From Eukaryota sp. TZLM1-RC (lineage: Eukaryota > Protista > Metamonada: BaSk clade), in assembly GCA_040285825.1 (NCBI GenBank), contig JAUPSS010000004.1, positions 2,956,550 through 3,020,549 on the forward strand: a stretch of 64,000 bases of DNA, given 5' to 3'. Below are positions 1-64,000 of the stretch, one piece after another (positions within the stretch are counted from its first letter, which is position 1; each line of letters starts with the position of its first letter). Position numbers and translations under genes: made by a program. The notes below the pieces were generated by a model. That model was given only the letters and a program-made list of their open reading frames with translations, did not search any database and was not told where the DNA came from.

Positions 1-407
1 AGACGTGCTGCGAGTAATTCAAATGGAGGATTAATTTTCAAAACAATCAATTGTTGAAAATAGTGGGCTAGATCATCAGCAATTTCAGGAGCACTGGAAC
101 ACGCTATTTTCAACAGATCAAAAGAAATTCCAGATGGGCCTGCTGCTTTCCCCTTTGGCAATTTTTGAATAGCTTTAAGAACTTCAATTGCAGTAATAGG
201 ATTTTCAATCCAAAAAGGACACACTTCAAGCTTGCTGCACTTGAAATTTTCTTGAGGATGCAACTTTTGAAGTTTTTCAAGGGTATCAGAGTTTGCATTA
301 GCCAAAGAAGAGGAAAACAAAGACTGCTTTGCGGCACCATAACGACCACGTAAGCACAATTTACGGCAAATTTTTGATTTTACAATTTTTCTATTTCCAA
401 ATTTTTT
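1..407 (-). mobile_element. Family A internal fragment (RT N-terminal part); resumes at 2308-2374
   Basis: Matches A; ATTTCCAAATTTTTT duplicated at 393-407 and 2308-2322. Confidence 0.85.
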
Positions 408-1400
408 TTTAAATTTAATTTTATTCTAAACCTATAAATCAACATCTAAAAAATCCATCTCTCCCAAAACAAAAACACTAGATGCAACTCTCTCATAGTG
501 AGATCCAAGAGAAAGCAAAGCATCAGAAACCATCTTCAACATCCCCTTAAAAATAGAAAACACAATTCTATTTTGCCAAAACAATCTATTGAAATTTCTG
601 CCAGTTCTTCTCTTTACAATCATTTCAAAATCATCAAAAAAACGTAAAGCAGTTGGTGCAAGTGAACCAAAAAGGGAAAATACAAATGGATACAAATTGT
701 ATTTTGCATGCTGTAGACTGGCCAATTTGGACAAAGGTTCATTGTATTTTTTGAATTTAAAATTTTCAGCATTTGAAAGGGGATTATGAATTTCAGAATT
801 AACAAGCCTTTCATTTGAGGCATTACAAGGATCAACAGACATTACATCCAATAAAATGAAGCTTCCATCTAATCCAGGTAATATGACATCACCTCTATTA
901 TTCTTATGAAAATCATTTTCAGCATCAAACAGATTTGACAACAAAGGTTCCAAGAAGGATTCAATTCTATGAGATTTACACATACAATATAACTGGTCTC
1001 TTACAGCATCATGAACCTTGCTTCTAAAAGTAATAAAATGTTTACAATTTAACAAATGAGTAGTTGTAATTTCTCGAGAACATTTACAAATTAAATTATG
1101 AGGTTATCAATTATCAGGCCAGATAAAGGAACGAAATCTCATATTCAGAGTCCAAGCAGAATCGGATAAGAGAGTACCATAAACTTGTGGAATTGTTGTT
1201 ACTAAGGCAGAAGAAGTACTGTCACACATATCTTGTAAAAGATTTGCAAAAGCGGGATTCTTTTTCTTGGCCAAGCCAAGTCTAACATCAAAATCCAAGC
1301 TTTCAAAAATCTTTGACAATTTTTGTTGAAGCTTTTTACAGCAAAACTGTAAATTAAATAGAGATCGGTTTGGAATTTCTTGAATTGATTGAGGAAAACA
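402..1400 (-). mobile_element. 5'-truncated family A copy (RLE end + tail)
   Basis: Poly(T) 402-410; ORF 432-1055. Confidence 0.9.
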
Positions 1401-2307
1401 TTTTTTTTTTAAAATTTAATTTTATTCTAAACCTATAAATCAACATCTAAAAAATCCATCTCTCCCAAAACAAAAACACTAGATGCAACTCTCTCATAGT
1501 GAGATCCAAGAGAAAGCAAAGCATCAGAAACCATCTTCAACATCCCCTTAAAAATAGAAAACACAATTCTATTTTGCCAAAACAATCTATTGAAATTTCT
1601 GCCAGTCCTTCTCTTTACAATCATTTCAAAATCATCAAAAAAACGTAAAGCAGTTGGTGCAAGTGAACCAAAAAGGGAAAATACAAATGGATACAAATTG
1701 TATTTTGCATGCTGTAGACTGGCCAATTTGGACAAAGGTTCATTGTATTTTTTGAATTTAAAATTTTCAGCATTTGAAAGGGGATTATGAATTTCAGAAT
1801 TAACAAGCCTTTCATTTGAGGCATTACAAGGATCAACAGACATTACATCCAATAAAATGAAGCTTCCATCTAATCCAGGTAATATGACATCACCTCTATT
1901 ATTCTTATGAAAATCATCTTCAGCATCAACCAGATTTGACAACAGAGGTTCCAAGAAGGATTCAATTCTATGAGATTTACACATACAATATAACTGGTCT
2001 CTTACAGCATCATGAACCTTGCTTCTAAAAGTAATAAAATGTTTACAATTTAACAAATGAGTAGTTGTAATTTCTCGAGAACATTTACAAATTAAATTAT
2101 GAGGTAAATTATCAGGCCAGATAAAGGAACGAAATCTCATATTCAGAGTCCAAGCAGAATCGGATAAGAGAGTACCATAAACTTGTGGAATTGTTGTTAC
2201 TAGGGCAGAAGAAGTACTGTCAGACATATCTTGTAAAAGATTTGCAAAAGCGGGATTCTTTTTCTTGGCCAAGCCAAGTCTAACATCAAAATCCAAGCTT
2301 TCAAAAA
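1401..2307 (-). mobile_element. 5'-truncated family A copy
   Basis: Poly(T) at 1401; ORF 1433-2296. Confidence 0.9.
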
Positions 2308-2374
2308 ATTTCCAAATTTTTTCTTAAAACAATTTTTGTTTTTTCTAGCAAAATATTTCCAGAAGGATGAAATA

Positions 2375-3063
2375 TTTTTTTTTAAATTTAATTTTATTCT
2401 AAACCTATAAATCAACATCTAAAAAATCCATCTCTCCCAAAACAAAAACACTAGATGCAACTCTCTCATAGTGAGATCCAAGAGAAAGCAAAGCATCAGA
2501 AACCATCTTCAACATCCCCTTAAAAATAGAAAACACAATTCTATTTTGCCAAAACAATCTGTTGAAATTTCTGCCAGTTCTTCTCTTTACAATCATTTCA
2601 AATTCATCCAAAAAACGTAAAGCAGTTGGTGCAAGTGAACCAAAAAGGGAAAATACAAATGGATACAAATTGTATTTTGCATGCTGTAGACTGGCCAATT
2701 TGGACAAAGGTTCATTGTATTTTTTGAATTTAAAATTTTCAGCATTTGAAAGGGGATTATGAATTTCAGAATTAACAAGCCTTTCATTTGAGGCATTACA
2801 AGGATCAACAGACATTACATCCAATAAAATGAAGCTTCCATCTAATCCAGGTAATATGACATCACCTCTATTATTCTTATGAAAATCATTTTCAGCTTCA
2901 AACAGATTTGACAACAGAGGTTCCAAGAAGGATTCAATTCTATGAGATTTACACATACAATATAACTGGTCTCTTACAGCATCATGAACCTTGCTTCTAA
3001 AAGTAATAAAATGTTTACAATTTAACAAATGAGTAGTTGTAATTTCTCGAGAACATTTACAAA
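2375..3063 (-). mobile_element. 5'-truncated family A copy
   Basis: Poly(T) at 2375; ORF 2405-3028. Confidence 0.9.
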
Positions 3064-3466
3064 AATTGGGTACGTATTTTGTTAAATTGTCTACAAAAAT
3101 TGTAAGTTAGGGAAGGAGGTAATGATCGCAGTAAATGAGTAATTTTTCCAGCATAACAAATTTTCAAAAGAAAAAACTTAAGATGTTTTTCCAATTCAAG
3201 AGTCTTTATGACTTCTAGCTCTTTTTTAATTGAATTTAAATAATTTTCAAGGCTGTCAAGTGTCTTTTCGGCGGAACCTAAATAGCAACCCAGAAAGCAG
3301 AAACTAGTTGAAGTATAATCAATATATGGAACTTCGAGGGAATTAATTATTAACTTAACATTTTTTCTAGAAATACAAAAACATTTTTGAACATTCAAAT
3401 CAAGACCTATGGATTGGTATAATGTAGCAGCTTCATTAGCAACCCTATTAATTGTACTTTCTGGAC
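3060..3466 (-). mobile_element. Family B internal fragment (RT end/thumb), fused to an A fragment at 3462-3528
   Basis: Matches B 8688-9093; TGGAC microhomology at the B/A junction. Confidence 0.85.
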
Positions 3467-3573
3467 AAAGGTTCATTGTATTTTTTGAATTTAAAATTTT
3501 CAGCATTTGAAAGGGGATTATGAATTTCATGTTGATAATTTTTGTTGAAGCTTTTTACAGCAAAACTGTAAAT

Positions 3574-4674
3574 GCCATTTATTTTCTTCAGCAAATTTGG
3601 GTGGTATTGGTTTTACTAAATCTTCAATTTAGATGTTGATTTATAGGTTTAGAATAAAATTAAATTTTAAAAAAAAATGTTTTCCTCAATCAATTCAAGA
3701 AATTCCAAACCGATCTCTATTTAATTTACAGTTTTGCTGTAAAAAGCTTCAACAAAAATTGTCAAAGATTTTTGAAAGCTTGGATTTTGATGTTAGACTT
3801 GGCTTGGCCAAGAAAAAGAATCCCGCTTTTGCAAATCTTTTACAAGATATGTGTGACAGTACTTCTTGTGCCTTAGTAACAACAATTCCACAAGTTTATG
3901 GTACTCTCTTATCCGATTCTGCTTGGACTCTGAATATGAGATTTCGTTCCTTTATCTGGCCTGATAATTTACCTCATAATTTAATTTGTAAATGTTCTCG
4001 AGAAATTACAACTACTCATTTGTTAAATTGTAAACATTTTATTACTTTTAGAAGCAAGGTTCATGATGCTGTAAGAGACCAGTTATATTGTATGTGTAAA
4101 TCTCATAGAATTGAATCCTTCTTGGAACCTCTGTTGTCAAATCTGTTTGATGCTGAAAATGATTTTCATAAGAATAATAGAGGTGATGTCATATTACCTG
4201 GATTAGATGGAAGCTTCATTTTATTGGATGTAATGTCTGTTGATCCTTGTAATACCTCAAATGAAAGGCTTGTTAATTCTGAAATTCATAATCCCCTTTC
4301 AAATGCTGAAAATTTTAAATTCAAAAATACAATGAACCTTTGTCCAAATTGGCCAGTCTACAGCATGCAAAATACAATTTGTATCCATTTGTATTTTCCC
4401 TTTTTGGTTCACTTGCACCAACTGCTTTACGTTTTTTGGATGATTTTGAAATGATTGTAAAGAGAAGAACTGGCAGAAATTTCAACAGATTGTTTTGGCA
4501 AAATAGAATTGTGTTTTCTGTTTTTAAGGGGATGTTGAAGATGGTTTCTGATGCTTTGCTTTCTCTTGGATCTCACTATGAGAGAGTTGCATCTAGTGTT
4601 TTTGTTTTGGGAGAGATGGATTTTTTAGATGTTGATTTATAGGTTTAAAATAAAATTAAATTTAAATAAAAAAA
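3574..4674 (+). mobile_element. 5'-truncated composite family A copy in an antisense A host, 15-bp TSD
   Basis: AGCAAAACTGTAAAT at 3559-3573 and 4675-4689; contains a 3'-tail-only A piece at ~3629-3677. Confidence 0.85.
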
Positions 4675-5138
4675 AGCAAAACTGTAAATTAAATAGAGAT
4701 CGGTTTGGAATTTCTTGAATTGATTGAGGATAACATTTGGTCCAAATTTGTGGCGGTAATTTTTCAAGTTCACAAGATAACTCATACAAATAGGGACTAC
4801 AATTGGGGACTAACAGATGAGAATCATCAGGAAATCTACGAGAAAATTCATAAATAAAATTTTGCCACCACCCAAGAATGCTGATTGACACAAAATTGAA
4901 GATTTAGTAAAACCAATACCACCCAAATTTGCTGAAGAAAATAAATGGCTTTTTCAACATTCCTGGTTCTACATCCAATAAATCAGCAAAAATTCTGTTC
5001 TCAATGAATTAAAAAGTACGACAAAAATCTAATGCTATGGAAGGAGCACAAGATCTCAAAATGTGGGTTATTCTCCCAGTGTAGCAAATTTTAAGCATGA
5101 AAAATTCAATATGCTTTTCTATATCTAAAGAAGAAATT
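4675..5138 (-). mobile_element. Family A internal fragment (host of the previous insertion)
   Basis: Matches the A thumb/linker region. Confidence 0.85.
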
Positions 5139-7422
5139 TTTTTTTTGGTCCAAATTTTTTTTTGGTAAATAATTCTTTAAAACATAACATTCTAAACCTA
5201 TAAATCAACATCTAAAAAATCCATCTCTCCCAAAACAAAAACACTAGATGCAACTCTCTCATAGTGAGATCCAAGAGAAAGCAAAGCATCAGAAACCATC
5301 TTCAACATCCCCTTAAAAATAGAAAACACAATTCTATTTTGCCAAAACAATCTGTTGAAATTTCTGCCAGTTCTTCTCTTTACAATCATTTCAAATTCAT
5401 CCAAAAAACGTAAAGCAGTTGGTGCAAGTGAACCAAAAAGGGAAAATACAAATGGATACAAATTGTATTTTGCATGCTGTAGACTGGCCAATTTGGACAA
5501 AGGTTCATTGTATTTTTTGAATTTAAAATTTTCAGCATTTGAAAGGGGATTATGAATTTCAGAATTAACAAGCCTTTCATTTGAGGCATTACAAGGATCA
5601 ACAGACATTACATCCAATAAAATGAAGCTTCCATCTAATCCAGGTAATATGACATCACCTCTATTATTCTTATGAAAATCATTTTCAGCATCAAACAGAT
5701 TTGACAACAAAGGTTCCAAGAAGGATTCAATTCTATGAGATTTACACATACAATATAACTGGTCTCTTACAGCATCATGAACCTTGCTTCTAAAAGTAAT
5801 AAAATGTTTACAATTTAACAAATGAGTAGTTGTAATTTCTCGAGAACATTTACAAATTAAATTATGAGGTAAATTATCAGGCCAGATAAAGGAACGAAAT
5901 CTCATGTTCAGAGTCCAAGCAGAATCGGATAAGAGAGTACCATAAACTTGTGGAATTGTTGTTACTAAGGCAGAAGAAGTACTGTCACACATATCTTGTA
6001 AAAGATTTGCAAAAGCGGGATTCTTTTTTTCTTGGCCAAGCCAAGTCTAACATCAAAATCCAAGCTTTCAAAAATCTTTGACAATTTTTGTTGAAGCTTT
6101 TTACAGCAAAACTGTAAATTAAATAGAGATCGGTTTGGAATTTCTTGAATTGATTGAGGAAAACATTTGGTCCAAATTTGTGGCGGTAATTTTCAAGTTC
6201 ACAAGATAACTCATACAAATAGGGACTACAATTGGGGACTAACAGATGAGAATCATCAGGAAATCTACGAGAAAATTCATAAATAAAATTTTTGCCACCA
6301 CCCAAGAATGCTGATTGACACAAAATTGAAGATTTAGTAAAACCAATACCACCCAAATTTGCTGAAGAAAATAAATGGCTTTTCAACATTCCTGGTTCTA
6401 CATCCAATAAATCAGCAAAAATTCTGTTCTCAATGAATTAAAAGAACGACAAAAATCTAATGCTATGGAAGGAGCACAAGATCTCAAAATGTGGGTTATT
6501 CTCCCAGTGTAGCAAATTTTAAGCATGAAAAATTTAATATGCTTTTCTATATCTAAAGAAGAAATTGAATCAAGTTCAATTTTCATTTTTTCCAAAATAA
6601 CTTGCAATTCATTCTGAATTTGAGGCACATTTCCTAACCAACAACCAAGGAACTTAAAAGCATCACTACTATAATTAGTAAAAGGGACAATAGAATCGTT
6701 TATCACGAGGTCTTGAGCAGAAGAGCCAATCAGAAGGCATTTGCTGGCATTAAGATGAAGCCCAATATTTTCATATGAATCGGCAATTTCTTGAGCAACC
6801 AATTCTAGTAAATCAAATGAACCAATCAAGGATATATCATCCATATAAGCAACTATTTTTATAGAAGGGTATTTTTGCTTAATGATATTTAAAGGTTTGT
6901 GAATAGCTAAACAAAACAATAATGGGCCTAAAGGATCTCCCTGCTTCACTCCAGAAGATGATTTAAGACCAAATGAATTAAAAATTCAATCTGATTCTTT
7001 CCCATAAAAATGGTAGAAAGAACTCGATAGCTCAGGAAAATCAGATTTAATAACTTCAAAAATTGCTTCTCGCTTTACAGAATTAAAAGCATTTTTAAAG
7101 TCGAGATTAAAAATAAAATTATTTTCCTCTGCATTAAAAAAGGTATCAGAGGCAATAGCAGCAACAGAAGCACCATCAATTGTTTTGATTCCAAATTGAT
7201 GAGGATTCAAAAATGTAGAAGCTTTGTCTTTGACACGATCGAAGACAATTGATGCCAGCAAACGAGAAAGAGATTCACCAACAGCAATTGGGCGTATTCC
7301 ATCAGGTTTGATTCCGTTTCCAGGCTTTACTAGAGCAATCAGACGTGCTGCGAGTAATTCAAATGGAGGATTAATTTTCAAAACAATCAATTGTTGAAAA
7401 TAGTGGGCTAGATCATCAGCAA

Positions 7423-10400
7423 TTTTTTTTTAATATAATTTTAATTTATTATTAAACTACAGTCTAAAAGTCAATATCTTCAAAACAAGCTTCCACACCA
7501 TCAAACCTTACAGCAGCAGTGTTTTCATAATGTGCACTGACAGACATTAAAGCTTTCGAAATCATTTTAGGAATTGATTTGAAAATAGTAAAAACAATAC
7601 GATTTAGCCACAAGCGACGATCAAAACGCTTATTCATTCTTTTTTTCACAAGATTTTCAAAATCATCAATAAAATTCAAAGCAGTTTTTCCAAGACGACC
7701 ATACAACGATATAGCAAATGGGCAAATTTGGTAATCTACATGGCGAACATGTTTCAATTCTTTTAAAGGATTTGCATACTTTTTCCGTTTGTACAATTCG
7801 GAGTCATCAAGGGGGATACTTCGGATTGAGCATTTTTCAAGGCATTTTTCTTGCATACATCCACTGTTACGACATCAACAACATTCATGACATCATCAAA
7901 CGAGGGTACAACAACATCAGCACGTCGTTTTCCATATTCTGAATCTCTTACGCTTTCATTTATATCAAGAGACCTCAACAAAGGTTCTACAAAAGATTCA
8001 ATATGATAGGAATTACACATTGCATGGATTTGATCTCTGACTGCATCATGCAACGTAGAACGATAGGAAATATATCTATTGCAATTAAATAAATGTGATA
8101 ATGTCAAACCAGCTCCACATTTACAAAACAAATCATTGGGCAAATTACAAGGCCATAAATAACAACGCATTCTCATAGCAGTGGTCCATTGGTCGTCATT
8201 CAAAAATAGACCATAAATCTGGGGAATTTGATTTATCAAAACTGCAGATGAACTGTCCTTCAAATCAATCAAAAAAATTGGCAAAAGCAGGATTTTTCTT
8301 TCTTAGCCGTGCTAAGTCGAACAATAAAATCCTTGTTTTCAAAATTTTTCAAAAGATGTCGTTGGAGCTTTTTCAACGCAAATTTTAATGAATATAAACT
8401 TCTGTCTGGAATTTCTTGAATGGATATGGGGAAACATGATTGCCATAAGTCGGGAGATAAACTGGATATTTCTTCTCTTAAGTTATCCAGGAATATGCTA
8501 TTTGTATTTTCAAGAAGATTTTCGGCAAAGGATATCTTCTAGAGAATTCAATTACAAAATTTTTCCACCACCAATAAATGCAGCTTTGGTCAAATATTTT
8601 GATGAATTGAATCCAACACCGCCAAGTTGAACATCAGAAAAATATGATTTTTCAAAATTGATGGATCAACTGACATTAAATAAGCCAAAAATTGGGTACG
8701 TATTTTGTTAAATTGTCTACAAAAATTGTAAGTTAGGGAAGGAGGTAATGATCGCAGTAAATGAGTAATTTTTCCAGCATAACAAATTTTCAAAAGAAAA
8801 AACTTAAGATGTTTTTCCAATTCAAGAGTCTTTATGACTTCTAGCTCTTTTTTAATTGAATTTAAATAATTTTCAAGGCTGTCAAGTGTCTTTTCGGCGG
8901 AACCTAAATAGCAACCCAGAAAGCAGAAACTAGTTGAAGTATAATCAATATATGGAACTTCGAGGGAATTAATTGTTAACTTAACATTTTTTCTAGAAAT
9001 ACAAAAACATTTTTGAACATTCAAATCAAGACCTATGGATTGGTATAATGTAGCAGCTTCATTAGCAACCCTATTAATTGTACTTTCTGGACCAATACAA
9101 GAAATGTCATCCATGTAAGCTACCACTTGAAGGTCAGAATTTTCTTCTTTTAATTTTTTCAAAATTGGGTGAATTGCAAGACAAAAAAAGAAAGGACCTA
9201 AAGGGTCTCCTTGTTTAACTCCTGATAAAGAATCCAGATTAAAAGAATTAAAAATTAAATTAGATGAATTACCATAAAACCTATAAAAAAAGGTTTCGAG
9301 TTCAGGAAAATTTGATTTGATTTCTTTCCAAATTGAATCTCTTTTCACTGAATTGAAAGCATTTTTGAAATCAAGATTAAAAATGCAACTATTTTCGTGA
9401 CAATTGAAAAACAGATCAGATGTCAAAGCTGCAACTGAAGCTCCATCTATAGTTTTGATTCCATATTGGAATGGAGAAAAGTATTCTTTAGCTTTTGTTG
9501 AAACTCGATTAAAAATTACTGAAGACATCAAGCGATAAATGGCTTCACCAATGGCAATTGGGCGAACTTTTCCATTAGGTTTAGTTAAAGCCACTAACCG
9601 TGATGCACTTAATTCTTTAGGTGGAACAATTTTCATTATCAAAACATCTTGAAAAAAGGAACATAAATCTTTAATAATAAAGGCATTTTGGCGGCACACA
9701 GATTTCAGCATATCAAAAGTAATTCCAGATGGACCTGGAGCTTTTCCAGATGGAAGACGGAAAATGGCAGTTTCAACTTCTTTTTCAGAAAGTGGATTTT
9801 GTTTCCAAAATTGTGAAGCAGATGGTTTATCCAAATTAAGAAATTCAGCTGGATGCAGATCCACTAATTGATTTACAGTTTCATCAGTCACAGGAGCAAG
9901 GTCAGATGAGAACAGAGCGTTTTTCCCTGAACCATATCTCCCACGTAGCAAAAGTTTTCGTACAGTCTTATTCTTGGGTTGTTTCTTTGGAGTGAAAACC
10001 TTTTGGGGACGAGAACCTGATTTTTGTTCAAGGAAGAATTTCCAAATAGAAAATATATCCCATTCACCTTTTTTCAAAGCAAGACTGAATGTTCTAAACG
10101 CAACAGAAAAGGGAATGGAAGCCTTGGGACTGAGAACATTCGGAATCTTACATGGAGGCCGTAATGTATCAAGCGAGGAGCAAACATGGCATACATATAA
10201 ATTATTTTTTAAAATATATCTTTCAGCTTTTTCATTACAAATAGCACAATTATCAATTTGACTTGCTTCAAGGGGAATATCTAACATCACTGCATCATTG
10301 TCTTCTGCAGTGCACTCATCTTTGGGAGGTAAATTAAATTCTAAATTATGTAATTCAGCGGCAGCGGCGGTTACAGAATAAGAAATAGATGGATTTTGAT

Positions 10401-10741
10401 AATTTTCACATTTTTTAGAATTCTTTTTATGACCAACTTTATGACAAGATGAGCAACGGGGAACATTTTTTGAGAGTTTAGTGTTTTTTGTGGCACGCTG
10501 ATCATTTTTTGAATTTGAAATTTTTTGAGAAGAATTTCGAGCATAGCTTGGAGGGTGGGGAGAGTGGAGGAGTGAAGGGGATGAGCTTGATCTGACGGGT
10601 AGAACCTTCACTTGGGCATTCCAATCAGTATCGGAGTCACTATCTGCCTCTGGCATCGTTTAGGGAGAGACACAGTACAACTTTGACGCCAACACAGAAA
10701 GTGAAAAATGAGAGGCTTGACCAAGGGAGGGAGAAAAAAAA
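7423..10741 (-). mobile_element. Full-length family B non-LTR retrotransposon inserted into a family A copy
   Basis: Poly(T) at 7423 (3' tail); 5' T-run-CTCCCTCCC near 10740; host A is continuous (CAGCAATTT | AATTTCGGG), TSD about AATTT. Confidence 0.93.
7464..10656 (-). CDS. Family B RT-RLE polyprotein (~1065 aa), frameshifted in homopolymers
   Basis: ORFs 8590-10656, 7763-8284 and 7464-7856; CSSCHKVGH, CAIC..CHVC, APGPSG, RPIAIGE, QGDPLGP, YMDD, CKC..HLFNC, HDAVRD, RAD..VDV. Confidence 0.88.
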
Positions 10742-11093
10742 ATTTCGGGAGCACTGGAACACGCTATTTTTAACAGATCAAAAGAAATTCCAGATGGGCC
10801 TGCTGCTTTCCCCTTTGGCAATTTTTGAATAGCTTTAAGAACTTCAATTGCAGTAATAGGATTTTCAATCCAAAAAGGACACACTTCAGGCTTGCTGCAC
10901 TTGAAATTTTCTTGAGGATGCAACTTTTGAAGTTTTTCAAGGGTATCAGAGTTTGCATCAGCCAAAGAAGAGGAAAACAAAGACTGCTTTGCGGCACCAT
11001 AACGACCACGTAAGCACAATTTACGGCAAATTTTTGATTTTACAATTTTTCTATTTCCAAATTTTTTTTTAAATTTAATTTTATTCTAAACCT

Positions 11094-12559
11094 TTATTCA
11101 ATTTTTATTTATTTATTGAATTTGCACACTTGATTAAATTAAATCATAACTAATAGGACGACTATCATTAAACCAAGATTTCCTCTACAAAATCTTGATT
11201 TGCTTGCTGTCTAGCTAAAGCTTCTCTAATTCGATTGAAAAACCGCGGTAATCTATTAATAATGGCAAATTGAATCCGTGAACGCCATAAAAAAATATCA
11301 AATCTTTTCATTGTTTTTTCTTTCACCATTTTTTGGAAGTCATCCAAAAAAGTTTCTGCTTCAACTGATAATCTTCCATTTATCGAAAATGGAAAAGCAA
11401 TAAAAACCAGCTGTGTATTTCTATCGATATTTGCATCTTCAATTTCTTTATCATATTTTCTATGTTTTTCTTTTGCTTTAAAATCCAGAGCAGCCACAGG
11501 ATTAAGTTTTCTTCTGTGAACCAAAGTATCGTTTGCAACATTACATGAGACAAAGTCAACAATAGCTTCAGAATTATCAATCCAATCACAGTATACATCA
11601 CCTCTATCATCAGAACCAAAATTATTCAGAGAAAGTGTTTCTTTCAGCAGGGGCTCTTTGATACACGATATCCTTGCAGTTTGTGCCATATTGAAAACAG
11701 TGTCTCTAACAGCATCATGTAATGAAGAACGATAAGTTATCAATTTAGAGCAATTTAGAGCATGGCGCAAAGTGAGTTGAGGTGAATTCGAACAAATACA
11801 TTTTTCTTTTGATAATAATTGGTTAATGGGGATGTTCAAATATAATCTCATTTTTGTTACAAATGCTTCATTAGTAGCACACAATCCAAATCTTCGTGGT
11901 ACAATGGTTACAAAAAGTGAAGAATCTGACACCTTGTTTTCACAAACACCCTTTTCCAATAACAATGAGTGAAGATCTTGATTTAAAACAGCCGAGCTGC
12001 AAATATTATTATAAAGATCTTTTTCATACATTCCAGTCAATCTTTTCTGTAATGTTCGAAGAGTGTACTTCAAATTTAAAACATTTTTTTCTGGAATATT
12101 GCCATTGAATGATTGGGGAAAACATCGACCCCATTTTTCTACATCAATTCTTGAAATTTCTTCATTTAATGCAAAAACAGTGGAACTTTGCGTTGTCATC
12201 AATAAATCTTCCCAATCTGCAAATCTTTCGGAGAACTCAAAGATTGCATTTCTGCATCCACCAACAAAAGCACACGAGGTAAGAATAGAAGCCTTCGTCC
12301 ACCCTAAACCACCATATTGTGGACTAAGGTAAGCATGATCTGGAATTTGAAACATTTTACATCCCAGTAATTGAGACAGAACTTTTGCACGTAACTCATT
12401 AAACTTTTGAGCCAAAGGTCTAGTGACGAGAGGATTTGTAGATCGAAATATATGATTAAAATTGGAACTAAAACACAGTCTTATAATGGTAAATTTGATG
12501 TGTTTTTTTATATCTAAATTCATCATTCGGTCAATTTTGTCAGAAATTGAGTTCAACTT
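11094..12559 (-). mobile_element. 5'-truncated family C element inserted in the 3' UTR of an A copy (11062-11093 + 12560-12844), 10-bp TSD
   Basis: TTCTAAACCT at 11084-11093 and 12560-12569. Confidence 0.88.
11168..12556 (-). CDS. Family C C-terminal 462 aa (thumb, CCHC, RLE), uninterrupted but 5'-truncated
   Basis: GGLGW, CICSNSPQLTLRHALNC, HDAVRD, EP, RGD..VDF..KHRKY, PFSING. Confidence 0.87.
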   Translation of the reverse strand: MNSISDKIDRMMNLDIKKHIKFTIIRLCFSSNFNHIFRSTNPLVTRPLAQKFNELRAKVLSQLLGCKMFQIPDHAYLSPQYGGLGWTKASILTSCAFVGGCRNAIFEFSERFADWEDLLMTTQSSTVFALNEEISRIDVEKWGRCFPQSFNGNIPEKNVLNLKYTLRTLQKRLTGMYEKDLYNNICSSAVLNQDLHSLLLEKGVCENKVSDSSLFVTIVPRRFGLCATNEAFVTKMRLYLNIPINQLLSKEKCICSNSPQLTLRHALNCSKLITYRSSLHDAVRDTVFNMAQTARISCIKEPLLKETLSLNNFGSDDRGDVYCDWIDNSEAIVDFVSCNVANDTLVHRRKLNPVAALDFKAKEKHRKYDKEIEDANIDRNTQLVFIAFPFSINGRLSVEAETFLDDFQKMVKEKTMKRFDIFLWRSRIQFAIINRLPRFFNRIREALARQQANQDFVEEILV

Positions 12560-12844
12560 TTCTAAACCTATAAATCAACATCTAAAAAATCCATCTCTCC
12601 CAAAACAAAAACACTAGATGCAACTCTCTCATAGTGAGATCCAAGAGAAAGCAAAGCATCAGAAACCATCTTCAACATCCCCTTAAAAATAGAAAACACA
12701 ATTCTATTTTGCCAAAACAATCTGTTGAAATTTCTGCCAGTTCTTCTCTTTACAATCATTTCAAAATCATCCAAAAAACGTAAAGCAGTTGGTGCAAGTG
12801 AACCAAAAAGGGAAAATACAAATGGACACAAATTGTATTTTGCA

Positions 12845-14877
12845 TTCTAAAAAATGTTCGATTTGTGGTATCAGTGGTCATAATTCGAGAACGTGCCCTG
12901 AGAAACAAAAAAGAGAATTTGAATTAAAATCTGCTCAACAAATTCTCAAATGTTCTGTTCCAGCTGTTGCCGTTGTGAAAGGTGCTGAAAATAATGTTTC
13001 TGACGATCAACAGTTAAATGCTTCTTCCCTTTTAAATGTTCCCTCTTCTTCCCCTTCTGAAAACAGTAATTTTTGTTGTCCATTTTGCAAAAAAGATGTT
13101 GTATTTCTAGATGTATTTCTAGAAAAAATGTTAAGTTAACAATTAATTCCCTCGAAGTTCCATATATTGATTATACTTCAACTAGTTTCTGCTTTCTGGG
13201 TTGCTATTTAGGTTCCGCCGAAAAGACACTTGACAGCCTTGAAAATTATTTAAATTCAATTAAAAAAGAGCTAGAAGTTATAAAGACTCTTGAATTGGAA
13301 AAACATCTTAAGTTTTTTCTTTTGAAAATTTGTTATGCTGGAAAAATTACTCATTTACTGCGATCATTACCTCCATCCCTAACTTACAATTTTTGTAGAC
13401 AATTTAACAAAATACGTACCCAATTTTTGGCCTATTTAATGTCTGTTGATCCATCAATTTTGAAAAATCATATTTTTCTGATGTTCAACTTGGCGGTGTT
13501 GGATTCAATTCATCAAAATATTTGACCAAAGCTGCATTTATTGGTGGTGGAAAAATTTTGTATTTGAATTCTCTAGAAGATATCCTTTGCCGAAAATCTT
13601 CTTGAAAATACAAATAGCATATTCCTGGATAACTTAAGAGAAGAAATATCCAGTTTATCTCCCGACTTATGGCAATCATGTTTCCCCATATCCATTCAAG
13701 AAATTCCAGACAGAAGTTTATATTCATTAAAATTTGCGTTGAAAAAGCTCCAACGACATCTTTTGAAAAATTTTGAAAGCAAGGATTTTATTGTTCGACT
13801 TAGCACGGCTAAGAAAGAAAATCCTGCTTTTGCCAATTTTTGATTGATTTGAAGGACAGTTCATCTGCAGTTTTGATAAATCAAATTCCCCAGATTTATG
13901 GTCTATTTTTGAATGACGACCAATGGACTACTGCTATGAGAATGCGTTGTTATTTATGGCCTTGTAATTTGCCCAATGATTTGTTTTGTAAATGTGGAGC
14001 TGGTTTGACATTATCACATTTATTTAATTGTAATAGATATATTTCCTATCGTTCTACGTTGCATGATGCAGTCAGAGATCAAATCCATGCAATGTGTAAT
14101 TCCTATCATATTGAATCTTTTGTTGAACCTTTGTTGAGGTCTCTTGATATAAATGAAAGCGTAAGAGATTCAGAATATGGAAAACGACGTGCTGATGTTG
14201 TTGTGCCCTCGTTTGATGATGTCATGAATGTTGTTGATGTCGTAACAGTGGATGTATGCAAGAAAAATGCCTTGAAAAATGCTCAATCCGAAGTATCCCC
14301 CTTGATGACTCCGAATTGTACAAACGGAAAAAGTATGCAAATCCTTTAAAAGAATTGAAACATGTTCGCCATGTAGATTACCAAATTTGCCCATTTGCTA
14401 TATCGTTGTATGGTCGTCTTGGAAAAACTGCTTTGAATTTTATTGATGATTTTGAAAATCTTGTGAAAAAAAGAATGAATAAGCGTTTTGATCGTCGCTT
14501 GTGGCTAAATCGTATTGTTTTTACTATTTTCAAATCAATTCCTAAAATGATTTCGAAAGCTTTAATGTCTGTCAGTGCACATTATGAAAACATTGCTGCT
14601 GTAAGGTTTGATGGTGTGGAAGCTTGTTTTGAAGATATTGACTTTTAGACTGTGGTTTTGAAAATAAATTAAAATTAAATTAAAAAAAAAGATGTTGCAG
14701 ATTCACGAAATGGTCGAAAACTTCTGTTTTGTACGAATTGTAAAGCCGTTGATACCGTAAGACCCCCGATCCGGATCCCAGTAGAAATAAGTCCCGCCAG
14801 CACAATCCCCTTCTCAATGGAAATGAGAAATTTTACTTCTGAATTGAAAAATAATAAGTGGAATATTTCATCCTTCT
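12845..14877 (+). mobile_element. Family A N-terminal fragment (12845-13101 + 14685-14877) split by a B insertion
   Basis: Encodes the CCHC knuckle and CPFC; continuous across the TSD. Confidence 0.85.
13102..14690 (+). mobile_element. 5'-truncated family B copy, up to 13-bp TSD
   Basis: AAAAAAGATGTTG at 13089-13101 and 14685-14697; stop at 14648; AATAAA+A9. Confidence 0.9.
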
Positions 14878-16940
14878 TTTTTTTTAAAATTTAATTTTAT
14901 TCTTTTTTTTTTTAAAATTTAATTTTATTCTAAACCTATAAATCAACATCTAAAAAAATCCATCTCTCCCAAAACAAAAACACTAGATGCAACTCTCTCA
15001 TAGTGAGATCCAAGAGAAAGCAAAGCATCAGAAACCATCTTCAACATCCCCTTAAAAATAGAAAACACAATTCTATTTTTGCCAAAACAATCTGTTGAAA
15101 TTTCTGCCAGTTCTTCTCTTTACAATCATTTCAAAATCATCCAAAAAACGTAAAGCAGTTGGTGCAAGTGAACCAAAAAGGGAAAATACAAATGGATACA
15201 AATTGTATTTTGCATGCTGTAGACTGGCCAATTTGGACAAAGGTTCATTGTATTTTTGAATTTAAAATTTTCAGCATTTGAAAGGGGATTATGAATTTCA
15301 GAATTAACAAGCCTTTCATTTGAGGCATTACAAGGATCAACAGACATTACATCCAATAAAATGAAGCTTCCATCTAATCCAAGTAATATGACATCACCTC
15401 TATTATTCTTATGAAAATCATTTTCAGCATCAAACAGATTTGACAACAAAGGTTCCAAGAAGGATTCAATTCTATGAGATTTACACATACAATATAACTG
15501 GTCTCTTACAGCATCATGAACCTTGCTTCTAAAAGTAATAAAATGTTTACAATTTAACAAATGAGTAGTTGTAATTTCTCGAGAACATTTACAAATTAAA
15601 TTATGAGGTAAATTATCAGGCCAGATAAAGGAACGAAATCTCATATTCAGAGTCCAAGCAGAATCGGATAAGAGAGTACCATAAACTTGTGGAATTGTTG
15701 TTACTAAGGCAGAAGAAGTACTGTCACACATATCTTGTAAAAGATTTGCAAAAGCGGGATTCTTTTTCTTGGCCAAGCCAAGTCTAACATCAAAATCCAA
15801 GCTTTCAAAAATCTTTGACAATTTTTGTTGAAGCTTTTTACAGCAAAACTGTAAATTAAATAGAGATCGGTTTGGAATTTCTTGAATTGATTGAGGAAAA
15901 CATTTGGTCCAAATTTGTGGCGGTAATTTTTCAAGTTCACAAGATAACTCATACAAATAGGGACTACAATTGGGGACTAACAGATGAGAATCATCAGGAA
16001 ATCTACGAGAAAATTCATAAATAAAATTTTTGCCACCACCCAAGAATGCTGATTGACACAAAATTGAAGATTTAGTAAAACCAATACCACCCAAATTTGC
16101 TGAAGAAAATAAATGGCTTTTCAACATTCCTGGTTCTACATCCAATAAATCAGCAAAAAAATTCTGTTCTCAATGAATTAAAAGAACGACAAAAATCTAA
16201 TGCTATGGAAGGAGCACAAGATCTCAAAATGTGGGTTATTCTCCCAGTGTAGCAAATTTTAAGCATGAAAAATTTAATATGCTTTTCTATATCTAAAGAA
16301 GAAATTGAATCAAGTTCAATTTTCATTTTTTTCCAAAATACCTTGCAATTCATTCTGAATTTGAGGTACATTTCCTAACCAACAACCAAGGAACTTAAAA
16401 AGCATCACTACTATAATTAGTAAAAGGGACAATAGAATCGTTTATCACGAGGTCTTGAGCAGAAGAGCCAATCAGAAGGCATTTGCTGGCATTAAGATGA
16501 AGCCCAATATTTTCATATGAATCGGCAATTTCTTGAGCAACCAATTCTAGTAAATCAAATGAACCAATCAAGGATATATCATCCATATAAGCAACTATTT
16601 TTATAGAAGGGTATTTTTGCTTAATGATATTTAAAGTTTTGTGAATAGCTAAACAAAACAATAATGGGCCTAAAGGATCTCCCTGCTTCACTCCAGAAGA
16701 TGATTTAAGACCAAATGAATTAAAAATTAAATCTGATTCTTTCCCATAAAAATGGTAGAAAAAAACTCGATAGCTCAGGAAAATCAGATTTAATAACTTC
16801 AAAAATTGCTTCTCGCTTTACAGAATTAAAAGCATTTTTAAAGTCGAGATTAAAAATAAAATTATTTTCCTCTGCATTAAAAAAGGTATCAGAGGCAATA
16901 GCAGCAACAGAAGCACCATCAATTGTTTTGATTCCAAATT
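14877..16940 (-). mobile_element. 5'-truncated family A copy with doubled 3' tail
   Basis: Two poly(T)-AAAATTTAATTTTATTC units at 14877-14930; ORFs 15126-16802. Confidence 0.88.
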
Positions 16941-18884
16941 AAAAATTTGTTTTGATTAATTTTATTCTAAACCTATAAATCAACATCTAAAAAATCCATC
17001 TCTCCCAAAACAAAAACACTAGATGCAACTCTCTCATAGTGAGATCCAAGAGAAAGCAAAGCATCAGAAACCATCTTCAACATCCCCTTAAAAATAGAGA
17101 ACACAATTCTATTTTGCCAAAACAATCTGTTGAAATTTCTGCCAGTTCTTCTCTTTACAATCATTTCAAAATCATCCAAAAAACGTAAAGCAGTTGGTGC
17201 AAGTGAACCAAAAAGGGAAAATACAAATGGATACAAATTGTATTTTGCATGCTGTAGACTGGCCAATTTGGACAAAGGTTCATTGTATTTTTGAATTTAA
17301 AATTTTCAGCATTTGAAAGGGGATTATGAATTTCAGAATTAACAAGCCTTTCATTTGAGGCATTACAAGGATCAACAGACATTACATCCAATCAAATGAA
17401 GCTTCCATCTAATCCAGGTAATATGACATCACCTCTATTATTCTTATGAAAATCATTTTCAGCATCAAACAGATTTGACAACAAAGGTTCCAAGAAGGAT
17501 TCAATTCTATGAGATTTACACATACAATATAACTGGTCTCTTACAGCATCATGAACCTTGCTTCTAAAAGTAATAAAATGTTTACAATTTAACAAATGAG
17601 TAGTTGTAATTTCTCGAGAACATTTACAAATTAAATTATGAGGTAAATTATCAGGCCAGATAAAGGAACGAAATCTCATATTCAGAGTCCAAGCAGAATC
17701 GGATAAGAGAGTACCATAAACTTGTGGAATTGTTGTTACTAAGGCAGAAGAAGTACTGTCACACATATCTTGTAAAAGATTTGCAAAAGCGGGATTCTTT
17801 TTCTTGGCCAAGCCAAGTCTAACATCAAAATCCAAGCTTTCAAAAATCTTTGACAATTTTTGTTGAAGCTTTTTACAGCAAAACTGTAAATTAAATAGAG
17901 ATCGGTTTGGAATTTCTTGAATTGATTGAGGAAAACATTTGGTCCAAATTTGTGGCGGTAATTTTCAAGTTCACAAGATAACTCATACAAATAGGGACTA
18001 CAATTGGGGACTAACAGATGAGAATCATCAGGAAATCTACGAGAAAATTCATAAATAAAATTTTTGCCACCACCCAAGAATGCTGATTGACACAAAATTG
18101 AAGATTTAGTAAAACCAATACCACCCAAATTTGCTGAAGAAAATAAATGGCTTTTCAACATTCCTGGTTCTACATCCAATAAATCAGCAAAAATTCTGTT
18201 CTCAATGAATTAAAAGAACGACAAAAATCTAATGCTATGGAAGGAGCACAAGATCTCAAAATGTGGGTTATTCTCCCAGTGTAGCAAATTTTAAGCATGA
18301 AAAATTTAATATGCTTTTCTATATCTAAAGAAGAAATTGAATCAAGTTCAATTTTCATTTTTCCAAAATAACTTGCAATTCATTCTGAATTTGAGGCACA
18401 TTTCCTAACCAACAACCAAGGAACTTAAAAGCATCACTACTATAATTAGTAAAAGGGACAATAGAATCGTTTATCACGAGGTCTTGAGCAGAAGAGCCAA
18501 TCAGAAGGCATTTGCTGGCATTAAGATGAAGCCCAATATTTTCATATGAATCGGCAATTTCTTGAGCAACCAATTCTAGTAAATCAAATGAACCAATCAA
18601 GGATATATCATCCATATAAGCAACTATTTTTATAGAAGGGTATTTTTGCTTAATGATATTTAAAGTTTTGTGAATAGCTAAACAAAACAATAATGGGCCT
18701 AAAGGATCTCCCTGCTTCACTCCAGAAGATGATTTAAGACCAAATGAATTAAAAATTAAATCTGATTCTTTCCCATAAAAATGGTAGAAAAAAACTCGAT
18801 AGCTCAGGAAAATCAGATTTAATAACTTCAAAAATTACTTCTCGCTTTGCAGAATTAAAAGCATTTTTAAAGTCGAGATTAAAT
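16941..18884 (-). mobile_element. 5'-truncated family A copy with degenerate tail
   Basis: ORFs 16973-18831. Confidence 0.88.
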
Positions 18885-19151
18885 ATTTCATCCTTCTGGA
18901 AATATTTTGCTAGAAAAAACAAAAATTGTTTTCAGAAAAAATTTGGAAATAGAAAAATTGTAAAATCAAAAATTTGCCGTAAATTGTGCTTACGTGGTCG
19001 TTATGGTGCCGCAAAGCAGTCTTTGTTTTCCTCTTCTTTGGCTGATGCAAACTCTGATACCCTTGAAAAACTTCAAAAGTTGCATCCTCAAGAAAATTTC
19101 AAGTGCAGCAAGCCTGAAGTGTGTCCTTTTTGGATTGAAAATCCTATTACT

Positions 19152-21937
19152 GAAATGGTCGAAAACTTCTGTTTTGTACGAATTGTAAAGCCGTTGATAC
19201 CGTAAGACCCCCGATCCGGATCCCAGTAGAAATAAGTCCCGCCAGCACAATCCCCTTCTCAATGGAAATGAGAAATTTTACTTCTGAATTGAAAAATAAT
19301 AAGTGGAATATTTCATCCTTCTGGAAATATTTTGCTAGAAAAAACAAAAATTGTTTTAAGAAAAAATTTGGAAATAGAAAAATTGTAAAATCAAAAATTT
19401 GCCGTAAATTGTGCTTACGTGGTCGTTATGGTGCCGCAAAGCAGTCTTTGTTTTCCTCTTCTTTGGCTGATGCAAACTCTGATACCCTTGAAAAACTTCA
19501 AAAGTTGCATCCTCAAGAAAATTTCAAGTGCAGCAAGCCTGAAGTGTGTCCATTTTGGATTGAAAATCCTATTACTGCAATTGAAGTTCTTAAAGCTATT
19601 CAAAAATTGCCAAAGGGGAAAGCAGCAGGCCCATCTGGAATTTCTTTTGATCTGTTAAAAATAGCGTGTTCCAGTGCTCCCGAAATTGCTGATGATCTAG
19701 CCCACTATTTTCAACAATTGATTGTTTTGAAAATTAATCCTCCATTTGAATTACTCGCAGCACGTCTGATTGCTTTAGTAAAGCCTGGAAACGGAATCAA
19801 ACCTGATGGAATACGCCCAATTGCTGTTGGTGAATCTCTTTCTCGTTTGCTAGCATCAATTGTCTTCGATCGTGTCAAAGACAAAGCTTCTACATTTTTG
19901 AATCCTCATCAATTTGGAATCAAAACAATTGATGGTGCTTCTGTTGCTGCTATTGCCTCTGATACCTTTTTTAATGCAGAGGAAAATAATTTTATTTTTA
20001 ATCTCGACTTTAAAAATGCTTTTAATTCTGTAAAGCGAGAAGTAATTTTTGAAGTTATTAAATCTGATTTTCCTGAGCTATCGAGTTTTTCTACCATTTT
20101 TATGGGAAAGAATCAGATTTAATTTTTAATTCATTTGGTCTTAAATCATCTTCTGGAGTGAAGCAGGGAGATCCTTTAGGCCCATTATTGTTTTGTTTAG
20201 CTATTCACAAAACTTTAAATATCATTAAGCAAAAATACCCTTCTATAAAAATAGTTGCTTATATGGATGATATATCCTTGATTGGTTCATTTGATTTACT
20301 AGAATTGGTTGCTCAAGAAATTGCCGATTCATATGAAAATATTGGGCTTCATCTTAATGCCAGCAAATGCCTTCTGATTGGCTCTTCTGCTCAAGACCTC
20401 GTGATAAACGATTCTATTGTCCCTTTTACTAATTATAGTAGTGATGCTTTTAAGTTCCTTGGTTGTTGGTTAGGAAATGTGCCTCAAATTCAGAATGAAT
20501 TGCAAGTTATTTTGGAAAAAATGAAAATTGAACTTGATTCAATTTCTTCTTTAGATATAGAAAAGCATATTAAATTTTTCATGCTTAAAATTTGCTACAC
20601 TGGGAGAATAACCCACATTTTGAGATCTTGTGCTCCTTCCATAGCATTAGATTTTTGTCGTTCTTTTAATTCATTGAGAACAGAATTTTTTTGCTGATTT
20701 ATTGGATGTAGAACCAGGAATGTTGAAAAGCCATTTATTTTCTTCAGCAAATTTGGGTGGTATTGGTTTTACTAAATCTTCAATTTTGTGTCAATCAGCA
20801 TTCTTGGGTGGTGGCAAAAATTTTATTTATGAATTTTCTCGTAGATTTCCTGATGATTCTCATCTGTTAGTCCCCAATTGTAGTCCCTATTTGTATGAGT
20901 TATCTTGTGAACTTGAAAAATTACCGCCACAAATTTGGACCAAATGTTTTCCTCAATCAATTCAAGAAATTCCAAACCGATCTCTATTTAATTTACAGTT
21001 TTGCTGTAAAAAGCTTCAACAAAAATTGTCAAAGATTTTTGAAAGCTTGGATTTTGATGTTAGACTTGGCTTGGCCAAGAAAAAGAATCCCGCTTTTGCA
21101 AATCTTTTACAAGATATGTGTGACAGTACTTCTTCTGCCTTAGTAACAACAATTCCACAAGTTTATGGTACTCTCTTATCCGATTCTGCTTGGACTCTGA
21201 ATATGAGATTTCGTTCCTTTATCTGGCCTGATAATTTACCTCATAATTTAATTTGTAAATGTTCTCGAGAAATTACAACTACTCATTTGTTAAATTGTAA
21301 ACATTTTATTACTTTTAGAAGCAAGGTTCATGATGCTGTAAGAGACCAGTTATATTGTATGTGTAAATCTCATAGAATTGAATCCTTCTTGGAACCTTTG
21401 TTGTCAAATCTGTTTGATGCTGAAAATGATTTTCATAAGAATAATAGAGGTGATGTCATATTACCTGGATTAGATGGAAGCTTCATTTTATTGGATGTAA
21501 TGTCTGTTGATCCTTGTAATGCCTCAAATGAAAGGCTTGTTAATTCTGAAATTCATAATCCCCTTTCAAATGCTGAAAATTTTAAATTCAAAAAATACAA
21601 TGAACCTTTGTCCAAATTGGCCAGTCTACAGCATGCAAAATACAATTTGTATCCATTTGTATTTTCCCTTTTGGTTCACTTGCACCAACTGCTTTACGTT
21701 TTTGGATGATTTTGAAATGATTGTAAAGAGAAGAACTGGCAGAAATTTCAACAGATTGTTTTGGCAAAATAGAATTGTGTTCTCTATTTTTAAGGGGATG
21801 TTGAAGATGGTTTCTGATGCTTTGCTTTCTCTTGGATCTCACTAATGGAGAGTTGCATCTAGTGTTTTTGTTTTGGGAGAGATGGATTTTTAGATGTTGA
21901 TTTATAGGTTTAGAATAAAATTAAATTTTAAAAAAAA
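19152..21937 (+). mobile_element. 2.8-kb 5'-truncated family A copy inside an A fragment (18882-19156 + 21938-22003), 11-bp TSD
   Basis: ATTACTGAAAT at 19146-19156 and 21938-21948 (shares the private C>A variant). Confidence 0.9.
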
Positions 21938-22002
21938 ATTACTGAAATTGAAGTTCTTAAAGCTATTCAAAAATTGCCAAAGGGGAAAGCAGCAGGCCCA
22001 TC

Positions 22003-22697
22003 TTTTTAATTTATTGAATTTGCACACTTGATTAAATTAAATCATAACTAATGGGACGACTATCATTAAACCAAGATTTCCTCTACAAAATCTTGATCTG
22101 CTTGCTGTCTAGCTAAAGCTTCTCTTATTCGATTGAAAAACCGTGGTAATCTATTAATAATGGCAAATTGAATCGGTGAACGCCATAAAAAAAATATCAA
22201 ATCTTTTCATTGTTTTTTCTTTCACCATTTTTTGGAAGTCATCCAAAAAAGTTTCTGCTTCAACTGATAATCTTCCATTTATCGAAAATGGAAAAGCAAT
22301 AAAAACCAGCTGTGTATTTCTATCGATATTTGCATCTTCAATTTCTTTATCATATTTTCTATGTTTTTCTTTTGCTTTAAAATCCAGAGCAGCCACAGGA
22401 TTAAGTTTTCTTCTGTGAACCAAAGTATCGTTTGCAACATTACATGAGACAAAGTCAACAATAGCTTCAGAATTATCAATCCAATCACAGTATACATCAC
22501 CTCTATCATCAGAACTAAAAATTATTCAGAGAAAGTGTTTCCTTCAGCAGGGGCTCTTTGATACACGATATCCTTGCAGTTTGTGCCATATTAAAAACAG
22601 TGTCTCTAACAGCATCATGTAATGAAGAACGATAAGTTATCAATTTAGAGCAATTTAGAGCATGGCGCAAAGTGAGTTGAGGTGAATTCGAACAAAT
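22003..22697 (-). mobile_element. Family C 3' fragment (RLE)
   Basis: Matches 11112-11798. Confidence 0.88.
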
Positions 22698-23359
22698 TAA
22701 GCAAAAATACCCTTCTATAAAAATAGTTGCTTATATGGATGATATATCCTTGATTGGTTCATTTGATTTACTAGAATTGGTTGCTCAAGACATAGAATTG
22801 AATCCTTCTTGGAACCTTTGTTGTCAAATCTGTTTGATGCTGAAAATGATTTTCATAAGAATAATAGAGGTGATGTCATATTACCTGGATTAGATGGAAG
22901 CTTCATTTTATTGGATGTAATGTCTGTTGATCCTTGTAATGCCTCAAATGAAAGGCTTGTTAATTCTGAAATTCATAATCCCCTTTCAAATGCTGAAAAT
23001 TTTAAATTCAAAAATACAATGAACCTTTGTCCAAATTGGCCAGTCTACAGCATGCAAAATACAATTTGTATCCATTTGTATTTTCCCTTTTTGGTTCACT
23101 TGCACCAACTGCTTTACGTTTTTTGGATGATTTTGAAATGATTGTAAAGAGAAGAACTGGCAGAAATTTCAACAGATTGTTTTGGCAAAATAGAATTGTG
23201 TTTTCTATTTTTAAGGGGATGTTGAAGATGGTTTCTGATGCTTTGCTTTCTCTTGGATCTCACTATGAGAGAGTTGCATCTAGTGTTTTTGTTTTGGGAG
23301 AGATGGATTTTTTAGATGTTGATTTATAGGTTTAGAATAAAATTAAATTTAAAAAAAAA
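22696..23359 (+). mobile_element. Family A pieces: YMDD fragment (22696-22790) joined to 3' end with tail (22791-23359)
   Basis: Direct match to A; poly(A) at 23351. Confidence 0.85.
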
Positions 23360-24856
23360 TTTCCTAACCAACAACCAAGGAACTTAAAAGCATCACTACT
23401 ATAATTAGTAAAAGGGACAATAGAATCGTTTATCACGAGGTCTTGAGCAGAAGAGCCAATCAGAAGGCATTTGCTGGCATTAAGATGAAGCCCAATATTT
23501 TCATATGAATCGGCAATTTCTTGAGCAACCAATTCTAGTAAATCAAATGAACCAATCAAGGATATATCATCCATATAAGCAACTATTTTTATAGAAGGGT
23601 ATTTTTGCTTAATGATATTTAAAGTTTTGTGAATAGCTAAACAAAACAATAATGGGCCTAAAGGATCTCCCTGCTTCACTCCAAAAGATGATTTAAGACC
23701 AAATGAATTAAAAATTAAATCTGATTCATTCCCATAAAAATGGTAGAAAAAACTCGATAGCTCAGGAAAATCAGATTTAATAACTTCAAAAATTACTTCT
23801 CGCTTTACAGAATTAAAAGCATTTTTAAAGTCGAGATTAAAAATAAAATTATTTTCCTCTGCATTAAAAAAGGTATCAGAGGCAATAGCAGCAACAGAAG
23901 CACCATCAATTGTTTTGATTCCAAATTGATGAGGATTCAAAAATGTAGAAGCTTTGTCTTTGACACGATCGAAGACAATTGATGCTAGCAAACGAGAAAG
24001 AGATTCACCAACAGCAATTGGGCGTATTCCATCAGGTTTGATTCCGTTTCCAGGCTTTACTAAAGCAATCAGACGTGCTGCGAGTAATTCAAATGGAGGA
24101 TTAAAATATTTTTAAAATGTTATTTTAGATGCTGCTCTAGATTTTACGTGCTGCGAGTAATTCCAATGGAGGATTTATTTTCAAAACAATCAATTGTTGA
24201 AAATAGTGGGCTAGATCATCAGCAATTTCGGGAGCACTGGAACACGCTATTTTTAACAGATCAAAAGAAATTCCAGATGGGCCTGCTGCTTTCCCCTTTG
24301 GCAATTTTTGAATAGCTTTAAGAACTTCAATTGCAGTAATAGGATTTTCAATCCAAAATGGACACACTTCAGGCTTGCTGCACTTGAAATTTTCTTGAGG
24401 ATGCAACTTTTGAAGTTTTTCAAGGGTATCAGAGTTTGCATCAGCCAAAGAAGAGGAAAACAAAGACTGCTTTGCGGCACCATAACGACCACGTAAGCAC
24501 AATTTACGGCAAATTTTTGATTTTACAATTTTTCTATTTCCAAATTTTTTCTTAAAACAATTTTTGTTTTTTCTAGCAAAATATTTCCAGAAGGATGAAA
24601 TATTCCACTTATTATTTTTCAATTCAGAAGTAAAATTTCTCATTTCCATTGAGAAGGGGATTGTGCTGGCGGGACTTATTTCTACTGGGATCCGGATCGG
24701 GGGTCTTACGGTATCAACGGCTTTACAATTCGTACAAAACAGAAGTTTTCGACCATTTCGTGAATCTGCAACATCTTTTTTGCAAAATGGACAACAAAAA
24801 TTACTGTTTTCAGAAGGGGAAGAAGAGGGAACACTAGAAGCATTTAACTGTTGATC
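23359..24856 (-). mobile_element. Family A internal fragment (RT) with 43-bp filler at 24103-24145
   Basis: ORFs 23332-23991 and 24137-24925. Confidence 0.85.
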
Positions 24857-25058
24857 CCGCTTTTGCAAATCTTTTACAAGATATGTGTGACAGTACTTCT
24901 TCTGCCTTAGTAACAACAATTTCACAAGTTTATGGTACTCTCTTATCCGATTCTGCTTGGACTCTGAATATGAGATTTCGTTCCTTTACCTGGCCTGATA
25001 ATTTACCTCATAATTTAATTTGTAAATGTTCTCGAGAAATTACAACTACTCATTTGTT
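24854..25058 (+). mobile_element. Family A short fragment
   Basis: ORF 24883-25077 N-terminal part matches A. Confidence 0.8.
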
Positions 25059-25696
25059 CAGTAAATTTTTTTATTAAATTAGCTAAATACTACGACAATT
25101 CAGAAATTCCTCATCCAACTACTCCACTACTAGTAGTCAATACTCCAAAAAGACACTGAACAACCAGCACACAACCAAAAAGTACATGATTGACATTACT
25201 AAGCGGCCGTCTGAGATGATCCAAGAGCGTTTTAAAGGCGACAGCAAGCTTTTCATCACACATACGATAGTTAGAACCAGCAACAACATCCAATAAGAAG
25301 AGTGAGAATTTGATCTCAAGAACAACTAACCAACCCTTCAGTAAACAGATCACAAACTTTCTACTTCCATTACTAAGCGGCCGTCTAAGAAGCTCCAAGA
25401 GCGGTTTAAAGGCGACAGCAAGCTTTTCATGAGAAGAGAAATGCAAACATCTGCTGATGGTCAAGTCAAATTGAACAAGAAACAAAATGCTTGTGAGAAG
25501 GGAACTAATTTGTCTCCAAATTGATGTTTCGAAGGATGATGTTATCAGTGGAAGAACATTCAGTAGAGTCAACAAAGAAGGGGGAGACAACGCAGAGTAA
25601 TATGGAATAATTGTTGAGAAAACAATAGGAGGGCCTGGACCGTGATAAGGGAGGTTTTCAACAATCATGATGGAGAGGAAGGAAGTTCAGTTGTTC
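25059..25696. other. Unique non-A/B/C island with an internal 63-bp direct repeat and a possible 185-aa minus-strand ORF (25111-25668)
   Basis: No match elsewhere in the window; repeat copies at 25194-25256 and 25368-25430. Confidence 0.7.
25194..25430. repeat. 63-bp direct repeat, 2 copies, 4 mismatches
   Basis: CATTACTAAGCGGCCGTCT...AAAGGCGACAGCAAGCTTTTCAT at 25194-25256 and 25368-25430. Confidence 0.9.
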
Positions 25697-27154
25697 TTTT
25701 TTTCTCCCTCCCTTAGTCAACCCTTTCATATTTCACTTTCTGTCAAGGCGTCAAAGTCGTACTGTTTCTCTGTCAAAACGATGCCTTTGGCTGATAGTGA
25801 CTCTGATACTGATTGGAACGCCCAAGCAAAGATTCTACCAGTCAGATCAAGCTCATCCACTCCACTTCCCCACTCTCCCCACAATACAAGCTATGCTCGA
25901 AATTCATCTCAAAAAAATTTTCATTCAAAAACTGATCATTGTACCAGAAAAAACACAGAAAAACCACCATTACGTTCCTTGCGTTCTGTTGCGCGTTCTA
26001 TTAACAACTCCGTTTCTCGAAATTTGTTTTCTCCAGCTGAAACTGCAAAAAGTCAAAAGTCTATTTCTACTTTTAACTCAAAAATTGACAAAATTGAAAG
26101 AACTGAAAAAATGAAACCACTGCCATTAAAAGGTTCCAAAAAATGTTCGATTTGTGGTATCAGTGGTCATAATTCGAGAACGTGCCCTGAGAAACAAAAA
26201 AAGAGAATTTGAATTAAAATCTGCTCAACAAATTCTCAAATGTTCTGTTCCAGCTGTTGCCGTTGTGAAAGGTGCTGAAAATAATGTTTCTGACGATCAA
26301 CAGTTAAATGCTTCTAGTGTTCCCTCTTCTTCCCCTTCTGAAAACAGTAATTTTTGTTGTCCATTTTGCAAAAAAGATGTTGCAGATTCACGAAATGGTC
26401 GAAAACTTCTGTTTTGTACGAATTGTAAAGCCGTTGATACCGTAAGACCCCCGATCCGGATCCCAGTAGAAATAAGTCCCGCCATCACAATCCCCTTCTC
26501 AATGGAAATGAGAAATTTTACTTCTGAATTGAAAAATAATAAGTGGAATATTTCATCCTTCTGGAAATATTTTGCTAGAAAAAACAAAAATTGTTTTAAG
26601 AAAAAATTTGGAAATAGAAAAATTGTAAAATCAAAAATTTGCCGTAAATTGTGCTTACGTGGTCGTTATGGTGCCGCAAAGCAGTCTTTGATTTCCTCTT
26701 CTTTGGCTGATGCAAACTCTGATACCCTTGAAAAACTTCAAAAGTTGCATCCTCAAGAAAATTTCAAGTGCAGCAAGCCTGAAGTGTGTCCTTTTTGGAT
26801 TGAAAATCCTATTACTGCAATTGAAGTTCTTAAAGCTATTCAAAAATTGCCAAAGGGGAAAGCAGCAGGCCCATCTGGAATTTCTTTTGATCTGTTAAAA
26901 ATAGCGTGTTCCAGTGCTCCCGAAATTGCTGATGATCTAGCCCACTATTTTCAACAATTGATTGTTTTGAAAATTAATCCTCCATTTGAATTACTCGCAG
27001 CACGTCTGATTGCTTTAGTAAAGCCTGGAAACGGAATCAAACCTGATGGAATACGCCCAATTGCTGTTGGTGAATCTCTTTCTCGATTGCTAGCATCAAT
27101 TGTCTTCGATCGTGTCAAAGACAAAGCTTCTACATTTTTGAATCCTCATCAATT
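25697..27154 (+). mobile_element. Family A 5' half with complete 5' end, cut by B
   Basis: T7-CTCCCTCCC; ATG at 25781 (MPLADSDSD); ends at CATCAATTT. Confidence 0.9.
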
Positions 27155-28543
27155 TTTTTTTAATTTAATTTTAATTTATTTTCAAAACCACAGTCTAAAA
27201 GTCAATATCTTCAAAACAAGCTTCCACACCATCAAACCTTACAGCAGCAATGTTTTCATAATGTGCACTGACAGACATTAAAGCTTTCGAAATCATTTTA
27301 GGAATTGATTTGAAAATAGTAAAAACAATACGATTTAGCCACAAGCGACGATCAAAACGCTTATTCATTCTTTTTTTCACAAGATTTTCAAAATCATCAA
27401 TAAAATTCAAAGCAGTTTTTCCAAGACGACCATACAACGATATAGCAAATGGGCAAATTTGGTAATCTACATGGCGAACATGCTTCAATTCTTTTAAAGG
27501 ATTTGCATACTTTTTTCCGTTTGTACAATTCGGAGTCATCAAGGGGGATACTTCGGATTGAGCATTTTTCAAGGCATTTTTCTTGCATACATCCACTGTT
27601 ACGACATCAACAACATTCATGACATCATCAAACGAGGGCACAACAACATCAGCACGTCGTTTTCCATATTCTGAATCTCTTACGCTTTCATTTATATCAA
27701 GAGACCTCAACAAAGGTTCAACAAAAGATTCAATATGATAGGAATTACACATTGCATGGATTTGATCTCTGACTGCATCATGCAACGTAGAACGATAGGA
27801 AATATATCTATTACAATTAAATAAATGTGATAATGTCAAACCAGCTCCACATTTACAAAACAAATCATTGGGCAAATTACAAGGCCATAAATAACAACGC
27901 ATTCTCATAGCAGTAGTCCATTGGTCGTCATTCAAAAATAGACCATAAATCTGGGGAATTTGATTTATCAAAACTGCAGATGAACTGTCCTTCAAATCAA
28001 TCAAAAAATTGGCAAAAGCAGGATTTTTCTTTCTTAGCCGTGCTAAGTCGAACAATAAAATCCTTGCTTTCAAAATTTTTCAAAAGATGTCGTTGGAGCT
28101 TTTTCAACGCAAATTTTAATGAATATAAACTTCTGTCTGGAATTTCTTGAATGGATATGGGGAAACATGATTGCCATAAGTCGGGAGATAAACTGGATAT
28201 TTCTTGTCTTAAGTTATCCAGGAATATGCTATTTGTATTTTCAAGAAGATTTTCGGCAAAAGGATATCTTCTAGAGAATTCAAATACAAAATTTTTTCCA
28301 CCACCAATAAATGCAGCTTTGGTCAAATATTTTGATGAATTGAATCCAACACCGCCAAGTTGAACATCAGAAAAAATATGATTTTTCAAAATTGATGGAT
28401 CAACAGACATTAAATAAGCCAAAAATTGGGTACGTATTTTGTTAAATTGTCTACAAAAATTGTAAGTTAGGGATGGAGGTAATGATCGCAGTAAATGAGT
28501 AATTTTTCCAGCATAACAAATTTTCAAAAGAAAAAACTTAAGA
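27153..28543 (-). mobile_element. 5'-truncated family B copy
   Basis: Poly(T) at 27153; ORFs 27195-28073 and 27997-28527. Confidence 0.9.
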
Positions 28544-29642
28544 CATCTGGAATTTCTTTTGATCTGTTAAAAATAGCGTGTTCCAGTGCTCCCGAAATTG
28601 CTGATGATCTAGCCCACTATTTTCAACAATTGATTGTTTTGAAAATTAATCCTCCATTTGAATTACTCGCAGCACGTCTGATTGCTTTAGTAAAGCCTGG
28701 AAACGGAAGCAAACCTGATGGAATACGCCCAATTGCTGTTGGTGAATCTCTTTCTCGATTGCTAGCATCAATTGTCTTCGATCGTGTCAAAGACAAAGCT
28801 TCTACATTTTTGAATCCTCATCAATTTTTTTTAATTTAATTTTAATTTATTTTCAAAACCACAGTCTAAAAGTCAATATCTTCAAAACAAGCTTCCACAC
28901 CATCAAACCTTACAGCAGCAATGTTTTCATAATGTGCACTGACAGACATTAAAGCTTTCGAAATCATTTTAGGAATTTTTTTTTTAAATTTAATTTTATT
29001 CAAAACCTATAAATCAACATCTAAAAAATCCATCTCTCCCAAAACAAAAACACTAGATGCAACTCTCTCATAGTGAGATCCAAGAGAAAGCAAAGCATCA
29101 GAAACCATCTTCAACATCCCCTTAAAAATAGAAAACACAATTCTATTTTTGCCAAAACAATCTGTTGAAATTTCTGCCAGTTCTTCTCTTTACAATCATT
29201 TCAAAATCATCCAAAAAACGTAAAGCAGTTGGTGCAAGTGAACCAAAAAGGGAAAATACAAATGGATACAAATTGTATTTTGCATGCTGTAGACTGGCCA
29301 ATTTGGACAAAGGTTCATTGTATTTTTTGAATTTAAAATTTTCAGCATTTGAAAGGGGATTATGAATTTCAGAATTAACAAGCCTTTCATTTGAGGCATT
29401 ACAAGGATCAACAGACATTACATCCAATAAAATGAAGCTTCCATCTAATCCAGGTAATATGACATCACCTCTATTATTCTTATGAAAATCATTTTCAGCA
29501 TCAAACAGATTTGACAACAAAGGTTCCAAGAAGGATTCAATTCTATGTCTTGAGCAACCAATTCTAGTAAATCAAATGAACCAATCAAGGATATATCATC
29601 CATATAAGCAACTATTTTTATAGAAGGGTATTTTTGCTTAAT
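28544..29642. mobile_element. Mosaic: A(+) 28544-28826, B(-) tail 28825-28977, A(-) 28976-29547, A(-) YMDD piece 29548-29642
   Basis: Direct matches; poly(T) tails at 28825 and 28976. Confidence 0.85.
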
Positions 29643-30333
29643 TTGTTCGAATTCACCTCAACTCACTTTGCGCCATGCTCTAAATTGCTCTAAATTGATA
29701 ACTTATCGTTCTTCATTACATGATGCTGTTAGAGACACTGTTTTTAATATGGCACAAACTGCAAGGATATCGTGTATCAAAGAGCCCCTGCTGAAGGAAA
29801 CACTTTCTCTGAATAATTTTAGTTCTGATGATAGAGGTGATGTATACTGTGATTGGATTGATAATTCTGAAGCTATTGTTGACTTTGTCTCATGTAATGT
29901 TGCAAACGATACTTTGGTTCACAGAAGAAAACTTAATCCTGTGGCTGCTCTGGATTTTAAAGCAAAAGAAAAACATAGAAAATATGATAAAGAAATTGAA
30001 GATGCAAATATCGATAGAAATACACAGCTGGTTTTTATTGCTTTTCCATTTTCGATAAATGGAAGATTATCAGTTGAAGCAGAAACTTTTTTGGATGACT
30101 TCCAAAAAATGGTGAAAGAAAAAACAATGAAAAGATTTGATATTTTTTTATGGCGTTCACCGATTCAATTTGCCATTATTAATAGATTACCACGGTTTTT
30201 CAATCGAATAAGAGAAGCTTTAGCTAGACAGCAAGCAGATCAAGATTTTGTAGAGGAAATCTTGGTTTAATGATAGTCGTCCCATTAGTTATGATTTAAT
30301 TTAATCAAGTGTGCAAATTCAATAAATTAAAAA
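29641..30333 (+). mobile_element. Family C 3' fragment (inverted duplicate of 22003-22697)
   Basis: ORF 29668-30270; same junctions on both sides. Confidence 0.9.
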
Positions 30334-30396
30334 GATGGGCCTGCTGCTTTCCCCTTTGGCAATTTTTGAATAGCTTTAAGAACTTCAATTTCAGTA

Positions 30397-32596
30397 TTTT
30401 TTTTTTAAAATTTAATTTTATTCAAAACCTATAAATCAACATCTAAAAAATCCATCTCTCCCAAAACAAAAACACTAGATGCAACTCTCTCATAGTGAGA
30501 TCCAAGAGAAAGCAAAGCATCAGAAACCATCTTCAACATCCCCTTAAAAATAGAAAACACAATTCTATTTTGCCAAAACAATTTGTTGAAATTTCTCCCA
30601 GTTCTTCTCTTTACAATCATTTCAAAATCATCCAAAAAACGTAAAGCAGTTGGTGCAAGTGAACCAAAAAGGGAAAATACAAATGGATACAAATTGTATT
30701 TTGCATGCTGTAGACTGGCCAATTTGGACAAAGGTTCATTGTATCTTTTGAATTTAAAATTTTCAGCATTTGAAAGGGGATTATGAATTTCAGAATTAAC
30801 AAGCCTTTCATTTGAGGCATTACAAGGATCAACAGACATTACATCCAATAAAATGAAGCTTCCATCTAATCCAGGTAATATGACATCACCTCTATTATTC
30901 TTATGAAAATCATTTTCAGCATCAAACAGATTTGACAACAGAGGTTCCAAGAAGGATTCAATTCTATGAGATTTACACATACAATATAACTGGTCTCTTA
31001 CAGCATCATGAACCTTGCTTCTAAAAGTAATAAAATGTTTACAATTTAACAAATGAGTAGTTGTAATTTCTCGAGAACATTTACAAATTAAATTATGAGG
31101 TAAATTATCAGGCCAGATAAAGGAACGAAATCTCATATTCAGAGTCCAAGCAGAATCGGATAAGAGAGTACCATAAACTTGTGGAATTGTTGTTACTAAG
31201 GCAGAAGAAGTACTGTCACACATATCTTGTAAAAGATTTGCAAAAGCGGGATTCTTTTTCTTGGCCAAGCCAAGTCTAACATCAAAATCCAAGCTTTCAA
31301 AAATCTTTGACAATTTTTGTTGAAGCTTTTTACAGCAAAACTGTAAATTATATAGAGATCGGTTTGGAATTTCTTGAATTGATTGAGGAAAACATTTGGT
31401 CCAAATTTGTGGCGGTAATTTTTCAAGTTCACAAGATAACTCATACAAATAGGGACTACAATTGGGGACTAACAGATGAGAATCATCAGGAAATCTACGA
31501 GAAAATTCATAAATAAAATTTTGCCACCACCCAAGAATGCTGATTGACACAAAATTGAAGATTTAGTAAAACCAATACCACCCAAATTTGCTGAAGAAAA
31601 TAAATGGCTTTTCAACATTCCTGGTTCTACATCCAATAAATCAGCAAAAAATTCTGTTCTCAATGAATTAAAAGAACGACAAAAATCTAATGCTATGGAA
31701 GGAGCACAAGATCTCAAAATGTGGGTTATTCTCCCAGTGTAGCAAATTTTAAGCATGAAAAAATTTAATATGCTTTTCTATATCTAAAGAAGAAATTGAA
31801 TCAAGTTCAATTTTCATTTTTTCCAAAATAACTTGCAATTCATTCTGAATTTGAGGCACATTTCCTAACCAACAACCAAGGAACTTAAAAGCATCACTAC
31901 TATAATTAGTAAAAGGGACAATAGAATCGTTTATCACGAGGTCTTGAGCAGAAGAGCCAATCAGAAGGCATTTGCTGGCATTAAGATGAAGCCCAATATT
32001 TTCATATGAATCGGCAATTTCTTGAGCAACCAATTCTAGTAAATCAAATGAACCAATCAAGGATATATCATCCATATAAGCAACTATTTTTATAGAAGGG
32101 TATTTTTGCTTAATGATATTTAAAGTTTTGTGAATAGCTAAACAAAACAATAATGGGCCTAAAGGATCTCCCTGCTTCACTCCAGAAGATGATTTAAGAC
32201 CAAATGAATTAAAAATTAAATCTGATTCTTTCCCATAAAAATGGTAGAAAAAACTCGATAGCTCAGGAAAGTCAGATTTAATAACTTCAAAAATTGCTTC
32301 TCGCTTTACAGAATTAAAAGCATTTTTAAAGTCGAGATTAAAAATAAAATTATTTTCCTCTGCATTAAAAAAGGTATCAGAGGCAATAGCAGCAACAGAA
32401 GCACCATCAATTGTTTTGATTCCAAATTGATGAGGATTCAAAAATGTAGAAGCTTTGTCTTTGACACGATCGAAGACAATTGATGCTAGCAATCGAGAAA
32501 GAGATTCACCAACAGCAATTGGGCGTATTCCATCAGGTTTGATTCCGTTTCCAGGCTTTACTAAAGCAATCAGACGTGCTGCGAGTAATTCAAATT
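30397..32596 (-). mobile_element. 5'-truncated family A copy
   Basis: Poly(T) at 30397; ORFs 30429-32492. Confidence 0.9.
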
Positions 32597-33984
32597 TTTT
32601 TTTTAAATTAATTTTATTTTATTGTTAAACCACAGTCTAAAAGTCAATATCTTCAAAACAAGCTTCCACACCATCAAACCTTACAGCAGCAATGTTTTCA
32701 TAATGTGCACTGACAGACATTAAAGCTTTCGAAATCATTTTAGGAATTGATTTGAAAATAGTAAAAACAATACGATTTAGCCACAAGCGACGATCAAAAC
32801 GCTTATTCATTCTTTTTTTCACAAGATTTTCAAAATCATCAATAAAATTCAAAGCAGTTTTTCCAAGACGACCATACAACGATATAGCAAATGGGCAAAT
32901 TTGGTAATCTACATGGCGAACATGTTTCAATTCTTTTAAAGGATTTGCATACTTTTTCCGTTTGTACAATTCGGAGTCATCAAGGGGGGATACTTCGGAT
33001 TGAGCATTTTTCAAGGCATTTTTCTTGCAAACATCCACTGTTACGACATCAACAACATTCATGACATCATCAAACGAGGGCACAACAACATCAGCACGTC
33101 GTTTTCCATATTCTGAATCGCTTACGCTTTCATTTATATCAAGAGACCTCAACAAAGGTTCAACAAAAGATTCAATATGATAGGAATTACACATTGCATG
33201 GATTTGATCTCTGACTGCATCATGCAACGTAGAACGATAGGAAATATATCTATTACAATTAAATAAATGTGATAATGTCAAACCAGCTCCACATTTACAA
33301 AACAAATCATTGGGCAAATTACAAGGCCATAAATAACAACGCATTCTCATAGCAGTAGTCCATTGGTCGTCATTCAAAAATAGACCATAAATCTGGGGAA
33401 TTTGATTTATCAAAACTGCAGATGAACTGTCCTTCAAATCAATCAAAAAATTGGCAAAAGCAGGATTTTCTTTCTTAGCCGTGCTAAGTCGAACAATAAA
33501 ATCCTTGCTTTCAAAATTTTTCAAAAGATGTCGTTGGAGCTTTTTCAACGCAAATTTTAATGAATATAAACTTCTGTCTGGAATTTCTTGAATGGATATG
33601 GGGAAACATGATTGCCATAAGTCGGGAGATAAACTGGATATTTCTTGTCTTAAGTTATCCAGGAATATGCTATTTGTATTTTCAAGAAGATTTTCGGCAA
33701 AAGGATATCTTCTAGAGAATTCAAATACAAAATTTTTTCCACCACCAATAAATGCAGCTTTGGTCAAATATTTTGATGAATTGAATCCAACACCGCCAAG
33801 TTGAACATCAGAAAAAATATGATTTTTCAAAATTGATGGATCAACAGACATTAAATAAGCCAAAAATTGGGTACGTATTTTGTTAAATTGTCTACAAAAA
33901 TTGTAAGTTAGGGATGGAGGTAATGATCGCAGTAAATGAGTAATTTTTCCAGCATAACAAATTTTCAAAAGAAAAAACTTAAGA
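32595..33984 (-). mobile_element. 5'-truncated family B copy with uninterrupted 443-aa C-terminal ORF
   Basis: ORF 32637-33968. Confidence 0.9.
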
Positions 33985-34415
33985 CATCTGGAATTTCTTT
34001 TGATCTGTTAAAAATAGCGTGTTCCAGTGCTCCCGAAATTGCTGATGATCTAGCCCACTATTTTCAACAATTGATTGTTTTGAAAATTAATCCTCCATTT
34101 GAATTACTCGCAGCACGTCTGATTGCTTTAGTAAAGCCTGGAAACGGAATCAAACCTGATGGAATACGCCCAATTGCTGTTGGTGAATCTCTTTCTCGAT
34201 TGCTAGCATCAATTGTCTTCGATCGTGTCAAAGACAAAGCTTCTACATTTTGAATCCTCATCAATTTTTTTAATTTAATTTTAATTTATTTTCAAAACCA
34301 CAGTCTAAAAGTCAATATCTTCAAAACAAGCTTCCACACCATCAAACCTTACAGCAGCAATGTTTTCATAATGTGCACTGACAGACATTAAAGCTTTCGA
34401 AATCATTTTAGGAAT
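33985..34415. mobile_element. A(+) 33985-34266 plus B(-) tail 34265-34415 (duplicate of 28544-28977)
   Basis: Identical junctions. Confidence 0.87.
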
Positions 34416-37406
34416 TTTTTTTTTAAAATTTAATTTTATTCAAAACCTATAAATCAACATCTAAAAAATCCATCTCTCCCAAAACAAAAACACTAGATGC
34501 AACTCTCTCATAGTGAGATCCAAGAGAAAGCAAAGCATCAGAAACCATCTTCAACATCCCCTTAAAAATAGAAAACACAATTCTATTTTGCCAAAACAAT
34601 CTGTTGAAATTTCTGCCAGTTCTTCTCTTTACAATCATTTCAAAATCATCCAAAAAACGTAAAGCAGTTGGTGCAAGTGAACCAAAAAGGGAAAATACAA
34701 ATGGATACAAATTGTATTTTGCATGCTGTAGACTGGCCAATTTGGACAAAGGTTCATTGTATCTTTTGAATTTAAAATTTTCAGCATTTGAAAGGGGATT
34801 ATGAATTTCAGAATTAACAAGCCTTTCATTTGAGGCATTACAAGGATCAACAGACATTACATCCAATAAAATGAAGCTTCCATCTAATCCAGGTAATATG
34901 ACATCACCTCTATTATTCTTATGAAAATCATTTTCAGCATCAAACAGATTTGACAACAGAGGTTCCAAGAAGGATTCAATTCTATGAGATTTACACATAC
35001 AATATAACTGGTCTCTTACAGCATCATGAACCTTGCTTCTAAAAGTAATAAAATGTTTACAATTTAACAAATGAGTAGTTGTAATTTCTCGAGAACATTT
35101 ACAAATTAAATTATGAGGTAAATTATCAGGCCAGATAAAGGAACGAAATCTCATATTCAGAGTCCAAGCAGAATCGGATAAGAGAGTACCATAAACTTGT
35201 GGAATTGTTGTTACTAAGGCAGAAGAAGTACTGTCACACATATCTTGTAAAAAGATTTGCAAAAGCGGGATTCTTTTTCTTGGCCAAGCCAAGTCTAACA
35301 TCAAAATCCAAGCTTTCAAAAAATCTTTGACAATTTTTGTTGAAGCTTTTTACAGCAAAACTGTAAATTATATAGAGATCGGTTTGGAATTTCTTGAATT
35401 GATTGAGGAAAACATTTGGTCCAAATTTGTGGCGGTAATTTTTCAAGTTCACAAGATAACTCATACAAATAGGGACTACAATTGGGGACTAACAGATGAG
35501 AATCATCAGGAAATCTACGAGAAAATTCATAAATAAAATTTTTGCCACCACCCAAGAATGCTGATTGACACAAAATTGAAGATTTAGTAAAACCAATACC
35601 ACCCAAATTTGCTGAAGAAAATAAATGGCTTTTCAACATTCCTGGTTCTACATCCAATAGGTCAGCAAAAAATTCTGTTCTCAATGAATTAAAAGAACGA
35701 CAAAAATCTAATGCTATGGAAGGAGCACAAGATCTCAAAATGTGGGTTATTCTCCCAGTGTAGCAAATTTTAAGCATGAAAAATTTAATATGCTTTTCTA
35801 TATCTAAAGAAGAAATTGAATCAAGTTCAATTTTCATTTTTTCCAAAATAACTTGCAATTCATTCTGAATTTGAGGCACATTTCCTAACCAACAACCAAG
35901 GAACTTAAAAGCATCACTACTATAATTAGTAAAAGGGACAATAGAATCGTTTATCACGAGGTCTTGAGCAGAAGAGCCAATCAGAAGGCATTTGCTGGCA
36001 TTAAGATGAAGCCCAATATTTTCATATGAATCGGCAATTTCTTGAGCAACCAATTCTAGTAAATCAAATGAACCAATCAAGGATATATCATCCATATAAG
36101 CAACTATTTTTATAGAAGGGTATTTTTGCTTAATGATATTTAAAGTTTTGTGAATAGCTAAACAAAACAATAATGGGCCTAAAGGATCTCCCTGCTTCAC
36201 TCCAGAAGATGATTTAAGACCAAATGAATTAAAAATTAAATCTGATTCTTTACCATAAAAATGGTAGAAAAAACTCGATAGCTCAGGAAAATCAGATTTA
36301 ATAACTTCAAAAATTGCTTCTCGCTTTACAGAATTAAAAGCATTTTTAAAGTCGAGATTAAAAATAAAATTATTTTCCTCTGCATTAAAAAAGGTATCAG
36401 AGGCAATAGCAGCAACAGAAGCACCATCAATTGTTTTGATTCCAAATTGATGAGGATTCAAAAATGTAGAAGCTTTGTCTTTGACACGATCGAAGACAAT
36501 TGATGCTAGCAAACGAGAAAGAGATTCACCAACAGCAATTGGGCGTATTCCATCAGGTTTGATTCCGTTTCCAGGCTTTACTAAAGCAATCAGACGTGCT
36601 GCGAGTAATTCAAATGGAGGATTAATTTTCAAAACAATCAATTGTTGAAAATAGTGGGCTAGATCATCAGCAATTTCGGGAGCACTGGAACACGCTATTT
36701 TTAACAGATCAAAAGAAATTCCAGATGGGCCTGCTGCTTTCCCCTTTGGCAATTTTTGAATAGCTTTAAGAACTTCAATTGCAGTAATAGGATTTTCAAT
36801 CCAAAAAGGACACACTTCAGGCTTGCTGCACTTGAAATTTTCTTGAGGATGCAACTTTTGAAGTTTTTCAAGGGTATCAGAGTTTGCATCAGCCAAAGAA
36901 GAGGAAAACAAAGACTGCTTTGCGGCACCATAACGACCACGTAAGCACAATTTACGGCAAATTTTTGATTTTACAATTTTTCTATTTCCAAATTTTTTCT
37001 TAAAACAATTTTTGTTTTTTCTAGCAAAATATTTCCAGAAGGATGAAATATTCCACTTATTATTTTTCAATTCAGAAGTAAAATTTCTCATTTCCATTGA
37101 GAAGGGGATTGTGCTGGCGGGACTTATTTCTACTGGGATCCGGATCGGGGGTCTTACGGTATCAACGGCTTTACAATTCGTACAAAACAGAAGTTTTCGA
37201 CCATTTCGTGAATCTGCAACATCTTTTTTGCAAAATGGACAACAAAAATTACTGTTTTCAGAAGGGGAAGAAGAGGGAACACTAGAAGCATTTAACTGTT
37301 GATCGTCAGAAACATTATTTTCAGCACCTTTCACAACGGCAACAGCTGGAACAGAACATTTGAGAATTTGTTGAGCAGATTTTAATTCAAATTCTCTTTT
37401 TTGTTT
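34415..37406 (-). mobile_element. Near-full-length family A copy (lacks ~0.5 kb at 5' end)
   Basis: ORFs 34447-35319 and 35316-37436. Confidence 0.92.
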
Positions 37407-39347
37407 TAGGAATTGATTTGAAAATAGTAAAAACAATACGATTTAGCCACAAGCGACGATCAAAACGCTTATTCATTCTTTTTTTCACAAGATTTTCAAA
37501 ATCATCAATAAAATTCAAAGCAGTTTTTCCAAGACGACCATACAACGATATAGCAAATGGGCAAATTTGGTAATCTACATGGCGAACATGTTTCAATTCT
37601 TTTAAAGGATTTGCATACTTTTTCCGTTTGTACAATTCGGAGTCATCAAGGGGGGATACTTCGGATTGAGCATTTTTCAAGGCATTTTTCTTGCATACAT
37701 CCACTGTTACGACATCAACAACATTCATGACATCATCAAACGAGGGCACGACAACATCAGCACGTCGTTTTCCATATTCTGAATCTCTTACGCTTTCATT
37801 TATATCAAGAGACCTCAACAAAGGTTCTACAAAAGATTCAATATGATAGGAATTACACATTGCATGGATTTGATCTCTGACTGCATCATGCAACGTAGAA
37901 CGAAAATTTTGTTTTGAAAATTAATCCTCCATTTGAATTACTCGCAGCACGTCTGATTGCTTTAGTAAAGCCTGGAAACGGAATCAAACCTGATGGAATA
38001 CGCCCAATTGCTGTTGGTGAATCTCTTTCTCGTTTGCTAGCATCAATTGTCTTCGATCGTGTCAAAGACAAAGCTTCTACATTTTTGAATCCTCATCAAT
38101 TTTTTTTTAATTTAATTTTAATTTATTTTCAAAACCACAGTCTAAAAGTCAATATCTTCAAAACAAGCTTCCACACCATCAAACCTTACAGCAGCAATAT
38201 TTTCATAATGTGCACTGACAGACATTAAAGCTTTCGAAATCATTTTAGGAATTGATTTGAAAATAGTAAAAACAATACGATTTAGCCACAAGCGACGATC
38301 AAAACGCTTATTCATTCTTTTTTTCACAAGATTTTCAAAATCATCAATAAAATTCAAAGCAGTTTTTCCAAGACGACCATACAACGATATAGCAAATGGG
38401 CAAATTTGGTAATCTACATGGCGAACATGTTTCAATTCTTTTAAAGGATTTGCATACTTTTTCCGTTTGTACAATTCGGAGTCATCAAGGGGGGATACTT
38501 CGGATTGAGCATTTTTCAAGGCATTTTTCTTGCATACATCCACTGTTACGACATCAACAACATTCATGACATCATCAAACGAGGGCACGACAACATCAGC
38601 ACGTCGTTTTCCATATTCTGAATCTCTTACGCTTTCATTTATATCAAGAGACCTCAACAAAGGTTCTACAAAAGATTCAATATGATAGGAATTACACATT
38701 GCATGAATTTGATCTCTGACTGCATCATGCAACGTAGAACGATAGGAAATATATCTATTACAATTAAATAAATGTGATAATGTCAAACCAGCTCCACATT
38801 TACAAAACAAATCATTGGGCAAATTACAAGGCCATAAATAACAACGCATTCTCATAGCAGTGGTCCATTGGTCGTCATTCAAAAATAGACCATAAATCTG
38901 GGGAATTTGATTTATCAAAACTGCAGATGAACTGTCCTTCAAATCAATCAAAAAATTGGCAAAAGCAGGATTTTCTTTCTTAGCCGTGCTAAGTCGAACA
39001 ATAAAATCCTTGTTTTCAAAATTTTTCAAAAGATGTCGTTGGAGCTTTTTCAACGCAAATTTTAATGAATATAAACTTCTGTCTGGAATTTCTTGAATGG
39101 ATATGGGGAAACATGATTGCCATAAGTCGGGAGATAAACTGGATATTTCTTCTCTTAAGTTATCCAGGAATATGCTATTTGTATTTTCAAGAAGATTTTC
39201 GGCAAAGGATATCTTCTAGAGAATTCAAATACAAAATTTTTCCACCACCAATAAATGCAGCTTTGGTCAAATATTTTGATGAATTGAATCCAACACCGCC
39301 AAGTTGAACATCAGAAAAATATGATTTTTCAAAATTGATGGATCAAC
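37404..39347. mobile_element. B(-) 37404-37903, A(+) 37909-38102, B(-) 38100-39347
   Basis: ORFs 37387-37893, 37914-38228 and 38142-39053. Confidence 0.88.
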
Positions 39348-40332
39348 TTTTTTTTTTAAATTTAATTTTATTCTAAACCTATAAATCAACATCTAAAAAA
39401 TCCATCTCTCCCAAAACAAAAACACTAGATGCAACTCTCTCATAGTGAGATCCAAGAGAAAGCAAAGCATCAGAAACCATCTTCAACATCCCCTTAAAAA
39501 TAGAAAACACAATTCTATTTTGCCAAAACAATCTGTTGAAATTTCTGCCAGTTCTTCTCTTTACAATCATTTCAAAATCATCCAAAAACGTAAAGCAGTT
39601 GGTGCAAGTGAACCAAAAAGGGAAAATACAAATGGATACAAATTGTATTTAGCATGCTGTAGACTGGCCAATTTGGACAAAGGTTCATTGTATTTTTTGA
39701 ATTTAAAATTTTCAGCATTTGAAAGGGGATTATGAATTTCAGAATTAACAAGCCTTTCATTTGAGGCATTACAAGGATCAACAGACATTACATCCAATAA
39801 AATGAAGCTTCCATCTAATCCAGGTAATATGACATCACCTCTATTATTCTTATGAAAATCATTTTCAGCATCAAACAGATTTGACAACAGAGGTTCCAAA
39901 TAGAATTCAATTCTATAAGACTTACACATACAATATAATTGGTCTCTTACAGCATCGTGAACATTGCTTCTAAAAGTAATAAAATGTTTACAATTTAACA
40001 AATGAGTAGTTGTAATTTCACGAGAACATTTACAAATTAAATTATGAGGTAAATTATCAGGCCAGATAAAGGAACGAAATCTCATATTCAGATTCGGATA
40101 AGAGAGTACCATAAACTTGTGGAATTGTTGTTACTAAGGCAGAAGAAGTACTGTCACACATATCTTGTAAAAGATTTGCAAAAGCGGGATTCTTTTTCTT
40201 GGCCAAGCCAAGTCTAACATCAAAATCCAAGCTTTCAAAAATCTTTGACAATTTTTGTTGAAGCTTTTTACAGCAAAACTGTAAATTAAATAGAGATCGG
40301 TTTGGAATTTCTTGAATTGATTGAGGAAAACA

Positions 40333-40482
40333 TTTTTTTTTTCTAAAACTTTTTATTCAACAACAAATATGAAATACACAATTAAAACTCCACATCCTCA
40401 AAACCTGCCTCCCCTACATCAAAACAATTAATCGCTAAAGATTCAGAAAATTTCCCAAAAGAAGATAGTGAATCAGAAAATA
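40333..40482 (-). mobile_element. Family E 3' end (also at 41696-41844 and 62157-62305), up to 10-bp TSD
   Basis: Minus strand translates SDSLSSFGKFSESLAINCFDVGEAGFEDVEF*, then AATAAA and poly(A); GAAAACATTT at 40326-40335 and 40483-40492. Confidence 0.85.
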
Positions 40483-40550
40483 GAAAACATTTGGTCCAAA
40501 TTTGTGGCGGTAATTTTTCAAGTTCACAAGATAACTCATACAAATAGGGA

Positions 40551-40593
40551 TTTTTGGTTTTGAAAATAAATTAAATGAATGAAAACAAAAAAA
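40551..40593 (+). mobile_element. 43-bp B-like 3'-UTR-only insertion, 11-bp TSD (also ~41913-41956 and ~62374-62417)
   Basis: TGGTTTTGAAAATAAATTAAA as in the B 3' UTR; ACAAATAGGGA at 40540-40550 and 40594-40604. Confidence 0.82.
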
Positions 40594-42071
40594 ACAAATA
40601 GGGACTACAATTGGGGACTAACAGATGAGAATCATCAGGAAATCTACGAGAAAATTCATAAATAAAATTTTTGCCACCACCCAAGAATGCTGATTGACAC
40701 AAAATTGATTTTTTTTTTTAAATTTAATTTTATTCTAAACCTATAAATCAACATCTAAAAAATCCATCTCTCCCAAAACAAAAACACTAGATGCAACTCT
40801 CTCATAGTGAGATCCAAGAGAAAGCAAAGCATCAGAAACCATCTTCAACATCCCCTTAAAAATAGAAAACACAATTCTATTTTGCCAAAACAATCTGTTG
40901 AAATTTCTGCCAGTTCTTCTCTTTACAATCATTTCAAAATCATCCAAAAAACGTAAAGCAGTTGGTGCAAGTGAACCAAAAAGGGAAAATACAAATGGAT
41001 ACAAATTGTATTTAGCATGCTGTAGACTGGCCAATTTGGACAAAGGTTCATTGTATTTTTTGAATTTAAAATTTTCAGCATTTGAAAGGGGATTATGAAT
41101 TTCAGAATTAACAAGCCTTTCATTTGAGGCATTACAAGGATCAACAGACATTACATCCAATAAAATGAAGCTTCCATCTAATCCAGGTAATATGACATCA
41201 CCTCTATTATTCTTATGAAAATCATTTTCAGCATCAAACAGATTTGACAACAGAGGTTCCAAATAGAATTCAATTCTATAAGACTTACACATACAATATA
41301 ATTGGTCTCTTACAGCATCGTGAACATTGCTTCTAAAAGTAATAAAATGTTTACAATTTAACAAATGAGTAGTTGTAATTTCACGAGAACATTTACAAAT
41401 TAAATTATGAGGTAAATTATCAGGCCAGATAAAGGAACGAAATCTCATATTCAGATTCGGATAAGAGAGTACCATAAACTTGTGGAATTGTTGTTACTAA
41501 GGCAGAAGAAGTACTGTCACACATATCTTGTAAAAGATTTGCAAAAGCGGGATTCTTTTTCTTGGCCAAGCCAAGTCTAACATCAAAATCCAAGCTTTCA
41601 AAAATCTTTGACAATTTTTGTTGAAGCTTTTTACAGCAAAACTGTAAATTAAATAGAGATCGGTTTGGAATTTCTTGAATTGATTGAGGAAAACATTTTT
41701 TTTTCTAAAACTTTTTATTCAACAACAAATATGAAATACACAATTAAAACTCCACATCCTCAAAACCTGCCTCCCCTACATCAAAACAATTAATCGCTAA
41801 AGATTCAGAAAATTTCCCAAAAGAAGATAGTGAATCAGAAAATAGAAAACATTTGGTCCAAATTTGTGGCGGTAATTTTTCAAGTTCACAAGATAACTCA
41901 TACAAATAGGGATTTTTGGTTTTGAAAATAAATTAAATGAATGAAAACAAAAAAAAACAAATAGGGACTACAATTGGGGACTAACAGATGAGAATCATCA
42001 GGAAATCTACGAGAAAATTCATAAATAAAATTTTTGCCACCACCCAAGAATGCTGATTGACACAAAATTGA

Positions 42072-45020
42072 TTTTTTTTTTTTAAATTTAATTTTATTCT
42101 AAACCTATAAATCAACATCTAAAAAATCCATCTCTCCCAAAACAAAAACACTAGATGCAACTCTCTCATAGTGAGATCCAAGAGAAAGCAAAGCATCAGA
42201 AACCATCTTCAACATCCCCTTAAAAATAGAAAACACAATTCTATTTTGCCAAAACAATCTGTGGAAATTTCTGCCAGTTCTTCTCTTTACAATCATTTCA
42301 AAATCATCCAAAAAACGTAAAGCAGTTGGTGCAAGTGAACCAAAAAGGGAAAATACAAATGGATACAAATTGTATTTTGCATGCTGTAGACTGGCCAATT
42401 TGGACAAAGGTTCATTGTATTTTTTTGAATTTAAAATTTTCAGCATTTGAAAGGGGATTATGAATTTCAGAATTAACAAGCCTTTCATTTGAGGCATTAC
42501 AAGGATCAACAGACATTACATCCAATAAAATGAAACTTCCATCTAATCCAGGTAATATAACATCACCTCTATTGTTCTTATGAAAATCATCAGTATCAAA
42601 CAGATTTGACAACAAAGGTTCCAAGAAGGATTCAATTCTATGAGATTTACACATACAATATAACTGGTCTCTTACAGCATCATGAACCTTGCTTCTAAAA
42701 GTAATAAAATGTTTACAATTTAACAAATGAGTAGTTGTAATTTCTCGAGAACATTTACAAATTAAATTATGAGGTAAATTATCAGGCCAGATAAAGGAAC
42801 GAAATCTCATATTCAGAGTCCAAGCAGAATCGGATAAGAGAGTACCATAAACTTGTGGAATTGTTGTTACTAAGGCAGAAGAAGTACTGTCACACATATC
42901 TTGTAAAAAGATTTGCAAAAGCGGGATTCTTTTTCTTGGCCAAGCCAAGTCTAACATCAAAATCCAAGCTTTCAAAAATCTTTGACAATTTTTGTTGAAG
43001 CTTTTTACAGCAAAACTGTAAATTAAATAGAGATCGGTTTGGAATTTCTTGAATTGATTGAGGAAAACAATTGGTCCAAATTTGTGGCGGTAATTTTTCA
43101 AGTTCACAAGATAACTCATACAAATAGGGACTACAATTGGGGACTAACAGATGAGAATCATCAGGAAATCTACGAGAAAATTCATAAATAAAATTTTTGC
43201 CACCACCCAAGAATGCTGATTGACACAAAATTGAAGATTTAGTAAAACCAATACCACCCAAATTTGCTGAAGAAAATAAATGGCTTTTCAACATTCCTGG
43301 TTCTACATCCAATAAATCAGCAAAAATTCTGTTCTCAATGAATTGAAAGAACGACAAAAATCTAATGCTATGGAAGGAGCACAAGATCTCAAAATGTGGG
43401 TTATTCTCCCAGTGTAGCAAATTTTAAGCATGAAAAATTTAATATGCTTTTCTATATCTAAAGAAGAAATTGAATCAAGTTCAATTTTCATTTTTTCCAA
43501 AATAACTTGCAATTCATTCTGAATTTGAGGCACATTTCCTAACCAACAACCAAGGAACTTAAAAGCATCACTACTATAATTAGTAAAAGGGACAATAGAA
43601 TCGTTTATCACGAGGTCTTGAGCAGAAGAGCCAATCAGAAGACATTTGCTGGCATTAAGATGAAGCCCAATATTTTCATATGAATCGGCAATTTCTTGAG
43701 CAACCAATTCTAGTAAATCAAATGAACCAATCAAGGATATATCATCCATATAAGCAACTATTTTTATAGAAGGGTATTTTTGCTTAATGATATTTAAAGT
43801 TTTGTGAATAGCTAAACAAAACAATAATGGGCCTAAAGGATCTCCCTGCTTCACTCCAGAAGATGATTTAAGACCAAATGAATTAAAAATTAAATCTGAT
43901 TCTTTCCCATAAAAATGGTAGAAAAAACTCGATAGCTCAGGAAAATCAGATTTAATAACTTCAAAAATTGCTTCTCGCTTTACAGAATTAAAAGCATTTT
44001 TAAAGTCGAGATTAAAAATAAAATTATTTTTCTCTGCATTAAAAAAGGTATCAGAGGCAATAGCAGCAACAGAAGCACCATCAATTGTTTTGATTCCAAA
44101 TTGATGAGGATTCAAAAATGTAGAAGCTTTGTCTTTGACACGATCGAAGACAATTGATGCTAGCAAACGAGAAAGAGATTCACCAACAGCAATTGGGCGT
44201 ATTCCATCAGGTTTGATTCCGTTTCCAGGCTTTACTAAAGCAATCAGACGTGCTGCGAGTAATTCAAATGGAGGATTAATTTTCAAAACAATCAATTGTT
44301 GAAAATAGTGGGCTAGATCATCAGCAATTTCGGGAGCACTGGAACACGCTATTTTTAACAGATCAAAAGAAATTCCAGATGGGCCTGCTGCTTTCCCCTT
44401 TGGCAATTTTTGAATAGCTTTAAGAACTTCCATTGCAGTAATAGGATTTTCAATCCAAAAAGGACACACTTCAGGCTTGCTGCACTTGAAATTTTCTTGA
44501 GGATGCAACTTTTGAAGTTTTTCAAGGGTATCAGAGTTTGCATCAGCCAAAGAAGAGGAAAACAAAGACTGCTTTGCGGCACCATAACGACCACGTAAGC
44601 ACAATTTACGGCAAATTTTTGATTTTACAATTTTTCTATTTCCAAATTTTTTCTTAAAACAATTTTTGTTTTTTCTAGCAAAATATTTCCAGAAGGATGA
44701 AATATTCCACTTATTATTTTTCAATTCAGAAGTAAAATTTCTCATTTCCATTGAGAAGGGGATTGTGCTGGCGGGACTTATTTCTACTGGGATCCGGATC
44801 GGGGGTCTTACGGTATCAACGGCTTTACAATTCGTACAAAACAGAAGTTTTCGACCATTTCGTGAATCTGCAACATCTTTTTTGCAAAATGGACAACAAA
44901 AATTACTGTTTTCAGAAGGGGAAGAAGAGGGAACACTAGAAGCATTTAACTGTTGATCGTCAGAAACATTATTTTCAGCACCTTTCACAACGGCAACAGC
45001 TGGAACAGAACATTTGAGAA
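42072..45020 (-). mobile_element. Near-full-length family A copy
   Basis: Poly(T) at 42072; ORFs 42105-45027. Confidence 0.92.
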
Positions 45021-45023
45021 AAC

Positions 45024-46864
45024 ACACAAAATTGAAGATTTAGTAAAACCAATACCACCCAAATTTGCTGAAGAAAATAAATGGCTTTTCAACATTCCTG
45101 GTTCTACATCCAATAAATCAGCAAAAAATTCTGTTCTCAATGAATTAAAAGAACGACAAAAATCTAATGCTATGGAAGGAGCACAAGATCTCAAAATGTG
45201 GGTTATTCTCCCAGTGTAGCAAATTTTAAGCATGAAAAATTTAATATGCTTTTCTATATCTAAAGAAGAAATTGAATCAAGTTCAATTTTCATTTTTTCC
45301 AAAATAACTTGCAATTCATTCTGAATTTGAGGCACATTTCCTAACCAACAACCAAGGAACTTAAAAGCATCACTACTATAATTAGTAAAAGGGACAATAG
45401 AATCGTTTATCACGAGGTCTTGAGCAGAAGAGCCAATCAGAAGGCATTTGCTGGCATTAAGATGAAGCCCAATATTTTCATATGAATCGGCAATTTCTTG
45501 AGCAACCAATTCTAGTAAATCAAATGAACCAATCAAGGATATATCATCCATATAAGCAACTATTTTTATAGAAGGGTATTTTTGCTTAATGATATTTAAA
45601 GTTTTGTGAATAGCTAAACAAAACAATAATGGGCCTAAAGGATCTCCCTGCTTCACTCCAGAAGATGATTTAAGACCAAATGAATTAAAAATTAAATCTG
45701 ATTCTTTACCATAAAAATGGTAGAAAAAACTCGATAGCTCAGGAAAATCAGATTTAATAACTTCAAAAATTGCTTCTCGCTTTACAGAATTAAAAGCATT
45801 TTTAAAGTCGAGATTAAAAATAAAATTATTTTCCTCTGCATTAAAAAAGGTATCAGAGGCAATAGCAGCAACAGAAGCACCATCAATTGTTTTGATTCCA
45901 AATTGATGAGGATTCAAAAATGTAGAAGCTTTGTCTTTGACACGATCGAAGACAATTGATGCTAGCAAACGAGAAAGAGATTCACCAACAGCAATTGGGC
46001 GTATTCCATCAGGTTTGATTCCGTTTCCAGGCTTTACTAAAGCAATCAGACGTGCTGCGAGTAATTCAAATGGAGGATTAATTTTCAAAACAATCAATTG
46101 TTGAAAGTAGTGGGCTAGATCATCAGCAATTTCGGGAGCACTGGAACACGCTATTTTTAACAGATCAAAAGAAATTCCAGATGGGCCTGCTGCTTTCCCC
46201 TTTGGCAATTTTTGAATAGCTTTAAGAACTTCAATTGCAGTAATAGGATTTTCAATCCAAAAAGGACACACTTCAGGCTTGCTGCACTTGAAATTTTCTT
46301 GAGGATGCAACTTTTGAAGTTTTTCAAGGGTATCAGAGTTTGCATCAGCCAAAGAAGAGGAAAACAAAGACTGCTTTGCGGCACCATAACGACCACGTAA
46401 GCACAATTTACGGCAAATTTTTGATTTTACAATTTTTCTATTTCCAAATTTTTTCTTAAAACAATTTTTGTTTTTTCTAGCAAAATATTTCCAGAAGGAT
46501 GAAATATTCCACTTATTATTTTTCAATTCAGAAGTAAAATTTCTCATTTCCATTGAGAAGGGGATTGTGCTGGCGGGACTTATTTCTACTGGGATCCGGA
46601 TCGGGGGTCTTACGGTATCAACGGCTTTACAATTCGTACAAAACAGAAGTTTTCGACCATTTCGTGAATCTGCAACATCTTTTTTTGCAAAATGGACAAC
46701 AAAAATTACTGTTTTCAGAAGGGGAAGAAGAGGGAACACTAGAAGCATTTAACTGTTGATCGTCAGAAACATTATTTTCAGCACCTTTCACAACGGCAAC
46801 AGCTGGAACAGAACATTTGAGAATTTGTTGAGCAGATTTTAATTCAAATTCTCTTTTTTTGTTT
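45024..46864 (-). mobile_element. Family A internal segment (RT), no tail
   Basis: ORF 44985-46748. Confidence 0.88.
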
Positions 46865-47775
46865 TAGGAATTGATTTGAAAATAGTAAAAACAATACGAT
46901 TTAGCCACAAGCGACGATCAAAACGCTTATTCATTCTTTTTTTCACAAGATTTTCAAAATCATCAATAAAATTCAAAGCAGTTTTTCCAAGACGACCATA
47001 CAACGATATAGCAAATGGGCAAATTTGGTAATCTACATGGCGAACATGTTTCAATTCTTTTAAAGGATTTGCATACTTTTTCCGTTTGTACAATTCGGAG
47101 TCATCAAGGGGGGATACTTCGGATTGAGCATTTTTCAAGGCATTTTTCTTGCATACATCCACTGTTACGACATCAACAACATTCATGACATCATCAAACG
47201 AGGGCACGACAACATCAGCACGTCGTTTTCCATATTCTGAATCTCTTACGCTTTCATTTATATCAAGAGACCTCAACAAAGGTTCTACAAAAGATTCAAT
47301 ATGATAGGAATTACACATTGCATGGATTTGATCTCTGACTGCATCATGCAACGTAGAACGAAAATTTTGTTTTGAAAATTAATCCTCCATTTGAATTACT
47401 CGCAGCACGTCTGATTGCTTTAGTAAAGCCTGGAAACGGAATCAAACCTGATGGAATACGCCCAATTGCTGTTGGTGAATCTCTTTCTCGTTTGCTAGCA
47501 TCAATTGTCTTCGATCGTGTCAAAGACAAAGCTTCTACATTTTTGAATCCTCATCAATTTTTTTTTAATTTAATTTTAATTTATTTTCAAAACCACAGTC
47601 TAAAAGTCAATATCTTCAAAACAAGCTTCCACACCATCAAACCTTACAGCAGCAATATTTTCATAATGTGCACTGACAGACATTAAAGCTTTCGAAATCA
47701 TTTTAGGAATTGATTTGAAAATAATAAAAACAATACGATTTAGCCACAAGCGACGATCAAAACGCTTATTCATTC

Positions 47776-50700
47776 TTTTTTTTTTTTTTCTCCCTCCCTT
47801 AGTCAACCCTTTCATATTTCACTTTCTGTCAAGGCGTCAAAGTCGTACTGTTTCTCTGTCAAAACGATGCCTTTGGCTGATAGTGACTCTGATACTGATT
47901 GGAACGCCCAAGCAAAGATTCTACCAGTCAGATCAAGCTCATCCACTCCACTTCCCCACTCTCCCCACAATACAGGCTATGCTCGAAATTCATCTCAAAA
48001 AAATTCTCATTCAAAAACTGATCATTGTACCAGAAAAAACACAGAAAAACCACCATTACGTTCCTTGCGTTCTGTTGCGCGTTCTATTAACAACTCCGTT
48101 TCTCGAAATTTGTTTTCTCCAGCTGAAACTGCAAAAGTCAAAAGTCTATTTCTACTTTTTTACTCAAAAATTGACAAAATTGAAAGAACTGAAAAAATGA
48201 AACCACTGCCATTAAAAGGTTCTAAAAAATGTTCGATTTGTGGTATCAGTGGTCATAATTCGAGAACGTGCCCTGAGAAACAAAAAAGAGAATTTGAATT
48301 AAAATCTGCTCAACAAATTCTCAAATGTTCTGTTCCAGCTGTTGCCGTTGTGAAAGGTGCTGAAAATAATGTTTCTGACGATCAACAGTTAAATGCTTCT
48401 AGTGTTCCCTCTTCTTCCCCTTCTGAAAACAGTAATTTTTGTTGTCCATTTTGCAAAAAAGATGTTGCAAATTCACGAAATGGTCGAAAACTTCTGTTTT
48501 GTACGAATTGTAAAGCCGTTGATACCGTAAGACCCCCGATCCGGATCCCAGTAGAAATAAGTCCCGCCAGCACAATCCCCTTCTCAATGGAAATGAGAAA
48601 TTTTACTTCTGAATTGAAAAATAATAAGTGGAATATTTCATCCTTCTGGAAATATTTTGCTAGAAAAAACAAAAATTGTTTTAAGAAAAAATTTGGAAAT
48701 AGAAAAATTGTAAAATCAAAAATTTGCCGTATATTGTGCTTACGTGGTCGTTATGGTGCCGCAAAGCAGTCTTTGTTTTCCTCTTCTTTGGCTGATGCAA
48801 ACTCTGATACCCTTGAAAAACTTCAAAAGTTGCATCCTCAAGAAAATTTCAAGTGCAGCAAGCCTGAAGTGTGTCCATTTTGGATTGAAAATCCTATTAC
48901 TGCAATTGAAGTTCTTAAAGCTATTCAAAAATTGCCAAAGGGGAAAGCAGCAGGCCCATCTGGAATTTCTTTTGATCTGTTAAAAATAGCGTGTTCCAGT
49001 GCTCCCGAAATTGCTGATGATCTAGCCCACTATTTTCAACAATTGATTGTTTTGAAAATTAATCCTCCATTTGAATTACTCGCAGCACGTCTGATTGCTT
49101 TAGTAAAGCCTGGAAACGGAATCAAACCTGATGGAATACGCCCAATTGCTGTTGGTGAATCTCTTTCTCGTTTGCTAGCATCAATTGTCTTCGATCGTGT
49201 CAAAGACAAAGCTTCTACATTTTTGAATCCTCATCAATTTGGAATCAAAACAATTGATGGTGCTTCTGTTGCTGCTATTGCCTCTGATACCTTTTTTAAT
49301 GCAGAGGAAAATAATTTTATTTTTAATCTCGACTTTAAAAATGCTTTTAATTCTGTAAAGCGTGAAGTAATTTTTGAAGTTATTAAATCTGATTTTCCTG
49401 AGCTATCGAGTTTTTTCTACCATTTTTATGGGAAAGAATCAGATTTAATTTTTAATTCATTTGGTCTTAAATCATCTTCTGGAGTGAAGCAGGGAGATCC
49501 TTTAGGCCCATTATTGTTTTGTTTAGCTATTCACAAAACTTTAAATATCATTAAGCAAAAATACCCTTCTATAAAAATAGTTGCTTATATGGATGATATA
49601 TCCTTGATTGGTTCATTTGATTTACTAGAATTGGTTGCTCAAGAAATTGCCGATTCATATGAAAATATTGGGCTTCATCTTAATGCCAGCAAATGCCTTC
49701 TGATTGGCTCTTCTGCTCAAGACCTCGTGATAAACGATTCTATTGTCCCTTTTACTAATTATAGTAGTGATGCTTTTAAGTTCCTTGGTTGTTGGTTAGG
49801 AAATGTGCCTCAAATTCAGAATGAATTGCAAGTTATTTTGGAAAAAATGAAAATTGAACTTGATTCAATTTCTTCTTTAGATATAGAAAAGCATATTAAA
49901 TTTTTCATGCTTAAAATTTGCTACACTGGGAGAATAACCCACATTTTGAGATCTTGTGCTCCTTCCATAGCATTAGATTTTTGTCGTTCTTTTAATTCAT
50001 TGAGAACAGAATTTTTTGCTGATTTATTGGATGTAGAACCAGGAATGTTGAAAAGCCATTTATTTTCTTCAGCAAATTTGGGTGGTATTGGTTTTACTAA
50101 ATCTTCAATTTTGTGTCAATCAGCATTCTTGGGTGGTGGCAAAATTTTATTTATGAATTTTCTCGTAGATTTCCTGATGATTCTCATCTGTTAGTCCCCA
50201 ATTGTAGTCCCTATTTGTATGAGTTATCTTGTGAACTTGAAAAATTACCGCCACAAATTTGGACCAAATGTTTTCCTCAATCAATTCAAGAAATTCCAAA
50301 CCGATCTCTATTTAATTTACAGTTTTGCTGTAAAAAGCTTCAACAAAAATTGTCAAAGATTTTTGAAAGCTTGGATTTTGATGTTAGACTTGGCTTGGCC
50401 AAGAAAAAGAATCCCGCTTTTGCAAATCTTTTTACAAGATATGTGTGACAGTACTTCTTCTGCCTTAGTAACAACAATTCCACAAGTTTATGGTACTCTC
50501 TTATCCGATTCTGCTTGGACTCTGAATATGAGATTTCGTTCCTTTATCTGGCCTGATAATTTACCTCATAATTTAATTTGTAAATGTTCTCGAGAAATTA
50601 CAACTACTCATTTGTTAAATTGTAAACATTTTATTACTTTTAGAAGCAAGGTTCATGATGCTGTAAGAGACCAGTTATATTGTATGTGTAAATCTCATAG

Positions 50701-51260
50701 AATTGAATCCTTCTTGGAACCTTTGTTGTCAAATCTGTTTGATGCTGAAAATGATTTTCATAAGAATAATAGAGGTGATGTCATATTACCTGGATTAGAT
50801 GGAAGCTTCATTTTATTGGATGTAATGTCTGTTGATCCTTGTAATGCCTCAAATGAAAGGCTTGTTAATTCTGAAATTCATAATCCCCTTTCAAATGCTG
50901 AAAATTTTAAATTCAAAAATACAATGAACCTTTGTCCAAATTGGCCAGTCTACAGCATGCAAAATACAATTTGTATCCATTTGTATTTTCCCTTTTGGTT
51001 CACTTGCACCAACTGCTTTACGTTTTTGGATGATTTTGAAATGATTGTAAAGAGAAGAACTGGCAGAAATTTCAACAGATTGTTTTGGCAAAATAGAATT
51101 GTGTTCTCTATTTTTAAGGGGATGTTGAAGATGGTTTCTGATGCTTTGCTTTCTCTTGGATCTCACTATGAGAGAGTTGCATCTAGTGTTTTTGTTTTGG
51201 GAGAGATGGATTTTTTAGATGTTGATTTATAGGTTTAGAATAAAATTAAATTTTAAAAAA
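47776..51260 (+). mobile_element. Full-length family A element inserted into a family B copy
   Basis: 5' T-run-CTCCCTCCC, ATG at 47867, stop at 51232, AATAAA+A tail; B sequence is continuous across the insertion (CATTCTTTT | TTTCACAAG). Confidence 0.93.
47867..51232 (+). CDS. Family A RT-RLE polyprotein with several homopolymer frameshifts
   Basis: ORFs 47867-50194, 50113-50448 and 50219-51232 are collinear with the 58601 copy. Confidence 0.85.
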
Positions 51261-52288
51261 TTTCACAAGATTTTCAAAATCATCAATAAAATTCAAAGCA
51301 GTTTTTCCAAGACGACCATACAACGATATAGCAAATGGGCAAATTTGGTAATCTACATGGCGAACATGCTTCAATTCTTTTAAAGGATTTGCATACTTTT
51401 TCCGTTTGTACAATTCGGAGTCATCAAGGGGGATACTTCGGATTGAGCATTTTCAAGGCATTTTTCTTGCATACATCCACTGTTACGACATCAACAACAT
51501 TCATGACATCATCAAACGAGGGCACAACAACATCAGCACGTCGTTTTCCATATTCTGAATCTCTTACGCTTTCATTTATATCAAGAGACCTCAACAAAGG
51601 TTCAACAAAAGATTCAATATGATAGGAATTACACATTGCATGAATTTGATCTCTGACTGCATCATGCAACGTAGAACGATAGGAAATATATCTATTACAA
51701 TTAAATAAATGTGATAATGTCAAACCAGCTCCACATTTACAAAAACAAATCATTGGGCAAATTACAAGGCCATAAATAACAACGCATTCTCATAGCAGTG
51801 GTCCATTGGTCGTCATTCAAAAATAGACCATAAATCTGGGGAATTTGATTTATCAAAACTGCAGATGAACTGTCCTTCAAATCAATCAAAATATTGGCAA
51901 AAGCAGGATTTTCTTTCTTAGCCGTGCTAAGTCGAACAATAAAATCCTTGTTTTCAAAATTTTTCAAAAGATGTCGTTGGAGCTTTTTCAACGCAAATTT
52001 TAATGAATATAAACTTCTGTCTGGAATTTCTTGAATGGATATGGGGAAACATGATTGCCATAAGTCGGGAGATAAACTGGATATTTCTTCTCTTAAGTTA
52101 TCCAGGAATATGCTATTTGTATTTTCAAGAAGATTTTCGGCAAAAGGATATCTTCTAGAGAATTCAAATACAAAATTTTTCCACCACCAATAAATGCAGC
52201 TTTGGTCAAATATTTTTGATGAATTGAATCCAACACCGCCAAGTTGAACATCAGAAAAAATATGATTTTTCAAAATTGATGGATCAAC

Positions 52289-53513
52289 TTTTTTTTTAAA
52301 TTTAATTTTATTCTAAACCTATAAATCAACATCTAAAAAATCCATCTCTCCCAAAACAAAAACACTAGATGCAACTCTCTCATAGTGAGATCCAAGAGAA
52401 AGCAAAGCATCAGAAACCATCTTCAACATCCCCTTAAAAATAGAAAACACAATTCTATTTTGCCAAAACAATCTGTTGAAATTTCTGCCAGTTCTTCTCT
52501 TTACAATCATTTCAAAATCATCCAAAAACGTAAAGCAGTTGGTGCAAGTGAACCAAAAAGGGAAAATACAAATGGATACAAATTGTATTTTTGCATGCTG
52601 TAGACTGGCCAATTTGGACAAAGGTTCATTGTATTTTTGAATTTAAAATTTTCAGCATTTGAAAGGGGATTATGAATTTCAGAATTAACAAGCCTTTCAT
52701 TTGAGGCATTACAAGGATCAACAGACATTACATCCAATAAAATGAAGCTTCCATCTAATCCAGGTAATATGACATCACCTCTATTATTCTTATGAAAATC
52801 ATTTTCAGCATCAAACAGATTTGACAACAAAGGTTCCAAGAAGGATTCAATTCTATGAGATTTACACATACAATATAACTGGTCTCTTACAGCATCATGA
52901 ACCTTGCTTCTAAAAAGTAATAAAATGTTTACAATTTAACAAATGAGTAGTTGTAATTTCTCGAGAACATTTACAAATTAAATTATGAGGTAAATTATCA
53001 GGCCAGATAAAGGAACGAAATCTCATATTCAGAGTCCAAGCAGAATCGGATAAGAGAGTACCATAAACTTGTGGAATTGTTGTTACTAAGGCAGAAGAAG
53101 TACTGTCACACATTTCTTGTAAAAGATTTGCAAAAGCGGGATCTTTTTCTTGGCCAAGCCAAGTCTAACATCAAAATCCAAGTTTTCAAAAATCTTTGAC
53201 AATTTTTGTTGAAGCTTTTTACAGCAAAACTGTAAATTAAATAGAGATCGGTTTGGAATTTCTTGAATTGATTGAGGAAAACATTTGGTCCAAATTTGTG
53301 GCGGTAATTTTTCAAGTTCACAAGATAACTCATACAAATAGGGACTACAATTGGGGACTAACAGATGAGAATCATCAGGAAATCTACGAGAAAATTCATA
53401 AATAAAATTTTTGCCACCACCCAAGAATGCTGATTGACACAAAATTGAAGATTTAGTAAAACCAATACCACCCAAATTTGCTGAAGAAAATAAATGGCTT
53501 TTCAACATTCCTG
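52289..53513 (-). mobile_element. 5'-truncated family A copy
   Basis: Poly(T) at 52289; ORFs 52319-53333. Confidence 0.88.
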
Positions 53514-54253
53514 TTGATGGATCAACAGACATTAAATAAGCCAAAAATTGGGTACGTATTTTGTTAAATTGTCTACAAAAATTGTAAGTTAGGGATGGAG
53601 GTAATGATCGCAGTAAATGAGTAATTTTTCCAGCATAACAAATTTTCAAAAGAAAAAACTTAAGATGTTTTTCCAATTCAAGAGTCTTTATGACTTCTAG
53701 CTCTTTTTTAATTGAATTTAAATAATTTTCAAGGCTGTCAAGTGTCTTTTCGGCGGAACCTAAATAGCAACCCAGAAAGCAGAAACTAGTTGAAGTATAA
53801 TCAATATATGGAACTTCGAGGGAAAAATTTTGTATTTGAATTCTCTAGAAGATATCCTTTTGCCGAAAATCTTCTTGAAACTACAAATAGCCTATTCCTC
53901 GATAACTTAAGAGAAGAAATATCCAGTTTATCTCCCGACTTATGGCAATCATGTTTCCCCATATCCATTCAAGAAATTCCAGGCAGAAGTTTGTATTCAT
54001 TAAAATTTGCGTTGAAAAAGCTCCAACGACATCTTTTGAAAAAATTTGAAAGCAAGGATTATATTGTTCGACTTAGCACGGCTAAGAAAAAAAATCCTGC
54101 TTTTGCAAATTTTTTGATTGATTTGAAGGACAGTTCATCTGCAGTTTTGATAAATCAAATTCCCCAGATTTATCGTCTATTTTTGAATGACGACCAATGG
54201 ACCACTGCTATGAGAATGCGTTGTTATTTATGGCCTTGTAATTTGCCCAATGA
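53514..54253. mobile_element. Family B with internal inversion: B(-) 53514-53823, B(+) 53821-54253
   Basis: Two nearly adjacent B segments in opposite orientation. Confidence 0.82.
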
Positions 54254-55869
54254 AAATCAGATTTAATAACTTCAAAAATTGCTTCTCTCTTTACAGAATT
54301 AAAAGCATTTTTAAAGTCGAGATTAAAAATAAAATTATTTTCCTCTGCATTAAAAAAGGTATCAGAGGCAATAGCAGCAACAGAAGCACCATCAATTGTT
54401 TTGATTCCAAATTGATGAGGATTCAAAAATGTAGAAGCTTTGTCTTTGACACGATCGAAGACAATTGATGCCAGCAAACGAGAAAGAGATTCACCAACAG
54501 CAATTGGGCGTATTCCATCAGGTTTGATTCCATTTCCAGGCTTTACTAAAGCAATCAGACGTGCAGCGAGTAATTCAAATGGAGGATTAATTTTCAAAAC
54601 AATTAATTGTTGAAAATAATGGGCTAGATCATCAGCAATTTCGGGAGCACTGGAACACGCTATTTTTAACAGATCAAAAGGAATTCCAGATGGGCCTGCT
54701 GCTTTCCCCTTTGGCAATTTTTGAATAGCTTTAAGAACTTCAATTGCAGTAATAGGATTTTCAATCCAAAAAGGACACACTTCAGGCTTGCTGCACTTGA
54801 AATTTTCTTGAGGATGCAACTTTTGAAGTTTTTCAAGGGTATCAGAGTTTGCATCAGCCAAAGAAGAGGAAAACAAAGACTGCTTTGCGGCACCATAACG
54901 ACCACGTAAGCACAATTTACGGCAAATTTTTGATTTTACAATTTTTCTATTTCCAAATTTTTTCTTAAAACAATTTTTGTTTTTTCTAGCAAAATATTTC
55001 CAGAAGGATGAAATATTCCACTTATTATTTTTCAATTCAGAAGTAAAATTTCTCATTTCCATTGAGAAGGGGATTGTGATGGCGGGACTTATTTCTACTG
55101 GGATCCGGATCGGGGGTCTTACGGTATCAACGGCTTTACAATTCGTACAAAACAGAAGTTTTCGACCATTTCGTGAATCTGCAACATCTTTTTTGCAAAA
55201 TGGACAACAAAAATTACTGTTTTCAGAAGGGGAAGAAGAGGGAACACTAGAAGCATTTAACTGTTGATCGTCAGAAACATTATTTTCAGCACCTTTCACA
55301 ACGGCATCAGCTGGAACAGAACATTCGAGAATTTGTTGAGCAGATTTTAATTCAATTTCTCTTTTTTGTTTCTCAGGGCATGGTCTCGAATTATGACCAC
55401 TGAAACCACAAATCGAACATTTTTTAGAACCTTTTAATGGCAATGGTTTCATTTTTTCAGTTATTTCTATTTTGTCAATTTGTGAGTTAAAAGTAGAAAT
55501 AGATTTTTGACTTTTTCCAGTTTCAGCTGGAGAAAACAAATTTCGAGAAACGGAGTTGGTAATAGAACGCGCAACAGAACGTAAGGAACGTAATGGTGGT
55601 TTTTGTGTGTTGTTTCTGGTACAATGATCAGTTTTTGAATTGAAATTTTTTTTGTGAAAAATTTCGAGCATAGCTTGCATTGTGGGGAGAGTGGTTAAGT
55701 GAAGGAGATGAGCTTGTTTTGACTGGTAGAATCTTTGCTTGGGCGTTCCAATCAGTATCAGAGTCACTATCAGCCAAAGGCATTGTTTTGACAGAGAAAC
55801 AGTACGACTTTGACGCCTTGACAGAAAGTGAAATATGAAAGGGTTGACTAAGGGAGGGAGAAAAAAAAA
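54252..55869 (-). mobile_element. Family A 5' half with complete, more diverged 5' end
   Basis: GGGAGGGAG-A9 at 55852-55869; CSICGFSGHNSRPC variant. Confidence 0.88.
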
Positions 55870-56092
55870 GAACATTTACAAATTAAATTATGAGGTAAAT
55901 TATCAGGCCAGATAAAGGAACGAAATCTCATATTCAGAGTCCAAGCAGAATCAGTTAAGAGAGTACCATAAACTTGGGGAATTGTTGTTACTAAGGCAGA
56001 AGAAGTACTGTCACACATATCTTGTAAAAGATTTGCAAAAGCGGGATTCTTTTTCTTGGCCAAGCCAAGTCTAACATCAAAATCCAAGCTTT
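55870..56092 (-). mobile_element. Family A short fragment
   Basis: ORF 55848-56087. Confidence 0.82.
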
Positions 56093-56380
56093 TGTTGAAC
56101 CACTTGTGCGAAGGTTGTCATCTGAAAATGAAGATGAAAATACTTTTGGGAAACGCCGTGCTGATTTAATTACCCCTGCGTCTGATGGTGTTATTAAAGT
56201 TGTTGATGTTGTTACTGTTGATGTTTGTAAAGACTCAGCAATTGATTTTGCTAAAAGAGACGAAACTCCACTTTGCTTTGCTGAAAAGAGCAAAATCAAA
56301 AAGTACAATGAACCCTTATCGCAGCTAGGACGTATTGAGCATGTCAAGTATCAGTTGGTTCCATTTGCTGTTTCTCTTTT
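56089..56380 (+). mobile_element. Family D RLE fragment (B-related but distinct)
   Basis: FVEPLVRRLSSENEDENTFGKRRADLITPASDGVIKVVDVVTVDVCK...KIKKYNEPL...PFAVSLF. Confidence 0.85.
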
Positions 56381-57653
56381 TAATTTAATTTATTTTCAAA
56401 ACCACAGTCTAAAAGTCAATATCTTCAAAACAAGCTTCCACACCATCAAACCTCGCAACAGCAATTTCTTCGTAATGTGCACTGACAGACATCAAAGCTT
56501 TCGAAATCATTTTAGGAATTGATTTGAAAATAGTAAAAACAATACGATTTAGCCACAAGCGACGATCAAAACGCTTATTCATTCTTTTTTTCACAAGATT
56601 TTCAAAATCATCAATAAAATTCAAAGCAGTTTTTCCAAGCCGACCATACAACGATATAGCAAATGGGCAAATTTGGTAATCTACATGGCGAACATGCTTC
56701 AATTCTTTTAAAGGATTTGCATACTTTTTCCGTTTGTACAATTCGGAGTCATCAAGGGGGGATACTTCGGATTGAGCATTTTTCAAGGCATTTTTCTTGC
56801 ATACATCCACTGTTACGACATCAACAACATTCATGACATCATCAAACGAGGGCACGACAACATCAGCACGTCGTTTTCCATATTCTGAATCTCTTACGCT
56901 TTCATTTATATCAAGAGACCTCAACAAAGGTTCTACAAAAGATTCAATATGATAGGAATTACACATTGCATGAATTTGATCTCTGACTGCATCATGCAAC
57001 GTAGAACGATAGGAAATATATCTATTACAATTAAATAAATGTGATAATGTCAAACCAGCTCCACATTTACAAAAACAAATCATTGGGCAAATTACAAGGC
57101 CATAAATAACAACGCATTCTCATAGCAGTGGTCCATTGGTCGTCATTCAAAAATAGACCATAAATCTGGGGAATTTGATTTATCAAAACTGCAGATGAAC
57201 TGTCCTTCAAATCAATCAAAAAATTGGCAAAAGCAGGATTTTCTTTCTTATAATAAAATAAACTTAATTTAAAAAAAAATTCTTAGCCGTGCTAAGTCGA
57301 ACAATAAAATCCTTGTTTTCAAAATTTTTCAAAAGATGTCGTTGGAGCTTTTTCAACGCAAATTTTAATGAATATAAACTTCTGTCTGGAATTTCTTGAA
57401 TGGATATGGGGAAACATGATTGCCATAAGTCGGGAGATAAACTGGATATTTCTTCTCTTAAGTTATCCAGGAATATGCTATTTGTATTTTCAAGAAGATT
57501 TTCGGCAAAAGGATATCTTCTAGAGAATTCAAATACAAAATTTTTTCCACCACCAATAAATGCAGCTTTGGTCAAATATTTTGATGAATTGAATCCAACA
57601 CCGCCAAGTTGAACATCAGAAAAAATATGATTTTTCAAAATTGATGGATCAAC
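56377..57653 (-). mobile_element. 5'-truncated family B copy containing a 29-bp mini-insertion (57251-57279)
   Basis: ORFs 56409-57083 and 57264-57698; TTCTTA TSD at 57245-57250 and 57280-57285. Confidence 0.88.
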
Positions 57654-58513
57654 TTTTTTTTTTAAATTTAATTTTATTCTAAACCTATAAATCAACATCT
57701 AAAAAATCCATCTCTCCCAAAACAAAAACACTAGATGCAACTCTCTCATAGTGAGATCCAAGAGAAAGCAAAGCATCAGAAACCATCTTCAACATCCCCT
57801 TAAAAATAGAAAACACAATTCTATTTTGCCAAAACAATCTGTTGAAATTTCTGCCAGTTCTTCTCTTTACAATCATTTCAAAATCATCCAAAAAACGTAA
57901 AGCAGTTGGTGCAAGTGAACCAAAAAGGGAAAATACAAATGGATACAAATTGTATTTAGCATGCTGTAGACTGGCCAATTTGGACAAAGGTTCATTGTAT
58001 TTTTTGAATTTAAAATTTTCAGCATTTGAAAGGGGATTATGAATTTCAGAATTAACAAGCCTTTCATTTGAGGCATTACAAGGATCAACAGACATTACAT
58101 CCAATAAAATGAAGCTTCCATCTAATCCAGGTAATATGACATCACCTCTATTATTCTTATGAAAATCATTTTCAGCATCAAACAGATTTGACAACAGAGG
58201 TTCCAAATAGAATTCAATTCTATAAGACTTACACATACAATATAATTGGTCTCTTACAGCATCGTGAACATTGCTTCTAAAAGTAATAAAATGTTTACAA
58301 TTTAACAAATGAGTAGTTGTAATTTCACGAGAACATTTACAAATTAAATTATGAGGTAAATTATCAGGCCAGATAAAGGAACGAAATCTCATATTCAGAT
58401 TCGGATAAGAGAGTACCATAAACTTGTGGAATTGTTGTTACTAAGGCAGAAGAAGTACTGTCACACATATCTTGTAAAAGATTTGCAAAAGCGGGATTCT
58501 TTTTCTTGGCCAA

Positions 58514-58622
58514 TTTTTTTTTTCTCCCTCCCTTAGTCAACCCTTTCATATTTCACTTTCTGTCAAGGCGTCAAAGTCGTACTGTTTCTCTGTCAAAACG
58601 ATGCCTTTGGCTGATAGTGACT
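58514..58622 (+). promoter_or_regulatory. Conserved 5' leader shared by A and B (candidate internal promoter / structured RNA)
   Basis: Nucleotide-level conservation with B 10635-10741; pyrimidine start; covarying helix over the ATG. Confidence 0.5.
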
Positions 58623-61600
58623 CTGATACTGATTGGAACGCCCAAGCAAAGATTCTACCAGTCAGATCAAGCTCATCCACTCCACTTCCCCACTCTCCCC
58701 ACAATACAGGCTATGCTCGAAATTCATCTCAAAAAAATTCTCATTCAAAAACTGATCATTGTACCAGAAAAAACACAGAAAAACCACCATTACGTTCCTT
58801 GCGTTCTGTTGCGCGTTCTATTAACAACTCCGTTTCTCGAAATTTGTTTTCTCCAGCTGAAACTGCAAAAAGTCAAAAGTCTATTTCTACTTTTTACTCA
58901 AAAATTGACAAAATTGAAAGAACTGAAAAAATGAAACCACTGCCATTAAAAGGTTCTAAAAAATGTTCGATTTGTGGTATCAGTGGTCATAATTCGAGAA
59001 CGTGCCCTGAGAAACAAAAAAGAGAATTTGAATTAAAATCTGCTCAACAAATTCTCAAATGTTCTGTTCCAGCTGTTGCCGTTGTGAAAGGTGCTGAAAA
59101 TAATGTTTCTGACGATCAACAGTTAAATGCTTCTAGTGTTCCCTCTTCTTCCCCTTCTGAAAACAGTAATTTTTGTTGTCCATTTTGCAAAAAAGATGTT
59201 GCAAATTCACGAAATGGTCGAAAACTTCTGTTTTGTACGAATTGTAAAGCCGTTGATACCGTAAGACCCCCGATCCGGATCCCAGTAGAAATAAGTCCCG
59301 CCAGCACAATCCCCTTCTCAATGGAAATGAGAAATTTTACTTCTGAATTGAAAAATAATAAGTGGAATATTTCATCCTTCTGGAAATATTTTGCTAGAAA
59401 AAACAAAAATTGTTTTAAGAAAAAATTTGGAAATAGAAAAATTGTAAAATCAAAAATTTGCCGTATATTGTGCTTACGTGGTCGTTATGGTGCCGCAAAG
59501 CAGTCTTTGTTTTCCTCTTCTTTGGCTGATGCAAACTCTGATACCCTTGAAAAACTTCAAAAGTTGCATCCTCAAGAAAATTTCAAGTGCAGCAAGCCTG
59601 AAGTGTGTCCATTTTGGATTGAAAATCCTATTACTGCAATTGAAGTTCTTAAAGCTATTCAAAAATTGCCAAAGGGGAAAGCAGCAGGCCCATCTGGAAT
59701 TTCTTTTGATCTGTTAAAAATAGCGTGTTCCAGTGCTCCCGAAATTGCTGATGATCTAGCCCACTATTTTCAACAATTGATTGTTTTGAAAATTAATCCT
59801 CCATTTGAATTACTCGCAGCACGTCTGATTGCTTTAGTAAAGCCTGGAAACGGAATCAAACCTGATGGAATACGCCCAATTGCTGTTGGTGAATCTCTTT
59901 CTCGTTTGCTAGCATCAATTGTCTTCGATCGTGTCAAAGACAAAGCTTCTACATTTTTGAATCCTCATCAATTTGGAATCAAAACAATTGATGGTGCTTC
60001 TGTTGCTGCTATTGCCTCTGATACCTTTTTTAATGCAGAGGAAAATAATTTTATTTTTAATCTCGACTTTAAAAATGCTTTTAATTCTGTAAAGCGAGAA
60101 GTAATTTTTGAAGTTATTAAATCTGATTTTCCTGAGCTATCGAGTTTTTTCTACCATTTTTATGGGAAAGAATCAGATTTAATTTTTAATTCATTTGGTC
60201 TTAAATCATCTTCTGGAGTGAAGCAGGGAGATCCTTTAGGCCCATTATTGTTTTGTTTAGCTATTCACAAAACTTTAAATATCATTAAGCAAAAATACCC
60301 TTCTATAAAAATAGTTGCTTATATGGATGATATATCCTTGATTGGTTCATTTGATTTACTAGAATTGGTTGCTCAAGAAATTGCCGATTCATATGAAAAT
60401 ATTGGGCTTCATCTTAATGCCAGCAAATGCCTTCTGATTGGCTCTTCTGCTCAAGACCTCGTGATAAACGATTCTATTGTCCCTTTTACTAATTATAGTA
60501 GTGATGCTTTTAAGTTCCTTGGTTGTTGGTTAGGAAATGTGCCTCAAATTCAGAATGAATTGCAAGTTATTTTGGAAAAAATGAAAATTGAACTTGATTC
60601 AATTTCTTCTTTAGATATAGAAAAGCATATTAAATTTTTCATGCTTAAAATTTGCTACACTGGGAGAATAACCCACATTTTGAGATCTTGTGCTCCTTCC
60701 ATAGCATTAGATTTTTGTCGTTCTTTTAATTCATTGAGAACAGAATTTTTTGCTGATTTATTGGATGTAGAACCAGGAATGTTGAAAAGCCATTTATTTT
60801 CTTCAGCAAATTTGGGTGGTATTGGTTTTACTAAATCTTCAATTTTGTGTCAATCAGCATTCTTGGGTGGTGGCAAAATTTTATTTATGAATTTTCTCGT
60901 AGATTTCCTGATGATTCTCATCTGTTAGTCCCCAATTGTAGTCCCTATTTGTATGAGTTATCTTGTGAACTTGAAAAATTACCGCCACAAATTTGGACCA
61001 AATGTTTTCCTCAATCAATTCAAGAAATTCCAAACCGATCTCTATTTAATTTACAGTTTTGCTGTAAAAAGCTTCAACAAAAATTGTCAAAGATTTTTGA
61101 AAGCTTGGATTTTGATGTTAGACTTGGCTTGGCCAAGAAAAAGAATCCCGCTTTTGCAAATCTTTTACAAGATATGTGTGACAGTACTTCTTCTGCCTTA
61201 GTAACAACAATTCCACAAGTTTATGGTACTCTCTTATCCGATTCTGCTTGGACTCTGAATATGAGATTTCGTTCCTTTATCTGGCCTGATAATTTACCTC
61301 ATAATTTAATTTGTAAATGTTCTCGAGAAATTACAACTACTCATTTGTTAAATTGTAAACATTTTATTACTTTTAGAAGCAAGGTTCATGATGCTGTAAG
61401 AGACCAGTTATATTGTATGTGTAAATCTCATAGAATTGAATCCTTCTTGGAACCTTTGTTGTCAAATCTGTTTGATGCTGAAAATGATTTTCATAAGAAT
61501 AATAGAGGTGATGTCATATTACCTGGATTAGATGGAAGCTTCATTTTATTGGATGTAATGTCTGTTGATCCTTGTAATGCCTCAAATGAAAGGCTTGTTA

Positions 61601-61969
61601 ATTCTGAAATTCATAATCCCCTTTCAAATGCTGAAAATTTTAAATTCAAAAAAATACAATGAACCTTTGTCCAAATTGGCCAGTCTACAGCATGCAAAAT
61701 ACAATTTGTATCCATTTGTATTTTCCCTTTTTGGTTCACTTGCACCAACTGCTTTACGTTTTTTGGATGATTTTGAAATGATTGTAAAGAGAAGAACTGG
61801 CAGAAATTTCAACAGATTGTTTTGGCAAAATAGAATTGTGTTCTCTATTTTTAAGGGGATGTTGAAGATGGTTTCTGATGCTTTGCTTTCTCTTGGATCT
61901 CACTATGAGAGAGTTGCATCTAGTGTTTTTGTTTTGGGAGAGATGGATTTTTTAGATGTTGATTTATAG
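58601..61969 (+). CDS. Family A polyprotein (~1122 aa): CCHC knuckle, C4 finger, reverse transcriptase, CCHC + restriction-like endonuclease; two compensating homopolymer frameshifts
   Basis: Joins ORFs 58601-60928, 60847-61662 and 61565-61969; motifs CSICGISGHNSRTC, CPFC..CTNC, AAGPSG, RPIAVGE, LDFKNAFNSV, QGDPLGP, YMDD, CKC..HLLNC, HDAVRD, RGD..LDV..KKY; span 3369 nt = 1123 codons. Confidence 0.9.
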
Positions 61970-61975
61970 GTTTAG

Positions 61976-61981
61976 AATAAA
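61976..61981 (+). terminator. AATAAA polyadenylation signal in the very short A 3' UTR
   Basis: TAG-GTTTAG-AATAAA-ATTAAATTTT-poly(A); AATAAA also precedes the tails of B, C and E. Confidence 0.7.
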
Positions 61982-64000
61982 ATTAAATTTTAAAAAAAAA
62001 AAAAAAAGCGGGATTCTTTTTCTTGGCCAAGCCAAGTCTAACATCAAAATCCAAGCTTTCAAAAATCTTTGACAATTTTTGTTGAAGCTTTTTACAGCAA
62101 AACTGTAAATTAAATAGAGATCGGTTTGGAATTTCTTGAATTGATTGAGGAAAACATTTTTTTTTCTAAAACTTTTTATTCAACAACAAATATGAAATAC
62201 ACAATTAAAACTCCACATCCTCAAAACCTGCCTCCCCTACATCAAAACAATTAATCGCTAAAGATTCAGAAAATTTCCCAAAAGAAGATAGTGAATCAGA
62301 AAATAGAAAACATTTGGTCCAAATTTGTGGCGGTAATTTTTCAAGTTCACAAGATAACTCATACAAATAGGGATTTTTGGTTTTGAAAATAAATTAAATG
62401 AATGAAAACAAAAAAAAACAAATAGGGACTACAATTGGGGACTAACAGATGAGAATCATCAGGAAATCTACGAGAAAATTCATAAATAAAATTTTTGCCA
62501 CCACCCAAGAATGCTGATTGACACAAAATTGAAGATTTAGTAAAACCAATACCACCCAAATTTGCTGAAGAAAATAAATGGCTTTTCAACATTCCTGGTT
62601 CTACATCCAATAAATCAGCAAAAAATTCTGTTCTCAATGAATTAAAAGAACGACAAAAATCTAATGCTATGGAAGGAGCACAAGATCTCAAAATGTGGGT
62701 TATTCTCCCAGTGTAGCAAATTTTAAGCATGAAAAATTTAATATGCTTTTCTATATCTAAAGAAGAAATTGAATCAAGTTCAATTTTCATTTTTTCCAAA
62801 ATAACTTGCAATTCATTCTGAATTTGAGGCACATTTCCTAACCAACAACCAAGGAACTTAAAAGCATCACTACTATAATTAGTAAAAGGGACAATAGAAT
62901 CGTTTATCACGAGGTCTTGAGCAGAAGAGCCAATCAGAAGGCATTTGCTGGCATTAAGATGAAGCCCAATATTTTCATATGAATCGGCAATTTCTTGAGC
63001 AACCAATTCTAGTAAATCAAATGAACCAATCAAGGATATATCATCCATATAAGCAACTATTTTTATAGAAGGGTATTTTTGCTTAATGATATTTAAAGTT
63101 TTGTGAATAGCTAAACAAAACAATAATGGGCCTAAAGGATCTCCCTGCTTCACTCCAGAAGATGATTTAAGACCAAATGAATTAAAATTAAATCTGATTC
63201 TTTACCATAAAAATGGTAGAAAAAACTCGATAGCTCAGGAAAATCAGATTTAATAACTTCAAAAATTGCTTCTCGCTTTACAGAATTAAAAGCATTTTTA
63301 AAGTCGAGATTAAAAATAAAATTATTTTCCTCTGCATTAAAAAAGGTATCAGAGGCAATAGCAGCAACAGAAGCACCATCAATTGTTTTGATTCCAAATT
63401 GATGAGGATTCAAAAATGTAGAAGCTTTGTCTTTGACACGATCGAAGACAATTGATGCTAGCAAACGAGAAAGAGATTCACCAACAGCAATTGGGCGTAT
63501 TCCATCAGGTTTGATTCCGTTTCCAGGCTTTACTAAAGCAATCAGACGTGCTGCGAGTAATTCAAATGGAGGATTAATTTTCAAAACAATCAATTGTTGA
63601 AAGTAGTGGGCTAGATCATCAGCAATTTCGGGAGCACTGGAACACGCTATTTTTAACAGATCAAAAGAAATTCCAGATGGGCCTGCTGCTTTCCCCTTTG
63701 GCAATTTTTGAATAGCTTTAAGAACTTCAATTGCAGTAATAGGATTTTCAATCCAAAAAGGACACACTTCAGGCTTGCTGCACTTGAAATTTTCTTGAGG
63801 ATGCAACTTTTGAAGTTTTTCAAGGGTATCAGAGTTTGCATCAGCCAAAGAAGAGGAAAACAAAGACTGCTTTGCGGCACCATAACGACCACGTAAGCAC
63901 AATTTACGGCAAATTTTTGATTTTACAATTTTTCTATTTCCAAATTTTTTTCTTAAAACAATTTTTGTTTTTTCTAGCAAAATATTTCCAGAAGGATGAA

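Follow-up and report, generated by a model that had tools for sequence, protein, structure and literature searches.

The 64,000-nt stretch of the Skoliomonas litria genome analysed here (hereafter the window; JAUPSS010000004.1, approximately 2,956,550-3,020,549, at 2.96-3.02 Mb of a 6,907,603-bp contig) is a gene-free domain built purely of LINEs of the restriction-like endonuclease (RLE) type, with young copies nested in one another. Transposons piled into each other in a repeat-rich genome are a common kind of thing. We consider it probable that the window belongs to one of many retrotransposon nests, in which tolerance by selection and a weak sequence preference, not recognition of centromeric chromatin, would concentrate the copies. 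Matches to proteins of 'Eukaryota sp. TZLM1-RC' reached 99%. The S. litria genome comprises 31.9 Mb in 16 contigs, with a GC content of 35.8%, 55.4% repetitive DNA and 15,224 proteins (PMC11316075), so that its non-repeat 14 Mb holds about one gene per kb.

Five LINE families make up the window

Annotation with families A-E and one further piece, U, yielded 75 fragments covering 99.3% of the window. The five LINE families make up 98% of the window (A 71.5%, B 21.4%, C 4.5%, D 0.5%, E 0.7%), and U a further 1.0%. Self-BLAST showed that 95.8% of the window matches elsewhere within it, mostly at 95-99.8% identity. Family representatives were taken inside the window (A, 47780-51260; B, 7412-10742, minus strand; C, 11074-12559, minus strand; D, 56093-56383; E, its 147-bp 3' end at 40336-40482), and a 147-bp stretch first left unannotated was also assigned to B. 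Element DNA lay in both orientations, 73% of it on the minus strand, and the GC content of the nest was 32-33%. All ORFs of at least 200 aa in the whole window were inside elements, and no host genes, tRNA genes, Rfam families, TTAGGG runs or short-period satellite were found in the window. The nest continued rightward to window position 77,160, the 13 kb past the window end being 95% the same families; its size of at least 77 kb is a lower bound on both sides.

The first-pass annotation had described about 63 of the 64 kb as element DNA, without a host gene and with elements inserted into one another in both orientations, all of which our annotation bears out. Its count of 4-5 families holds, at five, in a mix that is far from even, since A alone dominates. 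Mutual insertion is likewise real, yet some apparent nesting is DNA-level segmental duplication, as the 74 junctions in the window fall into 61 distinct classes. The elements and pieces are listed below.

1..64000, no strand: retrotransposon nest part (annotation with A-E and U, 99.3%; nest at least 77 kb)
47780..51260, plus strand: full-length A, 3,481 bp, in a minus-strand B copy (flanks B:3097-3331 and B:2072-3099)
49127..49795, plus strand: reverse-transcriptase (RT) domain of this A copy (Pfam RVT_1, E = 2.9e-23, residues 421-643 of ORF 47867-50194)
58514..61997, plus strand: second full-length A, in a minus-strand A copy; target-site duplication of 23-27 bp
60847..61662, plus strand: C-terminal ORF piece of A with CCHC motif and predicted restriction-like endonuclease (invariant C, C, H, C, H, D, K columns)
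7426..10742, minus strand: full-length B, in a minus-strand A copy at A:1229-1233, same orientation; RT ORF 8590-10656
11074..12559, minus strand: 3' part of C (1.5 kb), inserted into an A copy close to that copy's 3' end
22003-22697 and 29641-30333: C pieces, 0.69 kb each (fragment annotation)
56093..56383, plus strand: D fragment, 291 bp, about 50% amino-acid identity to A and B
40336..40482, minus strand: E 3' end, 147 bp plus poly-A, in A at A:2487-2496; 10-bp target-site duplication, both junctions read
41698-41844 and 62159-62305: duplicates of the E 3' end
25077..25693, plus strand: piece U, 617 bp, the sole DNA without a LINE family, abutting the 5' end of an A copy

The full-length A copy at 47780..51260 starts with oligo(T)14 followed by CTCCCTCCC and has A6 at its end. 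In the assembly, two homopolymer runs interrupt its single long ORF; short-read contigs carried an extra A at 50140 and one base fewer at 50429, coinciding exactly with the two frame breaks. The published assembly thus carries homopolymer errors inside repeats, which make intact elements look broken. The second full-length A differed from the first by 1 substitution, and its duplicated target, starting GCGGGATTC, was seen on both sides. B was 85% identical to A over the first 260 bp and about 65% over the remainder, and C showed 30-48% identity (tblastx) to the RLE-side regions of A and B. Copies of D (95-97% identity) also occurred in loci L001, L005, L007 and L008, and copies of E in loci L005, L010 and L011. 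U holds two 63-bp direct repeats and a 185-aa minus-strand ORF without a Pfam match; it is repeated DNA too, because a nest on another contig (L001:3329-3539) contains U:1-211 again, at 97% identity.

The encoded protein resembles R2

RVT_1 was detected in six window ORFs (Pfam, E = 2e-24 to 3e-23), and the best PDB sequence matches were R2 and L1 ORF2 proteins. Pfam recovered only RVT_1 and a weak zinc knuckle, with no AP-type endonuclease domain and no chromatin-reading domain (chromodomain or PHD finger) in the protein. The N-terminus combines a gag-type zinc knuckle with a C4 motif; C2H2 fingers were not detected. An intact relative, P0004, has a 1,099-aa ORF without interruption. The C-terminal 320 aa had no PDB match by sequence, and it took a fold search to reveal the R2-type nuclease. 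The AlphaFold model of the RLE part of P0004 (pLDDT 73 overall, above 85 over the nuclease) matched seven R2 structures in the PDB (E = 3e-6 to 8e-4) and nothing else at E <= 8e-4; the next fold matches were cap-snatching PD-(D/E)xK nucleases. Residues C183, C185, H193, C197, H208, D263 and K293 were invariant in 20 diverse sequences (alignment A1). Footprints of target-primed reverse transcription were also present, namely 3' ends that are complete and carry poly-A, 5' truncation of variable extent and target-site duplications. The RT, the CCHC motif, the modelled PD-(D/E)xK nuclease, the single ORF and these footprints together identify the elements as RLE-encoding (R2-group) non-LTR retrotransposons.

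Matches in the protein atlas were to RVT_1 clusters only. The nearest relatives outside Skoliomonas (HMMER and clusters) were environmental proteins and one Cafeteria protein, at 27-34% identity. The stretch was contained in four sequencing runs, all of the DNA type, with no RNA run among them.

With the R2 group the elements share a single ORF with RT followed by CCHC and PD-(D/E)xK RLE, a poly-A tail, 5' truncation and variable target-site duplications. They lack a strict target site, as do many families of the HERO clade, whose RLE LINEs are without strict targets (Kojima & Jurka 2015, PMC4640811). The likeness to the R2 group and HERO is one of features, and S. litria differs from both in its N-terminus of gag-type knuckle plus C4 and in the co-existence of five families that insert into each other. 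Five R2-type LINE families, all seemingly active, thus form a guild in this deep-branching free-living metamonad.

Insertions use many sites with a weak preference

Target-site duplications measured about 3, 5, 10, 12, 21 and 27 bp. Insertions mapped to 23 distinct positions within A, B and C and occurred in both orientations. At these sites, C occurred at -1 in 11 of 23 cases (25% expected), T at +1 in 18 (50% expected) and T at +2 in 13 (33% expected). Insertion therefore follows a weak C-A(1-4)-TT preference; the sites are many, and the elements are not sequence-blind. Two exact positions were hotspots: A:1290 received B in the window and A on another contig, and A:2487 was used by both A and E.

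The CRE clade (CRE1/2, SLACS, CZAR; MoTeR, Cnl1) comprises RLE-type LINEs of protists and fungi whose insertion is confined to one site, either in spliced-leader genes or in telomere repeats. Unlike these, the S. litria elements use at least 23 sites, all inside other LINE copies and none in spliced-leader genes or telomere repeats; single-site insertion, which defines characterised CRE elements, was absent from these elements that the first-pass annotation had called CRE-like, and no spliced-leader or other RNA gene (Rfam) was present in the window as a target. Targeting of tRNA or other RNA genes was considered and rejected, the window containing no tRNA and no Rfam RNA. The S. litria R2-type LINEs have given up strict site specificity and kept a weak nick-site preference, with hotspots common to families.

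The earlier statement that there is no fixed target repeat agrees with these 23 positions. The further proposal that the elements are directed to chromatin and not to a DNA sequence was too strong, given the C-A(1-4)-TT pattern and the two exact positions used independently by different families. In a related explanation, LINEs are guided to a chromatin state (heterochromatin or silenced repeats) or reinsert near their source, so that nests become self-reinforcing landing zones without centromere function. We regard this as possible though doubtful. It would account for a nest that contains RLE LINEs alone in a genome with other TE classes as well, for many different target positions without a long shared motif, and for the finding that the youngest sampled copies (0.03-0.8% divergence) were in nests while between-gene copies were 88-95% identical to the A and C representatives; this age contrast, however, comes from a small, biased sample. 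Against it, the weak motif, the exact hotspots and the 73% one-strand bias point to DNA-level recognition, and the protein has neither a chromodomain nor a PHD finger.

Copies are young and partly duplicated at the DNA level

Stacked insertions, tandem units and segmental duplications were found at the following positions.

404..3063, minus strand: head-to-tail series of three A copies truncated at the 5' end (A:2487-3481, 2560-3481 and 2798-3481); stacked insertions at A:853-921
39348..43072, minus strand: 1.36-kb composite unit (A 3' part, E end and A pieces) in about 2.7 tandem copies
62004-62417: third partial copy of the 1.36-kb composite unit
19744..23367, no strand: inverted segmental duplication of 3.6 kb, one arm (the other, 28969-32595, is 99.3% identical; same A/C/A junctions)
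35568..38324, no strand: 2.76-kb direct segmental duplication (partner 45024-47782, 99.8% identity; spans A/B/A/B junctions)

The tandem unit is based on a self-match of 39348-41698 to 40710-43072 at 98.4% identity. Substitution divergence was 0.03-0.8% among A copies, which makes the nest very recent, and 0.4-1.4% among B copies; indels among A and B copies were nearly all in homopolymers. A RIP-like mutation bias was rejected, as transitions made up about half of the substitutions. Exact matching of young-copy products genome-wide returned only places already sampled; such matching is too strict, because copies differ by homopolymer indels.

Part of the nest could be an assembly artefact: the Nanopore assembler may have collapsed, expanded or misjoined copies that are almost identical, and subtelomeric arrays of the GilM/GilT kind might lie hidden behind this. 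The assembly is Nanopore-based at 41x coverage and its S. litria contigs have no reported telomeres (PMC11316075), homopolymer errors are visible, and the tested 5.5 kb was spanned by no short-read contig (the DNA runs are stored as short contigs). We nevertheless hold an artefact to be very unlikely, as misassembly would hardly yield 61 distinct junction classes that show clean target-site duplications. There are also no telomere repeats in or beside the nest, the elements lie in both orientations, unlike telomeric arrays, and the nearest contig end is about 3 Mb away. The check on telomere proximity set out in the first-pass annotation thus places the nest, which has no TTAGGG run, outside the subtelomeric regions. 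The Giardia elements GilM and GilT are telomere-associated LINEs according to Arkhipova & Morrison 2001, as cited in PMC10999387. Going by that citation, these LINEs, from a related metamonad lineage, likewise build up in arrays at a distance from genes; they adjoin telomere repeats and point to the chromosome end, whereas the S. litria nest lies inside its contig in both orientations.

Several dense nests occur on each sampled contig

The sample of other loci was small, 11 places picked via protein matches, and showed dense nests on two contigs. JAUPSS010000004.1 (6.9 Mb) carried dense nests at 2.96-3.03 Mb and 5.73-5.75 Mb; of its other clusters, that at 3.76 Mb was half-dense and that at 0.97 Mb sparse. 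Dense nests lay at 1.62-1.75 Mb and 3.49-3.52 Mb of JAUPSS010000001.1 (4.04 Mb). The same LINE families also formed copies and small clusters between host genes. It had been suggested that the elements may constitute the centromere, with one dense cluster per chromosome and near-absence elsewhere as the expected pattern. Both sampled contigs, with joins as assembled, depart from that pattern, and nothing singles out this nest as a centromere, because there are at least two such nests on each contig.

LINE-built centromeres are known from Zepp/ZeppL in green algae and Grem-LINE1 in Mucor, where the elements are AP-endonuclease (L1-like) LINEs, not RLE. Celine in poplar is another LINE at centromeres (PMC11288735). 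The S. litria nest resembles those of Zepp, Grem-LINE1 and Celine in being a gene-poor cluster of young nested LINEs with TE-derived tandem repeats arising. LINE centromeres, however, form one cluster per chromosome with CENH3 or Hi-C support, whereas S. litria has at least two dense nests per contig, known from sequence alone.

It is unlikely, in our judgement, that the nest is a transposon-cluster centromere whose LINEs integrate into and carry centromeric chromatin, the other nests being centromeres of misjoined chromosomes or non-centromeric by-products. The nest is gene-free over at least 77 kb, AT-richer than the genome (GC 32-33% versus 35.8%), situated mid-contig at 43%, and contains very young nested copies and nascent TE-derived tandem units. 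Young nested insertions of one element kind in a gene-free domain are the predicted look of transposon-cluster centromeres (bioRxiv 10.64898/2026.09.17.752431), and the 6.9-Mb contig, nearly twice the next one, could conceivably be a misjoin of two chromosomes; both observations also count against our preferred explanation. On the other side, the two sampled contigs each have two or more dense nests, with distances of 2.7 and 1.8 Mb between them, and intermediate clusters besides, the same families occur between host genes too, and the centromere case is drawn solely from sequence. A combined version, in which large nests are chromatin-defined landing zones, one per true chromosome being the centromere and the extras misjoins or satellite heterochromatin, is quite unlikely. 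If true, it would provide the first centromere candidate in the barthelonid-skoliomonad lineage and, within the literature searched, the first centromere built by restriction-like-endonuclease LINEs; were one nest per chromosome centromeric, LINE-built centromeres would extend to RLE elements and to Metamonada. Judged from its letters, the domain may also be a heterochromatin island. In any case, the nests are ready candidate regions for CENH3 or Hi-C work on Skoliomonas centromeres.

Tolerance and weak site preference as the probable cause

We infer that tolerance and weak preference, acting together, are the concentrating cause. The five related families each encode one long protein with a zinc knuckle, RT, CCHC motif and R2-type RLE, and copy themselves via target-primed reverse transcription. 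The endonuclease would nick the bottom strand at loosely defined sites whose top strand reads C-A(1-4)-TT; the T-run thereby exposed would pair with the poly-A tail of the RNA, and the copy is often 5'-truncated. Sites of the C-A(1-4)-TT type are common in the elements, whose own sense strand is A-rich. Inserting into an old copy would be harmless, and gene space is extremely compact; new copies would accumulate inside old ones because sites are common there, insertion does no damage and little gene space is free. Segmental and tandem duplication further enlarge the pile.

The window holds RLE LINEs only, though LTR retrotransposons are present elsewhere in the genome (locus L007), and random insertion with selection predicts a more mixed nest, an observation that goes against tolerance as the explanation. 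The purity of the nest hints at some self-preference or local reinsertion.

Composition and genomic setting of the nest

Strain TZLM1-RC is Skoliomonas litria, an anaerobic free-living metamonad with a genome of 31.9 Mb in 16 contigs that is 55.4% repetitive, has 35.8% GC and encodes 15,224 proteins; the assembly was made from Nanopore reads (41x) with Illumina polishing, and no telomeres were reported (PMC11316075). For Skoliomonas sp. GEMRC, the paper gives six chromosomes assembled from telomere to telomere. Self-matches covered 95.8% of the window, mostly at 95-99.8% identity. The window was annotated with family representatives taken from its own sequence.

Element families in the window (representative, strand where minus, share of the window)
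Family A: 47780-51260; 71.5%; full length 3,481 bp
Family B: 7412-10742, minus strand; 21.4%; 3.3 kb
Family C: 11074-12559, minus strand; 4.5%
Family D: 56093-56383; 0.5%
Family E: 40336-40482; 0.7%
U: 25077-25693; 1.0%; 617 bp, outside families A-E

Filler between fragments amounted to 458 bp in total, 147 bp of which was B. The family annotation and strand shares agreed with the first-pass annotation, which had described 63 of 64 kb as element DNA of 4-5 families in both orientations without a host gene, with the caveat that family A predominates and that the minus strand carries 73% of the element DNA. No tRNA genes, Rfam families, TTAGGG runs or short-period satellite were found in the 64-kb window. 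The first 211 bp of U were found again at 97% identity in a nest on contig 1 (L001:3329-3539), indicating that U is repeated DNA too, and its 185-aa ORF had no Pfam match. Two 63-bp direct repeats lie within U, which is joined directly to the 5' end of an A copy and may represent either a leader acquired by transduction or a non-autonomous element.

In a protein search, the longest ORF of the window gave dozens of matches at 83-99% identity in the same organism, and the matching RT proteins of these LINE families lay on ten contigs. One of these relatives, P0020, is the exact translation of window 54211-55875 (contig 4, JAUPSS010000004.1, 6,907,603 bp, GCA_040285825.1, at 3,010,757-3,012,424), which puts the window at about 2,956,550-3,020,549 on this contig with unchanged orientation; two further placements agreed.

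Protein architecture and predicted class of the elements

Family A has a single long reading frame, which encodes from N- to C-terminus a gag-type zinc knuckle, a second four-cysteine motif, a reverse transcriptase (RVT_1, E ~1e-23), a C-x-C-x7-H-x3-C motif, and then R, D, D and K motifs. An intact relative of 1,099 aa (P0004) is encoded elsewhere in the genome at 89% identity. In an alignment of the last 400 residues of 20 relatives, some of them environmental sequences with identities of 14-25%, the H, D and K and the residues of the CCHC motif were invariant. The C-terminal part was modelled with AlphaFold (mean pLDDT 73, above 85 over the nuclease), and the only significant PDB matches of the model were seven R2 retrotransposon structures (E = 3e-6 to 8e-4), followed in rank by PD-(D/E)xK cap-snatching nucleases. 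A domain search of the element ORFs gave no AP-endonuclease domain. Based on the RT domain, the invariant residues, the R2-only match of the predicted fold and the absence of an AP-endonuclease, the window elements are classified as LINEs of the R2 group with a restriction-like endonuclease (RLE); the invariant columns and the fold match thus uphold the RLE type proposed in the first-pass annotation. Outside Skoliomonas, the closest relatives shared 27-34% identity and were of metagenomic origin, except for one protein from Cafeteria.

Age and integrity of the copies

Measured against the representative, the substitutional divergence of A copies was 0.03-0.8%, apart from a few older copies (1.4-4%), and the two full-length A copies were one substitution apart. 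Copies of B differed by 0.4-1.4%, with one fragment at 2.5%. Transitions made up about half of the substitutions, by which RIP-like decay was ruled out.

Indels between copies fell nearly all within homopolymer runs. Contigs of public DNA runs had an extra A at window 50140 and one base fewer at 50429, which are the two positions where the full-length A copy loses its frame. Residual errors from Nanopore sequencing are therefore the most likely cause of the frame breaks, a statement made at the family level, as short-read contigs pool all copies. Family A, rather than any single copy, is probably intact and active, and the published assembly probably retains Nanopore homopolymer errors in repeats, making intact elements seem broken. 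Single-base homopolymer indels relative to the assembly were also seen at 48132, 48156, 50914, 50992 and 51022 in contigs of three public DNA runs. Across window 47000-52500, the k-mer depth of contigs, a rough measure, was ~40 in the 5' portion of A and climbed in its 3' portion to ~190 in run X1 and to 300-700 in run X3, a profile to be expected if 5' truncation affects most copies in the genome. Run X2, from the same study under another organism label, contained family A at ~99.6% identity and probably derives from the same culture, or from a strain very closely related to it, under a different name.

Insertions and duplications that build the nest

Target-site duplications (TSDs) in the nest varied in length. 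A full-length A inserted into a minus-strand B had a T-rich TSD of ~3 bp, and a second full-length A in a minus-strand A had one of 23-27 bp; TSDs of 10, 12 and 21 bp flanked an E 3' end inserted into A, an A inserted into another A, and stacked A copies at A:901-921, respectively. A full-length B had inserted into A at A:1229-1233. The varying TSD lengths, the 3' ends complete with poly-A and the ragged 5' ends are footprints of target-primed reverse transcription. The 74 junctions fell into 61 distinct classes, indicating that most are independent events. Several multi-element blocks had also been duplicated at the DNA level: one pair, of 3.6 kb, is inverted, another, of 2.76 kb, is direct, and a composite unit of 1.36 kb is repeated in tandem.

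The 5' ends of A and B (~260 bp; window 47781-48042 and 10481-10742) were 85% identical, against only ~65% for the remainder, which suggests that a 5' module, either promoter or leader, is shared by the two families or has been exchanged between them. All full-length copies of A and B begin with an oligo(T) run whose length varies (14, 10 and 9), and CTCCCTCCC comes next (window 47766-47788, 58514-58532 and 10735-10751).

Target choice and formation of the nests

To describe the target sites, 45 intact 3' ends of A and B from the window and eight other loci were collected, giving 35 distinct flanks. Of these, 23 could each be assigned to a different site within A, B or C, in one orientation or the other, in agreement with the earlier view that there is no fixed target. 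Among RLE LINEs (clades CRE, R2, R4, NeSL and HERO), this has a precedent in HERO, which holds many non-specific families (PMC4640811). At the 23 sites, the base preceding the target A-run was C in 11 (expected 25%), and T was the first base past the run in 18 (expected 50%) and the second in 13 (expected 33%). Two positions had been used twice independently, A:1290 by B in the window and by A on contig 1, and A:2487 by A and by E, where ~0.02 coincidences were expected by chance (~16,600 possible site-orientation combinations). Judged from these flanks, insertion sites are non-random, with a putative nick site whose top strand reads approximately C | A(1-4) T T; such a nick would leave a bottom-strand 3' T-run for pairing with the poly-A tail. 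Base preferences and shared positions argue against the pure form of the earlier proposal, targeting by chromatin instead of DNA sequence.

The motif by itself is too short to account for the nests. About 14 Mb of non-repeat DNA is left for up to 15,224 genes (computed from PMC11316075 figures); an insertion outside repeats would nearly always strike a gene or its short flank. More than half of random insertions would fall in repeats, and mainly those would survive; the remainder would be accounted for by local duplication and by a weak preference for the motif on the sense strand, which is rich in A. Untargeted insertion does not explain well the purity of the nest, which holds RLE LINEs only, and this leaves room for a contribution from self-preference, local reinsertion or chromatin guidance.

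Other nests and the centromere question

Selected via protein matches, eleven other places with these families were located.

Loci outside the window (coverage, share matching families A-E and U; contig 4, JAUPSS010000004.1; contig 1, JAUPSS010000001.1; contig 2, JAUPSS010000002.1)
L007: contig 4, 0.97 Mb; 24%; adjoins an LTR retrotransposon
L009: contig 4, 3.76 Mb; 56%; tandem array, 7 x 806-bp internal A fragment
L008: contig 4, 5.73-5.75 Mb; 89%; A, B, C and D at 96-99.9% identity
L012: contig 4, right of the window to position 77,160; 95%; nest goes on
L006: contig 1 (4.04 Mb), 0.07-0.09 Mb; 18%; old fragments (88-91%) between host genes
L011: contig 1, 1.616-1.639 Mb; 72%; boundary beside a GAPDH gene
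L013: contig 1, 1.625-1.646 Mb; 92%
L001: contig 1, 1.722-1.745 Mb; 84%
L010: contig 1, 3.49-3.52 Mb; 74%
L005: contig 2, 0.50-0.525 Mb; 33%; small cluster flanked by a Dus gene and a RalGAP gene

The first-pass annotation had taken the window for a candidate centromere, to be tested by one dense cluster per chromosome and near-absence elsewhere. Contigs 4 and 1 each held two or more nests that were dense and young and lay 1.8 to 2.7 Mb from one another, so uniqueness fails on both contigs sampled. According to a recent preprint, a transposon-cluster centromere should be made up of young copies, nested in one another, of a family that seeks out centromeres (bioRxiv 10.64898/2026.09.17.752431), and the window nest looks alike. 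One nest per true chromosome could then be centromeric and the extra nests misjoins or ordinary heterochromatin, but we consider this very unlikely.

At L007:1126-5351, an LTR retrotransposon with ORFs for RT, RNase H and integrase has copies of A, C and D as its neighbours, indicating that these LINEs do occur together with other transposon classes away from the large nests. The array at L009:11644-17932 consists of seven head-to-tail repeats of the A:2026-2822 fragment at 96.5-97.6% identity; this array, which lies outside the window, is a nascent satellite derived from a LINE. At L011:19282-22854 (~1.617-1.620 Mb), the nest has a sharp edge, where A and B copies stop within ~150 bp of the GAPDH gene, followed by a WD40 gene; this boundary could serve to study how nests meet housekeeping genes.
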